Assembly: GCA_039621445.1 (NCBI GenBank)
Contig: CP154954.1
Coordinates: 37,247,703-37,311,702 of the forward strand
From: Euglena gracilis
Taxonomy: Eukaryota
Length of the DNA: 64,000 nucleotides
Reading direction: 5' to 3'
Positions 1 to 64,000 of this stretch are shown here, in pieces. Made by a program: the position numbers and the translations under genes. How positions within the stretch are numbered: the stretch's first letter is position 1; each line of letters begins with the position of its first letter. The notes beneath the pieces are model-generated. The model saw only the letters and a program-made list of their open reading frames with translations. It made no database searches and had not been told where the DNA came from.

Positions 1-684
1 GCGGGATCACGGGGGGGGGGGGGGGGGGGTTCCGAAATCGCTGGAAACTCAGTTTTGAGAAGTGTCATTCACAAACAATATTGCACATTTGCATCATATG
101 TTTTGGGGGGTCAATCAATCCCCTTTGTTTCTCAACTTCTTGAGGGCACAAAATAACATCAAAAAAAAGGGTCAAAAATGGCCAAAGATGGCCGTTTTTG
201 GTGCTTGTTTTGGGTTTTCACCTCAAAATCTTGTCCGAAAGTAGCCAACCAGCTTTATGCATCACACCAACAAAATTAGTCGCGAAAAAAGTAAAAAAAG
301 AACTTGCGCACAAAGGACATAGATCCTTGCCATTTACAGAGAAAGGATGATGTTCTGGGTGGGTCCCAGGGGGTGCCCCTCCCGGACCGAGGAGGAAGGC
401 CGAGTACATAAAAAAAATGATGCCACAAAAGTTGCCCACAAAAGTGGCATTCAACGACGTCGACGTGTGAGGTGACAGCAGGGTGTGTGGGACAGTGGGG
501 GGGGGGTGTGGGGGGTGCTGACGACATCACTCTCATTTTTTGAATTTTTTGATAATCTGCTCCATTTTTGTCAAACATCCCAAAATTACTCAAAATGACC
601 CGACATGGGAGTGAGTAATTGGTCTTACATTGGGTTATGGTAATGCTCGGGGGGACTAGCCCCCCTCCCCCCCCCCCCCCGAGT

Positions 685-1839
685 CAAGCACCTATTGACA
701 GATTCCAAATTTTTAGCCTGGCAGTCGGCTGCGGGTCGGGCCGCGGTCGGCTGCGGTCGCTGCGGTCACAAGGGTAGTTGGCTGTAGGTGGGGGGCAGGC
801 CAACAAAACAGGTGGGGGGGCAGGCCAACAAAAAAAATGAGCATATATAACAATCACACAATCCACTGTTGCCGACTTTTGGCCACTTTTCACTGCTTTT
901 GGCCAGCTTTTGATGCTTTTGGACTGCTTTTGGCCACTGTTGCCGACTTTTGGTCGACTTTTGCTGCCTTTGCCCATTATTTCCTGCCTTTTGCTTTGTT
1001 TTGGTCACTTTTGTTGCTTTCGCCCACTTTTTGCTGTGTTTTGGCTGCTTTTGGCCAGCTTTTGCTTTGCTTTGACCTCTTTTGACCACTTTTGGCCTCT
1101 TTAACCCACTTTTGACTACTTTTCTCTGCTTTTGGCCATTTTTACCCACCTCTGGCCACTTTCAGGCCACTTTAGACATCAAGAGCAGCCAAACTTGACC
1201 TAAGAATGGCCTAAAAGTGGCAAAACATGGTTAAAATCGCCAAAAGTTCCAAAAGCAGACAAAAATAACAAAAAAAATGCCCCCAAAATGGCCCAAAATG
1301 ACTCTGCTTTTGGCCAATTTGGGTCACTTTAGCAGCTTTTGTTCACTTTTGGCAACAAACTGGCGCAAAATGCTCAAAATGGTCAAATTGGACCAAAAAG
1401 AGACCAAAAAAATGGGCAAAAATAACAAAAGAAAAGGTCGAAAGCGGCTTTAAATAGTCAAAAATGGCCCAAAATGGCCCAGAATGGCCCAAGAGCAGGA
1501 CAAAATGGCCCAAAATTACAAGAAGTGGGCAAAAAGTGGCCAAAAACGGTCAAAATAGGTCAAAATGGGTGAATTATGGTGGCAAATGGGCCAAAAGGGG
1601 ACAAAAGCGACCAAAAATGGCCAAAAGTGGCCAAAAGTGACAACATGAGCCAGATGAGCCAGAAAAATCTCAACATCTGGGATAAAAATGAGCCTAATTC
1701 CTCATTCTCACTGAAAAATTGACATCAATTAGAAAAAAGTTGCGCGGTCGGCTGCGGTCGGATGCGGTCGGCACCCCACCTATGACAGTCCTGAAACCCG
1801 CGGTCGGCCGCGGTCGGCTGCGGTTGGCATAGGTGCCTG
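685..1839. mobile_element. MITE-like element with short terminal inverted repeats and GCGGTCGG subterminal repeats
   Basis: Termini CAAGCACCTAT (685) and ATAGGTGCCTG (to 1839) are inverted with one mismatch; clusters of GCGGTCGG(CT) near both ends; low-complexity interior; no TSD recognised. Confidence 0.5.
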
Positions 1840-2694
1840 TTTCCCCCCTACACATCCCCCCACACACCCCACACTTACACCTAACACTCACAATTTTGGG
1901 ACTTCCTGCCAAAATTGTTGACCACTTTGCCATAATTTTGGGCTCTTTTGCCAAAACGCCTGGGACCTTTCACCAAAATTTTTGAGATTCCGTTATGGAG
2001 ACTTTGACACTTGGCAGTAAAAAAAATGTTGGGACATTTTACAAAAGCTTTCTAAATCCAACAAATCACTGGCTGTGCAATCTCTGAACAAATCGGTGCA
2101 ACCCCACAGCTCTTAAGAGCAACACAGCTGATCAAATGAGATCATACCCTGATCCCCAACAAAGTGGCCAAAAATTTTTGCCAAAGTTTGGTTTACCCTC
2201 CTCAAAGTGGCCATTGCCTTCGATGCCAAAGAGGCCAAAATTTGACCCCCCCCCGAAGTGTCCGCTCCTCCAGAGTGACCATTTTGGGGTCTCGCGGTGC
2301 CTGAAGGGTGGCCACTGTGGGGAGGGTGGGGTGAGGTGGTGGCAACATTACGAGGGGGGGGACAAACAGGGGGAAGACCTGTGCATAGTGGGATTTGTAA
2401 TGACTTTTCTTTATTTGGCACATTTTTAAAACTTTCGAAACAGTCGTCTTGTCCCGGAGGCCGATGAGCCAATTGGGGGGGAATAGGGGGGTGCAGGTGA
2501 CATGTTTTTTTGGGCTGAATTTGTTGCCAAAATGGGCATTTTAGGCAAGTGGGTACTGAAAATTTTCCACCAGCTAGCCCTGCTAGTGGGCCCCGGCCCC
2601 GGGGACTCCGTCCTGAGTCTGTCTGAGTCTCAGGACAGAGTATGCGTACAAGACGCAGTTTTACTGCATAGGATTTCCTCCAGTTTGTCCTTGG

Positions 2695-2727
2695 TCAGAC
2701 GGCGATACCTCCCTCTTGGTCAATGGG
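2695..2727 (-). CDS. Possible last exon of the FHA-domain gene (PIDQEGGIAV*)
   Basis: Phase-0 CAG acceptor at 2728-2730 fits the phase-0 GT donor at 3564; not otherwise supported. Confidence 0.3.
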   Translation of the reverse strand, partial: PIDQEGGIAV

Positions 2728-3564
2728 CTGCGTGTGCAGCATTCAACCCGGTGTACCTGGCTTTTTTTTAAAAAAAAAACAAAAAATAATAAAAAATATT
2801 TCAAAAAAACCCATCTTTTTGGCTGCGTTTTACACGAGCTGCCAGCTATGCCGGCGTTTGGATGGACAGGTATTCAAAAAAAACACACTGCAGGCAAAGG
2901 GGAACAAAAAAACTGGCAAGTCCCAAAAATTTGCAAAAAAGTTCCAAACGGAGTCCAAATCTCTGAAAACCCCATTCTTTTTATTTTCAAAAAGGTTCCA
3001 AAATTTTTGGCAAAAGTGTCCAAAATCATGGCAAAACATCCCCGAAACTGTGAGTGTTTGGTGTAAGTGTAAGGGTTCCACTTTATGCCATATGTGCAAA
3101 ACACGTCCAAAAAAAAAGTCCAAAAAGCGTCCAAAAAAACGTCGATTTTGAGCACTTTTTTTGACCTCTCATAAAACTGCTATGACAGTGAGCCACCCTC
3201 ACCCCCCCAAAATAGCCAAAAGGTTTGGCAAATTTTCGTTCACCCCCCCCCCCTCAAAGTGGCCATTTTCCTTCGGCGCCAAAGGCACTGAAGGCCAAAA
3301 TTTGAACCCCCCCAAAGTGTCTCCCCCCCTCCAGAGTGGCCATTTTGGGGTCCCACAGTGCCTGGAGGGTGGCCACTTTGGGGGGTATTCCTGTCCCTTA
3401 TGGGAATAGCTTGGGGAGGTCGGGGGGGGGGGCATGGTCAAGGCATTGCAAAAGGCTCATGGTTAACCCCAATTGCCATTGCAAACTACATTAATACCGC
3501 AAAATCAGACAAAACCAATTGAACAATCAGCTGGGCTCTGAACCCACATGAACTTGGAACACAC

Positions 3565-3622
3565 CTCAAAAGTGTACACAAGGTCTGACTGGTCGGTTCC
3601 AAATGTGATGACATCGCCATCT
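3565..3622 (-). CDS. FHA-domain protein, exon 4 (DGDVITFGTDQSDLVYTFE)
   Basis: FHA C-terminal DGDxIxFG motif; ctacag acceptor and GTGTG donor; phase matches the upstream exon (AA|A = Lys). Confidence 0.85.
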
Positions 3623-3704
3623 CTGTAGGAGGGGAAAATGATGGGCACAAAACCAAAGTAAGATCTGGTTGTATTTCGGCAGGATGTCAAAGCCTTTGGG
3701 GATA

Positions 3705-4825
3705 ATATCCGTGGACTGAGGCCCAAGACACACACTGTGTCTCGTGGACTGGCAGTCCACGAGACACAGTGTGTGTCCCTGTGGACTGGGACACACACTG
3801 TGTCTCGTGGACTGAAAAATAAAAAGTGTTTGCCAGAAATGCGAGGTGTTCCACATCTAATGCAATGCAGCAGGGCAGTGGAAAGATGGTCACCGGACAA
3901 CCGTGAGCTGTAAACAGTAGAAGGCAGGTATGTCTCGAAGTTGAATGTGGTGCCACACTGTGCCCGGCGTTGTTGCTCAGCTTGATTGATGAGGGTAGCC
4001 TCATCAAACAAATATCTGGGGTCAATGACCCAACCAGCCCATGCGGGAAAAAAGCCATCCAGGTCCTCATACTGAGCGTTCAGATGTTTACACACCTGCT
4101 GGAACTCCAACAGGCGTGTAACAGCTACACGCTCAGCCTTTGCGGTCCCTTTTGGCTTCTCTTCCAACACGTTGGCCAATAACGTACCGTGTATTGGGTC
4201 AACAGCAGGGCCCTTCTGCAAATCGACCAAATACTTTTCCAGTGTAGCAACATATTCATCTGGTTTCGGGGGTCGGGGGAGCATGCGGTCCACACTGTTT
4301 GCGGTCTTCTTCATTTTCCGAAAGAAAAAACTGCAAGGACAGGTAGTGGAATGTGGTAAAACTTGTCCACGAGAAACCTTTATGCTCTAAGCCAAAAGTT
4401 GCCGAAAGGCCAAGTTATTGGGGGGCACTTGTTGGTCGGACCAGTGGGAATTCTTGATTTTTTCAGTTCACGAGGACACACACTGTGTCTCGTGGACTGC
4501 CAGTCCACGAGACACATCTGGTGGAATGTGTCAAATTTGGGATTGGAGGATGGAAGAATTGTGTGTGCTTTCCGACCTGAGATGTGACAGTGCTTTCTCC
4601 TTTGGGGGGGTGCGCACTTTTTAGGGAGCTAGTTTCGGACCTTTGGCGGGTGCGCACAAACAGGGCACTGCACACTAATTTGGGGGGGAATTAGGGCACT
4701 CCGCAGTGTGTGTCCTCGTGAACTGAAAATTTGACAAAAAATCGCAAAAAAATACGGGGTAGACATTGCGTGGCTAAGTTCCACGAGACACAGTGTGTGT
4801 CTTGGGCCTCTTAGTCAACGGATAT
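3705..4825. mobile_element. TIR element inside an FHA-gene intron, carrying an unassigned ORF fragment (about 3830-4314, minus)
   Basis: About 45-bp inverted termini ATATCCGTGGACTGAGGCCCAAGACACACACTGTGTCTCGTGGA and its complement at 4780-4825; internal GACACACACTGTGTCTCGTGGACTG repeats. Confidence 0.65.
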
Positions 4826-4827
4826 AG

Positions 4828-5899
4828 ACAAAAATCGTCCATTGTAACCCGGACACACCGTGTACCCGGGTTAAGCCGGCGTTTGAGACGCCGGGCTCAG
4901 GACAGAACCGGCGTCCCCCCCCACGGGCTTTCGGACGCCGGTTCTGTCCTAAAGCCCGGCGTTAGGAACGCCGGCTTTGTCCAAAGCCCGGCGTCCGATT
5001 TTCATTCCAAAAAATGTCACCAAAAGTGACCAAAAGTGGCCCTAAGGTGCTGGTATGAGTGTTTCAACCATCAAGGACAATGAATTTTGCCATCCGGGGA
5101 CCACTAGGGTGGATATCCAAATTTGGTGAAAATCGGCCCAGATTTGGAAATAGAGTACCGTGCAGCGTGGAAAGATCTGATGAGCACCGCTGGTCGTCTG
5201 TTGAAAAGAGCTTTCGATCGAGGGGTAACTTGGTACCCTAACGTTGCACGCAGCCCGAGATACGCTCGCGATTGTCGGATCGGCCAGAATCTGAGTCGAA
5301 ATTTGTCGCAATTTTCAGTGATTTTTGGTTTAAGATGCTGAATAAACCCTACAGAAACGTTTTTCCTCTTCGAATCAACGACCTGAGGGCCTTGGGGGTG
5401 CACCAGAGTTGTGAAATTAGGATTCCCCACTGACAGAAAATAAGAGCTCCAGGCGACGTGGCTGAATTTGGTGGTGATCGCCAGTCGTCTGATGAAAAGA
5501 GCTTTCGATCGAGGGGTGATTTTATACCTGGACGATTGACACAGCCAGAAATACCCTCGCGATCGCCGGAATTTGGTGAAGTGCAAAGTGGTGTGACATT
5601 GCAGTTCAGTGGTCGGAGATTGGTCCTGGGAGTGACCTTTGGCCGAAGGGTGGGGACGCCGGTTCTGTCCTGAGCCCGGCGTCTCTAAAACGCCGGCTTA
5701 AACAAGAGGTCTCGGACGCCGGTTCTGTCCAAAGCCCGGCGTTCCAAACGCCGGTTCCGTCCTTCGGACGGAACCGGCGTTTGGAACGCCGGGCTTTGGA
5801 CAGAACCGGCGTCCGAGACCTCTTTTTTGTAGTAATGGGCGCCTTTGGCGCCCATAACCCGGACACACGGTGTGTCCGGGTGACATGGACGATTTTTGT
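4828..5899. mobile_element. MITE-like element with long TIRs
   Basis: ACAAAAATCGTCCAT..ACCCGGACACACCGTGT..CCGGGTTA is inverted at 5855-5899; subterminal ACGCCGGTTCTGTCC..AGCCCGGCGT repeats. Confidence 0.65.
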
Positions 5900-7714
5900 G
5901 TAATGGCCGCCCACCAAACCCCATTTTTCTTTCAAAATTCCACTCACCCCCGCGGTGCCAAAGACGCCAGAGGGGTATGCCATAGGACTGCAACCCCCCC
6001 AGGTGCGCTTCCCCCTGTCTGCCCATAGCTCTCTGCCACTGAAGCTTTTTTGGCTCCAGGGGGGACCAGGGCCTGGACATTCAATAGGACTGGGGCCTGG
6101 CCTTCGGACCATGACGCCAGTGGCAAGTAATTTTTGCTGCCGGCCGTTCACAATTATCGAGGTGTTATTTTGGGGGGTTAAACATCTCCCTGTATTTGCC
6201 CGTGATGGGCTCATTGCGGGAAATTGGTGATGGATTTTTTGGTGGTCGCTAGCGACTGTTGGTGATGGCCTAGCGACCATTGGTGGTCGGAGCGACTAGT
6301 CGCTCCGACCACCAATTTTCAGTCTACCCCCTCTAAAAATTTTAAGCCCCCCCCCTTCAAAAATTTTCATTCAAATATGGAGGAAAATGACTCGAAACCC
6401 ACCCAAATGCCTTCAGAAACCCCCCGTTCGGGGGTCCATTTGCAAAAAATGAACCCCGATATGTGAACTTAGTCGGCCTCCGGGGGGGGGGGGGCGCCGC
6501 CCACCGGACCCCCCCCCGCCCAAAATAACAAAATCCCCTTGTGTGTGAAAAATAAGGAGGGCCAAATCGCGCCCCCGTATGAACCCCAATATGCGAACTT
6601 AGTCGACCTACGGCCTCCTCCTGGGTGGGGGGCTGCCACCCCCCCCACCCCCCCGGACCAGGCAATTGCTAAAGCACTGACCGACCCCCCCGGGGGGGTG
6701 GGGGACTAGTTTCTTCAGAGTGACTGACTGGTTTTGGGCCCGGACCCCCCCCCCCCCGGGGGGGGGGGGTCGGCCAGGAGCGGGCAAAAGTGGCTTGAGT
6801 GACCCCGGTGTCGAAGGCGCCGGAAATTTTTTTTTTGGCCTGAAGTGGCCTAAAGTAACTGGAAAGTGGCCGTTTTTCTGAGTGGCCGACCCCCCCCCGG
6901 GGGGCAGTGACTGGCTGGTTTTTTGAAAATGGGTGACTGACTGGTTTTTAAAAAAGTGGAGTGACCCCCCCAGGGTCGGAAAGAAATTGTATGCCCCGGA
7001 CCCCCCCGCCAAAAATAACAAAATCCGCTTGTGTGTGCAAAATAAGGAGGGCCAAATCACGCTCCCGAATGAACCCCGGGCCTCCCCCCTCCCCCCCCCC
7101 CCGGGAGCACCCCAAGGGGGGGGGGGGTGGGCAGGGTTCGATATAAGGACAGGTGGGGGGGGGGGGGGCCGGACCCCCCCCCCTCCGGCCGGGGGGGGGG
7201 GGGTGGCGCGGGGGACGACCCCCCCCCCCACCTAAACAGGTGCGCGGTCAGGGTGGCCGAATTTTCGGCCCGGCGCGAAGCGCCGGGCCGAAAATTTTTG
7301 ACCCCCCCAAAACGACCAAAAGTGCCATTTTTGGGCACTTTTGGGGCAAAAATGTGCCAAAAATGCAAAAAATTTTCGGCGCGAAGCGCCGGAGGCAAAA
7401 ATTGACCCTTTTTGGGGGGGGGTCAATTTTTGCCCCCGAGGGTCGGTCCGGACCGCCCTTGCAGGTGGGGGGGGGGTGGTCCGGACCCCCCCCCTGCGGG
7501 CCAGGAGGGGGGGGGGGGGGTGGGGGGGACACCCCCCCCACCTAAACCATGTACGCCCTCCTTATATCGAACCCTGTGGGTGGGTGCTCCACAAACAGGT
7601 GAATTCCAGGGTATCAATGGGGGAGGGGTTGGCTTCAGTCAAAGGGCCTGCTTTTGGCTGGCCAGGGGGGGTCTCATGAGGAGGAGCATGGTAACCTGAC
7701 AAGACAGAACACAC

Positions 7715-7822
7715 TTGATGGGCATCGGCACATCTGCCTGGATAGGTTGGCGATTTACCATGACCCCATTTGTGCTCTTGTTGTCGATGATGGCCCACCC
7801 TCTGGTGACTTTCTTGATTGTT
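7715..7822 (-). CDS. FHA-domain protein, exon 3 (TIKKVTRGWAIIDNKSTNGVMVNRQPIQADVPMPIK)
   Basis: FHA DxxSTNGxxVN motif; GT donor at 7714; 108 nt, frame consistent with neighbouring exons. Confidence 0.88.
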
Positions 7823-8197
7823 GCTTGCAAGATGGCAAAAGGCAGTGATGGCGGTGGATGGATGATGGTTGGAACGTCGTTGGATTCTGCCACACCAAAT
7901 GGATCAAAGCATTGGTGAAAACCCCAAGCAAACATGGTGTTTCTTACTAGTGAATTTTGACACTTTGTCCTCAATGATTGCCCACTCCCCCCCATGTTCC
8001 TCCCACTCCATTTGAGAGAAAGTGGCAAAAAAAAACCAAGCAACCCCCCGTCATTCCCCCCCCCTTGTGGTCCCAGGACACTGGCCGAGCGAAAATTATT
8101 TTTTTTGCTGAGCCTTGACTTTTCCCTTGCCATTGTCTGGTTGTGGGTTCCAGGAGGTATTGGGGTGAAGAAATTGATGCTTTGTGACATCTTGGGT
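7823..8197 (-). other. Euglenid non-conventional intron (375 nt)
   Basis: Non-GT-AG; C|A junctions at both ends; CAAGATG starting at +4 pairs with CATCTTG ending at -6; removal restores the FHA sequence SRKHA-TIKK in frame. Confidence 0.8.
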
Positions 8198-8269
8198 GCA
8201 TGTTTTCGAGACACCATGGCCTCAAATTTGGCAGACTTGATGGCAACATCAGCATAATCTGGGTGTTCT
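8198..8269 (-). CDS. FHA-domain protein, exon 2 (EHPDYADVAIKSAKFEAMVSRKHA)
   Basis: FHA D..I......VSRxHA motif; pyrimidine tract plus tcacag acceptor. Confidence 0.85.
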
Positions 8270-8983
8270 CTGTGAGGGGGAAAAGGAAAGAAATGGAACA
8301 GTTGAATGAAGAGGCAATCAGGTCCTTGGATGTGAAATCTCCAGGGAGTTGCTTTGCCCCTTTGCGGCATGGTGGGGTGTGGTTGGACCCTCCCGCCCCA
8401 CCCATAGGGTGTGTCTGGGACGTGGGGGGGGGACTCGGAGGAGACACCAGCTTTGGAAGGTGAAGTTACAGCCGGCAGATACAATGGGGGATTGGTGCGT
8501 GGATTGGCCAGGTCCGAGCCCCCCCCCCCTCGCGCGGCCGCAGCAACAGGTCGGGCTGACTAGGTCGGCCCGAGGGATAATGCAGCACAGTCAGTGGCCA
8601 TTTCTGTCGACCTCCAGAGGTCGGCCCGTCCAGAACCAGCATGGCCAATATTCCGCCCGGGGACTACGTGCGGCCACCTGATATGAACCAATACTTGCCA
8701 CTTTTTTTTTTTGATACCTCGTGCCCCGGGGGTAGAGGGACAGAGGAGGAGGTGAACACCCCTGGGTATTATTTATCTCCCAAAGTCCTGGCCCGACGGG
8801 GAGGATGGATGAGGGACCCCCCCCCACCCCCTACCTCGAAATTTGGGGGGGGCTGGTTTTGTGGACGGGCAAACGGCTGGAAAATCGGGCAAAATTGTTC
8901 AAAAATCCCTGATTTCTTTAAAAACGTGTCTTAAAAACATGTTCAGCCCGCCAAATGCCTGCCCTGAAATTCGTGGTCATGAA

Positions 8984-9136
8984 CACGTTTTCAATGAGGG
9001 CATCTGTGGCAATGACACATTTTCAATTAAGGCATCTGTGGTTAGGCACGTTTTCAATGAGGGCATCTGTGGCAATGACACGTTTTCAATTAAGGCATCT
9101 GTGGTCAGGCACGTTTTCAATGAGGCATCTGTGGCA
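8984..9136 (+). repeat. About 63-bp tandem repeat, recurring at 9872-9945; probably TE subterminal repeats
   Basis: ACGTTTTCAATGAGGGCATCTGTGGCAATGACAC... repeated. Confidence 0.7.
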
Positions 9137-9299
9137 ACCCTGAGTAAAAAGCAAAAAACGCTGTCATGAAAAATCGGCAGGCGGTTGCGAGGCCGGGTGG
9201 TCCTCAACGAGTGAGGCGGATCGAGGGCACTCTAAACACAACAGAAAGCTAGGTTGCCTTGGAGCACAACGACACGGAGTGGCGGACCTCACGGAACAC

Positions 9300-9445
9300 G
9301 ACACGCTTTACACAAAAAAAAGAGCCAAACTTTGGTGGCCACCGCAAATCTTGGCAATGAAAATGATATGCCAAACCACAGGCGTCACACACAACTTTGT
9401 TCAGCTCCAATTTGGATTTTTGGGAATGGCAAAGAAGAAAAGAGG
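9300..9445 (-). pseudogene. Degenerate PHD-finger fragment within an intronic TE-like segment
   Basis: ORF 9249..9503 contains VVCDACGLAYHFHCQDLRWPPKFGSFFCVK, the C4HC3 core with the first and last Cys lost. Confidence 0.6.
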
Positions 9446-10174
9446 TTGCCGAACAATTCCCTGAAACGAACAAAGTTCCCGACTGCTGCTCACGTTGAGC
9501 CACACATTGTTAAATGACGCTCGCCTCATCGAACAACAGGCTGGGTTCCAGCTCCTATCCCATCCAGGCAACAAAGAAAGCATGCAGCTCAGGATAAGAT
9601 GCTTCCGATGTTGACACAGTTTGGCGAACTCCAAACAGTTGGCAACAGCAGCAAGCTCTGCTCCCACGGAGCCGGACCTTTTCTTTACGTTGCCCTGTGC
9701 CAGCAAGGTGCCAGAAGGGGGTCAACCTTCGGCTTCTTGGCATCTTGCTGGTATACCGCGAGAGCAGCCAGGAACAGTTCCGTCCTAGGGGGAGGTGGCA
9801 AAAGACCATTCACAAAGTTAGCCGTGCGTTTCGCCATAGTGGGAGGGCTGCGGAAAAAAGGGTGGGGGGTGACACGTTTTCAATGAGGGCATCTCTGGCA
9901 ATGACACGTTTTCAATTAAGGCATCTGTGGTTAGGCACGTTTTCAAACAAATTGTGGCTGAGCCCAGATTTCAGCCTGAAAACGTCAGGGGGCCCCCTTC
10001 GGGGGCCCCCTGGCTGAACACGTTTTCAGGCTGAAATCTGGGCTCAGCCACAATTTGTGTGTAGAAAATTAATCCAAAAATGCTCATTTTTGAAAAATCT
10101 TAAAACCTATTTTCTGGGCCCGACGCCTGTCTTGAAATTCTACTGACATTAACGGATTTCAGCCTGAAATTGTT

Positions 10175-11120
10175 TGTGTCAGTCGATTTCCATTCAGGCG
10201 CCCGTTTATGTCAGTCGATTTCCATTCAGGCGCCCGTTTATGTCAGTCGATTTCCATTCAGGCGCCTGTTTATGTCGGTCGATTTCCATTCCATTGAAAT
10301 CTGTTGCTGGTCAGATTGGGAATTTTTGGTGACTTTTTGGACATTTTGGATCTCCCTTTTTTGAAGACATTTTTGGTCCTATGGGGTTGTGGAGGCGTTT
10401 TGGACCAGAAAAAAACCAAATTTTGTGGTCAGGTGATCACAGCTGGCTGAACTTTGATGGAACAGACGGAAGGACGGAGCTGAAGATTATCATTTTCTGG
10501 GACTTCAGAAAAAGCATTCGGCAAATTTGCCCTGAACCAGTTGTTATCACTGGTCATCTGAAAGAAAAGCTTTCGGGTGAGGAGTAATTTGGCCACGTTA
10601 AACCTATTTTCTGGGCTCGACGCCTGTATTGCAATTCTATTCTATTGCAAGGCTGTGTTCCTGGCAACATGGCTTTGGTCAAAATCTGTGTTTCTAAAAA
10701 AATGCAGAGTCTGCGTTTTAGGCACAGTTCTTGAGATAGAGATTGTTCTTGGCAAAATGGAAGAAAAAATGCATTCCGAAAAAATGCAGAGTCTGCGTTT
10801 AAGACACAGTTCTTGATGTAGAGATTGTTTCTTTCAAAATGGAAGAAAAGCTGCATTCCGAAAAAGGGAACAAAAGGTTGGGTCGACATTAACGGATTTC
10901 AGGCTGACACCTAAAATGTCCCGAAACGGAACAAAAGGCATTCAAAAAAGGACACAAAAGGTCGGTCGATTTCCAAGACATCGGAAACCGTTTATGTCAG
11001 TCGATTTCCATTCAGGCGTCCGTTAGTGTTGGTCGATTTCCATTCAGGCGCCCGTTAGTGTCGGTCGATTTCCATTCAGGCGCCCGTTAGTGTCGGTCGA
11101 TTTCCATTCAGGCGCCCGTT
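10175..11120 (+). repeat. About 31-bp tandem repeats (TGTCAGTCGATTTCCATTCAGGCGCCCGTTTA-like) in two clusters
   Basis: Clusters at about 10175-10290 and 10990-11120. Confidence 0.7.
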
Positions 11121-11979
11121 AATGGGCCAAAAACCACTTTTTTGACCATATTTCCGTCCAGGCGGTTCGGTCGAATGAATATCAAGACAGGCGTCGGGCC
11201 CAGACAAAATAGGTTTTAGAAAAAACGAGAGACACTACAGATTCAGCAGGGGCGCCGGGCGGCTCGCTTCGCTCGCTCGCGCCCGGCGCCCCTGCTGAAT
11301 CTGTTAGTGTCGGTCGATTTTTGTATAGAAAATCTTTCATAAAACACCAAAACATCGAAAAATGATCAAAAAGGGCAATATGCTCAAAAGTATGGAAAAG
11401 GGGGTGTTTTTGTATCTTTTTCTGGCGCTGTCCATCTTCCACCAGTTTCGCAAATTGAAAAGAAGAATTTGGGGAGATCATTGGAAAATATGGTGCAAAA
11501 ATCTTTCATTAAAAATGATGTGGTGTGGGTGTGTGCATGTGTGCTTCGGAATGTGTGCAGGGGAGCAAATGCGCTCGCCCGGCCTCGGAAAAAAATGGGC
11601 AAAAATGCGCAAAAGAATGCACAAAAAATGCGCATTTTTGGAGAAAAATGCACAAAAATGTGCAAAATCTGAGAAAAAATGCGCAAAAATCACGAAAATG
11701 CAAAAATTACCCAAAAACGTGCAAAAATGGCACCAAATTTGAAGAAATTATGTAATAATGAGGAAAATGTACGTTTCAAAAAAGTCAAAAATTTCAAATT
11801 TTTGCAAAAAATTGCAAAAATGGTCAAAAAATGCGAAAATTTTGGAAAATCACAAAAAACTGTGCCAAAAAGCAAAAAAACGTGCGGAAAAAAAGGAAAA
11901 AAATGCGAAAAAAAAAGCGAAAAAATTTGAAAAAATGCGCAAAAATGCAAAAAAAAATGCGAAACGCATTTCCCCCCTG

Positions 11980-12011
<32 letters not shown>

Positions 12012-12464
12012 ATGTGTGTGGCCCAAAGGACCCCAAATGCTCAGTTCAGGGGGGGGGGTCAATTAAGGGGGGGGTCGAAATTTGGCTTTGATAGAGGACG
12101 AAAAAAATTTTCAGCGCCTTTGGCGCCTAAAAAAATTCTTCCCAGACCCAAATGCTCAATTAATGGGGGGGGGTCAAAATAGGTATGGGGGTGGTTCGGG
12201 ACGCGGGGGGGGGACACGGGGGGGGGACGCGGGGGGGACACGGGGGGACGTGGCCCAACCACCCCCACACGTTTTCTTTGGCGTCACCTAAATTTGTGTG
12301 TAATTTTCCTTTGGTCAACCAAAAAAACGTGCCCGGCCAAAATCCGGGACGCGGGGGGACGCGGGGGGACGCGGGGGGAACACCCCCTACTTGTCTGTTA
12401 GTCGATCCACGGCATCAAGTCTGTTAGTCGATTCACACCAATTATGGTTAGGAAACCGGCTACA

Positions 12465-12726
12465 GGGCTTGGGGATAGGGTTAGGGATTGGGTTAGGGTT
12501 TGGGTTTTGTTTGGGGTTCGGGTTAGGTAAATGGTTAGGGTTAGGTTAGGGATAGGGTTTGGGTTTGGGGTGATAGGGTCAGGGATACAGTTAGGGATAG
12601 GGTTTTGGATATGGTTAGGGTTAGGGCCAGGATTAAGGATACGGTTAGGAATAGGGTTAGGGTTAGGGGTAGGGTTAGGGTTGGGGTTAGGGATTAGGGT
12701 TATGGTTAGGGATATGGTTAGGGTTA
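12465..12726 (+). repeat. Degenerate interstitial telomeric repeat (TTAGGG and variants), continuing at 13213-13263
   Basis: Runs of TTAGGG, ATAGGG and TTTGGG. Confidence 0.85.
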
Positions 12727-13210
12727 CAGTCCCTAGCCGTAAATTGTCCCCCCCCCGAAAATTTTCCCCCCCCTGAAATTTGGGAATTTTCCTGGTTTTG
12801 CAAAAGGCTCCGAAACGGGCGAAAACTTTCCCCCCCCCCTTCAGCCAGAGGAACAGCTAAGGCAGGTGGGTTGGGACTTTTTTTTTGTACATGCAAGGGC
12901 AGCACAGCTTCACCACTTGCATGGCCCCTGGGTCGAGGAGTTGGCATCCTTTGGGTTTTTTTGTCCATTGAACCATCCCCGGCATGTATCTATCAATAAG
13001 ACCCACCGCCCTGAACAGAGGCGTTCGGGAATTTACCATAACAACCCCACAACATACGGCAAATGAATTCCGAATCCCGGTCGGCTTCATGGCTTCAAAG
13101 AATAGAAGGGACGGGACAAAGTGCCCGAAACGGCCGAAAATTTCCCCCCCCCCTGGTCAAGAGCCCAAAAAACCCTCCCTGGGGGGGGGGAAATTTACGG
13201 CTAGGGACTG
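12727..13210. mobile_element. Tc1/mariner-like MITE inserted at the TA of a TTAGGG repeat
   Basis: TIR CAGTCCCTAGCCGTAAATT / AATTTACGGCTAGGGACTG; TA TSD at 12725-12726 and 13211-13212. Confidence 0.85.
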
Positions 13211-13931
13211 TAGGGACATGGTTAGGGTTAGGGATAGGGTCAAGAATGGGGTTAGGGATAGGGCGTTCCGCAACCGCACCTGTGGGTGGCTATGCGTGTG
13301 GCTCCACAAACTCTCCAGACCTGTGCCGACACCAGACGTAGCTTCTGATCCTGTTTTGTGCTTTCCCTGTCCATCAGTGACCCAAAGTAGGCCAAAAATA
13401 GGTGTGGATCGACCTGTTTTGCCGTGAATCGACTAACAGACAAATACTGTCAAATAAGAGGGGGGGGGTAGTAATTTGGAAGGGAAGGACGGGAATGGAA
13501 TGGAAGGCAGCAGGTTGGTGCCGTTTGGTTTTATTTCCATGTGATTTGGGGTTATTTTGAAGGGATGGGGTTTGGTGAAAATGGCCCTGTCGCACCTTGG
13601 CCCCCACAAAGGGTGTTCACACAAACGGGCAGAAAGCCACCAGCACCTGGGCCCTTTTTCCAGGGTTATTTTGAAGGGCCCAAGTGCAAAAAAAGGCAGG
13701 AGGACAAAGGGAAAGGAAGATGCCAACTGTAACAGATGAGCACCCCCCATTGACCCCCTCCTGCTGAATATTATATAACGTATATGGCCACCTGCCCCCC
13801 CCCAAAAAACAATGGCCATGCGGCCAAAAATCAAAATAAATGACCATCGATGGAGGGCCATGGTGGAAAAAAATCCCATGTATTAAGGGTTTCAGCAAGA
13901 CAGTCAACTGGCACAGGCAAGGAACATACAC

Positions 13932-14039
13932 CCGTCCAAGCCTCAAGATGCCTTTAGTAATTGGGATATGACGAGGGATCCCAGGATCAGTATTTGCTTG
14001 ATCTACTAAATTCAGCTCAGCAAAGTCATCCTCTGACAT
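13932..14039 (-). CDS. FHA-domain protein, exon 1 (MSEDDFAELNLVDQANTDPGIPRHIPITKGILRLGR)
   Basis: Ends in the FHA xxGR motif followed by GTGTAT; ATG preceded by TTCTTCCCAG-CC, a likely trans-splice acceptor; 1-nt phase discrepancy with exon 2. Confidence 0.7.
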
Positions 14040-14122
14040 GGCTGGGAAGAATTTTTGGTTGGCAGGCTTTTGTGGAAAGAAACTCGCGATATTTTTGTTT
14101 TGATTCTTAATTCTAGATTATT

Positions 14123-14699
14123 GAGATGCGCCCAAACCGTGAGCAGCAAAGGCAATGACCTGGGGGTGATGCCGCCAAGGCTCCCGCCCCCAGCGAGCCT
14201 GGGCGAGTCTCCCTGCTCCTCCCCCCCCGAGGGCAGCTTCACCCCACCGACGCCCCCAAAGCACCAGCAGGCTGGCCCACACGTTAGCGGCGTTTTCGCT
14301 GGGCTGTGATCCGAGGAAGACGCCGCCAAGGATCTCTCCCTCGGTGAGCCCGGGCGGGCCTGTCCCTCCCCATGGTGCTGCCGCAGTCCCCACTGCTGGC
14401 CATCCCCCCTTCCCGCCCCCGAGATGCGCCCAAATCGTGAGCAGTGAAGGCAATGACCTGGGGGTGATGCCGCCAAGGCTCCCGCCCCCAGCGAGCCTGG
14501 GCGAGTCTCCCTGCTCCTCCCCCCCCGAGGGCAGCTTCACCCCACCGACGCCCCCAAAGCACCAGCAGGCTGGCCCACACGTTAGCGGCGTTTTCGCTGG
14601 GCTGTGATCCGAGGGAGACGCCGCCAAGGATCTCTCCCTCGGTGAGCCCGGGCGGGCCTGTCCCTCCCCATGGTGCTGCCGCAGTCCCCACTGCTGGCT
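14123..14699 (+). repeat. Two near-identical GC-rich units (period about 298 bp) in the E1 5' UTR
   Basis: 14123-14400 closely matches 14421-14699. Confidence 0.9.
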
Positions 14700-16117
14700 C
14701 GCCCCCCCCTCCCACCCCAAGGCGTGCCCAACCCCGTCCCCACCACAGCCCACCCAGCACCATTCACTTTCGGCCTCCAACCTCAATCGCCACGATCCCG
14801 AGCTGCCTTTCGTCCCCTTCTCCCGTCCTCTTTTGTCCCCTTTCCATCCCCTCCCTGGCTTTCCCTCCATGGTTCCACATTTGCGATCCAGGTCTTCAAC
14901 TATCCTCATTGCATTCACAAAGTTCATGGGTGCGGGACCTCTGCAAGGATGGAGATATCGAGTCAAATCCGGGGCCGACTTCACCTTCGGATCCTGGGGC
15001 AGCTTTCATGGCGGTGAATCAATCAGCTGCGGTCATCAACCTAGCGCCTCCACCACCGTCCGCCTCCTCCTCTGCTTCCGCACCGGCAGGACCAAACCAA
15101 CGGGCACGTAAGCGAAGAGCTGAGCGCGGTCCAGATTCCTCAGATTCCGAGGAAGAGGGCCCAGGCCTTTTCCATTGCCCGTTTCCCCACTGCTGCAAGT
15201 CCCTCCGACACAGCTTTCAGGGTTGGAACACAAAGCGGCTCGCCACAAACCATGTAGCAATGGTCCACGTCGCCGCAGGAGAGATGCCTTCGTCTGTTTG
15301 GCTTCGGGACGCACAACGCTGGGTGTGTGGACATTGCCTCAAGCTCCTCCCAGAAGGCAAACGGTGTGCAGGTGAGAATTGCTACCGAGTGCGACCGGAC
15401 TCCACCCCAACCCGTCTCCCTCCTGCAAGCCACCCACCACTAGCCCATGCAGCCGTGAGCTCATCCTCAAGCAACCGCATGCCTCCATCCACGCCATTGG
15501 ACGCACCGAATGCGCTTATGTCATCAGCAATTCACGAGATTCTGTCCACCACAAGGCCTCTGTTCCGGCACATCCCGCGTGCGGCTGTCACATTGTGGGG
15601 TGTGGCCTGGGCTGAGCTGCAACAGCGCCTCTGCTCTGAACGTTCGTGGGAGGCACTCCGAGACTGGGCCCTGTTCCAAAAGGTGACCCTCTGGTCGCCT
15701 CGAGGTGGCAAGGGCCACAAGGGACAAGCCGCCCAACTCATCAGATCACGAGTTGATCGCTTCAAGGCAGGAGACCTGGCTTCTTTGTGGGACGAGTTTC
15801 GCCAAGGCATCCCTCGGCCAGACCGCAAGAAGAAAAAAAGCACGGCATTTCCATCCCTGGAGGACAAAGTGGACAGGCTGCAGGAAGCCCCATTCCTGAA
15901 CACGCTGCGGGGCTTGATGGAAGATGGAGCATTTGGCAAGGCAGTGCGCCATCTCATGTCTGATGGGTTGCACGATCCGTTGGACCACAAGGTGCAGGCA
16001 AAGCTCAGAGACCTGCATCCCAGAAGGCCAGAAGTCATCGTGGCGGAGCCTGTCTCCAAAGTGTTTCCATTCCCGAAGGAGGAATCCTCTCAAGAGCAAC
16101 ATGACTTGAATAAGTAA
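14642..16117 (+). CDS. E1 ORF, N-terminal part: 2A peptide, C2H2 zinc finger, pre-RT region (frameshifted to next ORF)
   Basis: WVRDLCKDGDIESNPGP (core 14951-14977); CPFPHC...HVAMVH; WVCGHC; LRDLHP motif. Confidence 0.8.
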   Translation: MSPGGPVPPHGAAAVPTAGSPPPPTPRRAQPRPHHSPPSTIHFRPPTSIATIPSCLSSPSPVLFCPLSIPSLAFPPWFHICDPGLQLSSLHSQSSWVRDLCKDGDIESNPGPTSPSDPGAAFMAVNQSAAVINLAPPPPSASSSASAPAGPNQRARKRRAERGPDSSDSEEEGPGLFHCPFPHCCKSLRHSFQGWNTKRLATNHVAMVHVAAGEMPSSVWLRDAQRWVCGHCLKLLPEGKRCAGENCYRVRPDSTPTRLPPASHPPLAHAAVSSSSSNRMPPSTPLDAPNALMSSAIHEILSTTRPLFRHIPRAAVTLWGVAWAELQQRLCSERSWEALRDWALFQKVTLWSPRGGKGHKGQAAQLIRSRVDRFKAGDLASLWDEFRQGIPRPDRKKKKSTAFPSLEDKVDRLQEAPFLNTLRGLMEDGAFGKAVRHLMSDGLHDPLDHKVQAKLRDLHPRRPEVIVAEPVSKVFPFPKEESSQEQHDLNK

Positions 16118-16125
16118 GTTTCTCC

Positions 16126-18534
16126 GTGAGACGTTACTCTCTTTTCCAAGAGCAGCCGCAGCAGGCCCAGATGGACTCCGACCCCAACCTCCAGGACGTC
16201 GTGCGTGTGGACGCCGGTGCAGCGGCAATGGTGTTGGCAGCGCTGCGCACGTTCTCCAAAGCGGCCCTGGAAGGGTCACTGCCAGCACAAGCAATGCCAT
16301 TCATCTCATCGGCCAGCTTGATTCCATTGCGGAAGGACGGCCCCAGTGGCAGTCTGAACATTCGCCCCATTGCAGTGGGGAACACCCTCCGCCGCTTTGT
16401 GGGCAAGTTCGCCATGACCTCACCGTGTGTCAAGCAACGGGCATCAGAGCTGCACCCGCATCAATGCGGAGTCACCACCGAAGGAGCTTGTGAGACCATA
16501 GCCCAAGGGGTGCAATCATTTGCAGAACACGGCCAAGGAGACACATGGGCTATCCTGCAAGTGGACCTACAGAACGCGTTCAACGCAATTGACCGGCAAG
16601 CCCTCCTGAAAGCAGTCCGCAATCGGGCCCCAGAGCTTGAGGCATGGGCACGTTTGTCTTACGCACAGCATTCCGCCCTCTACAACCATGGACACCGTAT
16701 GACCAGTGAGCAAGGAGTGCAGCAAGGAGACCCTTTGGGTCCCCTCTTCTTTGCATTGGCGTGGCAAGATGTGGTCCTGGCGCTGCCCAAAGGTTTGAAG
16801 ATGAACGTGTGGTATCTGGATGATGGTCACCTCGTGGGTTCCATGGACACCTTGGCCGCAGCTTTGGCAACCATCAGCGTGAGTTCTGCACATCTGGGCG
16901 TGCATCTCAACCTCCAAAAATGTCGCCTGTGGGGTCCTGCACAGACACCGACATCGGATGGAAACCATTTCGATTTGTTGCGATCAATCCCCCGAGTACC
17001 TTGGATGCCAGACCATGGGCTGCGGGTCCTCGGCTTCCCAGTGGAACACCCGCTTTCAACATCCTTCCGCAAAGCCGAGATGCAAGGGGCAGTGGACAAG
17101 CTCCAAGAAGCATGCCACGTCCTCACCAACCTGGGAGATCCTCAGGTTGAGCATGTGCTCTTGCGTTACTGTCTTGATGCCTGCAAGGTGATGCATTTCC
17201 TACGTACCATGAACATGGACACCCTACAAGAGCCAATCCAAGCAGCGGCGCGGATCATCCGGAAGACATGGGATGACATCATGGGCCAGCCAGCTTCAAA
17301 TGATGCACAATGGACACAGTGTTCGCTCCCTCTACGCTTGGCCGGTCTCGGGGTGAAGGATCCCCTCGTCCTCCAAGCACCAGCCAGAATGGCAGGGATT
17401 CTATGTGCACAACAGCGGTCACAACCGTTGAGGTTTCCGCCCGAGGCTTGTGCCTTGCCCCCTGATTTCAAGAAGGTGGCTGTGGATCTGCGCGGCACAC
17501 TCGGCCCTCAGTTCGAGCCACTGCCAGATTGGATTGAGAAGAATCAACCATCGGACGTAGAAGAAGACCACAGAAGGCAACAGTGGTGGACAGACAAAGT
17601 GCACCAAGCAAGGAAAGAAGCTTTGAAGAACATCTTGCCACAACGAGACAAATGCCGCCTCCGACTACAATCGATGCCCCATACAACCGCCTGGCTCCAA
17701 ACGATACCAAACAAAGGCATGGGAACCAAAATCCCAGCAACAAAGTACCGCCTCCTCCTCCGATGGTGGCTCGGTGCCAAGGTCCTCCCGGGCTCGTCTG
17801 GTGCTCCTTGCCCCCTGTGTGGAGACTCCATGGATCCCTTTGGGGACCACCTGCTATGCTGCAAAAAGAACAAACTTGTGCAACGTCACAACGCTGTGCG
17901 GGACGCACTGGCAATGGTCCTCAGAGAGCATGGAGTGCACACCAAGACAGAGGTGGCTATCGGTGGGAAGAGGCGCCCAGCGGATGTGGCCCTGCAAGGG
18001 GTTGACCCTGTCGGGCCGTTGGCAGTCGACCTCGTAGTGTTCCACCCCCTCCGGAAGGATTTGTCGTGGGACGAGGACATTGCTTTAAGGAACATGGCAG
18101 CAATGGAACACAAGAAGGTCACAAAGAACCAACCTGTCTGTGAAGCCGCAGGATGGTTATTCAGCCCCCTGTCTTTCCATCCGTGGTCGGGCTTGGGCCC
18201 ATTGGGGTCTGGTCTCCTCGGCCGCTTGGTGAAGCAAGCCCTCGGTGACAAGCAAGGATGGGCAAGGCAGCACCAGGCCGCAGACATTTGGCAACGTATA
18301 TCCGCAACCTTGATGGCCTTTGTGGCTGAACAGCTTTCTGCCGCCGCTACAACCAGAGGGCATGAGGAATTACCTCCAACGGCCACGCCGCAAGAGACGC
18401 TGACGAGAACCAGGAGCATACAAGGAGCCACCGCAGTGGCGGCGGTGGACATGGAAGGATGGCAAAGAGTGCGCCAAGCCGAGGATGGGACCCTTGTCGG
18501 CCCCATTCGCATCCAGTGCACCCGCCCGAGGTGA
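16126..18534 (+). CDS. E1 reverse transcriptase plus restriction-like endonuclease
   Basis: IRPIAVG, DLQNAFN, GVQQGDPLGP, WYLDDG; CPLC..DHLLCC knuckle; RHN, RPADV, AVDL RLE motifs. Confidence 0.93.
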   Translation: MRRYSLFQEQPQQAQMDSDPNLQDVVRVDAGAAAMVLAALRTFSKAALEGSLPAQAMPFISSASLIPLRKDGPSGSLNIRPIAVGNTLRRFVGKFAMTSPCVKQRASELHPHQCGVTTEGACETIAQGVQSFAEHGQGDTWAILQVDLQNAFNAIDRQALLKAVRNRAPELEAWARLSYAQHSALYNHGHRMTSEQGVQQGDPLGPLFFALAWQDVVLALPKGLKMNVWYLDDGHLVGSMDTLAAALATISVSSAHLGVHLNLQKCRLWGPAQTPTSDGNHFDLLRSIPRVPWMPDHGLRVLGFPVEHPLSTSFRKAEMQGAVDKLQEACHVLTNLGDPQVEHVLLRYCLDACKVMHFLRTMNMDTLQEPIQAAARIIRKTWDDIMGQPASNDAQWTQCSLPLRLAGLGVKDPLVLQAPARMAGILCAQQRSQPLRFPPEACALPPDFKKVAVDLRGTLGPQFEPLPDWIEKNQPSDVEEDHRRQQWWTDKVHQARKEALKNILPQRDKCRLRLQSMPHTTAWLQTIPNKGMGTKIPATKYRLLLRWWLGAKVLPGSSGAPCPLCGDSMDPFGDHLLCCKKNKLVQRHNAVRDALAMVLREHGVHTKTEVAIGGKRRPADVALQGVDPVGPLAVDLVVFHPLRKDLSWDEDIALRNMAAMEHKKVTKNQPVCEAAGWLFSPLSFHPWSGLGPLGSGLLGRLVKQALGDKQGWARQHQAADIWQRISATLMAFVAEQLSAAATTRGHEELPPTATPQETLTRTRSIQGATAVAAVDMEGWQRVRQAEDGTLVGPIRIQCTRPR

Positions 18535-18760
18535 GACCCCTCGGAAGAGGACATGGTAGCACCATCTCCGACACAAAAAAAATAGAAAAGGGCCCACACC
18601 CCTCTGGGTAAGGCCATCGAGAATCGAAGTGAAAGCGCCCAAGTGACAGGCGGGTGCAACGGCTCGCGGTGACCCGTCCCGACGGCAAAGAACAGCACGC
18701 GGACACGGGCGACACGCCCGCACGGGCGACGCGCGGGCACGACACGCGCGAAACACGTGC

Positions 18761-18900
18761 GAGCCGTGCCGAGCCGTGCCGAGCCGTGCCGAGCCGTGCC
18801 GAGCCGTGCCGAGCCGTGCCGAGCCGTGCCGAGCCGTGCCGAGCCGTGCCGAGCCGTGCCGAGCCGTGCCGAGCCGTGCCGAGCCGTGCCGAGCCGTGCC
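18761..18900 (+). repeat. (GAGCCGTGCC)14 3' tail of E1
   Basis: 14 perfect 10-mer units directly before the TSD. Confidence 0.95.
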
Positions 18901-18915
18901 TTAATTCTAGATTAA

Positions 18916-18941
18916 ACTTTCTGAGTGTCTATTTTTTTTCG
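18916..18941 (+). ncRNA. Euglenid spliced-leader exon copy (26 nt) at the 5' end of E2
   Basis: ACTTTCTGAGTGTCTATTTTTTTTCG matches the Euglena SL exon as recalled; not followed by a GT donor. Confidence 0.9.
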
Positions 18942-19094
18942 TTCGCATATCATGTCGGACAAGTGAAAGCCCCTGGTGGGGTATGTTTTGAAGCCCGAAG
19001 ACATTGTTGGACAAAACCTCAGGTGTGAATTAGTGATCACTGTCAAGTACAAGTTCAAGCAAGATTCAAGTTCAAGAAGCTCGAGCAGTCCAAC

Positions 19095-21791
19095 TTGCTG
19101 TTGCAGATGCGTCACTGGGCCAGCAAGCAGGAGGGGAAGCAACAGCACCCCTCCAGCAGCTCCCAGAGCAGCGGGTGCAAAGCCACAGGCGACTCCAGCA
19201 GCAAGGGCAGAGCCAGAGGCCGCCCCAGCAGCAGGAGTATAGCCACAGGCAGCCCCAGCAGCCAAGTTGTACTGACCATGGCACCATGTCGATCATCGAC
19301 CTTTGTCAAGACATTGTTAAGACAGGGACTTCCATGCCACATCTTTGCCTTGTTGTTGTTGCATTCCCCAGGGGAAATGAAAACACATGGGACACTGGGT
19401 CTGTCAAAGTGGGGGATGTACCCCCTCCCCAGTCACATCTTTCCCATTGCATCTTCCCCAGTGACTCACAATTGCCTGTACAGTTCAAATCTGGTTGGGA
19501 AATCCCACCGACATTTGCGACCAGAAAAATCCCAGCAGAAGTGTATGTTTGCACTGTCAGCTGGGAAATGCCAGCGACATCAACATGACCATCAGTTGAA
19601 GGGGAAATCCCAGCAGCATTTGCAGCAGGGACATTACCATCAGTATTTGCTGCCTGAAAAGCCCCACCATCTGCCAGCAGAATGCCAGCACCACCTGCTG
19701 CAGGAAAAATCCCAGCAGCAGTTGCAACAGGAACAATCCCAACATGAAGCAACAAGCCCCCAATCAAGATCCAGCCCCAGGAGGCTGAGCCAAAGGGGAG
19801 AAATAAAACCACTGGGTCCAAAGTGGGTGATGTCCCCCCCACCCAGTCACACTGTTCCCTGTGCATCCTACATTGTCTTGGCAAATGCTCTTTGCCCTCA
19901 CCATGCGCAGGAGGACACCAGCAGCTGGCACCATTTTACAAACATTGAGCCAGAACCCAAGCTGCGTTCCGTTTTTCCGGCAGAAACCCAGCCACACTTC
20001 CGCGTCGGCTCACTTTCTTCTGCCGCACACGCGCCAAAAACCTTCCAAGAGCTCCCCAGGGCTGCATGCACTGCTCCTGGCGCAAAAAAGCCAGACAAGA
20101 AGCGTCGCTCGTCTTGTCTCTTCAGCGCAACACGGAGAAAAGCTACAGCAGCAATGCACCACTGCCGGTCGGGCAGAGGCGAGGACCTGCTGACGTTGGG
20201 CGACGTGGAGGAGAACCCAGGACCCGCCCCCTTGGGAGGTCCCGTGGCAGGAACCATGGATATTGACTTGTCCACGGACCCCACACGTGCGGTGGGATTC
20301 TTGTTAGCCACAACGCCGGTTCCCCCTTCCGCTCTAGGCCCACTTGAGGACACCTCGACGCAGGACGCCCGGGACCTTCAACAACTTCTGCAGACCCTCC
20401 TGAGCCGACCACCACCGGAAGCCGCTCTCCCCATAGATGGTCCAAGAGCCACGACTCGCGGCCCTTCACAGCCTTGGGTAATTTCCGATCGAGTACCCGG
20501 ACTGACGGGTAGAGGCGGGCTCCCCAGTTGCGGTGATGTTGAGGAAAACCCGGGCCCGAGAACGGGGTGGCCAAAAAGAGGCCGAAAACACAGCCGGCCG
20601 GCTCAAAACATTGATACCGTGGCTTGCTTGGGGCCAGAGATCTCGGTGGCCATTGACGTTGATGACGCGGCCCCTGCCCCGGCGGCGTCGTCCGCTCCTT
20701 TGCAGGGGGCGATGGACACCGATGGCCCCACTTTGCCTTTCGTGCCCGGATGCCGACGGGAAGGAACACCCCTTTCTCAGCCCTGCCCTTTGCTCGAGCC
20801 GACCTGGGATGCCATTTCGCATGACCTCAGGGGGACCATCGCTCACATCCCGCGGGGTGCGGTGCAGGCGGTGGCTCAAATGTACGCAATTCTACTGAGA
20901 GACTACAACCGGCGCCCCTCGTGGGAGTCGTTGCACGCGCTGTGGTGTATGCCGAAGGCGGTGCTGGCACCCTTGGCACGCGCCGGCAGAAACCATTGGG
21001 CACAACTAGGGAAAGCCATCGGAGCCAGGGCACGCGCCTATCTCCTGCAACCAGTCGCAACCTCTTGGCAGCAGTCACAAAAGCCGGCCGCAAACCCTGT
21101 TTCCTCGGTGTCCACACGCTCCGCCGCAAGCAGAGCGGAAGAGGTCCAGACGGAACGCTTCATCCGCCGGATGGAAACGTTGGTGGCCAGAGGGGCTGTG
21201 GGGAAGGCCTGCCAGTTGCTCCTCTCCGAAGGAGTGCAGGACGCGGCTCATCCCGCCGTGCGTGAGAGATTACGCCGGATGCACCCAACAGAGGCGGAAC
21301 CCGGAAGGGGATCCACTTCGAGGTGGAAACCACTATCACGCAGCGACGATGTGGGAGACGACCGCCGTATGGTGAAACATGCAGTGCGTAGCTTCGGCCC
21401 GGAGTCTGCAGCAGGCCCCTCAGGACTTCGGCCTGAGCACCTGAAGGCCTTGCTCAGCGACGAGGCCGGGGGCTCGGCAGAGGATGTCCTGGATGAGTTG
21501 ACGGAGTTTGTCTTCGGGTGCGTGCTTGGGGGAATCCCCAATGGGGCAGCACAAGTGATGTGTGCTGCACGCCTGACCCCCCTCCGAAAAACCAAAACCG
21601 GGACAGGGGCACCCACAGACCCCGTGGGCAAGACATCCCCAGAAGAGGAGGGCACTCGGCCCATCGCAGCTAGGGAAACCCTGCGCCGCCTGGTGGCGAA
21701 AGTTCTAATGCGCCACCCGGAGGTCCGTCGGTCCTGGCCACAGCCCTACCTCAGCAAATGGGAGTGGGCGTACCTGATGCATGCGCTCTGA
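19095..21791 (+). CDS. E2 ORF N-terminal part: Q/H-rich region, two 2A peptides, start of RT
   Basis: GRGEDLLTLGDVEENPGP (core 20199-20225); GRGGLPSCGDVEENPGP (core 20532-20558); SAAGPSGLRPEHL; TRPIAARETLRRL. Confidence 0.85.
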   Translation: MLLQMRHWASKQEGKQQHPSSSSQSSGCKATGDSSSKGRARGRPSSRSIATGSPSSQVVLTMAPCRSSTFVKTLLRQGLPCHIFALLLLHSPGEMKTHGTLGLSKWGMYPLPSHIFPIASSPVTHNCLYSSNLVGKSHRHLRPEKSQQKCMFALSAGKCQRHQHDHQLKGKSQQHLQQGHYHQYLLPEKPHHLPAECQHHLLQEKSQQQLQQEQSQHEATSPQSRSSPRRLSQRGEIKPLGPKWVMSPPPSHTVPCASYIVLANALCPHHAQEDTSSWHHFTNIEPEPKLRSVFPAETQPHFRVGSLSSAAHAPKTFQELPRAACTAPGAKKPDKKRRSSCLFSATRRKATAAMHHCRSGRGEDLLTLGDVEENPGPAPLGGPVAGTMDIDLSTDPTRAVGFLLATTPVPPSALGPLEDTSTQDARDLQQLLQTLLSRPPPEAALPIDGPRATTRGPSQPWVISDRVPGLTGRGGLPSCGDVEENPGPRTGWPKRGRKHSRPAQNIDTVACLGPEISVAIDVDDAAPAPAASSAPLQGAMDTDGPTLPFVPGCRREGTPLSQPCPLLEPTWDAISHDLRGTIAHIPRGAVQAVAQMYAILLRDYNRRPSWESLHALWCMPKAVLAPLARAGRNHWAQLGKAIGARARAYLLQPVATSWQQSQKPAANPVSSVSTRSAASRAEEVQTERFIRRMETLVARGAVGKACQLLLSEGVQDAAHPAVRERLRRMHPTEAEPGRGSTSRWKPLSRSDDVGDDRRMVKHAVRSFGPESAAGPSGLRPEHLKALLSDEAGGSAEDVLDELTEFVFGCVLGGIPNGAAQVMCAARLTPLRKTKTGTGAPTDPVGKTSPEEEGTRPIAARETLRRLVAKVLMRHPEVRRSWPQPYLSKWEWAYLMHAL

Positions 21792-23713
21792 TAGGAATGG
21801 GTATCCAGCAGCTAGTGGACGGCCTGTCTCATGTTGGAAAGGCAGATTGGGGACTGCTCCAGCTGGATTTTTCAAACGCATTCAACTGCATCTCTCGAGA
21901 AAATTTGCTGGCAGAAGTCGCGGAGCGATGCCCCCCGCTGCTTCCATGGTTGGAGAGTTGTTACGCCCGCCATTCTCAGCTGTATCTCGGAAAAACATCA
22001 CTCCGAAGCAAGTCCGGTGTGCAGCAAGGGGACCCGTGTGGCCCGGCTGCCTTTGCCCTCGGCATACAGTCCCTCTTGGACAAGCTGCAAGGTATCGTGG
22101 GCTGGCAAGCCTGGTACCTGGATGATGCCCACATCATGGGCACGCCGGAACAGCTCGAAAGGGCAGTACGGCTGATCCTGAACGAGGGACCACAGATTGG
22201 TGTGGGACTCAACCTGACAAAGTGCAAACTCTGGGGGCCTGCATTTGTTGCTCGTGGAGAAGGCCTGCTTCAGGGCATCCCAGTGGAACCTTTCACACCC
22301 GGCTCTGGCATCCGTGCGCTAGGAGTGCCCGTCTGCCACCCGGCAGGACGCCCGGACTTTGCCACTGTCCTTTGGGAGGAGCGCCTCTCGGGAGTCCGGA
22401 AAGCGTGCGACCTGCTGCAATTGCTGCCGTCGCCGCACCTACAGTTCACGGTGCTCAGGCAATGCCTTGATGCATGCAAAGTAAACGACCTGCTTCGAAC
22501 CACACACCTCTCGGGAGCCAAGGCGCCATGCCATTCCTTTGCCACTCTCCTTCGGGACACAATGTCCGCAATCACCGCTCGCCCGCTGGATGATAAACAG
22601 TGGGCACAAGCCTCCCTGCCAGTCCGCCTGGGGGGGCTCGGGATCCGAGACCCAGAGGTATCCAGAGCACCGGCAAGGTGGGCGGCCATCCTTGACTTCC
22701 TCTCACGAGCGGATAGCACTCTGTGCCTACCCGAGGGTTGCCCCAAGCTCCCACGGGATTACGGAGAGACGGGCCTGGTGATCTCGGGCCTTACCAAAGG
22801 GGTGGCGCCTGTGGGTGACCTCCTAACGGACCCAAGCAAGGTGAGTTCCTTGTCTCCCTCAATGGTGAGACAAAAGTGGTGGACAGATGAGGTCCTCAAG
22901 GTCCGGGTGGACCTGCTTTTGGCTGGCCTTGTTGGAAATGACGCGGTCCGTTTCGCATGCCAGCGGAGGCCGCACGCCATGGCGTGGGCAGCGGTCAACC
23001 CCTCTGCCCCCCTGAAGACCCTCATCCCACCGGCAGAATTCAGAGCCCTGACTCAGTGGTCCTTGGGATGCCAAGTTTGCCCCACAACGACAGATGGCTC
23101 CTTGCCGGAATGTCCCCGCTGCCACCAACAAATGGATGTTGGAGGAAACCACCTTGTCTGCTGCCCCAAAAACAACACTTTGCGGCGACATGGTGCCCTC
23201 CAGACGTTCGTTTTGGACCTGGCGAGAAGGGCCGGTTTCATGGCTCGACGAGAAGAGGTGGCTGACAACCGGACAAGACCCGGAGATGTCTTCATCACGA
23301 GATTCGACGCGGACGGACCTGCAGCAGTGGATGTCACGGTCCGCCACCCGTTGCAACCAGCAAACCCGGTCTCCTCAAAGGACGCCTTAGCACGGTGGCA
23401 CGAACTACAAGAGGGAGACAAAGAACGCAAGTATGCAGCCACCTGCGAACGGCTGGGATGGACGTTCATCCCGTTTGTGGTTGATTGCTTCGGAGGGATG
23501 GGGGAGCGAGCGGCAGGATTCATATCCAAGTGCCTCCGCACTGTGTTGGCGCAGACCGATGTTCCTCAACGACGATCGTCAGAGGCCACGGTATGGCAAG
23601 CGCTGAGTCTAACGTTGGCCAGTGAATTGGCTCGCCAGCTGGCTTGGGGGGCAGTGGCGGAGCCATCAGGCGACGTTGATCTCACTACCCACACCCCATA
23701 TGCCACAGAGTAA
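21758..23713 (+). CDS. E2 RT plus RLE (continuation after a frameshift)
   Basis: LDFSNAFN, GVQQGDPCGP, WYLDDA, CPRC..NHLVCC, RRHG, RPGDV, AVDVTV, KERKY. Confidence 0.93.
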   Translation: MGVGVPDACALIGMGIQQLVDGLSHVGKADWGLLQLDFSNAFNCISRENLLAEVAERCPPLLPWLESCYARHSQLYLGKTSLRSKSGVQQGDPCGPAAFALGIQSLLDKLQGIVGWQAWYLDDAHIMGTPEQLERAVRLILNEGPQIGVGLNLTKCKLWGPAFVARGEGLLQGIPVEPFTPGSGIRALGVPVCHPAGRPDFATVLWEERLSGVRKACDLLQLLPSPHLQFTVLRQCLDACKVNDLLRTTHLSGAKAPCHSFATLLRDTMSAITARPLDDKQWAQASLPVRLGGLGIRDPEVSRAPARWAAILDFLSRADSTLCLPEGCPKLPRDYGETGLVISGLTKGVAPVGDLLTDPSKVSSLSPSMVRQKWWTDEVLKVRVDLLLAGLVGNDAVRFACQRRPHAMAWAAVNPSAPLKTLIPPAEFRALTQWSLGCQVCPTTTDGSLPECPRCHQQMDVGGNHLVCCPKNNTLRRHGALQTFVLDLARRAGFMARREEVADNRTRPGDVFITRFDADGPAAVDVTVRHPLQPANPVSSKDALARWHELQEGDKERKYAATCERLGWTFIPFVVDCFGGMGERAAGFISKCLRTVLAQTDVPQRRSSEATVWQALSLTLASELARQLAWGAVAEPSGDVDLTTHTPYATE

Positions 23714-24486
23714 AAAAAAGGGGGGGTCAGGGCGAACACCATGTAAACACCTGCGGCCGCTGAGGCCAAGCCAGGCAGCCTACACCGGCCACCAAGGGCC
23801 GGTATTGTTGGCTTTGTCCCGTTGACACAACATGGTAAGCACACCTGAGAGAAAGCCGAAAGGCCAGACGAACCCGAAACCTCCATTGAGCACACCGGGG
23901 AACAGCCTGCCCCCAACAAGGCCACCCCACCCCGCCTGCTCCATGCCACCTCACCCCTCGGGCCCTGGCCCCCACATGGCCGATTCTGGGTTCACCTGAC
24001 CACCTTACCCTGAGACTGTCGCTTCTGTACATAGCCTTACCCCCTGAACACGTCAAATCCAGTAGGCAGTGCCACTGGTCGGTGGACTTGGTTCGCCCCA
24101 CCACTGTAGTAGCATTAAATTTTAACACCAACCGTACGCATAACCAACCACAAGACTAATTAAACCAAAAAAACAAGCAAATCACACCTTGCAACGAATG
24201 GACCAAGTCTACAAAGACGTCCAAACCCTTACCGCACTGAAAACAGAGCCTTCCCTGCGCCAACTCCCCAAAACCTGAACTTGTCGCTGCCACAACCTCA
24301 ACACTCAACAGTCCCCATGGCCGTTCCATTGAACCTTTCCTGCCGCTGTACACTTTCCTCTCTCACTCGCTATCCCCCCTCCGTACTGTGCCCCTCACCG
24401 CCCTTCTACTTCACCCTCGACTCTCCCCGCTCCCACCGACGCCTGTGGATGCTGGTGGATTCCCAAAAAAAATTTAAATTGGTGGC

Positions 24487-24513
24487 ACTTTCTGAGTGTC
24501 TATTTTTTTTTCG
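24487..24513 (+). ncRNA. SL exon copy (T9 variant) at the 5' end of E3
   Basis: ACTTTCTGAGTGTCTATTTTTTTTTCG followed by the shared leader. Confidence 0.9.
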
Positions 24514-26280
24514 CATATCACATGTCGGACAAGTGAAAGCCCCACCAGGGGTATAGTTTGAAGCTCCGAGTTCGACAAACTGTGGCATTTCATGAGAAGG
24601 CGTTGGAGCCGAGACAGCAGAGAGGAGGATGAAGGAGAAGGTTTCCTTGAAGCAGATGAGTATGAGAACTATCTGAAACGCAGGTGGGGTTCTTCGTATG
24701 TGATGTGAATTTTTTGGCGTTTTTTGAATTTTTTTGTAAACAAAATGGTTGCTTTTAGGAGCATGAATAATCATTTTTTCTCATTGTCAGCATGAAAAAA
24801 TTCCCCGGTGGAGTTGGAGATTCTCCAAGTCCTCTCCATCAGAAAGTGCACATCCTGGAGCTCCGAAAGGATTTTATATGCGAATATATTTTATATGCCC
24901 AGAACGACCTCGCCAGCTGCGTTGGGAACAGAAGGAAGCTGACAGGAAAAGAAGAGCTGAGTACTGGGGAAGACAGACCAGAAGTCGCAGCAGAAGCCCT
25001 GACAGAAAGAGATTCAATGTTTAACGTGGTGGAAACCCTCCAGACAGGAGGAGTGCAGCTGAGTTCCCTCCAGACTGGAGGTGGCCTGACCAAGAGAGAC
25101 AGGTCAGAGATTCTTCTGCACAGAGAAGACCCCTGCAGCAGCAGCAGGAGTATGAGTAGCAGTTGGGAGACTACCCAGCACAGAGAAGACCCCTGCAGCA
25201 ACAGCAGGAGTTTGAGCAGCTGGAGAGAGACTACCCAGCACAGAGAAGAGCCCTGCAGCAGCAGGAGTATGGGCAGGAGAGAGAGTACCCTGCACAGAGA
25301 AGGTCAGACACTGTACATCTGCCATCTGGGGTTATTCCATGGACTACATTTTATCAACTGCCTCAGCCTTCTCCCAGTTTGTACTCCTCTGCTGCAGCAT
25401 CTGCCACAGGTCATCAAGTACCCCATCCCCAGTCTGTGATGTATACACCAGCAGCTGCAGCCACAGCAGGCCTTTCAGGACAAGCTGCAGTTTTTCCTGG
25501 CCAGGGCCAGACAATGTGTGGCCAGAACCAGATGTATATGACTCCCCAGCCTGTTTACTATGTGGACCCCTCTGGGGCAATGTCTGCAGACCTACCCTGG
25601 TGGAAGTACCAGCTGTTGATGGGCCATTCGGTGGGGCACAATGCCATCCCCCCAGGAACTGTCAACACCTCAGCAGCAGTGTCCTCTGCCCAGCCAGCCT
25701 CTGGAGGGCCTGGGGTCAGCATCCCCCCCCCTCCTTACCAAGAAGGAGGAGGAGCCAAAGCCATTCAGGGAGAGAAAAGGAGGACTGACAGCTCTGGAGC
25801 CTCAGCCTCCACATCAACAGCCTCCAGGGCCAAATCCTCTTCTGTTTCCTCATCAGACAGTGATGACAAGGAGTTGTTGGACTTGCTGAAAGAAAGGCGA
25901 CGTAAAAGGAAAGAACAGTAGCAAAAAAATGAAGAAGCGGACCACACACAGGAGAAGAAACATTCCCATTGTGTGGCTCAGTGCGTGCTGAAGACCCCCC
26001 CAAGATTTTCTGCAGCAAAAGTCCAGGAGAGGGGAAGATATACCCCCCCAACTGCAGTTGGAGAAAAACTCGGCCATGAGTGATTACCCCCCTTGCCCTG
26101 GAATTCGGGCCTGAGCAAGGACAAAGGGAATCCCAAACCCCAGTAATGGAAAAAGGTACCCCCACAAGGGAGAAAAAACCGGCGGTGCAAGAAAAAAGAC
26201 GGCCAGCACCAGGAGGCCCATACAAAATTTTCTCTGTCTTTGACACAGAGATTTGGAAAGTGGAAGGCCAGTGGTTAAAC
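24487..26280 (+). mobile_element. E3 5' part: SL-headed retroelement interrupted by the LTR element; Q-rich ORF fragments (25163-25921, 26080-26280)
   Basis: Removing 26281-40358 joins ...KVEGQWLN in frame to PTGVMFDEKC...; about 60-bp repeats encode DYPAQRRPLQQQQE. Confidence 0.8.
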
Positions 26281-26700
26281 AGTGTACGTCCCCTGACTCT
26301 ATTCCCACTGCCTGTCGGCCTACTTACACCCTCCCGTGGGAACAGAACCAGGAGAGTAACAAAAAAGAAAATCTTTCACTTAACTATTAGTTTTTATTGA
26401 CTTTGGGCTTATGCAGAGCACAAGGCAAACCAGGTGTGATTTTGGAACTTCAGTTCCAGTAGTGTTCTCCTATCGGAGTTCGAACCTTCAAATCTTTGAT
26501 TTGCCCTTTTGGGCTGATGAAACACAAAGCAAAACAATAATACCACCTGTGAAAAGAGAAGGCAGATCCGAGATAGGATAGGCTGTTCCTAATTCTGCAA
26601 TTTGTATTGCAGAACATGGAATAGTACTATCTGGCATGACATTGTGCATTTTGCAGTTTGCTGCTATGCACAGTGCCATGTTCATGCTGCCTGGTACACA
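26281..26700 (-). repeat. 3' LTR
   Basis: Near-identical to 39933-40353; minus-strand termini TGTGTAC...GTACACT; abuts the PPT. Confidence 0.92.
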
Positions 26701-29275
26701 TCCCCCTCCCAGGGCTTTGCCCGATTTCCTTACTGGACCAGGCCAGCAAGGACATAGGCAAGGCCTTGAGATAGAGGAACATACACCAGGAAAGCATATC
26801 TTGGGTCTGCTTCTCCATCACATGGTAAAAAACCAGAAAGGGAAGGAAGGAAGAGAGGGGAACCCAAAAAACCCAAAACGCGCAAAAGAGGTTACCTGCT
26901 TATGCGGCTAACTACTTATTGCGGTAAAGGGGTGGAAGTGGAAGAGCCCGCTTAGAAAGTGGGGCTGGAAGGTTTTCATTCCAGAAAGTCCCATCCACCC
27001 GGTTTGGGGTGTGCCTATGGCACTTGTGGTGGTCTCGTCCCATGATCGGAAAAGATTGTAGAGGTAGGGTGTGGAAGGAGGGGCACCTGGCCAGTCATAC
27101 CTGACCAGGGAAGAAAGCCTATTTACAAAACCAACTGCCGGCGACAGCGATTTTGCCCGGGGGGGGAAAAGGGGAGAGGAATGGGGGGCTGGTCTAAAGA
27201 CCTTACAAAGAATTTTTGCTGTCTGGCAGTCTTACGGGGGCCTTAAGGCCGAAAAGTAACAAGTTGGGGCTATTATTTCGGTGTGCGCGCTGTACGCTGT
27301 GCGTCTTCTTACTGGCGGCATATACCGCTGTGAAGTCTTCACAGTGCAGCGCGAGCACGGTGTTGTCGCCGGGGTATCCCCAGAGGCGTATACCTCAGAA
27401 TAGCGGGCAGTAGCCCTAAAAACTGTAGATTTGGCATTTGTGCCTTGGGTGTGCAGCCTGTAGGCTGAAGGGTTTGCATTAGCCAAAAATAATGGGGGGG
27501 TAGGCTTTATCGCCCAGAAACATTGCCTTGTGGAATATGCATGGCACAAAAATACTACTGGGTGTATACCCGAATGAAAAAAAATTCGGCATATTGCCAA
27601 AAAGATCATACTGAGGTGTACAACCGCAGAAAAAATGCGGAATTGTGGCAGGCTGCTGCCAATTCACAGAACAACTGTGGTTGGTGTGGCTTATACCACT
27701 TTGAAAAACCGCAAATGAAATGTGAATGCACATAAAAGGATGGAACATTGTTCCAGTGCGGTGAAATTCATCACAAAAAGCTGGATTTCACCATTTTTGA
27801 GCTATGGTTCCTATAAACCTTGCAGCATGACACCATTGGTGTTGCACATGATGACCATTGGGTCCTCCGAATTATATCGGTAAGGGGGTCCCACTGAGTA
27901 AAGTGGGGGGGGTCCGAATTATATCGGTAAGGGGGTCCCACTAAATAAAGTGGGGGGGGGGCAAGAATGCCGTTAGTGCGGTAAGCATAAAAAAAAATAC
28001 TGCAAACATGACAAAATCTCATCATTAGTGACTATGCCACTGAGAAATACTGACTTTTGTCAGATTTTTAGGGAAATCCCTGTCAGGATTAAGGGCAGAA
28101 ATGCAGATTCTTCGTCGAGAATTGCATTTTTGTCACCAAAAGTGCAACTTTGTTGCGTTTTGAGTCATTTAAGACTGCAATTGCCAAGTGCACATAGTGC
28201 TTGTTGAGAGTGTCCAATAACACTGCAGGTTTGTTGTTGTACAGATTTTGGGATTTGGGTGTCTAATAACACCACATCACCTAAAAAGCTGTAAAATTGT
28301 GCAAAAATATCGCAAAAAAAAGCAAAAATACGCTTAAAAATGCAAGTAAAACATGTCTATGACATCTTGAGCAAAGGAAAAATTGCCATTATCGGCATAT
28401 CCCTTTGCATTCCATTCTGGCATAGTGCCTCATGGTCACTCCCATTAGGGATATGAGTGCCAGAACGGGGAAAAATCACCAAAAATTGCAGAAAATCAAT
28501 GATTTAAATGAAAGTTTGCACATAAGTGCTCCTAAAAATGGTTCTAGTGAGTTGAAATGGCTCCAAATTGTGGGCTATAGCCCTCTGAACTGTACCAGGC
28601 CTAATAGGGCGTACAGAGGGGGTAATGGGCAGAATGCTGCCAAAGGAGCTTAAAAATGGCCATTAGCCAAACTGGTAACGAATGGTAATTAGCCATCAGA
28701 AACGATGTGGGGAACAGTGTAGAAGCCTTTCAGGCTGATTTGCCAGTCTGGTACATGTTCGTACAAGATTTGGCCCCATATTTGGCTTTACCAATAATAC
28801 CCACGGTGGGTAGCACAGCTTCACCCAAACCGTGCCCCGGGCCCAGGGTAACGTCTCTTTTGGCCCTCGCCACAAGAGGAACCCCCTTGTGACTCCCTGT
28901 GCCGCCACAGGTCGCGGGTAGCTTATACTCTGGGTGTAATGTACAAAAGAGTGCTGAGGGATACTTGTTCAGGGTGCGGAGGTCAGCGGTTAGCGGAAGA
29001 TGAGCAAAGGTCACCTTCAATATATATCGGGCGGGGTGGGCGGGGTGGGGGCGCGTTTGTTCCTCTTTGCCACCGGATGGCGTGTCTGTGCCGGGTTTTG
29101 GCTTTATTTGTTTCTCTGTTTTGTTTCTCTGCGTGTGCGTCTGTCTGACCCATTGATTTGCCTTTGGCTTGGCGTGTGGCTCTGCTCAGGGGGCTCAAGG
29201 CCTACAGACAGAATATGGTGAGTTTGAGTTTGCCTTTGGCTTGGCATGTGGCCCTGCTCAGGGGGCTCGAGGCCT

Positions 29276-32200
29276 TCAGACAGAATATGGTGAGTGGGCA
29301 GAAGACAAGGTGATCTCATCCTTGGAAGAATACAAGCTCCAAACGAGCTGTCTGCTGATTTCTCTGATCAGTGTGAAGGACAGGCCTTGCCAAATATCTG
29401 CTTCTGCGGCCCGCCGTTGCCACCCTTCCCGCTGCCCCAGAAGGGCTTTGAGGAGGGTGGCCATCAAGGAGCGCGCTTCTTGTCCCATGCCCCCGTAGCA
29501 ATCCATGACGAATGGCATCAACCGCCAGCCCAGTCGTCGGCATGTTGCATCATATTTGGCATGCTTTTCAGCTTCCTGTCGTGTTTGCCATTGTGACAGG
29601 CTCTCTGCACTTCGCAGCGGATGACTTTGCGCAAGGGTGTGGCGGACTGTCACATCCACTGCAACGGGTCCATCACTGTCCAAGCGAGGAATGAAGATAT
29701 CCCCAGGGCGGGAACGGTCATCGGCTCGTTGTTCTTTACGGGCTGTAAATCCTGCCTTCTGTGTTGTGGTTGTCAGAAAATCTTGGACAGCCCCGTGCCG
29801 CCGGGTAATGAAGTTTGATTTGCAGCAAACGAGGTGATGTCCGAGAAAATCTGATTGTCCAAAGCATTTGGGACAGAGGTTGGGATCGGATTCCGTTGGT
29901 GTGAGAGTCATTCCGAGGGACCAACGAAGTGTGCAGCGGAATTCAGCCGTGGGTAACAGGGTGCGGAGTCCTTGAGATGGTGTCAAAGCGGCCCATGCCA
30001 TAGCGTGTGGTTGGCATTGGCTTGCAAAGCGTACAGCATCAGGTCCATTCAATGTGTCCCGAAGTGTTTTCTGGCGGGCAAGCATGCTTTGCTGATTCCA
30101 CCAACGTTGTGAATTGTGTGGAGACTGTGCCTGCGGGATCAAGTTTTTGTCACTGGCCCATTGTGGCAGTGGGGCCATTTGACCGAGTTCATTGAGGGCT
30201 GTCCGTAAACAATCGTCAACGTCTTTGGGAAGGATGTCCATGGCAGCGGGCAGGCCCAAGACAGAGGGAGCTCTTCGACAGAAGTCCACCACTTGAGACA
30301 ATCTCGCCGGCTGACGTTGAAATAGTGGATCGGAGATTCCCAGTCCACCGCATCTGATGGCCAGGGAAACTTGCAACCATTCTTCTGGGGTGCAAGGGGA
30401 GCCGACCATGCTGCTGAATGTTTCCCGAATAATTCCCGACAATGTCTTGCATGCCGCTGTTGCAGAGGCGATTTTGCAGGCGCGCAAGAGGTCATTCACT
30501 TTGCAAGCGGATAAACAAAAACGAAGCAAGGTGAATTGCACATGCGATTGAGGTAGGTGCTGAAGTACTGTGCAGGAACGTCGGATGTCTTCAATGCGCT
30601 TATTCCATACTTCTTCACAGAAGCGGTCATCTTGGGGGTGGTGGACAGGGACCCCCAAAACTTTCAAACCTGAACCGGCAACAAAGGCGGTCAGTGGTAT
30701 TTGATGCAAGGGGCTGTCCTGTGGCGTTCCCGGAGGAATGCAAGGGACACCTTCTGTTGATGTGAACGCTGGTCCCCACAAGCGACATTTTGCGGGGTTC
30801 ACGGCCAACCCAAGCGCTGCTGCCTCGCGAATCAGAAATACAAGGGCATTGTGTAGTTGGGCTGATCCCAGCAGATGGGCGTCATCCAAATACCATCCCT
30901 GCCATTCGACCAAGGGGGAGAGGCCCTCACACAGGTCTTGTACGCCCCAGGCGAAAGCTGCTGGTCCACTTGGGTCGCCTTGCTGAGCCCCCCTCTGGGA
31001 AGGCAGACAATGGTTTCCACAATACAGCTTGCTGTGTTGGGCGTAGCACGAATCCAGCCAAGGGCACACTTCTGGGCATCGTCTGCGGATGGATTGCAGG
31101 ATTTTTTCTCGTGACAAAGAGTTGAAGGCATTCCTGAAATCCACTTGAAGCAGCCCCCATCGATTGTCTCTGTCCGAGTGCAGAGTGTCCACCATTTGTT
31201 GGATTCCCATTGCGATCAGTGGACAAGCGTTCGGCACACCAACGCCACATTGTGGAGGACTCAGTTCTTTCAAAGCGTTTACCACTGTGGGATGACGCAT
31301 GAGACATTTGCCAACCAATCGGCGGAGGGTTTCACCTGCTGCGATTGGGCGAGTGTCTTCATCACACACCGTGTGTTCCACAAGGTTTCCAAAAGCATCC
31401 TCTTCCATTGCTCTTTGTTTGTTCTGTTTTCGCAGAGGTGTCAGCCTGGCGGAGGAAAGAATTGGGGCCATGCTGGGGTGAACACCGTTTGTAATTGCCC
31501 GACAGATGAAGGTATCCAGCACCTCGAGGAGGTCTTCTCCACAAGCCCCTGGGTAGTCTCCAACCATGGCCTTGAGGTGGTCAGGTCTCAGGCCAGAAGG
31601 ACCCGGCGCGGATTCCTTTGGGAACCCGAAGATGGCTTTGCGCAGATTTTGTAATCGCTCTTTTGTGCTTTCCGGGTCTGAAGGAAAGGTAATCGTTTGG
31701 GAAGAATCGGACACTGGGATGTGCGGTGGAGGCTCTGGTGGGTGAAGGTCACGTAGCCTTTGGATCACTTTTGGGTCACTGCTGTTTTGGACCCCCTCAG
31801 AGGTGAGCTCTCGGCAGGCTTTTGAAATAGCCCCGTGGCCAACAAGGCTTTCAATGCGGGAGAGGAACCGTTCTTCAGTTGCCTTGGCTGCCAGTGCTGT
31901 TTTTTGCCTTGTCTGTCTGCCTTGTTGCTTTTGTGGGAGACTGGAGTCCAGCCATGAATCAAACACAGGGCGGGTGAGATACAGGCGAGCGCGTTCTGCA
32001 ATTTTTCTCCCCACCATCGCCCAGTTTGAACGCCCGCCACGCTGCAAAGGACAAAGCACCGCTTTGGGGAAGGCCCACAAGGCGTGCAGGGTTTCCCAGC
32101 CAGGGTCCCTGTTGAAATGCTTCATCAGTTGCAGGTAGGTTTGATTGACATTCAGGAGGGCTCCACGTGGCAGGTATACAAGGGTGCCTCGATCGTCAAA

Positions 32201-33820
32201 AGAAATTTCCTCAAAAGAGGGATGAAGGGATGTTGGGCATGGAGCAGAGAATGGCGTAACCCCAGCAAGGTGATTTTGGCCAATGGGGCTTGGTGGGGGT
32301 CTAGCTGGGGCTGGTGACGATGCTGCTGCGGTTGTTGCCACAGAGGATGAAGAGCTGGCACCCAAAGGGGGGTTGGAGAAGTTGGAGAAGTTCAGGAAAG
32401 GCGTCGCTTGATTTGCTTGCATCCACATGGCTCCAACATCTGACGGGGGGAAGGATCCTGGTCCTTGTGTGCCAATTGGGTTCGCCATGATGACCGTGGA
32501 GCACATTGAAGGGAGGCCCTGTTGGCCAAAGAACAACGGACCCGGCAGATTTGGGAACCAAGATCCCCTTTCCAAGGGTGGCGCTGCGGGTGGTGTTGGT
32601 GCGGTCGGGGTGATGGAAATTTGTGATGCTGGCGCCATGTCAACGTCCTCAATCGACACCAATGGGGGCTCTGCGGGTGGTGGTGCGGCTGGAGGGATGG
32701 AGATTTGTGATGCTGGCGCCATGTCAATATCCTCACCCGAAACAAATGGTGGGTCCGTAGCTGGCCCGGGGTTGCTTTCAATGTCCCCGCAGGTGAGTAA
32801 AGACCGACCCCGGCCTGCCCCCCCCGATGCTGCCAGGGTGGGCTGTGGGCTGTCTTTTGCCGGCGTGAAAGGCACCAGCACTTTTCTTTGTTTGGCTGAC
32901 ATTGGGTTGTTTTTTCCGAACGGCTGAGTGGGAGCCTGGGGATTGTCAAGTGCATTGCGCTGAGGTGTCCCGTTTGCTGGCCAGCTGAACCGGGCAGAAC
33001 TGGCTGGATGGGGGGCCACTGTTGCAGGCCACAATGTGGAGGAGCATGGTTCGCCCGTGTTGAAACCCCGCGCTATTTTGGCTGGAAATCTGCTGAGCCC
33101 TTGGGCAAATTTGGACAGCGTCGTGGCCGAAGCCGTGGGCCCTGGGGCCACATCTGTGAAAGAGTTTTCTGTGCCTGTTTTGGCTTGAAAAGTGTTGAGC
33201 CCTAGGGCGGCATTTGACAGCATCATGGCTGAAGTCTTGGGCCCTGGGGCCACATTTGTGAAAAACTTTTCAGTGCCAGATTTGGCTTGAAATGTGTTGA
33301 GCCCTGGGGCAGCATTGGACAGCATCTTGGCTGAAACCTTGGGCCCTGGGGCCGCATCTGTGAAAAACTTTTCTGTGCCACATTTGGTTGGAAATGTGTT
33401 GATCCCTGTGGCAAAAATTGACAGCATCATGTCAAAGGCCTTGGGCCCTGGGGCGTCATTTGTGAAAAACTTTTCTGTGCCACATTTGTTTGGAAATGTG
33501 TTGATCCCTGTGGCAAAATTTGACAGCATCATGGCAAAAGTCTGGGGCCCTGGGGCCACATTTGTGAAGAACTTTTCTGTGCCAGTTTTGGCTTGAAATG
33601 TGTTGAGCCCTGGGGCAAAATTGGACAGCATCATGGCTGAAGTCTCTGGCCCTGGGGCCAACTCTGTGAAATGTTTATAAGGCCCTGGGGCCACAGTGCG
33701 GGTTGGTGTGAACGCTATGTTACAGCACAGGTGGTAAAGCAAAGTATAGTGAAACAGGGATAATACTTCCAGCCAGCTGGTGTAGCAGAGGATGATGTTG
33801 TGCTGCTGTAGCATCCTCAA
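29276..33820 (-). CDS. E4 uninterrupted 1514-aa polyprotein: 40-aa repeats, 2A, RT, RLE (first ATG about 33814)
   Basis: GRGRSLLTCGDIESNPGP (core 32762-32788); SAPGPSGLRPDHL; VDFRNAFN; QQGDPSGP; WYLDDA; CPKC..HHLVCC; RRHG; RPGDI; AVDVTV; EKHAKY. Confidence 0.95.
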   Translation of the reverse strand: MRMLQQHNIILCYTSWLEVLSLFHYTLLYHLCCNIAFTPTRTVAPGPYKHFTELAPGPETSAMMLSNFAPGLNTFQAKTGTEKFFTNVAPGPQTFAMMLSNFATGINTFPNKCGTEKFFTNDAPGPKAFDMMLSIFATGINTFPTKCGTEKFFTDAAPGPKVSAKMLSNAAPGLNTFQAKSGTEKFFTNVAPGPKTSAMMLSNAALGLNTFQAKTGTENSFTDVAPGPTASATTLSKFAQGLSRFPAKIARGFNTGEPCSSTLWPATVAPHPASSARFSWPANGTPQRNALDNPQAPTQPFGKNNPMSAKQRKVLVPFTPAKDSPQPTLAASGGAGRGRSLLTCGDIESNPGPATDPPFVSGEDIDMAPASQISIPPAAPPPAEPPLVSIEDVDMAPASQISITPTAPTPPAAPPLERGSWFPNLPGPLFFGQQGLPSMCSTVIMANPIGTQGPGSFPPSDVGAMWMQANQATPFLNFSNFSNPPLGASSSSSVATTAAASSPAPARPPPSPIGQNHLAGVTPFSAPCPTSLHPSFEEISFDDRGTLVYLPRGALLNVNQTYLQLMKHFNRDPGWETLHALWAFPKAVLCPLQRGGRSNWAMVGRKIAERARLYLTRPVFDSWLDSSLPQKQQGRQTRQKTALAAKATEERFLSRIESLVGHGAISKACRELTSEGVQNSSDPKVIQRLRDLHPPEPPPHIPVSDSSQTITFPSDPESTKERLQNLRKAIFGFPKESAPGPSGLRPDHLKAMVGDYPGACGEDLLEVLDTFICRAITNGVHPSMAPILSSARLTPLRKQNKQRAMEEDAFGNLVEHTVCDEDTRPIAAGETLRRLVGKCLMRHPTVVNALKELSPPQCGVGVPNACPLIAMGIQQMVDTLHSDRDNRWGLLQVDFRNAFNSLSREKILQSIRRRCPEVCPWLDSCYAQHSKLYCGNHCLPSQRGAQQGDPSGPAAFAWGVQDLCEGLSPLVEWQGWYLDDAHLLGSAQLHNALVFLIREAAALGLAVNPAKCRLWGPAFTSTEGVPCIPPGTPQDSPLHQIPLTAFVAGSGLKVLGVPVHHPQDDRFCEEVWNKRIEDIRRSCTVLQHLPQSHVQFTLLRFCLSACKVNDLLRACKIASATAACKTLSGIIRETFSSMVGSPCTPEEWLQVSLAIRCGGLGISDPLFQRQPARLSQVVDFCRRAPSVLGLPAAMDILPKDVDDCLRTALNELGQMAPLPQWASDKNLIPQAQSPHNSQRWWNQQSMLARQKTLRDTLNGPDAVRFASQCQPHAMAWAALTPSQGLRTLLPTAEFRCTLRWSLGMTLTPTESDPNLCPKCFGQSDFLGHHLVCCKSNFITRRHGAVQDFLTTTTQKAGFTARKEQRADDRSRPGDIFIPRLDSDGPVAVDVTVRHTLAQSHPLRSAESLSQWQTRQEAEKHAKYDATCRRLGWRLMPFVMDCYGGMGQEARSLMATLLKALLGQREGWQRRAAEADIWQGLSFTLIREISRQLVWSLYSSKDEITLSSAHSPYSV
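33090..33695 (-). repeat. About 120-bp tandem repeats (about 5) encoding APGPxxxAMMLSNxAxGxNTFxxKxGTEKFFTN units
   Basis: Visible in both DNA and translation. Confidence 0.85.
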
Positions 33821-34011
33821 GGAGATGAACCACTCCAGTGTCTGTACTGTACTGTACTGTAACTCGGGCTTGCACTTCTCTGTCGGGCTTTGCTGCTGTC
33901 AAGACCAACAAACTTCAATATTTCAATGACTTGAGTTGTAGGTTGGAACTTCAGGTAGTTCAAAGCTTGAACCCCACCAGGGGCTTTCAGTTGTCCCACA
34001 TGATATGCGAA

Positions 34012-34036
34012 CGAAAAAAAATAGACACTCAGAAAG
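34012..34036 (-). ncRNA. SL exon copy (25 of 26 nt) forming the 5' end of E4
   Basis: Reverse complement CTTTCTGAGTGTCTATTTTTTTTCG directly against the TSD. Confidence 0.9.
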
Positions 34037-36553
34037 ATATTTGGCTTTTGGCCAAATTGGCTGGGCCTAATTCAAAATTTCACGATCTCTTCAAATAAGA
34101 GTACCGTGCAGAGTTACAGCGATCTGATAGCATCGCTGAACGGCTCGTCCAACGAGCTTTCGAATGAGGGGTAACATGGCCTATCGGCCAGCTACGGACG
34201 CTGAGATACGTCTTTGATCTTTTGACTGTGTGAGTGAGCTTTTGCTATGAGCGTCCATAATTTATTCTACAAAGACAACTTTTGGTTTCTATCTCATAGG
34301 CACTACTACATACAGTCAAAACCTCATGGCACGAGGTGCCAGAAATTTTGAAGCTTTTGTGGTGGTTTTGAGGCTATGCCAAAGTGACACTTATGCAAAT
34401 CTGCATAAAACTAGCCTATTTGGCTTGTTTTGGCCAATTCAGCCACTTTCAGCCATGTAATATGGCTTTTTGTGCAATTTTTTGAGGTCCTATGGACTTT
34501 TCACTTTATAATATGGATTTGTGGACCTTTGGTCCTTTTGGTCCTTGCAATTTGTGCAAATTGGTCCTATGGACCCATGGACCACGTGGGTAATGGCCCA
34601 TAGGCCTTGCGCATCATAGGATGTATTGGTCACATAGACCTAAGGCTAAGTGGTCAAGTCCACAAAAATGCATGTTTGAATGAATTTTCTTCATTTTTTT
34701 TGGGGGGGGGGCAACTATGTTGCAGATTTTCTCAAGGAATTCAGCCCATTTCCCTATCGGGATTCACTTCACTTCTGCAATAAGAAAAAGGCCATTTTGT
34801 TCACAAAATAGCTGTTCTTCACAAAGCTGTGCAAGTTCATGGGAAAAATGCAGTATTTGCAATGTATCCCAAAAACTTATCACACACCTTGTGTTTTTGG
34901 CAAATAACTTTGAAGTTGGCGCAATTGTGCGCTTGAATGATCAAAACACCTTTGGTGTTCGCCAATTTGACCAACAAGTTCGTGGTCAAAGAAGGAGGGG
35001 ATGGCTACTTTTGTTGCTTAAGTAAACCAAATCTGCATTTTGAGCATGTGGTTTGCAAATCAACAACAAAAGTGCCATTGTGAAATATGTACACAAACAT
35101 CTTTGGGACTTATTCCCGAAAGAATATGGTTGGGTTGGGCAGATACCCATTTGTAAGATATACGCAGTTATGCGAGATTTGCGCTATGTGGGGGGCGGGG
35201 GGGGGCGCATCTTGTGGGGAGGCTGTTTGCGGACTGCGCAATATGCGTGGTGGCGAGGTGTGCGCTATGCGCGGTGTGCAAAACAATATGCACGCGATGA
35301 GCGCTATGCGCGTGGGGAGCGCAATATGTGCGGGGTGTGAGCGACATTGGGGGCGCCTTATAGCGCGCGGGGGGGGGGGGGCATTGTGCGCAAGATTTGC
35401 GCTATGCGCGAGGGGGGGGGGCGCCATAGGCGCATCGTCTGTGCTATACGCACTTTGCGCAATATGCGCAGGGAGGCGCCAAAGGAACTGGGTCGGGGTG
35501 GGTGCCATTGGCGCTCGGGGGCGCCATAGGCGCGGGGCTGGTGGTAAGTTTGGTTTCGGTTATTTCCTTTTGTGTTTGGTTGTCGGTTGTGTGGAAATTT
35601 CTCCTAGAGTGCACACCATGGGGGGAAGGTGCGGAGTAGTTGTCCTTGTCGCGCATGTCGGTCTGCGGGGGTGAGTGTGTAAAAAAAATTGAGCATGCGA
35701 ATTTTGGAGCTGCTGGGGGTGTACAGGATTGTCTGAATCGACAAACCTGGTGGAAAACGAAAAGTTGAAAGCAGCTGGGCGACTACTCGACACCGTTTAA
35801 ACTTCAGGCCTTAGGGCTTTCGTCTTGGAACCCAGTGCAACGATCGGGGGTTAAGCTACTTGTTACCCCTACCGCATGTGGAACGTTTGTGAATATGCGG
35901 TGGGTAGGGGGGGGCACTTTCTCTTTACCCCGGGTTGAAAACGGTGTTGGTGTTGTTGAAAACGGTGTTGCTGTCATCGAAAACGGTATGTAAAAGTGAT
36001 GATTAGTGGAAGTTTGAGGGGGGGGGAAGAATTTTGCGGTGTTGTGTGCATTCTTGGAGGGGGAATCCACTCAACCACATGGACATTCATGGGCTATCCC
36101 ATGATGCACCACAGCTGGAAACACAAAAGTGTCTATATGTCAAAGGTTGGTGAAAACTTTGAGCGGGGTCACCAAAAAATCCTTGCACACTGACCAGAAA
36201 GGATACTGGGCAGGGGATGACTAGGGTCGCGACTCCTGTCACCTCCTTTCTAGTACCATCTGTAGTCCGTATCCTTGGATTTTTGGTTTCTTCGCTCAAA
36301 AACCGAACCGGTGGCCATATCAGCCATTGACTTTCTTGACGCATATACGTCTCTGAATTTATGAGCGCTAAAGCAGGGATGATCCCTTTGGTTACATGGG
36401 GGGTATCATCCCCCTCCCTGCCCGAAGCCGGGTGATAATCCTCGATAGAGGTTGCTCTTTGACCTACTTATGCCTTTTGGCTGAAGTACGATCTTTTGAA
36501 CTGCGAGTCATATCGCGATGGCTATGGCTTGGGTGGGGAGGAGTCGCATAGCG

Positions 36554-36595
36554 ACATTTGGGTGAGGGGTGGTTGGTGGATCCGCACAGTGAACA
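36554..36595 (-). other. CCHC zinc knuckle (CSLCGSTNHPSPKC) downstream of and out of frame with gag
   Basis: Manual translation gives a perfect CX2CX4HX4C. Confidence 0.8.
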
Positions 36596-36680
36596 TGTGG
36601 ATCGTGATCGATATTTTGAATTTTGCGAATGCGCATTTTGTGAAAAACGAGAACTGCATAATGAGGTTGATCCTCTTGGG

Positions 36681-39662
36681 TTAGTGTTGCGCTTTCGCGC
36701 TGCGGGATTTGGACAATGGCAAGATATATTTGTCCGAAAATTCTTCTGAAGAGCACGAATTGCGCAATTTGGATTCCGCTATAGCGGTATGTGATAAGCG
36801 TGACACTTTTTTCACAGAACTAACTTGTATAGCGGGTATTTCTGCTGTGGGGTGGCTCGTATAAGCCGACTGGATTTGTCCCAGAAGCTGTGATAGCTTC
36901 AGTTGTTTGGAAACATAGTTCCATCGCTCATCGAGCGTCAAAATATGTCCTGCGAGTTCCTCTCGGTGAATTTCTTTTATGAGTTTGGGTATAAAGTGCA
37001 GTAATACTGCGTCAAATTGCTCTTTCATTTGGGTTTCGCCTAACTCGTCTACTTCGGCTGCCAAACAGAGCCATTTTGAGTACCATAGGTCTATCGACCT
37101 CCATTTTCGGTCATGGGGGGCATATTGCCGCCATTTTCTCTCCAGAGTGATTCTGGAAACCAAACTTGAACATGAAGAAGCATATTGCTCTACCAAATCC
37201 TGAAAAGAAATGCGCCCGCGTATGACCAATTGTCTGGCGCGTTCCTTTTCGTCTTTTGGTAAACAGTCTATGAATTCCATTTTGATTACTTCTGGGTTTC
37301 CGTCTTGGGTTGGACCCTTCAAGTCCCAGAAGTATTCCCAATCACGCCAAAACTGTTTCCACGTTGTGGGGTCCCCATCCCATTGGGGCTTCACCTTTTT
37401 CGCGATAGCGATGATTCCTTTGATATCTTTCTGAGACTCCCATGGCCCTTCGGTGGTATTCAAGTGGGATGGGCCTGGGCGCAAAACCGCACCATGCGCG
37501 GGTACCTCGGTGGTTGCACCAAGTGTACTTTTGGGTGTATTTTGCGAATGCGCATTCAATATTCCACTTGGTGTACCATAGGTACCTTGCAAACTTGGTG
37601 AATCGCGAATGTGCGAATGGTGATGCTGATGCATCTCAGGATCAATACCATGTGCGGGAGTGCGGCTCATACCGCAACAAAGTTCATATTCCCAAATTTT
37701 TCGATTCCTTTGAGGGTTTCGTTTGTCTATCTCTTGAAAACCAACCCCATCATCCATTGGGACTGGTACCGCTGGGGGAGGGAACAGTGCATGAGCAGAA
37801 TCGCAATTTTGTGGCAATGTGCCAATAGGCTCTGCCACAGGTGCGCTATTGGCGCTTTTGGATCTGGAATCTGCGGCAAGTGTGCCTGCAACACCCATAT
37901 CGGGTTTTTGTTGTAATAAACGCAATTGTGCGTGTACTTGATCCAAATTTTCTGTAAAGTCACCAAAATTTTTCTCCAAATAATCGAGAATTTTCAGATG
38001 ATCGGTGATTGCACCAATATCTTCCTGCAAACGCTTAATACGCCTGCGGTGTTTGGACATATCGTCCAGAAGAGGGATTTTGTCAGAAAAAGACCGGAAA
38101 TCTTGCGAAATTTTTCCAAAACCACTTTCCAATTCCCGTAGTCGCACAGCTAGAGTGTGCACCGCTTCGGAAATAGGCTCCAGTTGTGGAGGTGGTTTGG
38201 AAGGAGGGGTATTTTGCGGATTCAGCACATTTTCAGCCATTGGCTGTTCCAAAAACACCGAAACTTGCGCGGATAGCGCTGAGAAATCTTTTTGCAAGTT
38301 TTTGACTTGCTGATTCACTGTTTCCTCGGTCCGTATCGGACCGTCACAAAATTGTTCCCTGACTTGTCCATTTTCATCACGCATATCTGCAGAAAATCGC
38401 TGAACCTCTAAATTATGTGAACATGGTACCGCATTGCGGTTCTGCAACTCCGCTATTGCGGTTTGGATGTCAACAAAATTGTTCTGCCACCTTTGGTGGT
38501 AAGCATCCTGCCTGCTTGCCATATTCGCGATATGGGCGTAAAAACTTGTTCTATCAGCAGAATTTTCACCACACCTACACGACTTTCGCTCTAATTGGGA
38601 AAGTCTTTCCTCTAATTGCTGCACATAAGTGCTGGAAGCGAAACCTTCACCAGGTTGGGTGTGCATATGGTGAAAATTTGCCGATTCACGGCTCATTTGC
38701 ATAACGTGCTGATGCGCTTCTTGGAATGCAGCAGCTGGAGTATCGAACTGCTTCAAGGTAACAAAAGCTCCCATATCAGGATTTTTGTGCTCAAAAAGTG
38801 CCGTTATTGGCTCCAGTTGATCACACAAAGCCTGCAAACTATGTTGCAAGTGGGAAAAATTCGCATCATTGCGGGATTGTATTTCAAACACTGTCTCACT
38901 CACTTTTAGGATTCTTTGTGGCAATTGTGCCTGCAAAAGTGTCTCAAAACGTTGGCGCAAGTTTGCCAAATCCACACAAGGCAATGCAAGAAAAGAACCC
39001 GTATCGGGTGGTGCTTCCAGTTGTCCTGTAGGACTTGGATCTGTGAGCGCATGGGGAGGTTGGATAAAACATGGTGTTTCTAACCCACCCTCAACAAAAA
39101 GTTGATGTGGCGCAACCGCCTCAGAATCAAATGTGCCTATCGGCATTGGTGCGAGATCTCGCTGGGGGGGAAAACTGTCAGCCGATCGGCTTTCCAACAA
39201 GAGAGATTGTGCCCGTCGGGCTATTGGTTGCTCGATAGAGCTGGGAACGGTGAGGGAATGCTCTATAGAGCTGGGGGTTGGAGGTAAGTGCTCGATAGAG
39301 CTGGCCACTGTGGGGGGATGCTCGATAGAGCTGGACACCTTTAGGTGTGGCACCCATTGCGTGGGGGGTTGCTCGATAGAGCTGTGGGGGGAATGCTCGA
39401 TAGAGCTGGAAAACGGGGTGGGGGAATGCTCGATAGAGCTGGAAACCACTGGGGTGGGGGGATGCTCAATAGAGCTGGGAGTTGCCCCATATAGGGCCAC
39501 ACACCTGGGTTGGAGCATATACTCCTGTGACAAATCTTCATCAAACTTTCTCAAAGAACTAATCAATTCTTGATAATCAATGACTGGGTTGGTGCTTGAG
39601 CTCTGCATAGTTTTATTTGCATAAACAGAAACAGACACAAGCAAACCCCAAAAGGTAAGCAA
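36681..39662 (-). CDS. Gag-like protein of the LTR element (likely ATG 39608); SSIEH repeats, coiled coil, capsid-like region
   Basis: Lies just downstream of the PBS; PQWDGDPTTWKQFWRDWE resembles the retrotransposon gag FxG...W..F motif; followed by a zinc knuckle. Confidence 0.75.
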   Translation of the reverse strand: MLTFWGLLVSVSVYANKTMQSSSTNPVIDYQELISSLRKFDEDLSQEYMLQPRCVALYGATPSSIEHPPTPVVSSSIEHSPTPFSSSIEHSPHSSIEQPPTQWVPHLKVSSSIEHPPTVASSIEHLPPTPSSIEHSLTVPSSIEQPIARRAQSLLLESRSADSFPPQRDLAPMPIGTFDSEAVAPHQLFVEGGLETPCFIQPPHALTDPSPTGQLEAPPDTGSFLALPCVDLANLRQRFETLLQAQLPQRILKVSETVFEIQSRNDANFSHLQHSLQALCDQLEPITALFEHKNPDMGAFVTLKQFDTPAAAFQEAHQHVMQMSRESANFHHMHTQPGEGFASSTYVQQLEERLSQLERKSCRCGENSADRTSFYAHIANMASRQDAYHQRWQNNFVDIQTAIAELQNRNAVPCSHNLEVQRFSADMRDENGQVREQFCDGPIRTEETVNQQVKNLQKDFSALSAQVSVFLEQPMAENVLNPQNTPPSKPPPQLEPISEAVHTLAVRLRELESGFGKISQDFRSFSDKIPLLDDMSKHRRRIKRLQEDIGAITDHLKILDYLEKNFGDFTENLDQVHAQLRLLQQKPDMGVAGTLAADSRSKSANSAPVAEPIGTLPQNCDSAHALFPPPAVPVPMDDGVGFQEIDKRNPQRNRKIWEYELCCGMSRTPAHGIDPEMHQHHHSHIRDSPSLQGTYGTPSGILNAHSQNTPKSTLGATTEVPAHGAVLRPGPSHLNTTEGPWESQKDIKGIIAIAKKVKPQWDGDPTTWKQFWRDWEYFWDLKGPTQDGNPEVIKMEFIDCLPKDEKERARQLVIRGRISFQDLVEQYASSCSSLVSRITLERKWRQYAPHDRKWRSIDLWYSKWLCLAAEVDELGETQMKEQFDAVLLHFIPKLIKEIHREELAGHILTLDERWNYVSKQLKLSQLLGQIQSAYTSHPTAEIPAIQVSSVKKVSRLSHTAIAESKLRNSCSSEEFSDKYILPLSKSRSAKAQH

Positions 39663-39905
39663 AGGAACAAACTCAGAAGGATGTGGCAGCGTATACTGCC
39701 CAGAGCCTCCTGAAGCTTGTACCTGTGCTTGGAAGTTGGCTCCAAACAGCTCGTGGATGCTTTGTAGCCTATAGGCTCAGCAACACTCACTGTTTGAAGT
39801 CACCTGTTAAGATGAGGGGGAGAAGGGGGGAGAAGGGGCGTAGGAAAGAAACCAAATCTGCTACCAAGTGTACGCCTTGGTAGTCTTTCTCTTTGTGAAG
39901 TATGT

Positions 39906-39932
39906 GTAGGTTCGTAACCTACTCTGCTACCA
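39906..39932 (-). promoter_or_regulatory. Primer-binding site complementary to a tRNA 3' end (iMet-like CUCUGCUACCA); partial duplicate at 39857-39874
   Basis: TGGTAGCAGAG immediately after the 5' LTR. Confidence 0.8.
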
Positions 39933-40353
39933 AGTGTACGTCCCCTGACTCTATTCCCACTGCCTGTCGGCCTACTTACACCCTCCCGTGGGAACAGAAC
40001 CAGGAGAGTAACAAAAAAGAAAGTCTTTCACTTAACTATTAGTTTTTATTGCCTTTGGGCTTTATGCAGAGCACAAGGCAAACCAGGTGTGATTTTGGAA
40101 CTTCAGTTCCAGTAGTGTTCTCCTATCGGAGTTCAAACCTTCAAATCTTTGATTTGCCCTTTTGGGCTGATGAAACACAAAGCAAAACAATAATACCACC
40201 TGTGAAAAGAGAAGGCAGATCCGAGATAGGATAGGCTATTCCTAATTCTGCAATTTGTATTGCAGAACATGGAATAGTACTATCTGGCATGACATTGTGC
40301 ATTTTGCAGTTTGCTGCTATGCACAGTGCCATGTTCATGCTGCCTGGTACACA
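39933..40353 (-). repeat. 5' LTR
   Basis: Copy of 26281-26700; abuts the PBS and the TSD. Confidence 0.92.
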
Positions 40354-40358
40354 TAAAC

Positions 40359-43300
40359 CCAACGGGCGTCATGTTTGACGAAAAATGCCGGGAGCCGAGG
40401 TCTGGTCCGCCCAATTCCCCGGAAAATGCTCCACTGCAGGAAACCTCTTTCAGCAGCTGGAAGAAAAAATTCCTGCATCAGCGGCAGGAGCGACGGCAGC
40501 AGGGGGGCACGCTGGTCCACGAGCGGGCGGCACGTAAATTGACCAAAGTCGTGGACCAATGGCAACAGATGGGACGAAATCGTGACATCCCGGCCAAGGG
40601 CCCTTGGGGGCTGCTTTTTTCTGGTGACATCAACCCCCTGCCTGGACCAACGGCGGGCCCGTGTGGTGAATGTGATCTCCTGCATGTCTTGGTGGAACAA
40701 CAAGTACAAGAGATGTTCAAAATACGGGCGGATGAGGAGCCTGCAAAAGGACCAGACGGGACGTCACCTCTCTTTCAGGAAAGAGAAGCCTTCTGGGTAC
40801 AGTGCACCCTGTGTGGGTGGTCAAGGCAAACAATAAATTCTGGGTGGTGCTTGTCCCACGTACAGCATTGTGCAGAATTACAAAACATTCTTTGCGGCCC
40901 GAGAAACACATTGCTGCAGGTGCCAGAAGAACACCTAGCCACAGGCAGGGAAGGTGTGGCTTTCAGCGGTGATGTCCCCCTGAACCCGTGCCCCAGGAAG
41001 GAATCTGAAGCTCACAAAAGAAAAGCACATGGCCATGGGAAAACTGGGCGGGAGAAGCTGTTCTGACCCATGGTGATGTGGAGCAGAATCCAGGGCCTGT
41101 GGAAGGCAGTATGGAAGTGGACTTGGGGGGGTGTCACTCCTTACAAGGACCGTGTCCCAGAGGTTTGCGCCCTTCATGGGATGAAATTGCACATGACCGA
41201 AGGACCACGTTGACAGTGATCCCCAGAGGAGCGCTGGGGGAAGTGGCACGAACCCTGACCCTCTTGTTCAGACGATTACGACAAGAAGGCTCTTGGGAGG
41301 CCTTTCACTCTTTGTGGTGTTTTCCAAAGGCAGTCCTGGCAAGCACTGGTCAGGGTGGACGATCCCACTGGGCCAGAATTGGGCGGCTGCTGTGTACCAG
41401 AGCCAAGGCGTACCTGGAAAAAGACGTCCATGAATGCTGGGAGTCGTCCAGGCCGTCGGAAGCGAATTTCGGATCCAGCGTCAAAACCCGATCAGCAAAA
41501 AGTAAAGAGGAGGAAATCCAACAAGAAGCCTTTCTCAACAGAATGCAGAAACTGGTGGAAAGAGGGGCAACGGCAAAGGCGCGTCAGGCAATGTTGTCAG
41601 ACGGAGTCCAAGATGCAAATGATGCAAAAATTCGTGAGCGTTTACGTCTGCTTCACCCATCAGAAGATCCGCCCGGGAAATGGCCCCCCGATGGAAGAGT
41701 GCGCCTGCCAGTCCCTGAGGGACAAGAAGGAGACGCCCACATGAAAAAGGCCGTGAGACGGGCCATCCTGTCCTTCAAAAACGAAACAGCAGGAGGACCG
41801 AGCGGGCTGACCATCTCAAAACATTGATCTCCGCACAGGCTGCGGGCTGTGGTGATGATTTACTGGAAGAAATCTCCGCCTTTGTCTTCTCGGCAATCCA
41901 ACAAGGACTGCCTTTGGAAATGGGGTCCATCTTGGCAGGAGCACGACTGACGCCGTTGAGAAAGAAGAAACCACAAACAGATGCTGCCGGTAATGTGATG
42001 CTGCATACGGACAACAATTTGCAACACGAAGGAACCAGGCCAATTGCGGCAGGAGAAGTTTTAAGACGGTTGCTTGCCAAAGTTCTGTTAAAAGAAGCCA
42101 CTGTACGAAACACTCTGATTGACGGGCTGCCTGGGCAAGTCGGTGTAGGCCATTCTGACGCTTGTGCTCTCACCAGTATTGCACTTGCAACAAATTGTTC
42201 AAGGACTGCAAAAGGCAGGGAAAACAGAATGGGCTGTTCTGCAGCTGGATTTTGCAAACGCCTTCAATCAATTGAAACGGGAACCCATGTTACATCAAGT
42301 GCGACAGCAGGTACCACACATGACAGCTTGGACTGAATCATGCCATGGTTCACATTCCCCTTTGTATTGTGGAAACACAAGCCTGAGGTCCAAAACGGGA
42401 GTTCAACAAGGGGACCCTTGTGGCCCGGCTCTTTTCTGCATTGCGGTGCAACCTTTGGTCAACAAAATTGCAGAAATGGTGCCATGGCAGTGCTGGTACC
42501 TGGACGACTGCCATCTAATTGGATCCATGGAACAGCTGGATCGTGTGGTGCGCATGCTTTTGGCAGACGGTCCTGCGATTGGGGTCAGTCTGAACATGGA
42601 CAAATGTCGGCTGTGGGGCCCAGCCGTCAATGATGCCTTTCGCAGATTGCCACAGGGAAGCAGTGTGTTGCAACGAATACCGGCAACATCCTTTGTGGAG
42701 GGATCTGGAATCAAAGCCCTGGGGATACCTGTGACGTACCCGGGAGATGACACGTTTGCGCGATCCATTTGGCAGGACAGATTGAAAGCTTGTGAAAAAT
42801 TGTGCTACTTGCTGCAGTTCATTCCTTGGCCACATTCGTTTCCACCTGTTGCGCCAGTGCATTGCCAGCTGCAAAGTAAATGATCTTCTACGAGGAACAC
42901 CGCTGAACTCTTCTGAAGATATGGTACGGCTCTTCTCTGCCCTGGTCCGTGACAGTTTGAGCAATTGCAGAAGACAGCTCACTGAAGCTCGATGGGAGCA
43001 ATCCACCATCCCCATTCGACTGGGAGGCCTGGGCCTGCACGATGCAATAAAGACCAGGCCAGTGGCCAGATGGGCTGCTATTTTGGATTTCTGCAAAAGA
43101 GCAGAACACAGTGTCTCGTTCCCGAAAGAATTGAGCTATTACCATCAGACTTCGTTCTGACAGGTCGCACAGTCGAACAAATCACGGGGGAGAGTCATTT
43201 GACAACTTTGATACTACAGGACTCCAATCGGATTCCTCACCTGGGGAAAGTGGAAAGTTCCCAGAAATTCTGGAACGACAAGCTCTCTGAGAAACGAGGA

Positions 43301-44100
43301 GCTGACTTGGTAACGCATTCCACCGGGGCTGACAAGGTGCGTATTTTGAGCCAACAGAAACCTCATGCATTGGCGTGGGTGGCAGCAAACCCTTGTGCAG
43401 CAAAAAAGACATTGATGCCCCCAGGTGAATTCCGAGCAGTTCTACAATGGACTCTGGGATGACTGTTGTAGCTCCACACGAAGGTTTGGAGGCAAAGTGT
43501 CCACGATGTGAGACAGTGATGGATGATCAAGGGAATCACCTGGTTTGTTGCACAAAAAACAATTTGGCACGGCGACATGCAGGAATTCAAAACTTCATCC
43601 TACAGCTGGCACAGGCGGCAGGCTATACTGCTCGGCGTGAAGAGGGCACTGGAGATGGAAGACGACCTGGGGATGTTTTCATCACTAGGTTCGATGCAAA
43701 CGGCCCGGCTGCAATAGATGTCTCAGTGCGGCATCCACTGGCGCCGTCCCACCCAGTGACTGATCAAAGTTGGGAACGCTGGCATGAAAGACAGGAGAAA
43801 GAAAAAGTGACAAAGTACAAAGATGTATGCAGCAGGCTGGGATGGTCACTTGTGCCCCTGGTCCTGGATTATTTTGGTGGCATTGGTGATGAAGGCAGAA
43901 TCTTTTTGGGGACCTGCATCCGAGCCATCCTGGGTCAGAAGGAGCCCTGGGAAAGAAGATCCTGCGAAGCAGAGTGCTGGCAAGGACAAAGCATTGTGTT
44001 GGCCCGAGAAGTGGGTCGACAACTGTCGTGGGCTCAATGCCTGGGATCTGAAGATATGCAAAGTCCTGTTCTGGCGCATCAACCTTATAATCTGGACTAA
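40359..44100 (+). pseudogene. E3 3' part: frameshifted polyprotein with three 2A-like motifs, RT and RLE
   Basis: GDINPLPGP (40623-40649), GDVPLNPCP (40968-40994), GDVEQNPGP (41072-41098); LDFANAFN, QQGDPCGP, WYLDDC, CPRC..NHLVCC, RPGDV. Confidence 0.88.
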
Positions 44101-47100
44101 AGCACAACCTGCAGGAGGACACAAAGAATGTTTCCCGCAGGCTGCTGAAAATCAAAGGCTACTGCTGAGACCGTCCCATCACAATGATGAACAGCAGTAT
44201 AGTATGTAAGCAACATACCACAATTTGGGACAGCAGCCAGAACCGACAAAGATCGGAAATGCATATGACGCACAAAAAACCGGTCTGAGAATACTTCCTC
44301 AGCTCCTCCAGTCCCCCCATCGCCGGCCCATCGCCCTTGCTCTATGTACTTTGCACTTTGCGGTCCACTGGCCACCCAGGACCTCTTCCAGCCATGACCA
44401 ACAACATCGGGAAAACAAGGCTTGGGACACAAAGAGCTCTGTCACAACAAACAGCTTGCATTTGCATTGCACACGATTCTCATCGTATCCCAGAAACGAT
44501 GAGTCACAAAAGCCTGGTCTGAAAACACTTCATCTTCACGCAAGAAGACAAAACAGGATTTGGCCCACCATGCTGGCCCATCCTGGCACCATGTAATCTG
44601 AGGCACCACCAATCACCGGCGTTAGTTATGACCACAAAGATCGAAAATATGGCACATGAGACACAAAAAAGATCGACAACGGCCCTCTTACCCTGTGACA
44701 CGGCTTTGTACATTACGCATATATATTGAACCCGTAACTCCACGTGGTGGCATTGGAGATGAAGACAGAATCTTTTTGGGGACCTGCATCCGAGCCATGT
44801 TGCGGCAGAAGGAGCCCTGGGAAAGAAGATCCTGCGAAGCAGAGTGCTGGCAAGGACTAAGCATTGTGTTGGCCCGAGAAGTGGGTCGACAACTGTCGTG
44901 GGCTCAATGCCTGGGATCTGAAGATATGCAAAGTCCTGTTCTGGCGCATCAACCTTATAATCTGGACTAAAGCACAACCTGCAGGAGGACACAAAGAATG
45001 TTTCCCGCAGGCTGCTGAAAATCAAAGGCTACTGCTGAGACCGTCCCATCACAATGATGAACAGCAGTATAGTATGTAAGCAACATACCACAATTTGGGA
45101 CAGCAGCCAGAACCGACAAAGATCGGAAATCCAGCATATGACGCACAAAAAAACCGGTCTGAGAATGCTTCCTCAGCTCCTCCAGTCCCCCCATCGCCGG
45201 CACATCACCCTTGCTCTATGTACTTTGCACTTTGCGGTCCACTGGCCACCCAGGACCTCTTCCAGCCATGACCAACAACATTGGGAAAACAAGGCTTGGG
45301 ACACAAAGAGATCTGTCACAACAAACAGCTTGCATTTGCATTGCACACGATTCTCATCGTATCCCAGAAACGATGAGTCACAAAAGCCTGGTCTGAAAAC
45401 ACTTCATCTTCACGCAAGAAGACAAAACAGGATTTGGAGCACCATGCTGGCCCATCCTGGCACCATGAAATTTGAGGCACCACCAATCACCCGCGTTAGT
45501 TATGACCACAAAGATCGGAAATATGGCACATGAGACACAAAAAAGATCGACAACGGCCCTCTTACCCTGTGACACGGCTTTGTACATAACGCATATATAT
45601 TGAACCCGTAACTCCACGTGGTGGCATTGGAGATGAAGGCAAAACCTTTTTGGGGACCTGCATCCGAGCCATCCTGGGGCAGAAGGAGCCCTGGGAAAGA
45701 AGATCCTGCGAAGCAGAGTAGGACTAAGCATTGTGTTTGAATGTCCGAGGTCCCCTTACAACGGACCTGACTTCTGGAGCCCCTTCCTTTACTTGACATC
45801 CCTTTCACTGAAATCTCTTTCCCAAAATCCCACTTCCAGCAGCAATGACCAAACTTGAAATAAACTTGCGCCGCAGACAAAATCAAACAAATACAATCTC
45901 AGTAAAGTAATCCCAGACAACAGAGTGAACAGTGTATGTTGACAGCAACCTACAGACAGCACCATCATTTTTTCTGTGAATTAGGATCTGCCTGTTTGAA
46001 TTAAGCTTCAGCCTGTGATTTCATGGTGACCATAAAAATGCACCTGGACCACTCCCACCCCCTGCTCAAGAGATTGCCCTCGGCAATCTGACCTGACTCC
46101 AATTTGGGCCAGGTGCATCGAAATTTTTGGGGGAGCCAGGCAAAAAAGTGGTCCATTTGAAATTGCAATGGTACTGTCCTGGGTGATTTCCTTCACACCT
46201 GCCACCGACACACTACACAGCACACAGGGGTGACACGATCTGAGTGACTATGTTACAGCCAATGAATGATTAGCAGCCAAATTGCAGCACACTTCTGCGG
46301 CATCAGGCCACATCGGATAAATTCTTTCGCAGCCGATCCACAGGTGTACACACAGTACCGCGGCGTCAGGCCACAGTCAAAGACAAATACCCAGCAGCCG
46401 ACCACAATCAAAGTTGCACCAAATTGTAATTACCCATCACAATCACTTTGCAATGTCCAATCTGGTCCCCAATTTTGTCCATCAATCTTCAAACCTTCAA
46501 ATCTTTTTTGGTGGTCGAGCCATCTCCGCTGTAGCCGTCTGGCCCTTGTCCGCCTTTTGCAAAATGTCTGGCAAGCCACGGATTCCAGTCTCAGAGAATC
46601 TGTCTGGCAGGCAACTGAACGACATCTCACCAAATCTGGCTGTACATCTCGATGGCGTCCCCTGTTCGAACTGGACTGGGACACTGTCCTGATACACTGT
46701 TCATGAATGTCCGAGGTCCCCTTACCACGGACCTGCCTTCTGGAGCCCCTTCCTTTACTTGACATCCCTTTCACTGAAATCTCTTTCCCAAAATCCAACT
46801 TCCAGCAGCAATGACCAAACTTGAAATAAACTTGCGCCGCAGACAAAATCAAACAAATCCAATCTCAGGAAAGTAATCCCAGACAACAGAGTGAACAGTG
46901 TATGTTGACAGCTACCTACAGACAGCGCCATCATTTTTTCTGTGAATCACGATCTGCCTGTTTGAATTAGGCTTCAGCCTGTGATTTCATGGTGACCATA
47001 AAAATGCACCTGGACCACTCACACGTTGGCCCGAGAAGTGTGTCGACAACTGTCGTGGGCTCAATGCCTGGGATCTGAAGATATGCAAAGTCCTGTTCTG

Positions 47101-47704
47101 GCGCATCAACCTTATAATCTGGACTAAAGCACAACCTGCAGGAGGACACAAAGAATGTTTCCCGCAGGCTGCTGAAAATCAAAGGCTACTGCTGAGACCG
47201 TCCCATCACAATGATGAACAGCAGTATAGTATGTAAGCAACATACCACAATTTGGGACAGCAGCCAGAACCGACAAAGATCGGAAATGCATATGACGCAC
47301 AAAAAAACGGTCTGAGAATACTTCCTCAGCTCCTCCAGTCCCCCCATCGCCGGCCCATCACCCTTGCTCTATGTACTTTGCACTTTGCGGTCCACTGGCC
47401 ACCCAGGACCTCTTCCAGCCATGACCAACAACATCGGGAAAACAAGGCTTGGGACACAAAGAGCTCTGTCACAACAAACAGGTTGCATTTGCATTGCACA
47501 CGATTCTCATCGTATCCCAGAAACGATGAGACACAAAAGCCTGGTCTGAAAACACTTCATCTTCACGCAAGAAGACAAAACAGGATTTGGCCCACCATGC
47601 TGGCCCATCCTGGCACCATGAAAGGCACCACACCCGCCACCTTAGATGACCGACAAAGATCGAAAATATGACACATGAGGCACAAAAAAGATCGACAACG
47701 GCCC
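43875..47704 (+). repeat. Tandem and complex duplications of the E3 3' end
   Basis: About 870-bp units at 43875-44744 and 44745-45618; partial copies at 45619-45735 and 47025-47704; 45738-46050 also repeated at about 46704-47020. Confidence 0.85.
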
Positions 47705-47736
47705 ACCGGGAAGCCGGGGACACCGCGAGGGACAAC

Positions 47737-47738
<2 letters not shown>

Positions 47739-47779
<41 letters not shown>

Positions 47780-47875
47780 TGCGAGAGAGAGGAGAGAGAT
47801 AGGATAGATAGATAGAGAGAGAGGAGATAGGAGAGATGAGAGAGAGAGAGAGGAGAGATCAGAGCGAGGAGATAT

Positions 47876-47924
<49 letters not shown>

Positions 47925-48123
47925 TAGAGCGCGAGAGAGAGAGAGAGATATAGATAGAGATATACTAGAGAGATATATAGAGAGAGAGATAGATATATAT
48001 ATAGAGAGAATTAGATAGATAGATAGAGATATAGAGATATATATATAGAGATATATAGATATCTATAGATATATACAGAGATAGATAGATAGAGATATTA
48101 GATAGATCTATATATATATATAT

Positions 48124-48167
<44 letters not shown>

Positions 48168-48190
48168 ATATATATATATGTATATATATA
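47739..48190. repeat. Imperfect (GA)n grading into (TA)n microsatellite
   Basis: Direct reading; noisy, possibly low-quality sequence. Confidence 0.9.
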
Positions 48191-48399
48191 TTGGAACACT
48201 GTTGATTGCCCAAGAGCTAGAGTGTCTAAAAAAATATTAAATTACAATTAAAGTAAAAGATTAAATTAATTATCATAACCGCCTGCGGACCTTCAAATCC
48301 AGGAGGCTGTGCCACTGGTCGGTGGATTCGGTTCACCCCACCACCGTTCTCGCTTTCTGGTCCTCTTAATTCTAGCAAAAAAAGGCCTGAAAACGCCCC

Positions 48400-50989
48400 C
48401 TCAACACCACCACTGGCCTGAAAAGGCCCTGGGCCTGAAAAGGCCCCATCTGCTACAGGGCCTGACAAGGCCCGTCCAGCCAGTGGGCCTGAAAAGCCCC
48501 CCCCCACCTTTGGGCCTTCAAAGGCACCTCCATTTGGGCCTGCAAAGGCCCCTCATCTTGGGCTTCCAAAGGCCCCCCCTTTGGTCCTGCAAAGGCCCCC
48601 CATCTGCCAACCATTAAGTGCTACTTTCAGCTCCAAGGTATTCTTTTCTGTGTTCTGCATTGCATCCCAAACCTTTGACCAATTGAAGTGGCAAACCCCC
48701 AGTTTTCACAGCACATGTTACACCAAAAGCTGTGACACATTTTGCAGCAGTTTTGACTTGACATTGAAAAACATTTTGCCACCCCAACCCCTCAATGACA
48801 CTTTTTGCAGCAGTTTGACTTGAAATTGAAAAACATTTTGCCACCTCAACCCCTCAGTGACACCGATTCACCCCAGTGTCCTGCAAAGTCACTGGGCCAG
48901 CAAAGGCCCCCCTGTGAAACCATTTCGATCTGTTGCACCATTTTGCCCCAGTGGCCTAAAGGCCATGGGCCTGCAAAGGTCCCCTTCCAACACCATTTTG
49001 CTCCAGTGGCCTGCAAAGACCCTGGGCCTGCAAAGGCCCCCCTGTGACATCTTTTGGTCCTGTTGCAGCATTTTGTCCCAGTGGCCTGCAAAGGCCATGG
49101 GCCTTCAAAGGCCCCCTCTGCCACCATTTTTGCTCTCAGCTTGAAAAGCCCCCCGACGAACTGGCGAACAACGTTCCTCCACATTTTGGCCTGCAACAGT
49201 GGCCACCCAGCCAGACAGCACATCCACTTTTTGGTCTGCAACAGTGGCCCCGCAGCCAGCCAGTTCTGCCAGATTCTGCTGGCCTTCAACCTTCCCTCAG
49301 CAATATGAATTTGACAACCCCCAGGTTACCTCTCTGCTGACCGGAAAAGACCACCCAACGTCGGCAAACAAAGAAAAGTGCTTGTGCCTTACACTCCTGC
49401 GAAATACAGGACACAGCCTACACTGGCAGCATCGGGGGGAGCGGGCCGAGGTCGGTCTTTACTCAGCTGCGGGGACATTGAAAGTAACCCCGGACCTCCT
49501 ACAGACCCACCATTTGTTCCGTGTGAGGATATTGACATGGCGCCAGCATCACAAATCTCCATCCCTCCTGCTGCACCACCGCCCGCAGAGCCCCCGTCGG
49601 TGGCGGGTGAGGACGTTGACATGGCGCCAGCATCACAAATTTCCATCCCGAGGGCCGGCTTCGATCGGTACCATCTTCTGGACGCGCGGCTTCGAGTCCC
49701 GATGAGCTAAACTCCGATCCAGGGGTGCACGGGACTTGAACCAGCCATGGCATACGGCGCTGCCAGGCGGGGTAAGGAATGGCTGCCGTATGGCGGGAAG
49801 TTCCGATGGCGCCGAGGTAGAAATCAGCAACCAGAGGCTCGACCCTGGCGTGCCTGATGGGTAAGGGCCGGCGAACCATAGATTCAACGGCGTTTGCCCA
49901 CCTGACGTGTCACGATTAAACCATTGCGGCTTCGGCCGAGCAGTGACACCAAAGACAAGCAACCCCTATCAAGCACGCCATCGCCAAGCATCAGGAGCTG
50001 AGGCAAGGGATGGAGGACTTCGAGTGCCTCGAACCCTAGGGCTAATGCCCCCTGGCGGAGTGTAGCTCCACATCCGAGAAAGTGAAACGCTTGGGTCCAG
50101 CAAGTTTTTAAAAAAAAGTCGGCCCACCACCGTTGGAGGAGATTTGAGAGCAAAAAAGGGCATTTGTCATGGATTGCTACGGCGGCATGCGACAGGAAGC
50201 GCGCTCCTTGATGGCCACCCTCCTCAAGGCCCTTTTGGGGCAGCGGGAAGGGTGACATCGGCCGCGGAAGCAGGCATTTGGCAAGGCCTTCCTTCACACT
50301 AATGAGAGAAATCAGCAGATAGCTCGTTCGGAGCTTGTATTCTTCCAAATATGAGATCACCCTGTCTTCCGCCCACTCACCATATTCTGTCTGAAGGCCT
50401 TTGAGCTCTCAACAAAAATCACCAACATTGACCTCTCACCTGCCGTTTACACCCCAAGTTCAGATTACAAAATGAGCAAAGAAGGCACAACTCAGTAACC
50501 CCTAGTAACCCCTTGAGCAGAGCCACACGCCGAGCCAAAGACATATCAACGGATCACAAAGACGCGGAGAGAAGCAAAACACACAACAGCCAAAAACCCG
50601 ACACAAACACGCCATCCCGTTTCAAAAGAGGTACAAACGCCCCCTCCCCGCCCAATATACATTGAAGGTGACCTTTGCTCATCTTCCTCTAACCACTAAC
50701 CTCCGCACCCTGAACAAGTATCACTCAGCACTCTTTTGTACATTACACCCAGAGTATAAACAACCCGCGACGTGTGGCGGCACAGGGAGTAACAAGGGGG
50801 TTCCTCTTGTGGCGAGGGCCAAAAGAGAAGTTTCCCTGGCCCGGGGCACGATTTGGGTGAAGCTGTGCTACCTACCGTGTGCTTCTGCAAAAAAGGCGAG
50901 GGCGAAAAGAGACGTTTACCTGGGCCCGGGGGACGGTTTCGGTGAAGCTGTGCTACCCACCGTGTGTTCGTTATCACTAAAAAAAAAAA
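48400..50989 (+). mobile_element. E6: internally deleted, chimeric copy of the E4 family ending in poly(A); 5' boundary uncertain
   Basis: About 49230-49645 matches the E4 2A region (SLLSCGDIESNPGP, core 49471-49497); 50160-50400 and 50500-50965 match the E4 C-terminus and 3' UTR; RT absent. Confidence 0.8.
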
Positions 50990-53472
50990 GAGCCCATGTT
51001 CTCACGGCATTGGTGGAGGAAGGCGCACTGTCCAAGGCCGCTAAGCTGTTGGTGTCAAATGGGCTTGTCAACTCGCAGGAACCAGGTGTGGAAGCCGTAC
51101 TGAGGGACCTCCATCCCCAGCACAGCCACACTTGGTCCCGGCAGGGGATTGGCCCACCTCGATTGCCTGCCGCCTGGTGGACGAGGGCATGGACGAAGAG
51201 GAGAGCAACGAGCAGTGGTCCAAGCGGGCGGACCATCTGGGCTGCGTCCAATCCACCTCAGTGAAAGTTGCCGAAAGCTGGGGGGGGCCTGGACCAAGCC
51301 CTCGGCAAGCTTGCTGCGACGGCCCTGACCACATCATTCCCGGAGAGCGTGCGAGAAGTGCTATGCGCCTCCACGCTCATCCCGCTCCGCAAGAAGGATG
51401 GGGGGGGTGCGGCTCATTGCTGTCGGGGACACCCTCCGGCGAGTGGTGGGCAAGTGCCTTCCCCATTCTGAAGCGGTGACGATAGAGTTGGCAGCCCCAC
51501 AACCGCGGCAGTGCGGGGTGGGAGTGCGCAACGCCGCCGAGATGGTGGGCATGCGCCTGCAACGCTGCGTCTAGCCAAGCCACCTCCAAGGGGACAACGA
51601 CTACGTGGTGTTGCAGGTGGATATGCGCAATGCCTTCAACTCTATCAGCAGGGATGCAATGCTCCGGGGGTGCTTGGCCAAGGTACCCACGGCGTACAAC
51701 TGGCTGCGCTTTTGCTACAGTGGATTAAGTCCGTTGTTTTGCCAAGGGCGCTTCCTATGTACAAGCCAGATCGGAATGCATCAATGCGACGCATTGGGCT
51801 TTGCACTGGGCTTGGACTACGCCCTTGACCAGTGATTTGCCCGGGACTTGGCATGGGAGCCTTGGTACCTCGACGACGGCCACATCGTGTGGAAACCAGC
51901 GTTGGCGTTGGCCCGCCTCCATGGCCTCGGCACGGTCTGGGAGCGAGTAGGCCCCCACCTCAATTTGGCCAAGTGCAAATTTTGGGGACCTGGGATGCAA
52001 ACGGTCAATCAAGCCGGGCCACATTACCCAGAAGGTTTGGCAAAAGGCCACTTGGGACGACAAGTGCCGGTGATTCCCTTTGGAGGACCGAGGGGCATCA
52101 CGACCCTGGCCGTCCCAATTGATGCCCCGCGGGAGCATCGCACAGCACAAGAGGACACGCCAAGAGCACCGCAATGCCAAGCTGTATAGGAAGAGACCGT
52201 GGACATGGCGACCTTGCTCTTGGAACGGCTCAGGGGATACCCAGAGGGGCAAGTGCGGCACGCACTTTTGCGGTAGTGTCTTGACAGATGTCTGGTGGTC
52301 CAGCTCCTCCGATCAACAGAGAGAGAAAACACACGGGACTCCCCGCTCATTCTCAGGGCACAGCTGCAGGAAGCCATACAAGATCCCCTCGGACTGGGAA
52401 TCACCGAAAGTTCATGGGATCAGGTCTCCCTGCCCATCCGCCAAGGAGGACTCGGAATCTCGGACCCCGAAGTGTTGCAACCCGCGGCACGTATGGTGGC
52501 CTTGCTGAATCTGGGATGCACGGCAGCCAAGCGGTGGGGGTGCCAGCCTCGGCGTTGGCAACCCCATCCCCGGACATGCAAGACACGATACAACGGTTGC
52601 GGCAACAGCTTGGCCCCAACATGGATCCCGTGGCCAGCTGGCTCGCGGGCACCACCCCACTCTCCTCCGCAGCACCAGAACACGCCACCCAACGGTGGTG
52701 GGCGTAGAAAGTGGCGTAAAAGCAGAGCCAGCGAGTGGACGCGGTCGGCTCTGCCAGGGACCGGGTGAGACGGGCTTGCCAAAAGGGACCGGTGGCAACG
52801 GGATGGCTGCAGACTTTGCCCAGCAAGGCACAGCACACAGCTTTCTCGGACACCCAATACTGGCTGCTACTGCGGTGGTGGCTTGGCCTGCCCATCCTCC
52901 CTTCAGGGGTCACGTTGCCGGGGTGGTCCCGTGTCCCGGGGTCACTTCGTCTGCTGCGAGCAGAAAGGAAATACCCAACGGCACAATGCATTCCGAGATG
53001 CTTTTGCGGCGATGTGTGCCTGGTACAATATTGCGGCGGAGAAGGAGGTAGAGTGTTTGGCGAACAAAAGACCAGCCGATGTTCTCCTCATCAACATGTC
53101 ACGGGAGCAACAAGTGGCAGTCGATTTCGTCTACAGCCACCCCGTGGGGCTGGGAGAGCACCCACTGGTGGTGGACAATGCCCGCAGGCATTGCAACCAG
53201 GTGGAAACCAGGAAAGTGCAAAACGGATGGGCCCCTTCTGCAAAGGGGTGGAGCTTCTCACCCTTCGGCCTTAGCACATGGGGAGGCCTGGGTACCTCTG
53301 CCAAGGCGGTGCTGTCTGAGGTCACCAAAATGGCCACCGCAGACATGCGGGGATGGCAAAGACAAGGGCCCTGCAAGAAATGCAGGTAGCATTATCGGAG
53401 ACACTCATGCGCCACGTGGCGCGGAAGCTATCCGCCAGGGACCGCGTGGAGGAGGCCCTGCACCCATGGTAA
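50990..53472 (+). pseudogene. E7: degenerate, 5'-truncated CRE-like RT-RLE element
   Basis: Frameshifted motifs LRDLHP, LIPLRKKDG, VLQVDMRNAFN, WYLDDGH, LPIRQGGLG, RHNAFRD, RPADV. Confidence 0.85.
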
Positions 53473-56400
53473 GTCCCCAACTCCCACCGCAGACCGCACC
53501 AAAAGCGAGCAAGACCAAGACCAAGAGGGCCACAACCCACAAAGTGCGGAGGTTCACCACGGAAACCCCCCCCCCCCCCCCAAAACGCGGCCCCCCGCAC
53601 AAAAAAAAAACCAAATAAAAGAGAAGCCGCCAAAAAAAAAGAGCCTACACGCCAGGCGAAAGGTATCCGGCCAACGAGGCGACAAAGGGGAGTGGAGCCG
53701 GCAAAAGCAAGGCACACGCAAAGTGTAGCCCGCCCGACCTGGACTCCACAAGGTGAGAAGAGAGTGCACGCGCGACCCAGCAAGCCGGCTATAGCCCCTA
53801 AAAAAAAGTTCTCACGCTCTCCCAGTTATTTTTCTTCGCTTTGCTGGCGTGGGCTTGCTGGTGTTTCATAAGCAAAGGGATCAAGACGAGGAAACAAGGA
53901 AGCTGAGGTGAGGGTTTCAGCCGTGAAGCAAGTATAGTCAATCGGTAAGAAATTTAACAGGTGTGGTTGAGATGATGGGGGCATCAACGCGTCTCTTCGA
54001 ACAATTTGAGCTTGAATTGCTGTTGGGCTGATAAACTAAAAGACCAAAAATACAGGACATTTTGGGAATCTTTTGGAACCATTTCCGAAAGCGTGGCCCT
54101 TTTTTGTTGGCTTGAAATAAATTCCTTTTCCACAGGATTTTCGCTGAAATCGCCAGTGAAGGACCCTTCGTTCTCAGAGCCACGCTCTTCCGCCAACAGA
54201 GATTCTTCCCCAACAATGTCAAAACTTAAAACTTGGCAGCGGGTCGGCATGCGTGGGGGCAACGGAGGTTCGTCGACCGGGTCTCTGGGGTACGCTGGCC
54301 TGCAGGGTAGGTACGCGCTGTGGGGGGAGCGATTGGGTGGTGGACGGTGGGGCAGGGGAAAGGATGCGCAGTAGAGCGCATCCCTTGCTGACGCGGATCG
54401 CACGGAGACGGGGCGGGCGAAAATGGAATGGAAACTCGTACTCCCTCGGGGAGGACCAACAAGGGAGGAAGGGAGACCGAGGGCGGAGCACAAAGTCATT
54501 TTGAGCCCGACCCCCCCCCCTCCCATTGAAAAAAATTGCCTTCAAACGCCCTCGGCCAGAAAGTGGGGCTAGGGGGGAAGAGGAGGGGGGACCCCTACAG
54601 AGGAAGAGAAAGCACCATTGTCGCCACGAGGCATGGCCTCACAATTGTCAAAGTGCGTTGCCCGGCGTGTCCATCGACGTTAAAGGCGCCGGGTGAATCG
54701 GGTCGATCGCAGCACCTTCGGGGATAAACTGCTTTCTAGCCGGGCCTCTGTTGAGGACCCCCGCGGGTCTGACGACCTGCTGGACTGCTGCCTTACCCCC
54801 CCACCCCAGGAAAGGGGTCACCCGAATCCTAGCAGAGTTGGCGCGACATGAAGACAATCAGAGCGAAACAACATCATTGATACAGCCTTTTGCAAGCAAA
54901 CGCGCAAACGCTCCCGTCGACTAAGAACGGGAGCTGAGAGGGCCAAATGGTCAGTCAACCGACCAGGCGCGGGTACTGGTTTTTGGAAAACAAACAAAGA
55001 AGACATTGCCCGCGATCAACGGAGAAGGTTAGAAAAACTTCCAGCCGCCCTTCTGGCGGTTGGAAAAGCTTTACAAAGCTCCGATGGGGAGGGCCGGGCT
55101 GCCCCTGGCAGGCTGGACAAGTGGCTCAGCGTGTGCAGGGGAACGGTCTCGAATGCAGGTCCTTTCTGAGGCCAGATGGCGCCGCAACTCCTCCCTTATT
55201 AAAGGGGTGACTGGCTTTTACAGTTGGCTGAGTGGTTTTTTTTTTGGTACAGCCAATGGCGGCGCAGGAATTTTTTCCCTTTTTTCGTACTCCCTTGAGG
55301 CAAGCCGAAAGGGGAGAAAGGGACACCGAGGGCGAAGCACAATGGCAAAGTGCGGAGCCCGAGGTGTCCAGAAAAAGGGAGACTTTTTAGAAGCCTAAGG
55401 TAAATTTGTGGCACATTTCTTTGGCAACCTCGTGCTCCTCACTTTTTCCTTGTCCCGCAAGGTCTTTGTGCTTCGCCCTCGGTGTCCCTTCCTCACTTGT
55501 TGGTTTACCGCGAGGGAGTGCGACTTGCTGAGCCCTTTTCTGGTGCCGTGCATGCCTGTTCCGAGAAGGAACGGAAGAGGAGCCTTTGGTGGAAGCGGCG
55601 CCTCGCCCGGGGCGAGGTGCATCATCTCCACCATGGCCTTAACTGCCATTCCCCCCTTTAGAATTAAAAACAAACGCTGCTTTCCCTGGGTGTCCATTCC
55701 TCCCTGGCTTGTTTTTTTTCAAACTCCCGCGCTCCCTCCAGGAAAACTGATGCCGAGGGCGAAGCGCAAAATGCCTTTCGAGGTGTCCCTGCTTCTCTTT
55801 TTTGTAAGAAAAGAGAAAGGGGGGGTGGACGACCCCCCGTCTTTAAAAAAAATTTTATTCCTTTTTTATTTTTGGTCGCAAACCCCGCATCGGTTTTTTG
55901 GCGATTTTTCTTTGTCTGACCATGCTCAAAAATGATGGGCAATTTTCAGGGTTGAGGAGGTCATTTTGGATTTGGGGATCGGATTTTCACCAACAAATCC
56001 CCAACTAATTAACTCCCCTTTGGCTGACCCACGAATCCAAGGGGATTCAGAAGCGATGGGGGGGGGGGGGGACGGAGGGGAACCAGCGTGCACAACACGT
56101 CAATGAATTATGCCAATAAGAGTTGGTTGGGCAAGGTTTACGCTCGCTCTAAGGGAAGGGAGTGAAACGATGCGGTGCAGCGGTGGTCAGAACCCTGAGC
56201 AAAGGAAAACACACACATATTTTCATTCTGGGCCGGTTGCTGAAAACCTCTGGGCGTCCAAAACCTTGGTGGGGGGGTCTTATTTTGGTTGATTTCTTCA
56301 CAAACCGGAAATTGCACCATGCACACAAATTGCAGTGAACCCCCCGGGGGGGAGTCTCTAGCAGGGCAAGCCAGTGTAATTCTTTCCCCAGCGGCAGGCG

Positions 56401-57149
56401 CAATTGCTGGAAAATTTGTATCACACCCCCAAAAGCCCGCCAAAAATGCCCCTTTTAGCAATTTTTGGATTTTTTGAACAAAATTAGTGGGGGACAAACC
56501 GTTAAAAACCCCATTTCCACCTCGGCGCACAGTGAAGGAGAAAAATTTATTCCAGCGGGGGGGACCCCTGGACCCTCTCCCAAAAATAAAAACTGAGGCG
56601 AAACCGGCCGAACTTTGTAATCCTAATTTGCTCAAAGACCCCAGGCCTCAAGCTCAAGCCTCAAGCCTCAAGCCGGGAAGAAAAAAGCCACTAGCTTGAC
56701 CCCCCTGGCGGAGGGGGGGGCACAAATAACACGCCGTCCTTTGTCATTTTTGTGCCCGAAAGAATCTAAAAGAAGAAAATTTCAGGGAAATTTTTCTCCC
56801 CGCTCAGCGCCACAGTTTTCATTTTAAGGGATTGGTATCTTGGGGGCTCTTGTTTCATCTTGGGAGCTCTTGGGGTGCAGTTTTACCTTCATCTGTTCTA
56901 TTTTGTGATGCGAACTTTCCAAGGTGCGGTGTTGAAAACTGTGCTGAACATCGATCAGGGTGTACAGTGGGATACACTACTAACAGCTGTCACCGATGCC
57001 TGCTAAGCGTTCCGCCTTCCATTCCGCTTACACACGTGCTGCAAGGCAGCCAGGCTCTAACGGGGGTGGCGCTGGGCCACTGAGTGATGGAAACATATGC
57101 CGGGCAGCGCAGGTCAAGCAAGATAGAAGTCCAGAAGTCCTCCGACCCC

Positions 57150-57305
57150 TCACGGCCCTGCGACATGGACCTCCCGCTGGTGGCCATCCCGGAGGACGGA
57201 CAGCGTCGCCCCCTGGGGTCCCCGAAGGAGGTTGACCAGCTGCGCCGCCTCGCGCACGGGGTGGCCGGCGCACGCCGTGATGACGTCCCCCTCCTCCAGC
57301 CCCGC
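57150..57305 (-). CDS. Coiled-coil plus PDZ protein, last exon (AGLEEGDVITACAGHPVREAAQLVNLLRGPQGATLSVLRDGHQREVHVAGP*)
   Basis: PDZ C-terminal AGL..GDVI...LRGP.G motif; GT-AG intron 57306-57580, phase 0. Confidence 0.8.
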   Translation of the reverse strand, partial: AGLEEGDVITACAGHPVREAAQLVNLLRGPQGATLSVLRDGHQREVHVAGP

Positions 57306-57580
57306 CTGGAACATGGTCCGTTGGAGGACGGCACAACGCGGAGCGGCGATGCAGGCTTCAACGCAGGACGAATCAAATCCACGTCCGCCTGTCTCCCCGT
57401 TCGTCTGCCATCTTCCAGTCCTAAGGACCCCCCAAACCTGCGATTCACTTCCCAAGCTGCTTAAGAGCATCTCACCCGCCTTGTCGACTCTCCTGATCGC
57501 CTCCATGAAAATGGGCCAGATGGACGTTCTCATACACGACAGGCACGCGCAAACAAACGCAAACAGGAGGGTCGGCACAC

Positions 57581-57638
57581 CTTTTGGGCAACGGACGGCC
57601 GCTGGACGCGGGTCACAGCCAGCCCCGAGGGGGTGCTC
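57581..57638 (-). CDS. PDZ gene exon (STPSGLAVTRVQRPSVAQK)
   Basis: PDZ GxxVxxV.P.S.A segment; frame fits both neighbours. Confidence 0.75.
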
Positions 57639-58086
57639 TGGAGCAGGCTGTTGCTTAAAGACCCTGGGGGGGTCCTCTGGCTTGCCATTTTGCTAGACAA
57701 CGGAAAAAATGGAGCTAGACCCCCCTCCCCCCTGGGGGGGGAAGGGGTGTCCGAGGTCCCCCTGGCTGGGAAAAAAAGTTCCTCCAGCGCTGTGTGCCGA
57801 GGTGGACATGAGGTTTTTAGTGCATTTTTGGCCTATTTTGTTCCAAAAAAAATCCCCCAAAAAGCCGAAAATGGGCATTTTTGGCCAGTGTTGGGGGTCC
57901 AAAAAATTTTTGGCGCTTCGCGCTGGTCATTGGAAAAAGAAAACATTTTTCCACTAGCCAGCCTTGCCAGACCCCGGCGGGGGGGTCTGCCAGGGTAGGG
58001 TTTCCATCAGCCAAATTTGGACAAGCTGCAGTCCAGCCCCCCCTCCCCCAGGAGGGTGCTGAGAACCCTCAAGCAGAAGCCTGCTC
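57639..58086 (-). other. Euglenid non-conventional intron (448 nt)
   Basis: CAG at +4..+6 and CTG at -8..-6; AGCAGGCT/AGCCTGCT terminal pairing extended by TGCTTGAGG/CTTTAAGCA; 10-nt direct repeat at the junctions. Confidence 0.8.
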
Positions 58087-58157
58087 TGGAGGGCCAACCC
58101 CAGCGGGCCCACCCTTGGCCGCGCGGTCGGCATCGCCGCGAGGGCATGCAGGAGGTC
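58087..58157 (-). CDS. PDZ gene exon (DLLHALAAMPTARPRVGPLGLALQ)
   Basis: GPLGLAL resembles the PDZ carboxylate-binding loop; upstream intron 58158-58637 is non-GT-AG with CTG at -8..-6. Confidence 0.65.
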
Positions 58158-58637
58158 CCCCGCAGGGATGGGCGGATCCGGCAGGGGGTGCCCCCCCCCG
58201 TTCCGAACCCCCGCGTCCGCATACGTTGGGGTGTTGGGGGCCACTCGTCGGGTGTGCACTGCACGTCATCACTGCTCCCCGAATGACAACGAAGCGCAAT
58301 GCCCACAAATGCCGCAAATGCCATCTCTGACCCTCATACAAATGCACCAGGGACGGCGTGGAGCAACCGAAGGGAGACGAAGAAATCAAATTGACTGTTT
58401 GGAAAAGAACAGCGAAGATGAAAAAAAAACCCAGTAAGTCACTTGGATGGGGAGGGGCAGTTGATCAACCACTCAGTCAGTTAGCCCACTCTGGGGACAA
58501 AATGGGGGGAACTGGGTTCAGAACGTCAGAAACGCTTTCCTGTTGGAACAACGATGACCGGTATCCTGCTGCAGCATTCTAAGTGATGCCGGGAATTCCC
58601 GTGGGAGAGAGGTTTGAGACGGGTGAGGCGCCCCTTC

Positions 58638-58820
58638 CCCCGCGTGCTCCCCGCCAGGCGTGAGCGCCTGCCGCAGCGCCTCCTCCTCCAGCAGCAGGCG
58701 GCGCTGGTCCGCCACGCAGCGGAGGTCCGCCCTCAGGTCGTCCAGCGCGGCGGTGCGGTGCTGCAGCTCCGCAGCGAGGGCCCGGACCTCCGGCAGCGCG
58801 TCGGCGGGGGCCGGGCCGAA
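58638..58820 (-). CDS. Coiled-coil exon (FGPAPADALPEVRALAAELQHRTAALDDLRADL...EHAG)
   Basis: GC-rich coding bias, CAG acceptor, 183 nt in frame. Confidence 0.7.
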
Positions 58821-59305
58821 CTGCCGCGCCCACCGTGAGGGGGGGGGGGGGTTGCTTGGGGCCCAGGCTCGGCCCAGCCAAAGCGGGCTGGCTTCGGTTT
58901 GGCGCCCACTCAAGATTAAGCTCTTCTTGGGCATCTCGCACCACGCTGGAACGGTTCTTCGACACAGGAGCAGAACCAGGCAGACCTGCGCAATTTGCTG
59001 GGGGGAGAGGCAGATGACGAGCCTTAGGTGGATTATTCACAGTTGGTGTGCATGTTCCTCGGAAAGAATTTGGATTTCGGGTGGACAAAAATCCGTAAGG
59101 GGGAGAAAGCAAGCCGAAGGCTTTTCTGCTGCGGAGAGGGGGGAATGAAAATCTGTTGGCTGTGGTGTGCACAATATGCGAATTTGATGAAACCCTTGTT
59201 TCCCCAGCCTGGCAACACCCCTGTCCCCTGGGCTCTGGAGTTCAGTGTTCAGCCCAGGGTGGGGGTGGCAGAGCCGGCAGGGGCGTAGGGGCGGAGGCGG
59301 CTCAC

Positions 59306-59392
59306 CTCCTGCGCCAGCACGCAGATCTGCTCCTGGCGGCGGGTGTCGAAGGCGCGGACCACCTCCATCTCCGCCTCCAGGCGCTGGAGTTC
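59306..59392 (-). CDS. Coiled-coil exon (ELQRLEAEMEVVRAFDTRRQEQICVLAQE)
   Basis: ccgcag acceptor and GTGAGC donor, 87 nt. Confidence 0.8.
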
Positions 59393-59989
59393 CTGCGGCG
59401 GGGAGATACTGTCCCACTCTCCCCTTGCCACATGGCGCTTGGGGACATCACCCGAAAAATACAGTAGCTGCATCCTTCCAATGATGTGTTTGTTATTTGG
59501 TGGCTTTTTTTGGGCATATTGAGGGGGTACCAAGTTGCCCATGGGCAATTAATTAACCTTCCAAATAACCAAATACAAAGCCCCCCCTCTGGGGAAGTGC
59601 CACAGCGCCAGCGGCGTGGGATGGACGGGAAATTTACCATTTTGTGAAGATATCAGGAATCATTTCAGGCAATGAGCTTGACAATGTTGGTATAAAAAAA
59701 ATGTGTGCAATATATAAAATTGGTGTGCAATATCGCTTAAAAATGGCAGAATTTGGGCAAAAAAATGATTGCAAAATTCTGTTCGGAAAACCCAAATGCT
59801 TTGTCACAGAAATTTGATTTCCTGTCCAACTATAACCCCTCAAATATCAACCCCTCTGAGAGCTTTGAAATCCTGGGCCGATGTCGCTTTGTGTTCACCA
59901 GATTTTTACCAAGACCCTTGCTCTGGGGCCACATACACGCACGCACACACATATGTATCCCCTCCCCACATCCCAGGCACAGCACCGTA

Positions 59990-60023
<34 letters not shown>

Positions 60024-60370
60024 ATGCATAAGGGGGAACTGCAAACAACCACCAAATGCAAACAACTCTTATGAGAGATGAAATTTTCATTCAAAAAATG
60101 TGCTTTGAACGGCAAAATTTTCGACATAAAGCAAACTACATATTACAACTCCACATATAAAAAGCAACCCCAAACCCAAATATGTACAATAAACCCAAAT
60201 GAACGCTGTTATTCGGGGTGGGTACAGGAAAAATAATGTTTTGATGGTTTGACAATCAGGTGTGTCTGTGTTGTGCTGTGCTGTGGTGCTCAAACCCCCA
60301 CGTCCTCTTTGTCGACCATTCAACGCGGCGGTGTGACGGACACTCAGGCGAAAGCATGGACGGAGCACAC

Positions 60371-60553
60371 CTGCTCCTTCTCCGCCAGGTCCCTCTCCGT
60401 TGGGGCAATGGATCGCTCGCCGTCCATCAGCACCCAGTCGGGCGATGGGCCACGAGGGGAAGCGGTGGCGGCAGGCGCCCCATCCAGAAACAGACACACC
60501 TTGAATCCCTTTCTGGGTCTCGGAACCTCCAGACGGCCACAGGGGGCGCCATT

Positions 60554-60638
<85 letters not shown>

Positions 60639-63600
60639 GGGATGGGGGGCTGGGCGGGGGGCAGGAGGCGGGGCTGGCCAGCCCCGGCGTACTGGTAGAC
60701 CCGCCTTACCGTCTGCACCGTCACCTGCTGCTGGATGGAGGTGGCCTCGCGGCCGCCGTGGCTCGCTGGGCTGGGGCTGGCGGAGGGGGAGGGGGGCGGC
60801 AGCGGGGCTGGCCCGGGGGCAGGCCGCGGCGGGCCTGGAAGGCGAATGTGAACTCCCCCGGGGGAACGACCCGACTTTCTTTGCCGGGTCCCCTTTTGTT
60901 GGTCCTCGTCCGAGCGCCATCGGGGGGGGGGGGTGTCCCACCACAACGCCACCACAACGCCACTGAGTCACATTCGCACATTCCCGCCCCCCGCGTCACA
61001 CACGCCGGCCACCCCAGGCCGCGCCCTGCGCAGCGCCGCCGAGGCGGGGCAGGACGCGGTCGAGGTGGGCCTGCAGGGCGTCCGCCCGGTCCCGCTCCGC
61101 GTCCGCGGCGGCCTCCCACGCCGTGCCGCGCTGCACCGCGTCCTGCAGCTGCCGCTCCAGGTCCGCGTGGCGCTCCCGCCGGGCGTCCAGCTCCGCCCGC
61201 GTCTCCTCCAGCTGCCGCTCCATTGCCGCCAGGGGCCCGCCCCGCCACCGGGGCACCAACCTCCCCCCCCCCCGGCACATTGGCCTGGGCCATGTTGGCC
61301 CGGGAGGGTTGCGGTAGTGGGATGGACAGTAGTAGGAGGATCTCGATCCTCCTCGAACGTCGTTCGAGGTGGTTCGAGGAGGATCGAAATCCTCCTCGAA
61401 CGTCGTTCGAGGTCGTTCGAGGAGGATCAAAATCCTCCTCGAATGTCGTTCGAGGTCGTTCGAGGAGGAGTTCAATATCCTCCTCGAATGCGTTCAGGGA
61501 ATATTTTTGAATAAATGAGTGTATTCCTGCGAAGAAAAAATAGGTTTCTTTTAAAACGCGTGGAAAATTTCCCCCTACAGGCGCCTTCGGCGCCTCGCTC
61601 GGGTCCCCCCATGTTTTTAACCCTAGTTGGGCGACTCTTTGGGTTCGCTGTGTACCCTGTAGAGGGAAATATAGCAACGATGAGCGGGATGGTTGCAACC
61701 ATTGGGGATGAAATCTTAACCCTAACCCTATTCCTTCTAATAACCTTAGAAATTCTCTCGGTATATGAATATTTTTATTCATTATTTATTTGAATAAAAA
61801 TATTGATGCATGTGTGCATTCCTGCGTAAGAAAAGAACAAACAAGCAGAATCAAGAACAATGAACAATGGTAACAAACTCCCAAAAAAATTTGCAACGTT
61901 CCTGCGTAAGAAAAAAATGTTTCTTTTAAAACGCGTGGAAAATTTCCCCCTACAGGGTACCAGCTACCCCAAAGAGTCGCCCAACTAGGGTTAATACACC
62001 TGGGGGGACCCTCGCTCGGGTCCCCCCATGTTTTTAACCCTAGTTGGGCGACTCTTTGGGTTCGCTGTGTACCCTGTAGAGGGAAATATAGCAACGATGA
62101 GCGGGACGGTTGCAACCATTGGGGATGAAATCTTGACCCTAACCCTACTCCTTCTAATAACCTCAGAAATTCTCTCGGTATAAGAATATTTTTGAAAAAA
62201 AATATTTATGAACAAGTGCATTCCTCCGTAAGAAAAAAACAAACAAGCAGAATCAAGAACAATGAACCATGCTAACAAACCCCAAAAAAACTTGCAACTG
62301 AAACTTGAATGCATGTACGTAGGAGGAGGACCGAGATCCTCCTCGAACGTCGTTCGAGGTCGTTCGAGGAGGATCAAAATCCTCCTCGAACGTCGTTCGA
62401 GGTCGTTCGAGGAGGATCAAAATCCTCCTCAAACGTCGTTCGAGGTCGTTCGAGGAGGATCAAAATCCTCCTCAAATGTCGTTCGAGGTGGTTCGAGGAG
62501 GATCGAAATCCTCCTCGAATGTCGTTCGAGGTCATTCGAGGAGGATCAAAATCCTCCTCGAATGTCGTCCGAGGTCGTTCGAGGAGGATTTTAAGCCCCC
62601 CCCCCCTCGAAGAGGGGGGGGCTTAAAAACGTTCGAGGAGGTTCGAGCGCGAACGTTCGAGCTCGAACCTCCTCCTACTGTTACCCCCCCAAGTTGGCCC
62701 CAACAGGCCAGGGGGCCAACTTTGGGGGAAGAGCATGTTGACCCCAACAAGGGGGCAACAAGCTGGGGCCAACAAACAACATTTCTTCGGACATGATGTG
62801 GCTTGGGAAAGTACATATTGCAGTGGTCTCCCGGATCTGATTCCGCTTCGGTGGCCACGCAGTGACCCACACAAACAAGGGCTGTCACTGTGTGGCGGTC
62901 AGTGTCAGGATGGCAGCAGTGGCCTCCCACCCCAAACAGCACAGGATGGCCTTGGGTGGACCAGAGCATAGCTTTACGGGTCCAACCATCAGCTCCCCCT
63001 CCCCAACGTCTGCAAATCCCAGGCAGGGGTGGGACCCTGGGCTCCACCTCACGGGCGTGGACCTTCACCCAGTCCACCTGCCCCTGGTGGTCCCACTGGC
63101 GCCGGAAGTCCTGCCGCTGCGTCTCCAGCACGCCGGCAAGGTGCGCCGCCGCCTGCGCCCGCGTGGTGGCGGCGCCGGGCGACGCACTGGGGTCGGCACA
63201 GCCCCGTGGCTGGAGGCGATCATCGGGAGGGAGAAGCAAGCACGCACAGGGTATTAAGCGCGGTTCTCGACTGTGGGAAAGAAAACAGAGGAGGAAGAAC
63301 CCCAAAATGAGAAGATGTCACGCAGCTTTATTCTCCTGCGAGGAAAAACAAAACAACTCGCTGCGCCCCGTTTTTCTTTGCAGTTCAGATTTGTTGTCGC
63401 ATTGCATTGTAAATTGCATAAATTTGTAAATTGCACTGTTCCTCCACAGGGCGAGGGGGAGGGTTCCTGAAGGGCCGTCCAGCATTCCGTTGGGGTTGAC
63501 ACTGGAGTCAGCCCCGAGGGTGGCGGCAGCGGCGGGGGAGTCGGTGGGGGAGGCGCGCCGCTGCAAGGTGAGGAGGTCCACGCTGGAGTGCAGCTCCGCC

Positions 63601-63690
63601 AGCGCCCGGTGGGCCTCCGCCAGGGCTCCCTCCAGCCGCCGCACCTCCTCCGCCTGCCGCAGCGCCGCCTGCCGGGGCCCGCCCCCCCTG
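60371..63690 (-). CDS. Further upstream exons of the same gene (about 60371-60470, 60710-60850, 61020-61250, 63050-63220, 63520-63690); boundaries approximate
   Basis: GC-rich coiled-coil peptides such as [30 protein letters not shown] and [23 protein letters not shown], separated by repeat-rich introns. Confidence 0.6.
61330..62680. repeat. Intronic element with arrays of a roughly 43-bp palindromic unit at both ends and an internal duplication
   Basis: ATCCTCCTCGAACGTCGTTCGAGGTCGTTCGAGGAGGATCAAA units at 61330-61495 and 62330-62680; about 61545-61780 repeated at 61905-62190. Confidence 0.75.
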
Positions 63691-63697
63691 GCAACCG

Positions 63698-63717
63698 ACA
63701 CACACACAGACACACAG

Positions 63718-63752
<35 letters not shown>

Positions 63753-64000
63753 CACACACAGACACACACACACACAGACACACACACAGACACACACACA
63801 GACACACATACACCGACACACATACACAGACATACATACACAGACACACACACAGACACACACACAGACACACATACACAGACACACATACACAGACACA
63901 CATACACAGACACACAAACAGACACACATACACAGACACACATACACAGACACACACACAGACACACATACACAGACACACACACAGACGCACACACAGA
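63698..64000. repeat. (CA)n/(GA)n microsatellite; other CA/TG tracts at 11980-12010, 59993-60021 and 60555-60636
   Basis: Direct reading. Confidence 0.95.

Follow-up and report, generated by a model that had tools for sequence, protein, structure and literature searches.

In cellular genomes, 2A (StopGo) peptides have so far been tied to the APE-type ('young') non-LTR retrotransposons, for whose 2A-like sequences the 2006 work of Heras et al. is reportedly a source. The part of Odon et al. (2013) available to us (PMC3708506) places such sequences in L1Tc and Ingi of trypanosomes, as well as in Rex1, CR1, L2, L2A, and Crack of metazoans, and confines them, one exception aside, to the N-terminal part of ORF2p. 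This occurrence, which the original prediction had taken as known, is also documented in the available part of another study (bioRxiv 2026.06.17.732966), according to which most of the retrotransposon 2A-like peptides tested lower protein abundance rather than give clean skipping. StopGo works in every eukaryotic system tested, as stated in the accessible sections of PMC12846837, and both activities were obtained from an FMDV 2A fusion in E. gracilis, as stated in those of PMC8230907. We found no publication that describes 2A in RLE-type elements. A September 2026 preprint describes 2A in 580 RT-bearing contigs, ~79% of them non-LTR-like, with no APE/RLE split in its main text; thus, the extension of the 2A range to RLE-type elements that had been proposed for the present locus has a novelty margin narrower than assumed.

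The stretch of DNA analysed here (the window, 64,000 nucleotides of Euglena gracilis) contains six canonical GD(V/I)ExNPGP sites, and a six-frame scan finds exactly six occurrences of D[VI]ExNPGP in it. The sites predicted earlier are real and the peptides had been quoted exactly, the positions given for them (14951, 20199, 20532, 32788, 41072, and 49471) each marking the base at which the G codon of GD(V/I)ExNPGP begins. The NPGP codons are located at 14966–14977 in element E1, 20214–20225 and 20547–20558 in E2, 41087–41098 in E3, and 49486–49497 in E6, all on the plus strand, and at 32762–32773 on the minus strand in E4. Four other NPGP occurrences (7072 and 59869, plus strand; 43859 and 12623, minus strand) lack D(V/I)Ex and represent background. 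All six sites are in frame and N-terminal of RT, across five copies of single-ORF non-LTR retrotransposons. The predicted RT-type sequence downstream of 2A is found by tblastn in E1, E2, E3, and E4, whereas E6 is an internally deleted, E4-like copy. The ORF of E4 is open through the 2A site, with 379 codons before it and 1162 after, E1 and E2 have open frames before and after the site, up to a later frameshift, and in the degraded E3 and E6 the frame opens merely 30 and 61 codons upstream of 2A. The six sites agree in all seven fixed residues (G, D, E, N, P, G, P) but differ synonymously in the codons used for them, in ORFs that are 26–47% identical to one another in amino-acid sequence, which argues for selection on the motif while each lineage was active.

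E4 (28790–34036, minus strand) is a complete retrotransposed unit of 5,247 bp and the sole intact element. Its stop-to-stop frame (29276–33898) runs uninterrupted for 1540 codons, and the unit, which has no LTRs, is flanked by a 12-bp direct duplication, AAAGCCAAATAT (28778–28789 and 34037–34048), located in DNA unrelated to the spliced leader (SL). The 2A peptide GRGRSLLTCGDIESNPG/P (32762–32815, minus strand, six-frame scan) matches T2A-type C-terminal tag remnants in PDB chains 7p2p_B (E = 6.6e-4) and 8ut1_A, tails that we take to be T2A, in line with the closeness to T2A claimed for it; in this comparison the upstream part of the ~18-residue peptide also resembles active 2As. The RT core (Pfam RVT_1; E = 3.6e-10, 40.3 bits against a cut-off of 29.6) occupies 30776–31282 on the same strand (residues 873–1041 of P0001, with YLDD at residue 1003), and a CCHC zinc knuckle together with the RLE, RH...E...RPGD...DVTV...K, lies at 29549–29875 (minus strand), in columns conserved in alignment A1.

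By motif, profile, and fold comparison, the elements are RLE-type with an R2-like architecture, the class originally proposed for them. The family profile matches solved R2 proteins at 3e-39 from RT through RLE, to profile position 941 of 1000, and LINE-1 ORF2p at 5e-14 over the RT part only. Across 29 sequences, residues C786, H796, and C800 of the CCHC motif and H809 of the C-terminal RLE are invariant, whereas at least 90% of the sequences keep C783, as well as E830, R838, D856, and K886. In a fold search with a model of pLDDT 90, R2 structures take ranks 1–7 (E = 1.5e-22 to 1.1e-17, TM 0.48–0.58), with 9nl3, 9dou, 9nl2, 8gh6, and 8ibw matching best. No Pfam match to an APE domain (Exo_endo_phos) was found in P0001–P0005 at E ≤ 0.1, or in P0007, P0008, P0015, and P0016 at E ≤ 0.05. 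The APE-type 2A clades (Ingi/L1Tc, Rex1, CR1, L2, L2A, Crack) were rejected as the identity of these elements, which have an RLE and no APE.

Strict motifs, one to four each, are present in 10 of 185 public relatives, N-terminal of RT in all 10. Nine of the twelve relatives that are at least 29.5% identical to E4 and have an N-terminal extension of at least 150 residues carry 2A, compared to none of the 27 more distant relatives with an extension of at least that length. In a 119-row tree, all 11 rows with 2A fall inside one 23-row clade (SH-like support 100) and none among the 96 rows outside it, and a 55-row IQ-TREE run yields the same group (SH-aLRT 100); P0045 and P0013 are clade members with a long N-terminal extension and no motif. 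In both trees, what had been described as several RLE-type families come out as divergent sub-lineages within a single clade, and 2A in these RLE-type elements therefore looks like a single feature of ancient origin, not a set of independent cases. Two flavors of the peptide occur in the clade, the E4-like one, whose GRGxxLLxCGD context recurs in relatives, and W-x-R-D-L-x-x-x-GD(I/V)ExNPGP, found in E1, P0016 (site 1), and P0139. The 2A sites in relatives flank recognizable units. P0007 includes SLBP_RNA_bind (E = 2e-13, above the Pfam cut-off), and an NPPF-bearing, Dam-like segment is detected in all four segments scanned, at 2.8e-7 to 2.2e-6, slightly below the Pfam cut-off; in its predicted model, the 2A tail is the disordered part. 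This NPPF-bearing segment also weakly resembles a cap-specific adenosine methyltransferase.

We consider the six motifs to be genuine StopGo (2A) sites in one clade of single-ORF, RLE-type, euglenid nuclear non-LTR retrotransposons, and assign to this reading a probability of roughly 80%. The element RNA would begin with a spliced-leader exon, and a scanning ribosome would initiate at the main-frame AUG nearest the 5′ end, located 223 nt (E4) or 192 nt (E2) from the start of the SL, translating the poorly conserved N-terminal part first. At ...GD(V/I)ExNPG/P, the nascent chain would be released with no Gly-Pro bond and translation would resume from the proline, so that RT-RLE would emerge as a polypeptide of its own that starts with a defined proline. 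Where relatives are more complete, one ORF would be split by up to four sites into an SLBP-like RNA-binding protein, a Zn-finger segment, a methyltransferase-like domain, and RT-RLE, and such splitting would replace a separate ORF1. Ribosome skipping by these peptides in the euglenid is predicted here from their sequence, and a role of the products encoded upstream of 2A is likewise presumed; the contig sets of four runs, with the RNA type guessed, give fragmentary, low-depth cover.

The region upstream of 2A in the window copies may also be read differently, with the peptides acting mainly as translational attenuators that stall or abort ribosomes and lower RT-RLE output, and the upstream sequence being a dispensable leader. 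In E4, a 102-bp tandem repeat of 5.8 units (33077–33671, minus strand) lies within the frame upstream of 2A. The ORF frame alone is open in it (2 stops vs. 12 and 8 in the other frames), and the differences between its units, distributed over the codon positions as 88/132/95, with 31 synonymous and 185 non-synonymous codon pairs, give no sign of coding constraint. Since this upstream part is an unconstrained repeat and no Pfam domain was found in the upstream parts of E2, E3, and E4, the 'upstream protein' in the window copies may be a leader only, which fits a regulatory role as well as separation. Attenuation is also in keeping with the loss of abundance given in the available part of bioRxiv 2026.06.17.732966 for 59% of the ORF2p-associated and 70% of the ORF1p-associated 2A-like peptides tested. 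However, the sites in relatives flank domain-bearing segments, two to four per ORF, an arrangement understandable if they serve separation, each of the six motifs is fully canonical, and attenuation and separation are not mutually exclusive. Attenuation as the main role is, in our view, unlikely.

The remaining copies are in various states of decay. The coding region of E1 (14468–18534, plus strand) consists of two frames, 14468–16117 and 16114–18534, with one frameshift near 16115. It carries RVT_1 (Pfam, E = 6.5e-13), a 2A peptide of the W-x-R-D-L flavor, WVRDLCKDGDIESNPG/P (14927–14977, plus strand), and, downstream of 2A, Zn-finger-like CPFPHC...H...H and CGHC...C motifs; its 3′ tail, (CGTGCCGAGC) × 14.6 (18756–18900, plus strand), ends 15 bp short of the SL of E2. 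E2 (18916–24486, plus strand) has an SL exon at 18916–18941, a main-frame AUG at 19107, and an ORF in two parts (19029–21791 and 21674–23713) with one frameshift near 21725–21749; its RVT_1 match is above the Pfam cut-off. Both 2A peptides of E2, GRGEDLLTLGDVEENPG/P (20172–20225) and TGRGGLPSCGDVEENPG/P (20505–20558), come from the six-frame scan of the plus strand, the second being located 111 codons past the first. E3 is split by a 13.6-kb insertion after its 5′ part (24487–26280, plus strand), which comprises an SL exon (24487–24512, two mismatches in the 24-mer), the leader, and low-complexity frames. Its 3′ part (40355–44100, plus strand), delimited by tblastn with E4 and the N-terminal parts of P0008 and P0016, includes a Zn-finger-like segment, three 2A sites, RT/RLE remnants, and several frameshifts. 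The intact site is WAGEAVLTHGDVEQNPG/P (41045–41098, plus strand, six-frame scan); two decayed 2A-like sites, GLLFSGDINPLPGP (40608–40649) and VAFSGDVPLNPCP (40956–40994), both on the plus strand, were absent from the earlier list. In this dead copy, two mutated sites beside one intact site form the pattern expected after selection ends. E6 (49223–50879, plus strand) matches E4 at 81–85% DNA identity in two segments, 49223–49647 and 50161–50879, with only ~425 bp left from the 5′ part and ~720 bp from the 3′ part, and carries the 2A peptide GRGRSLLSCGDIESNPG/P (49444–49497, plus strand, six-frame scan). E5 (51001–53368, plus strand) is a 5′-truncated, degraded RT/RLE copy with no 2A motif. No TSD was identified for E1, E2, or E3.

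With an intact ORF in only one of the five 2A-bearing window copies, the motifs might be relics in dead copies, recording an ancestral feature and having no present function, as the frameshifts of E1, E2, and E3, the internal deletion of E6, and the decayed sites of E3 would suggest. Such a reading is improbable in view of E4, with its uninterrupted frame, clean TSD, and complete SL leader, as well as of the synonymous changes through which the motif was kept while the lineages were active. A reading of the motifs as matches due to chance or composition, or as a conserved structural motif with no link to recoding, has nothing in its favor except that the N-terminal regions are generally rich in G+C and proline, and is effectively refuted by an expectation of 1.6e-4 motifs per window (from six-frame residue frequencies), the motif's appearance in 0 of 300 sequences simulated with a second-order Markov model, the ~18-residue similarity to a T2A-type peptide, and the recurrence N-terminal of RT in every one of the 10 relatives.

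E2, E3, and E4 each start with the Euglena spliced-leader exon (E. gracilis SL sequence, PMC6242988), which bears out the euglenid host that had been supposed. In E4, the exon (25 of 26 nt, 34012–34036, minus strand, exact 24-mer match) is next to a conserved 41-nt leader, and over its first 66 nt E4 shares 97% identity with the 5′ end of E2. The SL exon (first 25–26 nt) and the conserved leader are part of the element itself; the GT donor found after the SL exon in seven of seven genuine SL-RNA gene copies (loci L001–L006) is absent from the element leader. E1 and E2 each border, at the 3′ end, on the SL of the element that follows, and none of the 3′ ends of E1, (CGTGCCGAGC)n, or of E2 and E4, with unrelated short sequences, is poly-A. 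In the available part of PMC12278014, fixed-position insertion in SL-RNA genes is the defining property of the CRE clade, a poly-A tail being usual. Membership in this clade by SL-RNA-gene insertion was rejected, as the TSD of E4 is in non-SL DNA and the donor-less SL leader lies within the element, as was membership by a poly-A tail, given the tails of E1, E2, and E4. The 'CRE-like' of the original prediction is therefore not supported.

Beyond the proposed StopGo function of the six sites, we can speculate that StopGo was acquired once by a deep euglenid RLE clade and became a polyprotein system, in which an SL-bearing mRNA gives up to five products, with two options for the SL leader; we place this somewhat below even odds. 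The products would include an SLBP-like RNA binder, a Zn-finger protein, an NPPF methyltransferase, and RT-RLE. Since the element RNA must stay whole as the template of retrotransposition, it could not be resolved by trans-splicing, unlike host polycistrons, and StopGo would then serve the element in place of multiple cistrons. The SL exon with its donor-less leader would mean either that retrotransposition uses the mature trans-spliced mRNA as its template, or that the element carries a splice-dead SL-RNA mimic supplying a translatable 5′ end.

The fixation of 2A in a deep RLE-type ('ancient architecture') clade, with several sites per ORF, would mean that the strategy is not bound to one endonuclease class, and suggests that a true polyprotein built with StopGo can stand in for a separate ORF1. 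Combined with the SL exon at the 5′ ends, this fixation raises the question of several proteins from one retrotransposon RNA in a trans-splicing-reliant organism. Transgene expression is difficult in Euglena, according to the accessible sections of PMC8230907, and natural, diverged peptides of two flavors, evolved on euglenid ribosomes, are candidate co-expression tools for it.

Comparison with the known systems reveals several shared features in each case. As described in the parts of the literature available to us, the CRE clade of trypanosomatids (SLACS, CZAR, CRE1, CRE2) is likewise euglenozoan, RLE-type, and mostly single-ORF, with Zn-finger-like motifs, internal repeat regions, and a physical association with spliced-leader sequence. 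However, CRE elements sit inside SL-RNA genes, whereas here the SL exon is the element's own 5′ end; no mention of 2A was met in the CRE text at hand (PMC12278014), nor in the portions of the R2 literature at hand. R2 proteins share with these elements a single ORF with RT, then CCHC, then a PD-(D/E)xK-type nuclease, although the identity is merely 14–15%, and these elements, unlike R2, have no rDNA target and no Myb domain was found in them. The E4 peptide GRGRSLLTCGDIESNPG aligns over its full length with the T2A-type remnant ...GSGEGRGSLLTCGDVEENPG, the differences being an additional R and two substitutions, V to I and E to S; T2A belongs to an RNA-virus polyprotein, whereas the E4 peptide is found in a cellular retrotransposon. 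In turn, the APE-type 2A elements, as far as the accessible accounts describe them, have in common with this clade the GD(V/I)ExNPGP signature, its position in the N-terminal region of a long RT-encoding ORF, and the association with a single ORF, and L1Tc and Ingi are likewise found in Euglenozoa. They differ in carrying an N-terminal APE and no RLE, whereas this clade has no APE and a C-terminal CCHC with an RLE, and in having, one exception aside, a single 2A region in the ORF, whereas up to four sites delimit accessory domains in the elements described here.

Exactly six D(V/I)ExNPGP motifs, the strict form of the 2A (StopGo) ribosome-skipping peptide, are found in a six-frame scan of the window. 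The non-LTR retrotransposon copy E1 carries WVRDLCKDGDIESNPGP (NPGP at 14966-14977, + strand), E2 has two sites, GRGEDLLTLGDVEENPGP (20214-20225, +) and GRGGLPSCGDVEENPGP (20547-20558, +), and single sites are present in E3 (AVLTHGDVEQNPGP, 41087-41098, +), E6 (SLLSCGDIESNPGP, 49486-49497, +), and, on the minus strand, E4 (GRGRSLLTCGDIESNPGP, 32762-32773). The positions in the original prediction are exact, each being the first base of GD(V/I)ExNPGP. A chance origin of the six motifs is excluded, with 1.6e-4 motifs expected in the window from its six-frame residue frequencies and none in 300 second-order Markov simulations of it. Four more NPGP tetrapeptides in the window lack the D(V/I)Ex part.

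The peptides come in two flavours, GRGxxLLxCGD..., which can be aligned to tag remnants, taken here to be of T2A type, on PDB chains (7p2p_B, 8ut1_A), and WxRDLxxxGD..., and both are sometimes present within one protein. The N-terminal regions around the sites are unalignable between lineages. The codons of the seven fixed motif residues vary synonymously across the six sites (Gly, for instance, is encoded by GGA, GGC, GGT, or GGG, and Pro by CCG, CCA, CCC, or CCT). In the dead copy E3, the intact site is preceded by two mutated ones, GDINPLPGP and GDVPLNPCP. At the level of sequence, this synonymous variation and the mutated sites of E3 are evidence of selection. A public relative, P0051, similarly has GDVEQHPGP beside an intact 2A site.

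Ribosome skipping at NPG|P is the best-supported reading of these sites (probability about 0.8). From a single-ORF RNA bearing the spliced leader (SL), the ribosome would skip at NPG|P, releasing the N-terminal product or products, and translation would restart at the proline to yield a free protein comprising the reverse transcriptase (RT) and the restriction-like endonuclease (RLE). The E4 frame has its first main-frame AUG 223 nt from the start of the SL, downstream of a 4-codon uORF, and the predicted parts are 350 residues before NPG|P and a 1162-residue RT-RLE; E2 has predicted parts of 372 and 111 residues ahead of its RT-RLE. The upstream parts of E2, E3, and E4 contain no Pfam domain. 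The 102-bp tandem repeats in the 5' part of E4 (33077-33671, -, 5.8 units) are open in one frame only, yet their substitutions have no coding pattern, and we therefore claim no folded upstream product for this copy. In P0007, a public relative, residues 40-101, before the first 2A, match SLBP_RNA_bind, the histone stem-loop-binding-protein family (E 2e-13, above the Pfam cut-off), and residues 153-189 of P0008 match it below threshold; on this sequence match, the P0007 segment may be an ORF1-like RNA binder. A mainly attenuating role of the 2A is an unlikely alternative.

A Zn-finger-like segment of the fuller relatives is also found in E3. Another conserved segment, of ~140 residues with an invariant NPPF, is present in P0007, P0008, P0015, P0016, P0054, and P0056, placed between 2A sites or at the N terminus of the gene call. 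All four scanned segments match Pfam Dam just below its cut-off (2.8e-7 to 2.2e-6), and a search of PDB sequences with the segment profile gave nothing meaningful. The model of the segment (pLDDT 75) has weak fold matches (E 8e-3 to 7.5e-2, none <=1e-3), of which the best are cap-specific adenosine methyltransferases and all the top ones are methyltransferases. The segment thus weakly resembles, in its model, a cap-specific adenosine methyltransferase, which is intriguing, since the element RNA begins with the SL.

The six copies were defined by tblastn with the E4 protein, ORF maps, and self-comparison of the window. E4 (28790-34036, -) is intact, with a 1540-codon open frame carrying the 2A at residue 376, YLDD at 1003, and CCHC at 1342, followed by the nuclease motif, and it is flanked by a 12-bp target-site duplication (TSD), AAAGCCAAATAT, at 34037-34048 and 28778-28789. 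E1 and E2 have one frameshift each and E3 has several; E6 is an E4-like copy with an internal deletion, and E5 is a 5'-truncated copy without a 2A. It is very improbable that the window's copies are mere relics. Amino-acid identity to E4 (tblastn) is 26-36% for E1, 37-46% for E2, and 31-47% for E3; the copies are therefore old, distinct lineages.

E3 is split between its 5' part (24487-26280, +) and the remainder (from ~40355) by a 13.6-kb insertion (26281-40354), inside which E4 lies. The insertion, probably an LTR-type element, is edged by direct repeats of ~421 bp (26281-26701 and 39933-40354) that share 98.8% identity; its ends are TG..CA-like and are accompanied by a 4-5-bp duplication (AAAC/TAAAC). 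The insertion includes a 1031-codon frame (36681-39776, -), in which no Pfam family reaches its cut-off and one match is sub-threshold. The 3' ends of E1, E3, and E6 are unusual and non-poly-A: that of E1 (18756-18900) consists of (CGTGCCGAGC) x 14.6 with no poly-A, the 3' region of E3 (43875-47704) is tandemly duplicated in ~870-bp units of 96% identity, and the 3' end of E6 (50811-50966) is duplicated 1.8 times with a period of 85 bp. The 5' part of E1 also contains a tandem repeat (14123-14718, +, 298 bp x 2). The 5' repeats of E1 and E4 are reminiscent of the internal repeat regions of CRE elements, as well as of the 5' monomers that occur in some LINEs. About 1.7 kb upstream of E1 lies an interstitial telomere-type array of 42 GGGTTA repeats (12472-12726). 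No Rfam family reaches its gathering threshold in the window.

The elements are, as originally predicted, RLE-type, with an R2-like architecture that follows from Pfam, conserved residues, and the profile and model-based fold matches. RVT_1 is above the Pfam threshold in E1, E2, and E4, and Pfam finds no APE domain (the other, N-terminal endonuclease class) in the window element proteins or in four long relatives. In a 29-sequence alignment, three CCHC residues (C786, H796, and C800) and H809 are invariant, and at least 90% of the sequences keep the fourth CCHC residue, C783, and the nuclease residues E830, R838, D856, and K886. The profile of this alignment matches R2 best among solved proteins (9nl3_A, 3.1e-39; 9dou_A, 5.3e-39), as one continuous alignment that begins in the RT and reaches the C-terminal nuclease; its match to LINE-1 ORF2p (5e-14) covers the RT only. 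When the AlphaFold model of E4 residues 560-1540 (pLDDT 90.0, pTM 0.89) is searched with Foldseek, R2 structures take ranks 1-7 (E from 1.5e-22 to 1.1e-17), and LINE-1 ORF2p and Prp8 come next.

An exhaustive HMMER search yields 9,986 relatives at E<=1e-3, of which 708 reach E<=1e-30; clusters of relatives in the protein atlas are 'hypothetical protein' with RVT_1 only. Among the 185 public proteins examined (36 from an earlier search and the best 150 of the HMMER relatives, one in common), 10 have strict motifs, 1-4 each and all N-terminal of the RT. Because many gene calls are N-terminally truncated, this number varies with the length of the N-terminal sequence available: strict 2A is found in 9 of the 39 proteins with an extension of at least 150 residues, one of the 32 with 40-149 residues, none of the 59 with <40, and none of the 55 that start inside the RT or later. 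Within the first group, 9/12 proteins with at least 29.5% identity to E4 have a 2A, and 0/27 of the more distant ones do. A FastTree phylogeny of 119 rows (116 public proteins with E1, E2, and E4) was built without the broken copies E3, E5, and E6 and without 69 public proteins that do not cover E4 residues 830-1440, the carriers P0139 and P0161 included. All 11 carriers in it fall inside one 23-row clade (support 100), and 2A is present in 0/96 rows outside; IQ-TREE with the 23 clade rows and 32 of the 96 outgroup rows gives the same split (SH-aLRT 100). Upstream of the conserved N-terminal domain, ten of the 12 motif-less clade members have <150 residues, and two, P0045 and P0013, have a longer extension.

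The E. gracilis SL exon (PMC6242988) occurs three times in the window, at 18916 (+), 24487 (+), and 34036 (-), each time at the very start of an element (E2, E3, and E4), and thus in all three with an identifiable 5' end. Its presence marks the host as a euglenid. With the conserved leader that follows, it spans 18916-18982 (+), 24487-24543 (+), and 33971-34036 (-). This leader of ~41 nt holds the 4-codon uORF and a CCCC-TGGT-GGGG hairpin; the first 66 nt of E2 and E4 are 97% identical, whereas their proteins are only about 40% identical. Rfam gives the E2 leader a chance miRNA match only (E 6.4). The TSD of E4 lies outside the SL, and therefore the leader belongs to the transposed unit. On the possibility that the leader is an SL-RNA gene intron, the comparison covered SL-RNA genes from metagenome loci rather than those of the window's own species: all 7 copies, from six loci, continue CG|GTAT after the same exon, with differing introns; the elements continue CG|TTCGCAT, and the GT donor is absent. 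There are two possible readings: retrotransposition uses the trans-spliced mRNA as its template, or the 5' module of the element derives from SL RNA and is splice-dead. Sequencing-run contigs over E4 (X15-X18) are short, of low depth, and cover parts only, and are uninformative on transcription, 5' ends, and strand. One (X18, record 31) extends over 32381-32828, the 2A site included, and skips one 84-bp repeat unit; in three of the runs, contigs diverge at 28802, close to the E4 3' end.

At their 3' ends, E1 and E2 adjoin the SL of the element that follows, at its nucleotide 1 (18901-18916 and 24470-24487), so that E1-E2-E3 form a head-to-tail array of different sub-lineages, with no TSD found for its units. 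The array may have arisen because the reverse transcriptase jumped between templates end to end, or because SL sequence was the target.

The description of the elements as CRE-like is not supported: members of that clade, as the text of PMC12278014 defines it, insert at a fixed position of SL-RNA genes and end in poly-A, and by this definition, rather than by an RT tree, the present elements differ. The literature searches turned up no paper joining 2A/NPGP with RLE-type elements, and none on 2A in non-LTR elements of Euglena; RLE-type elements with 2A may be listed in the supplements of Rao 2025 (PMC12338488), bioRxiv 2026.06.17.732966, and bioRxiv 2026.09.24.754024. A September 2026 preprint describes 580 RT-bearing contigs with 2A, most of them non-LTR-like; its main text makes no APE/RLE split, and its supplements might contain relatives. 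The 2A-bearing clades documented in the available text of Odon 2013 and bioRxiv 2026.06.17.732966 (Rex1, Crack, L2, L2A, CR1, and Ingi/L1Tc) are all APE-type; the elements described here are RLE-type and thus, judged by architecture, very probably lie outside them, as the claimed extension of the 2A range supposed. The 2A described here is predicted to act as it does in L1Tc, Ingi, and metazoan APE-type elements. Unlike those elements, the window family is RLE-type and carries 2A in multiple copies.

What the first reader, a model, noticed from the sequence alone, without database searches (positions are those of the whole stretch)
18916..34048. Three diverged RLE retrotransposons begin with the euglenid spliced-leader exon
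Seen: E2 (18916), E3 (24487) and E4 (34036, minus) all start with the SL exon. Their upstream flanks are unrelated and no GT donor follows, so these are not SL RNA genes. In E4 a 12-bp duplication (ATATTTGGCTTT, 28778-28789 and 34037-34048) abuts the SL, placing the SL inside the inserted cDNA. Known: trypanosomatid CRE/SLACS/CZAR and nematode NeSL insert into SL genes. Inference: here the SL is the element's own 5' end, either trans-spliced onto the RNA before reverse transcription or permanently captured as an mRNA mimic. I do not know of this being described for euglenid retroelements.
Basis: partly seen in the sequence, partly recalled or inferred. Interest (0 to 1): 0.92.

Follow-up and report, generated by a model that had tools for sequence, protein, structure and literature searches.

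The report
Euglena retrotransposons that begin with spliced leader
Two full-length jumping genes (and one non-coding relative) in this Euglena-type genome carry the host's mRNA "spliced leader" tag as the first bases of their DNA copies, which shows that the RNA they copy themselves from wore the cell's own mRNA cap sequence.

Summary
The Euglena gracilis spliced-leader (SL) exon occurs three times in the window (0 expected), each time followed by the same ~44-nt leader instead of the GT intron found in real SL RNA genes.

E2 and E4 are R2-like non-LTR retrotransposons: reverse transcriptase, CCHC knuckle, restriction-like endonuclease, and 2A "StopGo" polyproteins. E3 is not. It shares only the SL and leader, and has no RT and no protein homologues.

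E4 has an intact 1512-codon ORF and a perfect 12-bp target-site duplication that encloses the SL. The SL was therefore on the reverse-transcribed RNA. E2 has only a possible 7-bp duplication.

The first 70 nt are 89-100% identical between E2 and E4. The rest of the 5'UTR is at background identity (about 50%) and the RT-RLE DNA is 59% identical.

The leader resembles no SL RNA intron in 9 metagenomic euglenid SL gene copies. Contigs of public DNA runs show the E4 family is very abundant, with a sharp 3' boundary and unrelated flanks.

Still open: whether the SL is re-added by trans-splicing in each cycle (my preference, about 0.45) or is inherited as a promoter/mRNA-mimic module (about 0.35). 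I found no published description for euglenids.

The parts
34011..34036 (-). E4: genome-encoded SL exon (25 of 26 nt, first A missing)
   Evidence: exact match to the published SL
33952..34010 (-). E4: conserved leader with a 4-codon uORF (ATGTGGGACAACTGA) and the hairpin GCCCC-TGGT-GGGGT
29276..33814 (-). E4: intact polyprotein ORF, 1512 codons from the first ATG. 2A motif at 32785-32762, RVT_1 at about 31282-30776, CCHC + RLE at about 29875-29564.
28790..29275 (-). E4: 3'UTR. Family homology ends at 28802. 28801-28790 (GGTATTATTGGT) is a copy-specific tail.
   Evidence: (107 contigs in X1 and 71 in X7 with unrelated loose ends at 28802)
34037..34048 (.). E4 target-site duplication, 5' copy (ATATTTGGCTTT on the + strand)
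28778..28789 (.). E4 target-site duplication, 3' copy
18916..18941 (+). E2: genome-encoded SL exon, 26 of 26 nt
18942..19000 (+). E2: conserved leader (uORF ATGTCGGACAAGTGA, hairpin)
19107..23713 (+). E2: polyprotein in two overlapping frames (to 21791, and 21674-23713), i.e. one frameshift. 2A motifs at 20202-20225 and 20535-20558. RT, CCHC and RLE lie in the second frame.
23714..24158 (+). E2: 3' region. A conserved 3' motif (...CCCCACCACTGT) ends near 24107. A possible 7-bp duplication ATTAAAC lies at 18911-18917 and 24159-24165. The true end is unresolved.
24487..24512 (+). E3: genome-encoded SL exon, T9 variant
24513..24570 (+). E3: leader. It lacks 3 nt at the SL junction, has a CA insertion, and its hairpin loop is inverted (ACCA).
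24571..26280 (+). E3 body: no RT or RLE and no homologues. It belongs to a moderately repeated family. The 193-nt segment 24704-24896 is absent from the main DNA contig form.
14121..18899 (+). E1: related RT-RLE element without SL or leader. It carries a 2A motif at 14954-14977 and a (CGAGCCGTGC)n tail, and is flanked by the 15-bp repeat CTTAATTCTAGATTA (14106-14120 and 18900-18914). The right-hand repeat ends 1 nt before E2's SL.

Best explanation
E2 and E4 are full-length copies of an abundant group of R2-like non-LTR retrotransposons. They encode RT, a CCHC knuckle and a PD-(D/E)xK restriction-like endonuclease, and the polyprotein is cut by 2A peptides.

Their transposition intermediate is an mRNA-like RNA. 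Its 5' end is the host spliced leader joined to a conserved leader of about 44 nt. Target-primed reverse transcription copies this RNA to its capped end, so each full-length daughter begins in DNA with the SL exon inside its target-site duplication.

My preferred mechanism is that the SL is put on by ordinary SL trans-splicing of a longer primary transcript in each cycle. The acceptor would lie exactly at the start of the leader in the source copies. One possible source (inference only) is an SL-headed copy whose ...TTTTTTTTCG has become ...TTTTTTTTAG, which is a pyrimidine tract plus AG at the right place.

E3 is a non-autonomous relative that carries the same 5' module.

Shown here: the SL lies inside the E4 insertion, the RT-RLE identity, the leader conservation, and the family's abundance. 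Inferred: that trans-splicing is the source of the SL, and what the leader does.
For: - The SL is exact and occurs 3 times against 0 expected.
- The E4 12-bp duplication abuts the SL and has a chance rate of 26/200000.
- The 5' ends are ragged by 0-2 nt (ACTTTC, ACTTTC, CTTTC in the window; TTTC and CACTTTC in one X1 contig). This fits reverse transcription stopping at or near a capped RNA end.
- The leader is not an SL RNA intron.
- Pfam finds RVT_1. A profile of 24 relatives matches solved R2 proteins at E=3.7e-31 across RT, CCHC, RHN and PD...D.
- The CCHC and RLE residues are invariant in all 24 sequences.
- More than 70% of E. gracilis mRNAs are trans-spliced (abstract of PMC10679874), so trans-splicing is the default route to an SL 5' end.
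- A contig of run X15 (kind guessed as RNA) carries SL plus leader and then continues into a further family variant.
- All 3 SLs in the window carry the leader, and none heads an ordinary gene copy.
Against: - No source copy with the leader preceded by a pyrimidine tract and AG was seen. The leader occurs only 3 times in the window, always behind an SL.
- An SL-headed copy has no AG at the SL/leader junction, so it cannot regenerate the same RNA by canonical trans-splicing.
- Re-splicing at the AG inside the SL (position 9-10) would leave a 16-nt relic, as seen in dinoflagellates. None is seen at the 3 window junctions or in the one DNA contig junction.
- E2 and E4 are old lineages (59% DNA identity in RT-RLE) yet have an identical SL/leader junction. 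An inherited module explains this more simply.
- Only one clean duplication (E4) encloses an SL. E2's is 7 bp, with a rough chance of 2-3% by my own estimate. E3 has none.
Confidence: 0.45

Rival explanations
1. Inherited 5' module. The SL plus leader (about 70 nt) was captured once, by trans-splicing or from an SL gene. It is now copied vertically as part of the element. It acts as an internal promoter or start-site determinant (an SL RNA gene mimic), and gives the transcript an mRNA-like 5' end without trans-splicing.
For: - Identity is 100% in the SL and 89% in leader nt 27-70 between E2 and E4. It is 47-56% beyond nt 70 (background 47%) and 59% in RT-RLE DNA. The 5' module is therefore the most constrained part of the element.
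- The same module sits on a non-coding relative, E3.
- No relic SLs were seen.
- The lineage has to regenerate exactly one SL plus leader in every generation.
- There is a precedent of kind in the sister group. [quoted passage not shown]
Against:
- The upstream (T)ACAC context shared by the 9 SL gene copies is absent from E2 and E4.
- The SL is perfect in E2 and E4 while the leader has substitutions. This also fits fresh addition of the SL.
- E3's T9 SL matches a natural SL gene variant (L003 and L008).
Confidence: 0.35
2. Target-derived SL. The elements are SL-gene-specific, like CRE, SLACS, CZAR and NeSL. The SL plus leader would then be the upstream part of an interrupted SL RNA gene or SL gene variant.
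For: - Known RLE clades target spliced-leader exons (passage in PMC4640811).
- A covariance model of SL RNA genes places a GGTAT about 40 nt after the SL in E2 and E3.
Against: - The E4 duplication encloses the SL, and its target has no SL sequence.
- The flanks are unrelated and lack the SL-gene upstream context.
- The leader has 0 nhmmer hits in 8 SL RNA loci.
- There are no SL remnants at 3' ends.
- The covariance-model score (about 20-22 bits, E 0.006-0.018) comes from the exon.
- Caveat: the SL RNA genes compared come from metagenomes. I could not see this organism's own SL RNA gene.
Confidence: 0.05
3. 5' capture by template switching. The RT jumped from the end of the element RNA onto SL RNA or any SL-bearing mRNA, as in U6-L1 chimeras (recalled from memory). 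The SL would then be an accidental add-on.
For: - One X1 contig shows: element 3' end, 19 nt, a partial SL, CA, a full SL, then the leader. This looks like serial jumps (table 5c).
- End-to-end template jumping is a known property of the R2 RT (recalled from memory, not read here).
Against: - The SL/leader junction is the same in E2 and E4 and differs by only 3 nt in E3. Random jumps would give varied junctions on truncated elements.
- Homology decays gradually after the leader rather than ending abruptly.
Confidence: 0.07
4. Chance or assembly artefact.
For: None found.
Against: - 0 of 100 shuffles gave any SL match.
- Contigs of two public runs (kind guessed as DNA) hold the SL contiguous with the E4 leader. 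These runs may include the data behind the assembly.
Confidence: 0.02

Closest known systems
SL-gene-specific RLE non-LTR retrotransposons (CRE1/2, SLACS, CZAR of trypanosomatids; NeSL-1 of nematodes)
   Same: They are RLE-type non-LTR elements with an RT followed by a C-terminal CCHC and endonuclease, and they are physically associated with the spliced-leader sequence. Some occur in the same phylum, Euglenozoa. Sources: passage in PMC4640811; family details recalled from memory.
   Different: Those elements insert into SL exons of SL RNA gene arrays, so SL halves flank them as target DNA. Here the whole SL is the first part of the inserted unit, inside the duplication, at non-SL targets. Pfam found no N-terminal zinc-finger or protease domain. 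Phylogenetic placement was not tested.
R2 elements (solved structures 9nl3, 9dou, 8gh6)
   Same: The RT, linker, CCHC and PD-(D/E)xK RLE align to R2 at E=3.7e-31.
   Different: These elements are not in rDNA. Pfam detects no N-terminal ZF/Myb domain. They carry 2A peptides and long repetitive N-terminal regions. A single-sequence search does not reach R2.
Dinoflagellate retrogenes with relict DinoSL
   Same: A DNA-encoded spliced leader at the 5' end of a retroposed copy serves as the mark of an SL-capped RNA intermediate. Sources: passage in PMC3942190; abstracts of PMC6050394 and PMC12014239 in the listing.
   Different: Those are host genes, and they often carry truncated relic SLs behind the full SL. 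Here the carrier is the retrotransposon itself, always with one fixed leader. No relic was seen at the 3 window junctions or the one contig junction.
Pr77 hallmark of trypanosomatid L1Tc/ingi, NARTc/RIME, SIDER and DIRE
   Same: A conserved 5' sequence of about 70-77 nt is shared by otherwise diverged autonomous and non-autonomous retroposons of a euglenozoan (abstract of PMC8190864).
   Different: Pr77 is not the SL, and its transcripts are reported as unspliced. Those elements are APE-type (recalled from memory). Sequence similarity to Pr77 was not tested because no Pr77 sequence was at hand.
SL-containing retrotransposons suspected in Schistosoma mansoni
   Same: The authors found the SL inside 6 transposable or retrotransposable elements. 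They suggested these might be trans-spliced, retro-transcribed elements (passage in PMC5832876).
   Different: That report is tentative, and the authors allow for chimeric assembly. It gives no target-site duplication, no conserved leader and no family analysis, and it concerns a different phylum.

Membership tests
RLE-type (R2-group-like) non-LTR retrotransposon | Reverse transcriptase domain | tested here: met
   RVT_1 in E4 (E=3.6e-10), in E2's second frame (1.8e-12) and in E1 (6.5e-13). Not met for E3.
RLE-type (R2-group-like) non-LTR retrotransposon | C-terminal CCHC knuckle and PD-(D/E)xK restriction-like endonuclease | tested here: met
   C1342, C1345, H1355, C1359, R1367, H1368, E1389, P1398, D1415 and K1445 are invariant in 24 sequences. 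The profile aligns through the CCHC/RHN/PD/D region of solved R2 proteins at E=3.7e-31.
RLE-type (R2-group-like) non-LTR retrotransposon | Target-site duplication and 5' truncation typical of target-primed reverse transcription | tested here: met
   12-bp repeat at E4 and 15-bp repeat at E1. Summed contig depth falls from the 3' end to the 5' end of E4 (table 2; this depth is a poor copy-number measure).
CRE / NeSL clades (SL-targeting) | Site-specific insertion into the SL exon of SL RNA genes | tested here: not met
   The E4 and E1 targets contain no SL. No SL halves flank any element.
CRE / NeSL clades (SL-targeting) | RT phylogeny places the element inside the clade | not tested
   No CRE, SLACS, CZAR or NeSL reference sequence could be obtained with the tools. 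Among the 120 listed homologues the named ones are only from Ephydatia, Symbiodinium, Cydia and Copromyxa.
CRE / NeSL clades (SL-targeting) | N-terminal zinc fingers (CRE) or Ulp1-type protease (NeSL); these features are recalled from memory | tested here: inconclusive
   Pfam found only RVT_1 in E4, E2 and E1. The N-terminal parts are repetitive and unassigned.
SL RNA gene or variant | SL exon followed by a GT donor, Sm site and terminal hairpin, with a conserved upstream context | tested here: not met
   9 of 9 metagenomic SL copies have CG|GTAT and AATTT(T/C)TG(G/A), and the three window copies do not. The covariance-model match rests on the exon. The leader has 0 nhmmer hits in the SL loci.
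SL-tagged retrocopy (dinoflagellate type) | DNA-encoded SL at the 5' end of a retroposed unit | tested here: met
   E4: the SL lies inside the duplication.
SL-tagged retrocopy (dinoflagellate type) | Truncated relic SLs behind the full SL | tested here: not met
   Searches with the two SL halves at up to 2 mismatches find only the three full SLs, plus one chance site.
Pr77-like 5' hallmark | Conserved 5' sequence shared by autonomous and non-autonomous elements | tested here: met
   E2, E4 (RT) and E3 (no RT) share SL plus leader.
Pr77-like 5' hallmark | Internal promoter activity | not testable with these tools
   Needs a reporter assay or TSS mapping.

The most novel reading that the evidence does not exclude
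The SL plus leader is a heritable, self-sufficient 5' module. Every full-length copy would carry a miniature SL-RNA-gene-like start site that makes Pol II begin at SL position 1. The element would thus make ready-made 'SL-capped' mRNA without trans-splicing. It would lend the same module to non-autonomous partners such as E3. This would be a euglenid counterpart of trypanosomatid Pr77, built from the host's own spliced leader.
Probability: 0.35. Interest if true: 0.88.

Novelty: new variant of a known kind. Interest (0 to 1): 0.72.

Why it matters
Non-LTR retrotransposons must rebuild their own 5' end in every generation. How they do so in organisms that trans-splice most mRNAs is known only for kinetoplastids, through Pr77 or insertion into SL genes.

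A very abundant euglenid family whose DNA copies start with the host SL gives a direct handle on several questions:
- It marks full-length copies and dates insertions.
- It allows a test of whether an SL can be inherited and act as a start-site or translation signal.
- It may explain part of the repeat load of the very large Euglena genome.
- It provides an SL tag for finding retrocopies in euglenids, as DinoSL does in dinoflagellates.

Tried and rejected
- **Whole-genome search:** none is held for this window. No genome-wide census of SL plus leader, flanks or TSDs was possible.
- **Rfam, gathering thresholds:** 0 matches in the window.
- **Leader folds:** no more stable than shuffles, z = -0.75, -0.86 and +0.11. 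Only the 5-bp hairpin recurs.
- **Leader 17-mer scans:** 24 loci in viral contigs and 56 in genome contigs. 0 have an SL-like sequence upstream, so these are chance hits.
- **Weak leader-like hit at 39005-39026(-):** E=0.3 and inside an unrelated ORF. Chance.
- **Paralogous empty site for E4:** none in the window. No joint across E4 appears among the 15 joints shown by read laying; 108 more are not shown.
- **RNA runs:** no RNA holder listed. X15 and X18 are only guessed to be RNA. X18 gave no cover of the E3 5' end and almost none of the E4 5' end.
- **Read laying tables are truncated:** 1913 loose ends are not shown. I therefore could not read the loose ends at the SL 5' boundary or at the SL/leader junction. 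Their absence from the listing means nothing.
- **TSD search for E3:** only a chance-level 7-mer.
- **E3 protein content:** Pfam gives only a sub-threshold SR-25 hit (E=0.0066; 16.5 bits against a cut-off of 40). There are no homologues of similar length. Longer or shorter relatives were not searched.
- **Single-sequence PDB search of E4:** hit only a 2A-tagged construct.
- **ESM Atlas:** only unnamed RVT_1 clusters.
- **Cluster look-up of 10 homologues:** gave no taxon for the nearest ones.
- **Keller et al. 1992 (SL RNA / 5S repeat):** not held. I did not see this species' own SL RNA intron.
- **Supplements of papers:** not consulted.
- **Idea that E1 targeted E2's SL:** set aside. The motif CTTAATTCTAG recurs at a third element boundary, so a preferred AT-rich target explains the adjacency.
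Full report
**1. Observation**

The 24-nt SL core occurs three times in the window: 18918-18941(+), 24489-24512(+) and 34035-34012(-). No match appeared in any of 100 dinucleotide-preserving shuffles. With the bases in front, E2 and E3 start ACTTTCTGAG... at 18916 and 24487. E4 starts CTTTCTGAG... at 34036 on the minus strand. This is the published E. gracilis SL, ACTTTCTGAGTGTCTATTTTTTTTCG (passages in PMC6242988 and PMC5654406). E3 has nine T instead of eight.

All three SLs are followed by a shared leader. Self-BLAST gives 86% identity for 18916-18998 against 24487-24569, and 92% for 18917-18992 against 34036-33959 (alignment A1). Upstream of the SL the three loci are unrelated.

**2. These are not SL RNA genes**

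A scan of metagenome contigs for the SL gave 8 loci holding 9 SL copies. These look like real euglenid SL RNA genes:
- Every copy continues CG|GTAT.
- Each has an Sm-like AATTT(T/C)TG(G/A) and a terminal hairpin.
- Each is preceded by (T)ACAC or TTACA. Two copies sit 782 nt apart in one locus.

The window copies continue TTCGCATATCATG... (E2, E4) or CATATCACATG... (E3).

An nhmmer profile of the three leaders finds only those three sites in the window (E 1e-16 to 1e-18; next best E=0.3). It finds nothing in the 8 SL RNA loci. A covariance model built from 8 of the SL RNA gene copies hits the three window sites at only 19.8-21.8 bits (E 0.006-0.018), and that score comes from the exon. Rfam gives nothing. 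Searches with each half of the SL find no further SL pieces, so no SL remnant lies at any element's 3' end and no relic SL lies behind the full ones.

One caveat applies. The SL RNA genes used for comparison come from metagenomes. I could not see this organism's own SL RNA gene, because no genome is held and Keller et al. 1992 is not held.

**3. What the three things are**

*E4 (34036 to 28790, minus strand).* It has a 222-nt 5'UTR and an uninterrupted ORF from the ATG at 33814 to the stop at 29276. Pfam finds RVT_1. An alignment with 23 relatives shows an invariant CCHC (C1342, C1345, H1355, C1359), then RH, E1389, P1398 (D1400 nearly invariant), D1415 and K1445. The profile of that alignment matches solved R2 retrotransposon proteins (9nl3_A at E=3.7e-31, 9dou_A at 6.2e-31). 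The match runs from the RT through the CCHC, RHN and PD...D endonuclease region.

*E2 (from 18916).* It has the same organisation, but in two overlapping frames (19029-21791 and 21674-23713), which means one frameshift.

*E3.* It is different. Neither tblastn with the E4 or E1 proteins nor tblastx of 24400-28800 against the window finds any similarity beyond the SL and leader, apart from an unrelated repeat at 26275-26717. Pfam gives only a sub-threshold hit. Its longest ORF (253 aa) has no homologue of similar length.

So 'three RLE retrotransposons' is really two, plus a non-coding or decayed sequence that carries the same 5' module.

*Other copies.* Four more RT-RLE copies in the window have neither SL nor leader: E1 (14121-18899), E6 (about 40355-44100), E5 (about 49187-50970, internally deleted) and E7 (from about 51001, truncated inside the RT). 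In E1 and E6 the distance from the 5' end to the 2A motif is shorter (about 830 and 720 nt) than in E2 and E4 (about 1290 and 1270 nt). This fits 5' truncation but does not prove it.

**4. The SL lies inside the inserted unit**

In element orientation, the 12 nt directly upstream of E4's SL (AAAGCCAAATAT, 34048-34037) recur at 28789-28778. A 12-mer recurred in a 200-nt region 5.2 kb away in 26 of 200000 random trials on this window.

Contigs of two public runs (X1 and X7, kind guessed as DNA) place the family's 3' boundary at 28802. At that point 107 and 71 contigs run on into unrelated, AT-rich sequence, with a consensus agreement of only 0.33-0.34 (table 7). The 12 nt between that boundary and the duplication (GGTATTATTGGT) are a copy-specific tail. 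E5 and one X1 contig have other tails.

E2 has only a 7-bp candidate duplication, ATTAAAC, at 18911-18917 and 24159-24165. It lies 51 nt after a 3' motif (...CCCCACCACTGT) that E2 shares with an E2-like 3' fragment at 48283-48344. I estimate its chance at a few per cent, so it is suggestive only. E3 has none.

The 5' ends are ragged by 0-2 nt: AC-, AC- and C-TTTCTG in the window, and none or CAC- in the X1 contig. This is what reverse transcription to a capped end would give.

**5. Abundance and other evidence from public runs**

All four runs are kept as contigs, so depth is not a copy number. Summed contig depth over E4 is 10^4 to 5x10^5 in X1, while single diverged contigs sit at about 40-120. 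It falls from the 3' end (515,000) towards the 5' part (24,000-76,000). That pattern is typical of 5'-truncated LINE families.

One X1 contig (depth 145) reads, in element orientation: 3' end, 19 nt, a partial SL (19 nt), CA, a full SL, then the leader (table 5c). This is a head-to-tail junction.

A contig of X15 (guessed RNA) aligns from the SL through the leader to 33971. It then continues for more than 255 nt as a further variant, ATATTTTGAAGTTCC..., which is alignable with E2 and E3 at that point. Two other X15 contigs leave the SL after a few bases, as ordinary SL-bearing mRNAs would.

The E3 body is covered at about 3,000-7,500 in X1. The dominant DNA form lacks 24704-24896.

**6. The leader**

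Identity by segment:

| Segment | E2/E4 | E2/E3 | E3/E4 |
|---|---|---|---|
| SL | 100% | 92% | 92% |
| nt 27-70 | 89% | 79% | 70% |

Beyond nt 70, identity falls to 47-61%, against 47% for unrelated 90-mers. The RT-RLE coding DNA of E2 and E4 is 59% identical, and the proteins are 46% identical. The first 70 nt are therefore the most conserved part of these elements.

The leader contains:
- A four-codon uORF, ATG TCG GAC AAG TGA. In E4 it is ATG TGG GAC AAC TGA, with the same length.
- A 5-bp hairpin, GCCCC-NNNN-GGGGT. In E3 its loop is the reverse complement (ACCA for TGGT).

As a whole, the region folds no better than shuffles.

**7. Mechanism**

*Shown.* The RNA that was reverse-transcribed into E4 carried the SL at its 5' end, joined to the leader.

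*Inferred.* I weigh two ways of getting there.

(a) Trans-splicing in each cycle.
- This is the default in an organism where more than 70% of mRNAs receive the SL (abstract of PMC10679874).
- It explains the perfect SLs, and E3's T9 SL, which exists as a natural SL gene variant (L003, L008).
- Its weakness is continuity. An SL-headed copy has no AG at the SL/leader junction.
- The AG inside the SL would leave a 16-nt relic, which I did not see at 3 window junctions and one contig junction.
- A way out, which is inference only, is a C-to-A change in the penultimate SL base. That turns T8-CG into T8-AG, a canonical acceptor at exactly the right place. Any full-length copy would then be one mutation away from being a source.

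(b) An inherited module.
- SL plus leader would act as an internal start-site determinant and an mRNA-like 5' end.
- This explains the extreme conservation, the identical junction in old lineages, and the presence of the module on a non-coding partner.
- It has a precedent of kind in trypanosomatid Pr77 (abstract of PMC8190864).
- Nothing here tests promoter activity.

I put (a) at about 0.45 and (b) at about 0.35. The remainder goes to template-switch capture, target-derived SL and artefact.

**8. Comparison with what is known**

The proteins work like R2-group RLE elements and meet the RT and RLE criteria. They fail the defining feature of CRE, SLACS, CZAR and NeSL, which is insertion into SL exons (passage in PMC4640811). 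The E4 and E1 targets are ordinary AT-rich DNA. An RT phylogeny against those clades could not be built because no reference sequence was obtainable. The nearest database relatives (up to 52% identity) are unnamed environmental or transcriptome proteins. Named but distant ones come from Ephydatia, Symbiodinium, Cydia and Copromyxa.

The DNA-encoded SL tag is the principle known from dinoflagellate retrogenes (passage in PMC3942190; abstracts listed). A tentative remark on Schistosoma says that retrotransposons 'might bear the SL' (passage in PMC5832876).

For euglenids I found nothing. The searches were:
- Euglena + spliced leader + retrotransposon: 18 papers.
- Euglena + non-LTR + reverse transcriptase + trans-splicing: 7 papers.
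- NeSL / SLACS / CZAR / restriction-like endonuclease / Euglen-: 8 papers.
- Euglena + retrogene + spliced leader: 2 papers.

None of these describes it, judged from titles, abstract starts and, for a few papers, the passages I read. These searches cover open-access PMC and bioRxiv only. Supplements were not seen.

**9. Verdict**

This is a real feature with a sound core interpretation. It is a new variant of a known kind: an RLE non-LTR retrotransposon with an unusual 5' end that is host SL plus a fixed leader. One of the three 'elements' was mislabelled. The key mechanistic question is open but directly testable.

Noticed in passing
14954-14977(+), 20202-20225(+), 20535-20558(+), 32785-32762(-), 41075-41098(+), 49474-49497(+): Six 2A 'StopGo' motifs (D[VI]ExNPGP) lie in five of the RT-RLE elements, upstream of the RT. 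E4's version (GRGRSLLTCGDIESNPGP) is close enough to a 2A tag that the only single-sequence PDB hit is a 2A-tagged construct. 13 of the 120 listed database homologues carry 1-4 such motifs. 2A in non-LTR elements is published for APE-type elements and for trypanosome L1Tc/Ingi (abstract of PMC3708506 in the listing). I did not check whether RLE-type carriers are covered by the recent 2A surveys.
   Followed up: partly
14106-14120, 18900-18914, 48365-48375: CTTAATTCTAG occurs 3 times against 0.31 expected, each time at an element boundary. Two copies are the 15-bp direct repeat around E1, and the right-hand one ends 1 nt before E2's SL. The third lies between an E2-like 3' fragment (48283-48344) and the truncated 5' end of E5. 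It may be a preferred RLE target, and it would explain the head-to-tail neighbourhoods E1>E2 and fragment>E5.
   Followed up: partly
26281-28789 and 39933-40354: A very high-copy repeat has a summed contig depth of 2-5x10^5 in X1. A 422-bp piece of it is 98.8% identical at the two sites. E4 is inserted into it. Its nature is unknown and it contains no RT.
   Followed up: no
24704-24896: This 193-nt segment of E3 is skipped in the main DNA contig form of the E3 family in both X1 and X7. One contig of X15 covers it on the opposite strand as part of a longer record. It is probably a secondary insertion.
   Followed up: no
18981-19106 (E2); about 33970-33816 (E4): A consensus-like donor (GGG|GTATGT in E2, GGG|GTATAG in E3) lies right after the leader hairpin. 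In E2 a pyrimidine-rich ...TTGCTGTTGCAG sits immediately before the start ATG at 19107. In E4 ...CTCCTTGAG ends 1 nt before the ATG. This suggests a possible 5'UTR intron retained in the DNA copies. Seen by eye only.
   Followed up: no
24539-24550 vs 18969-18980 and 33985-33974: The 12-nt hairpin CCCC-TGGT-GGGG of E2 and E4 is present in E3 as its exact reverse complement, CCCC-ACCA-GGGG. The stem is kept and the loop is inverted.
   Followed up: no
18760-18899: E1 ends in about 14 tandem copies of CGAGCCGTGC rather than poly(A). E4 ends in a 12-nt unique tail. E5 ends in A11. The 3' tails differ between families.
   Followed up: no
43875-47704: Large tandem duplications (units of about 870 bp, 95-97% identical) include the 3' end and 3'UTR of E6.
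   Followed up: no
33073-33671(-) in E4; 14123-14718 in E1: The N-terminal coding regions hold internal tandem repeats: 102-bp units in E4 encoding repeated APGP...MMLSNFA blocks, and 298-bp units in E1. DNA contigs show length variants of the E4 array (table 5).
   Followed up: no
36681-39776(-): A 1031-aa open frame with no Pfam family. Not examined further.
   Followed up: no
29370-33482, run X18 (organism B): Contigs of a run labelled as another organism cover parts of the E4 ORF with 4-9 differences per 180-609 nt (table 8). Near-identical E4 copies therefore exist under a second organism label.
   Followed up: no
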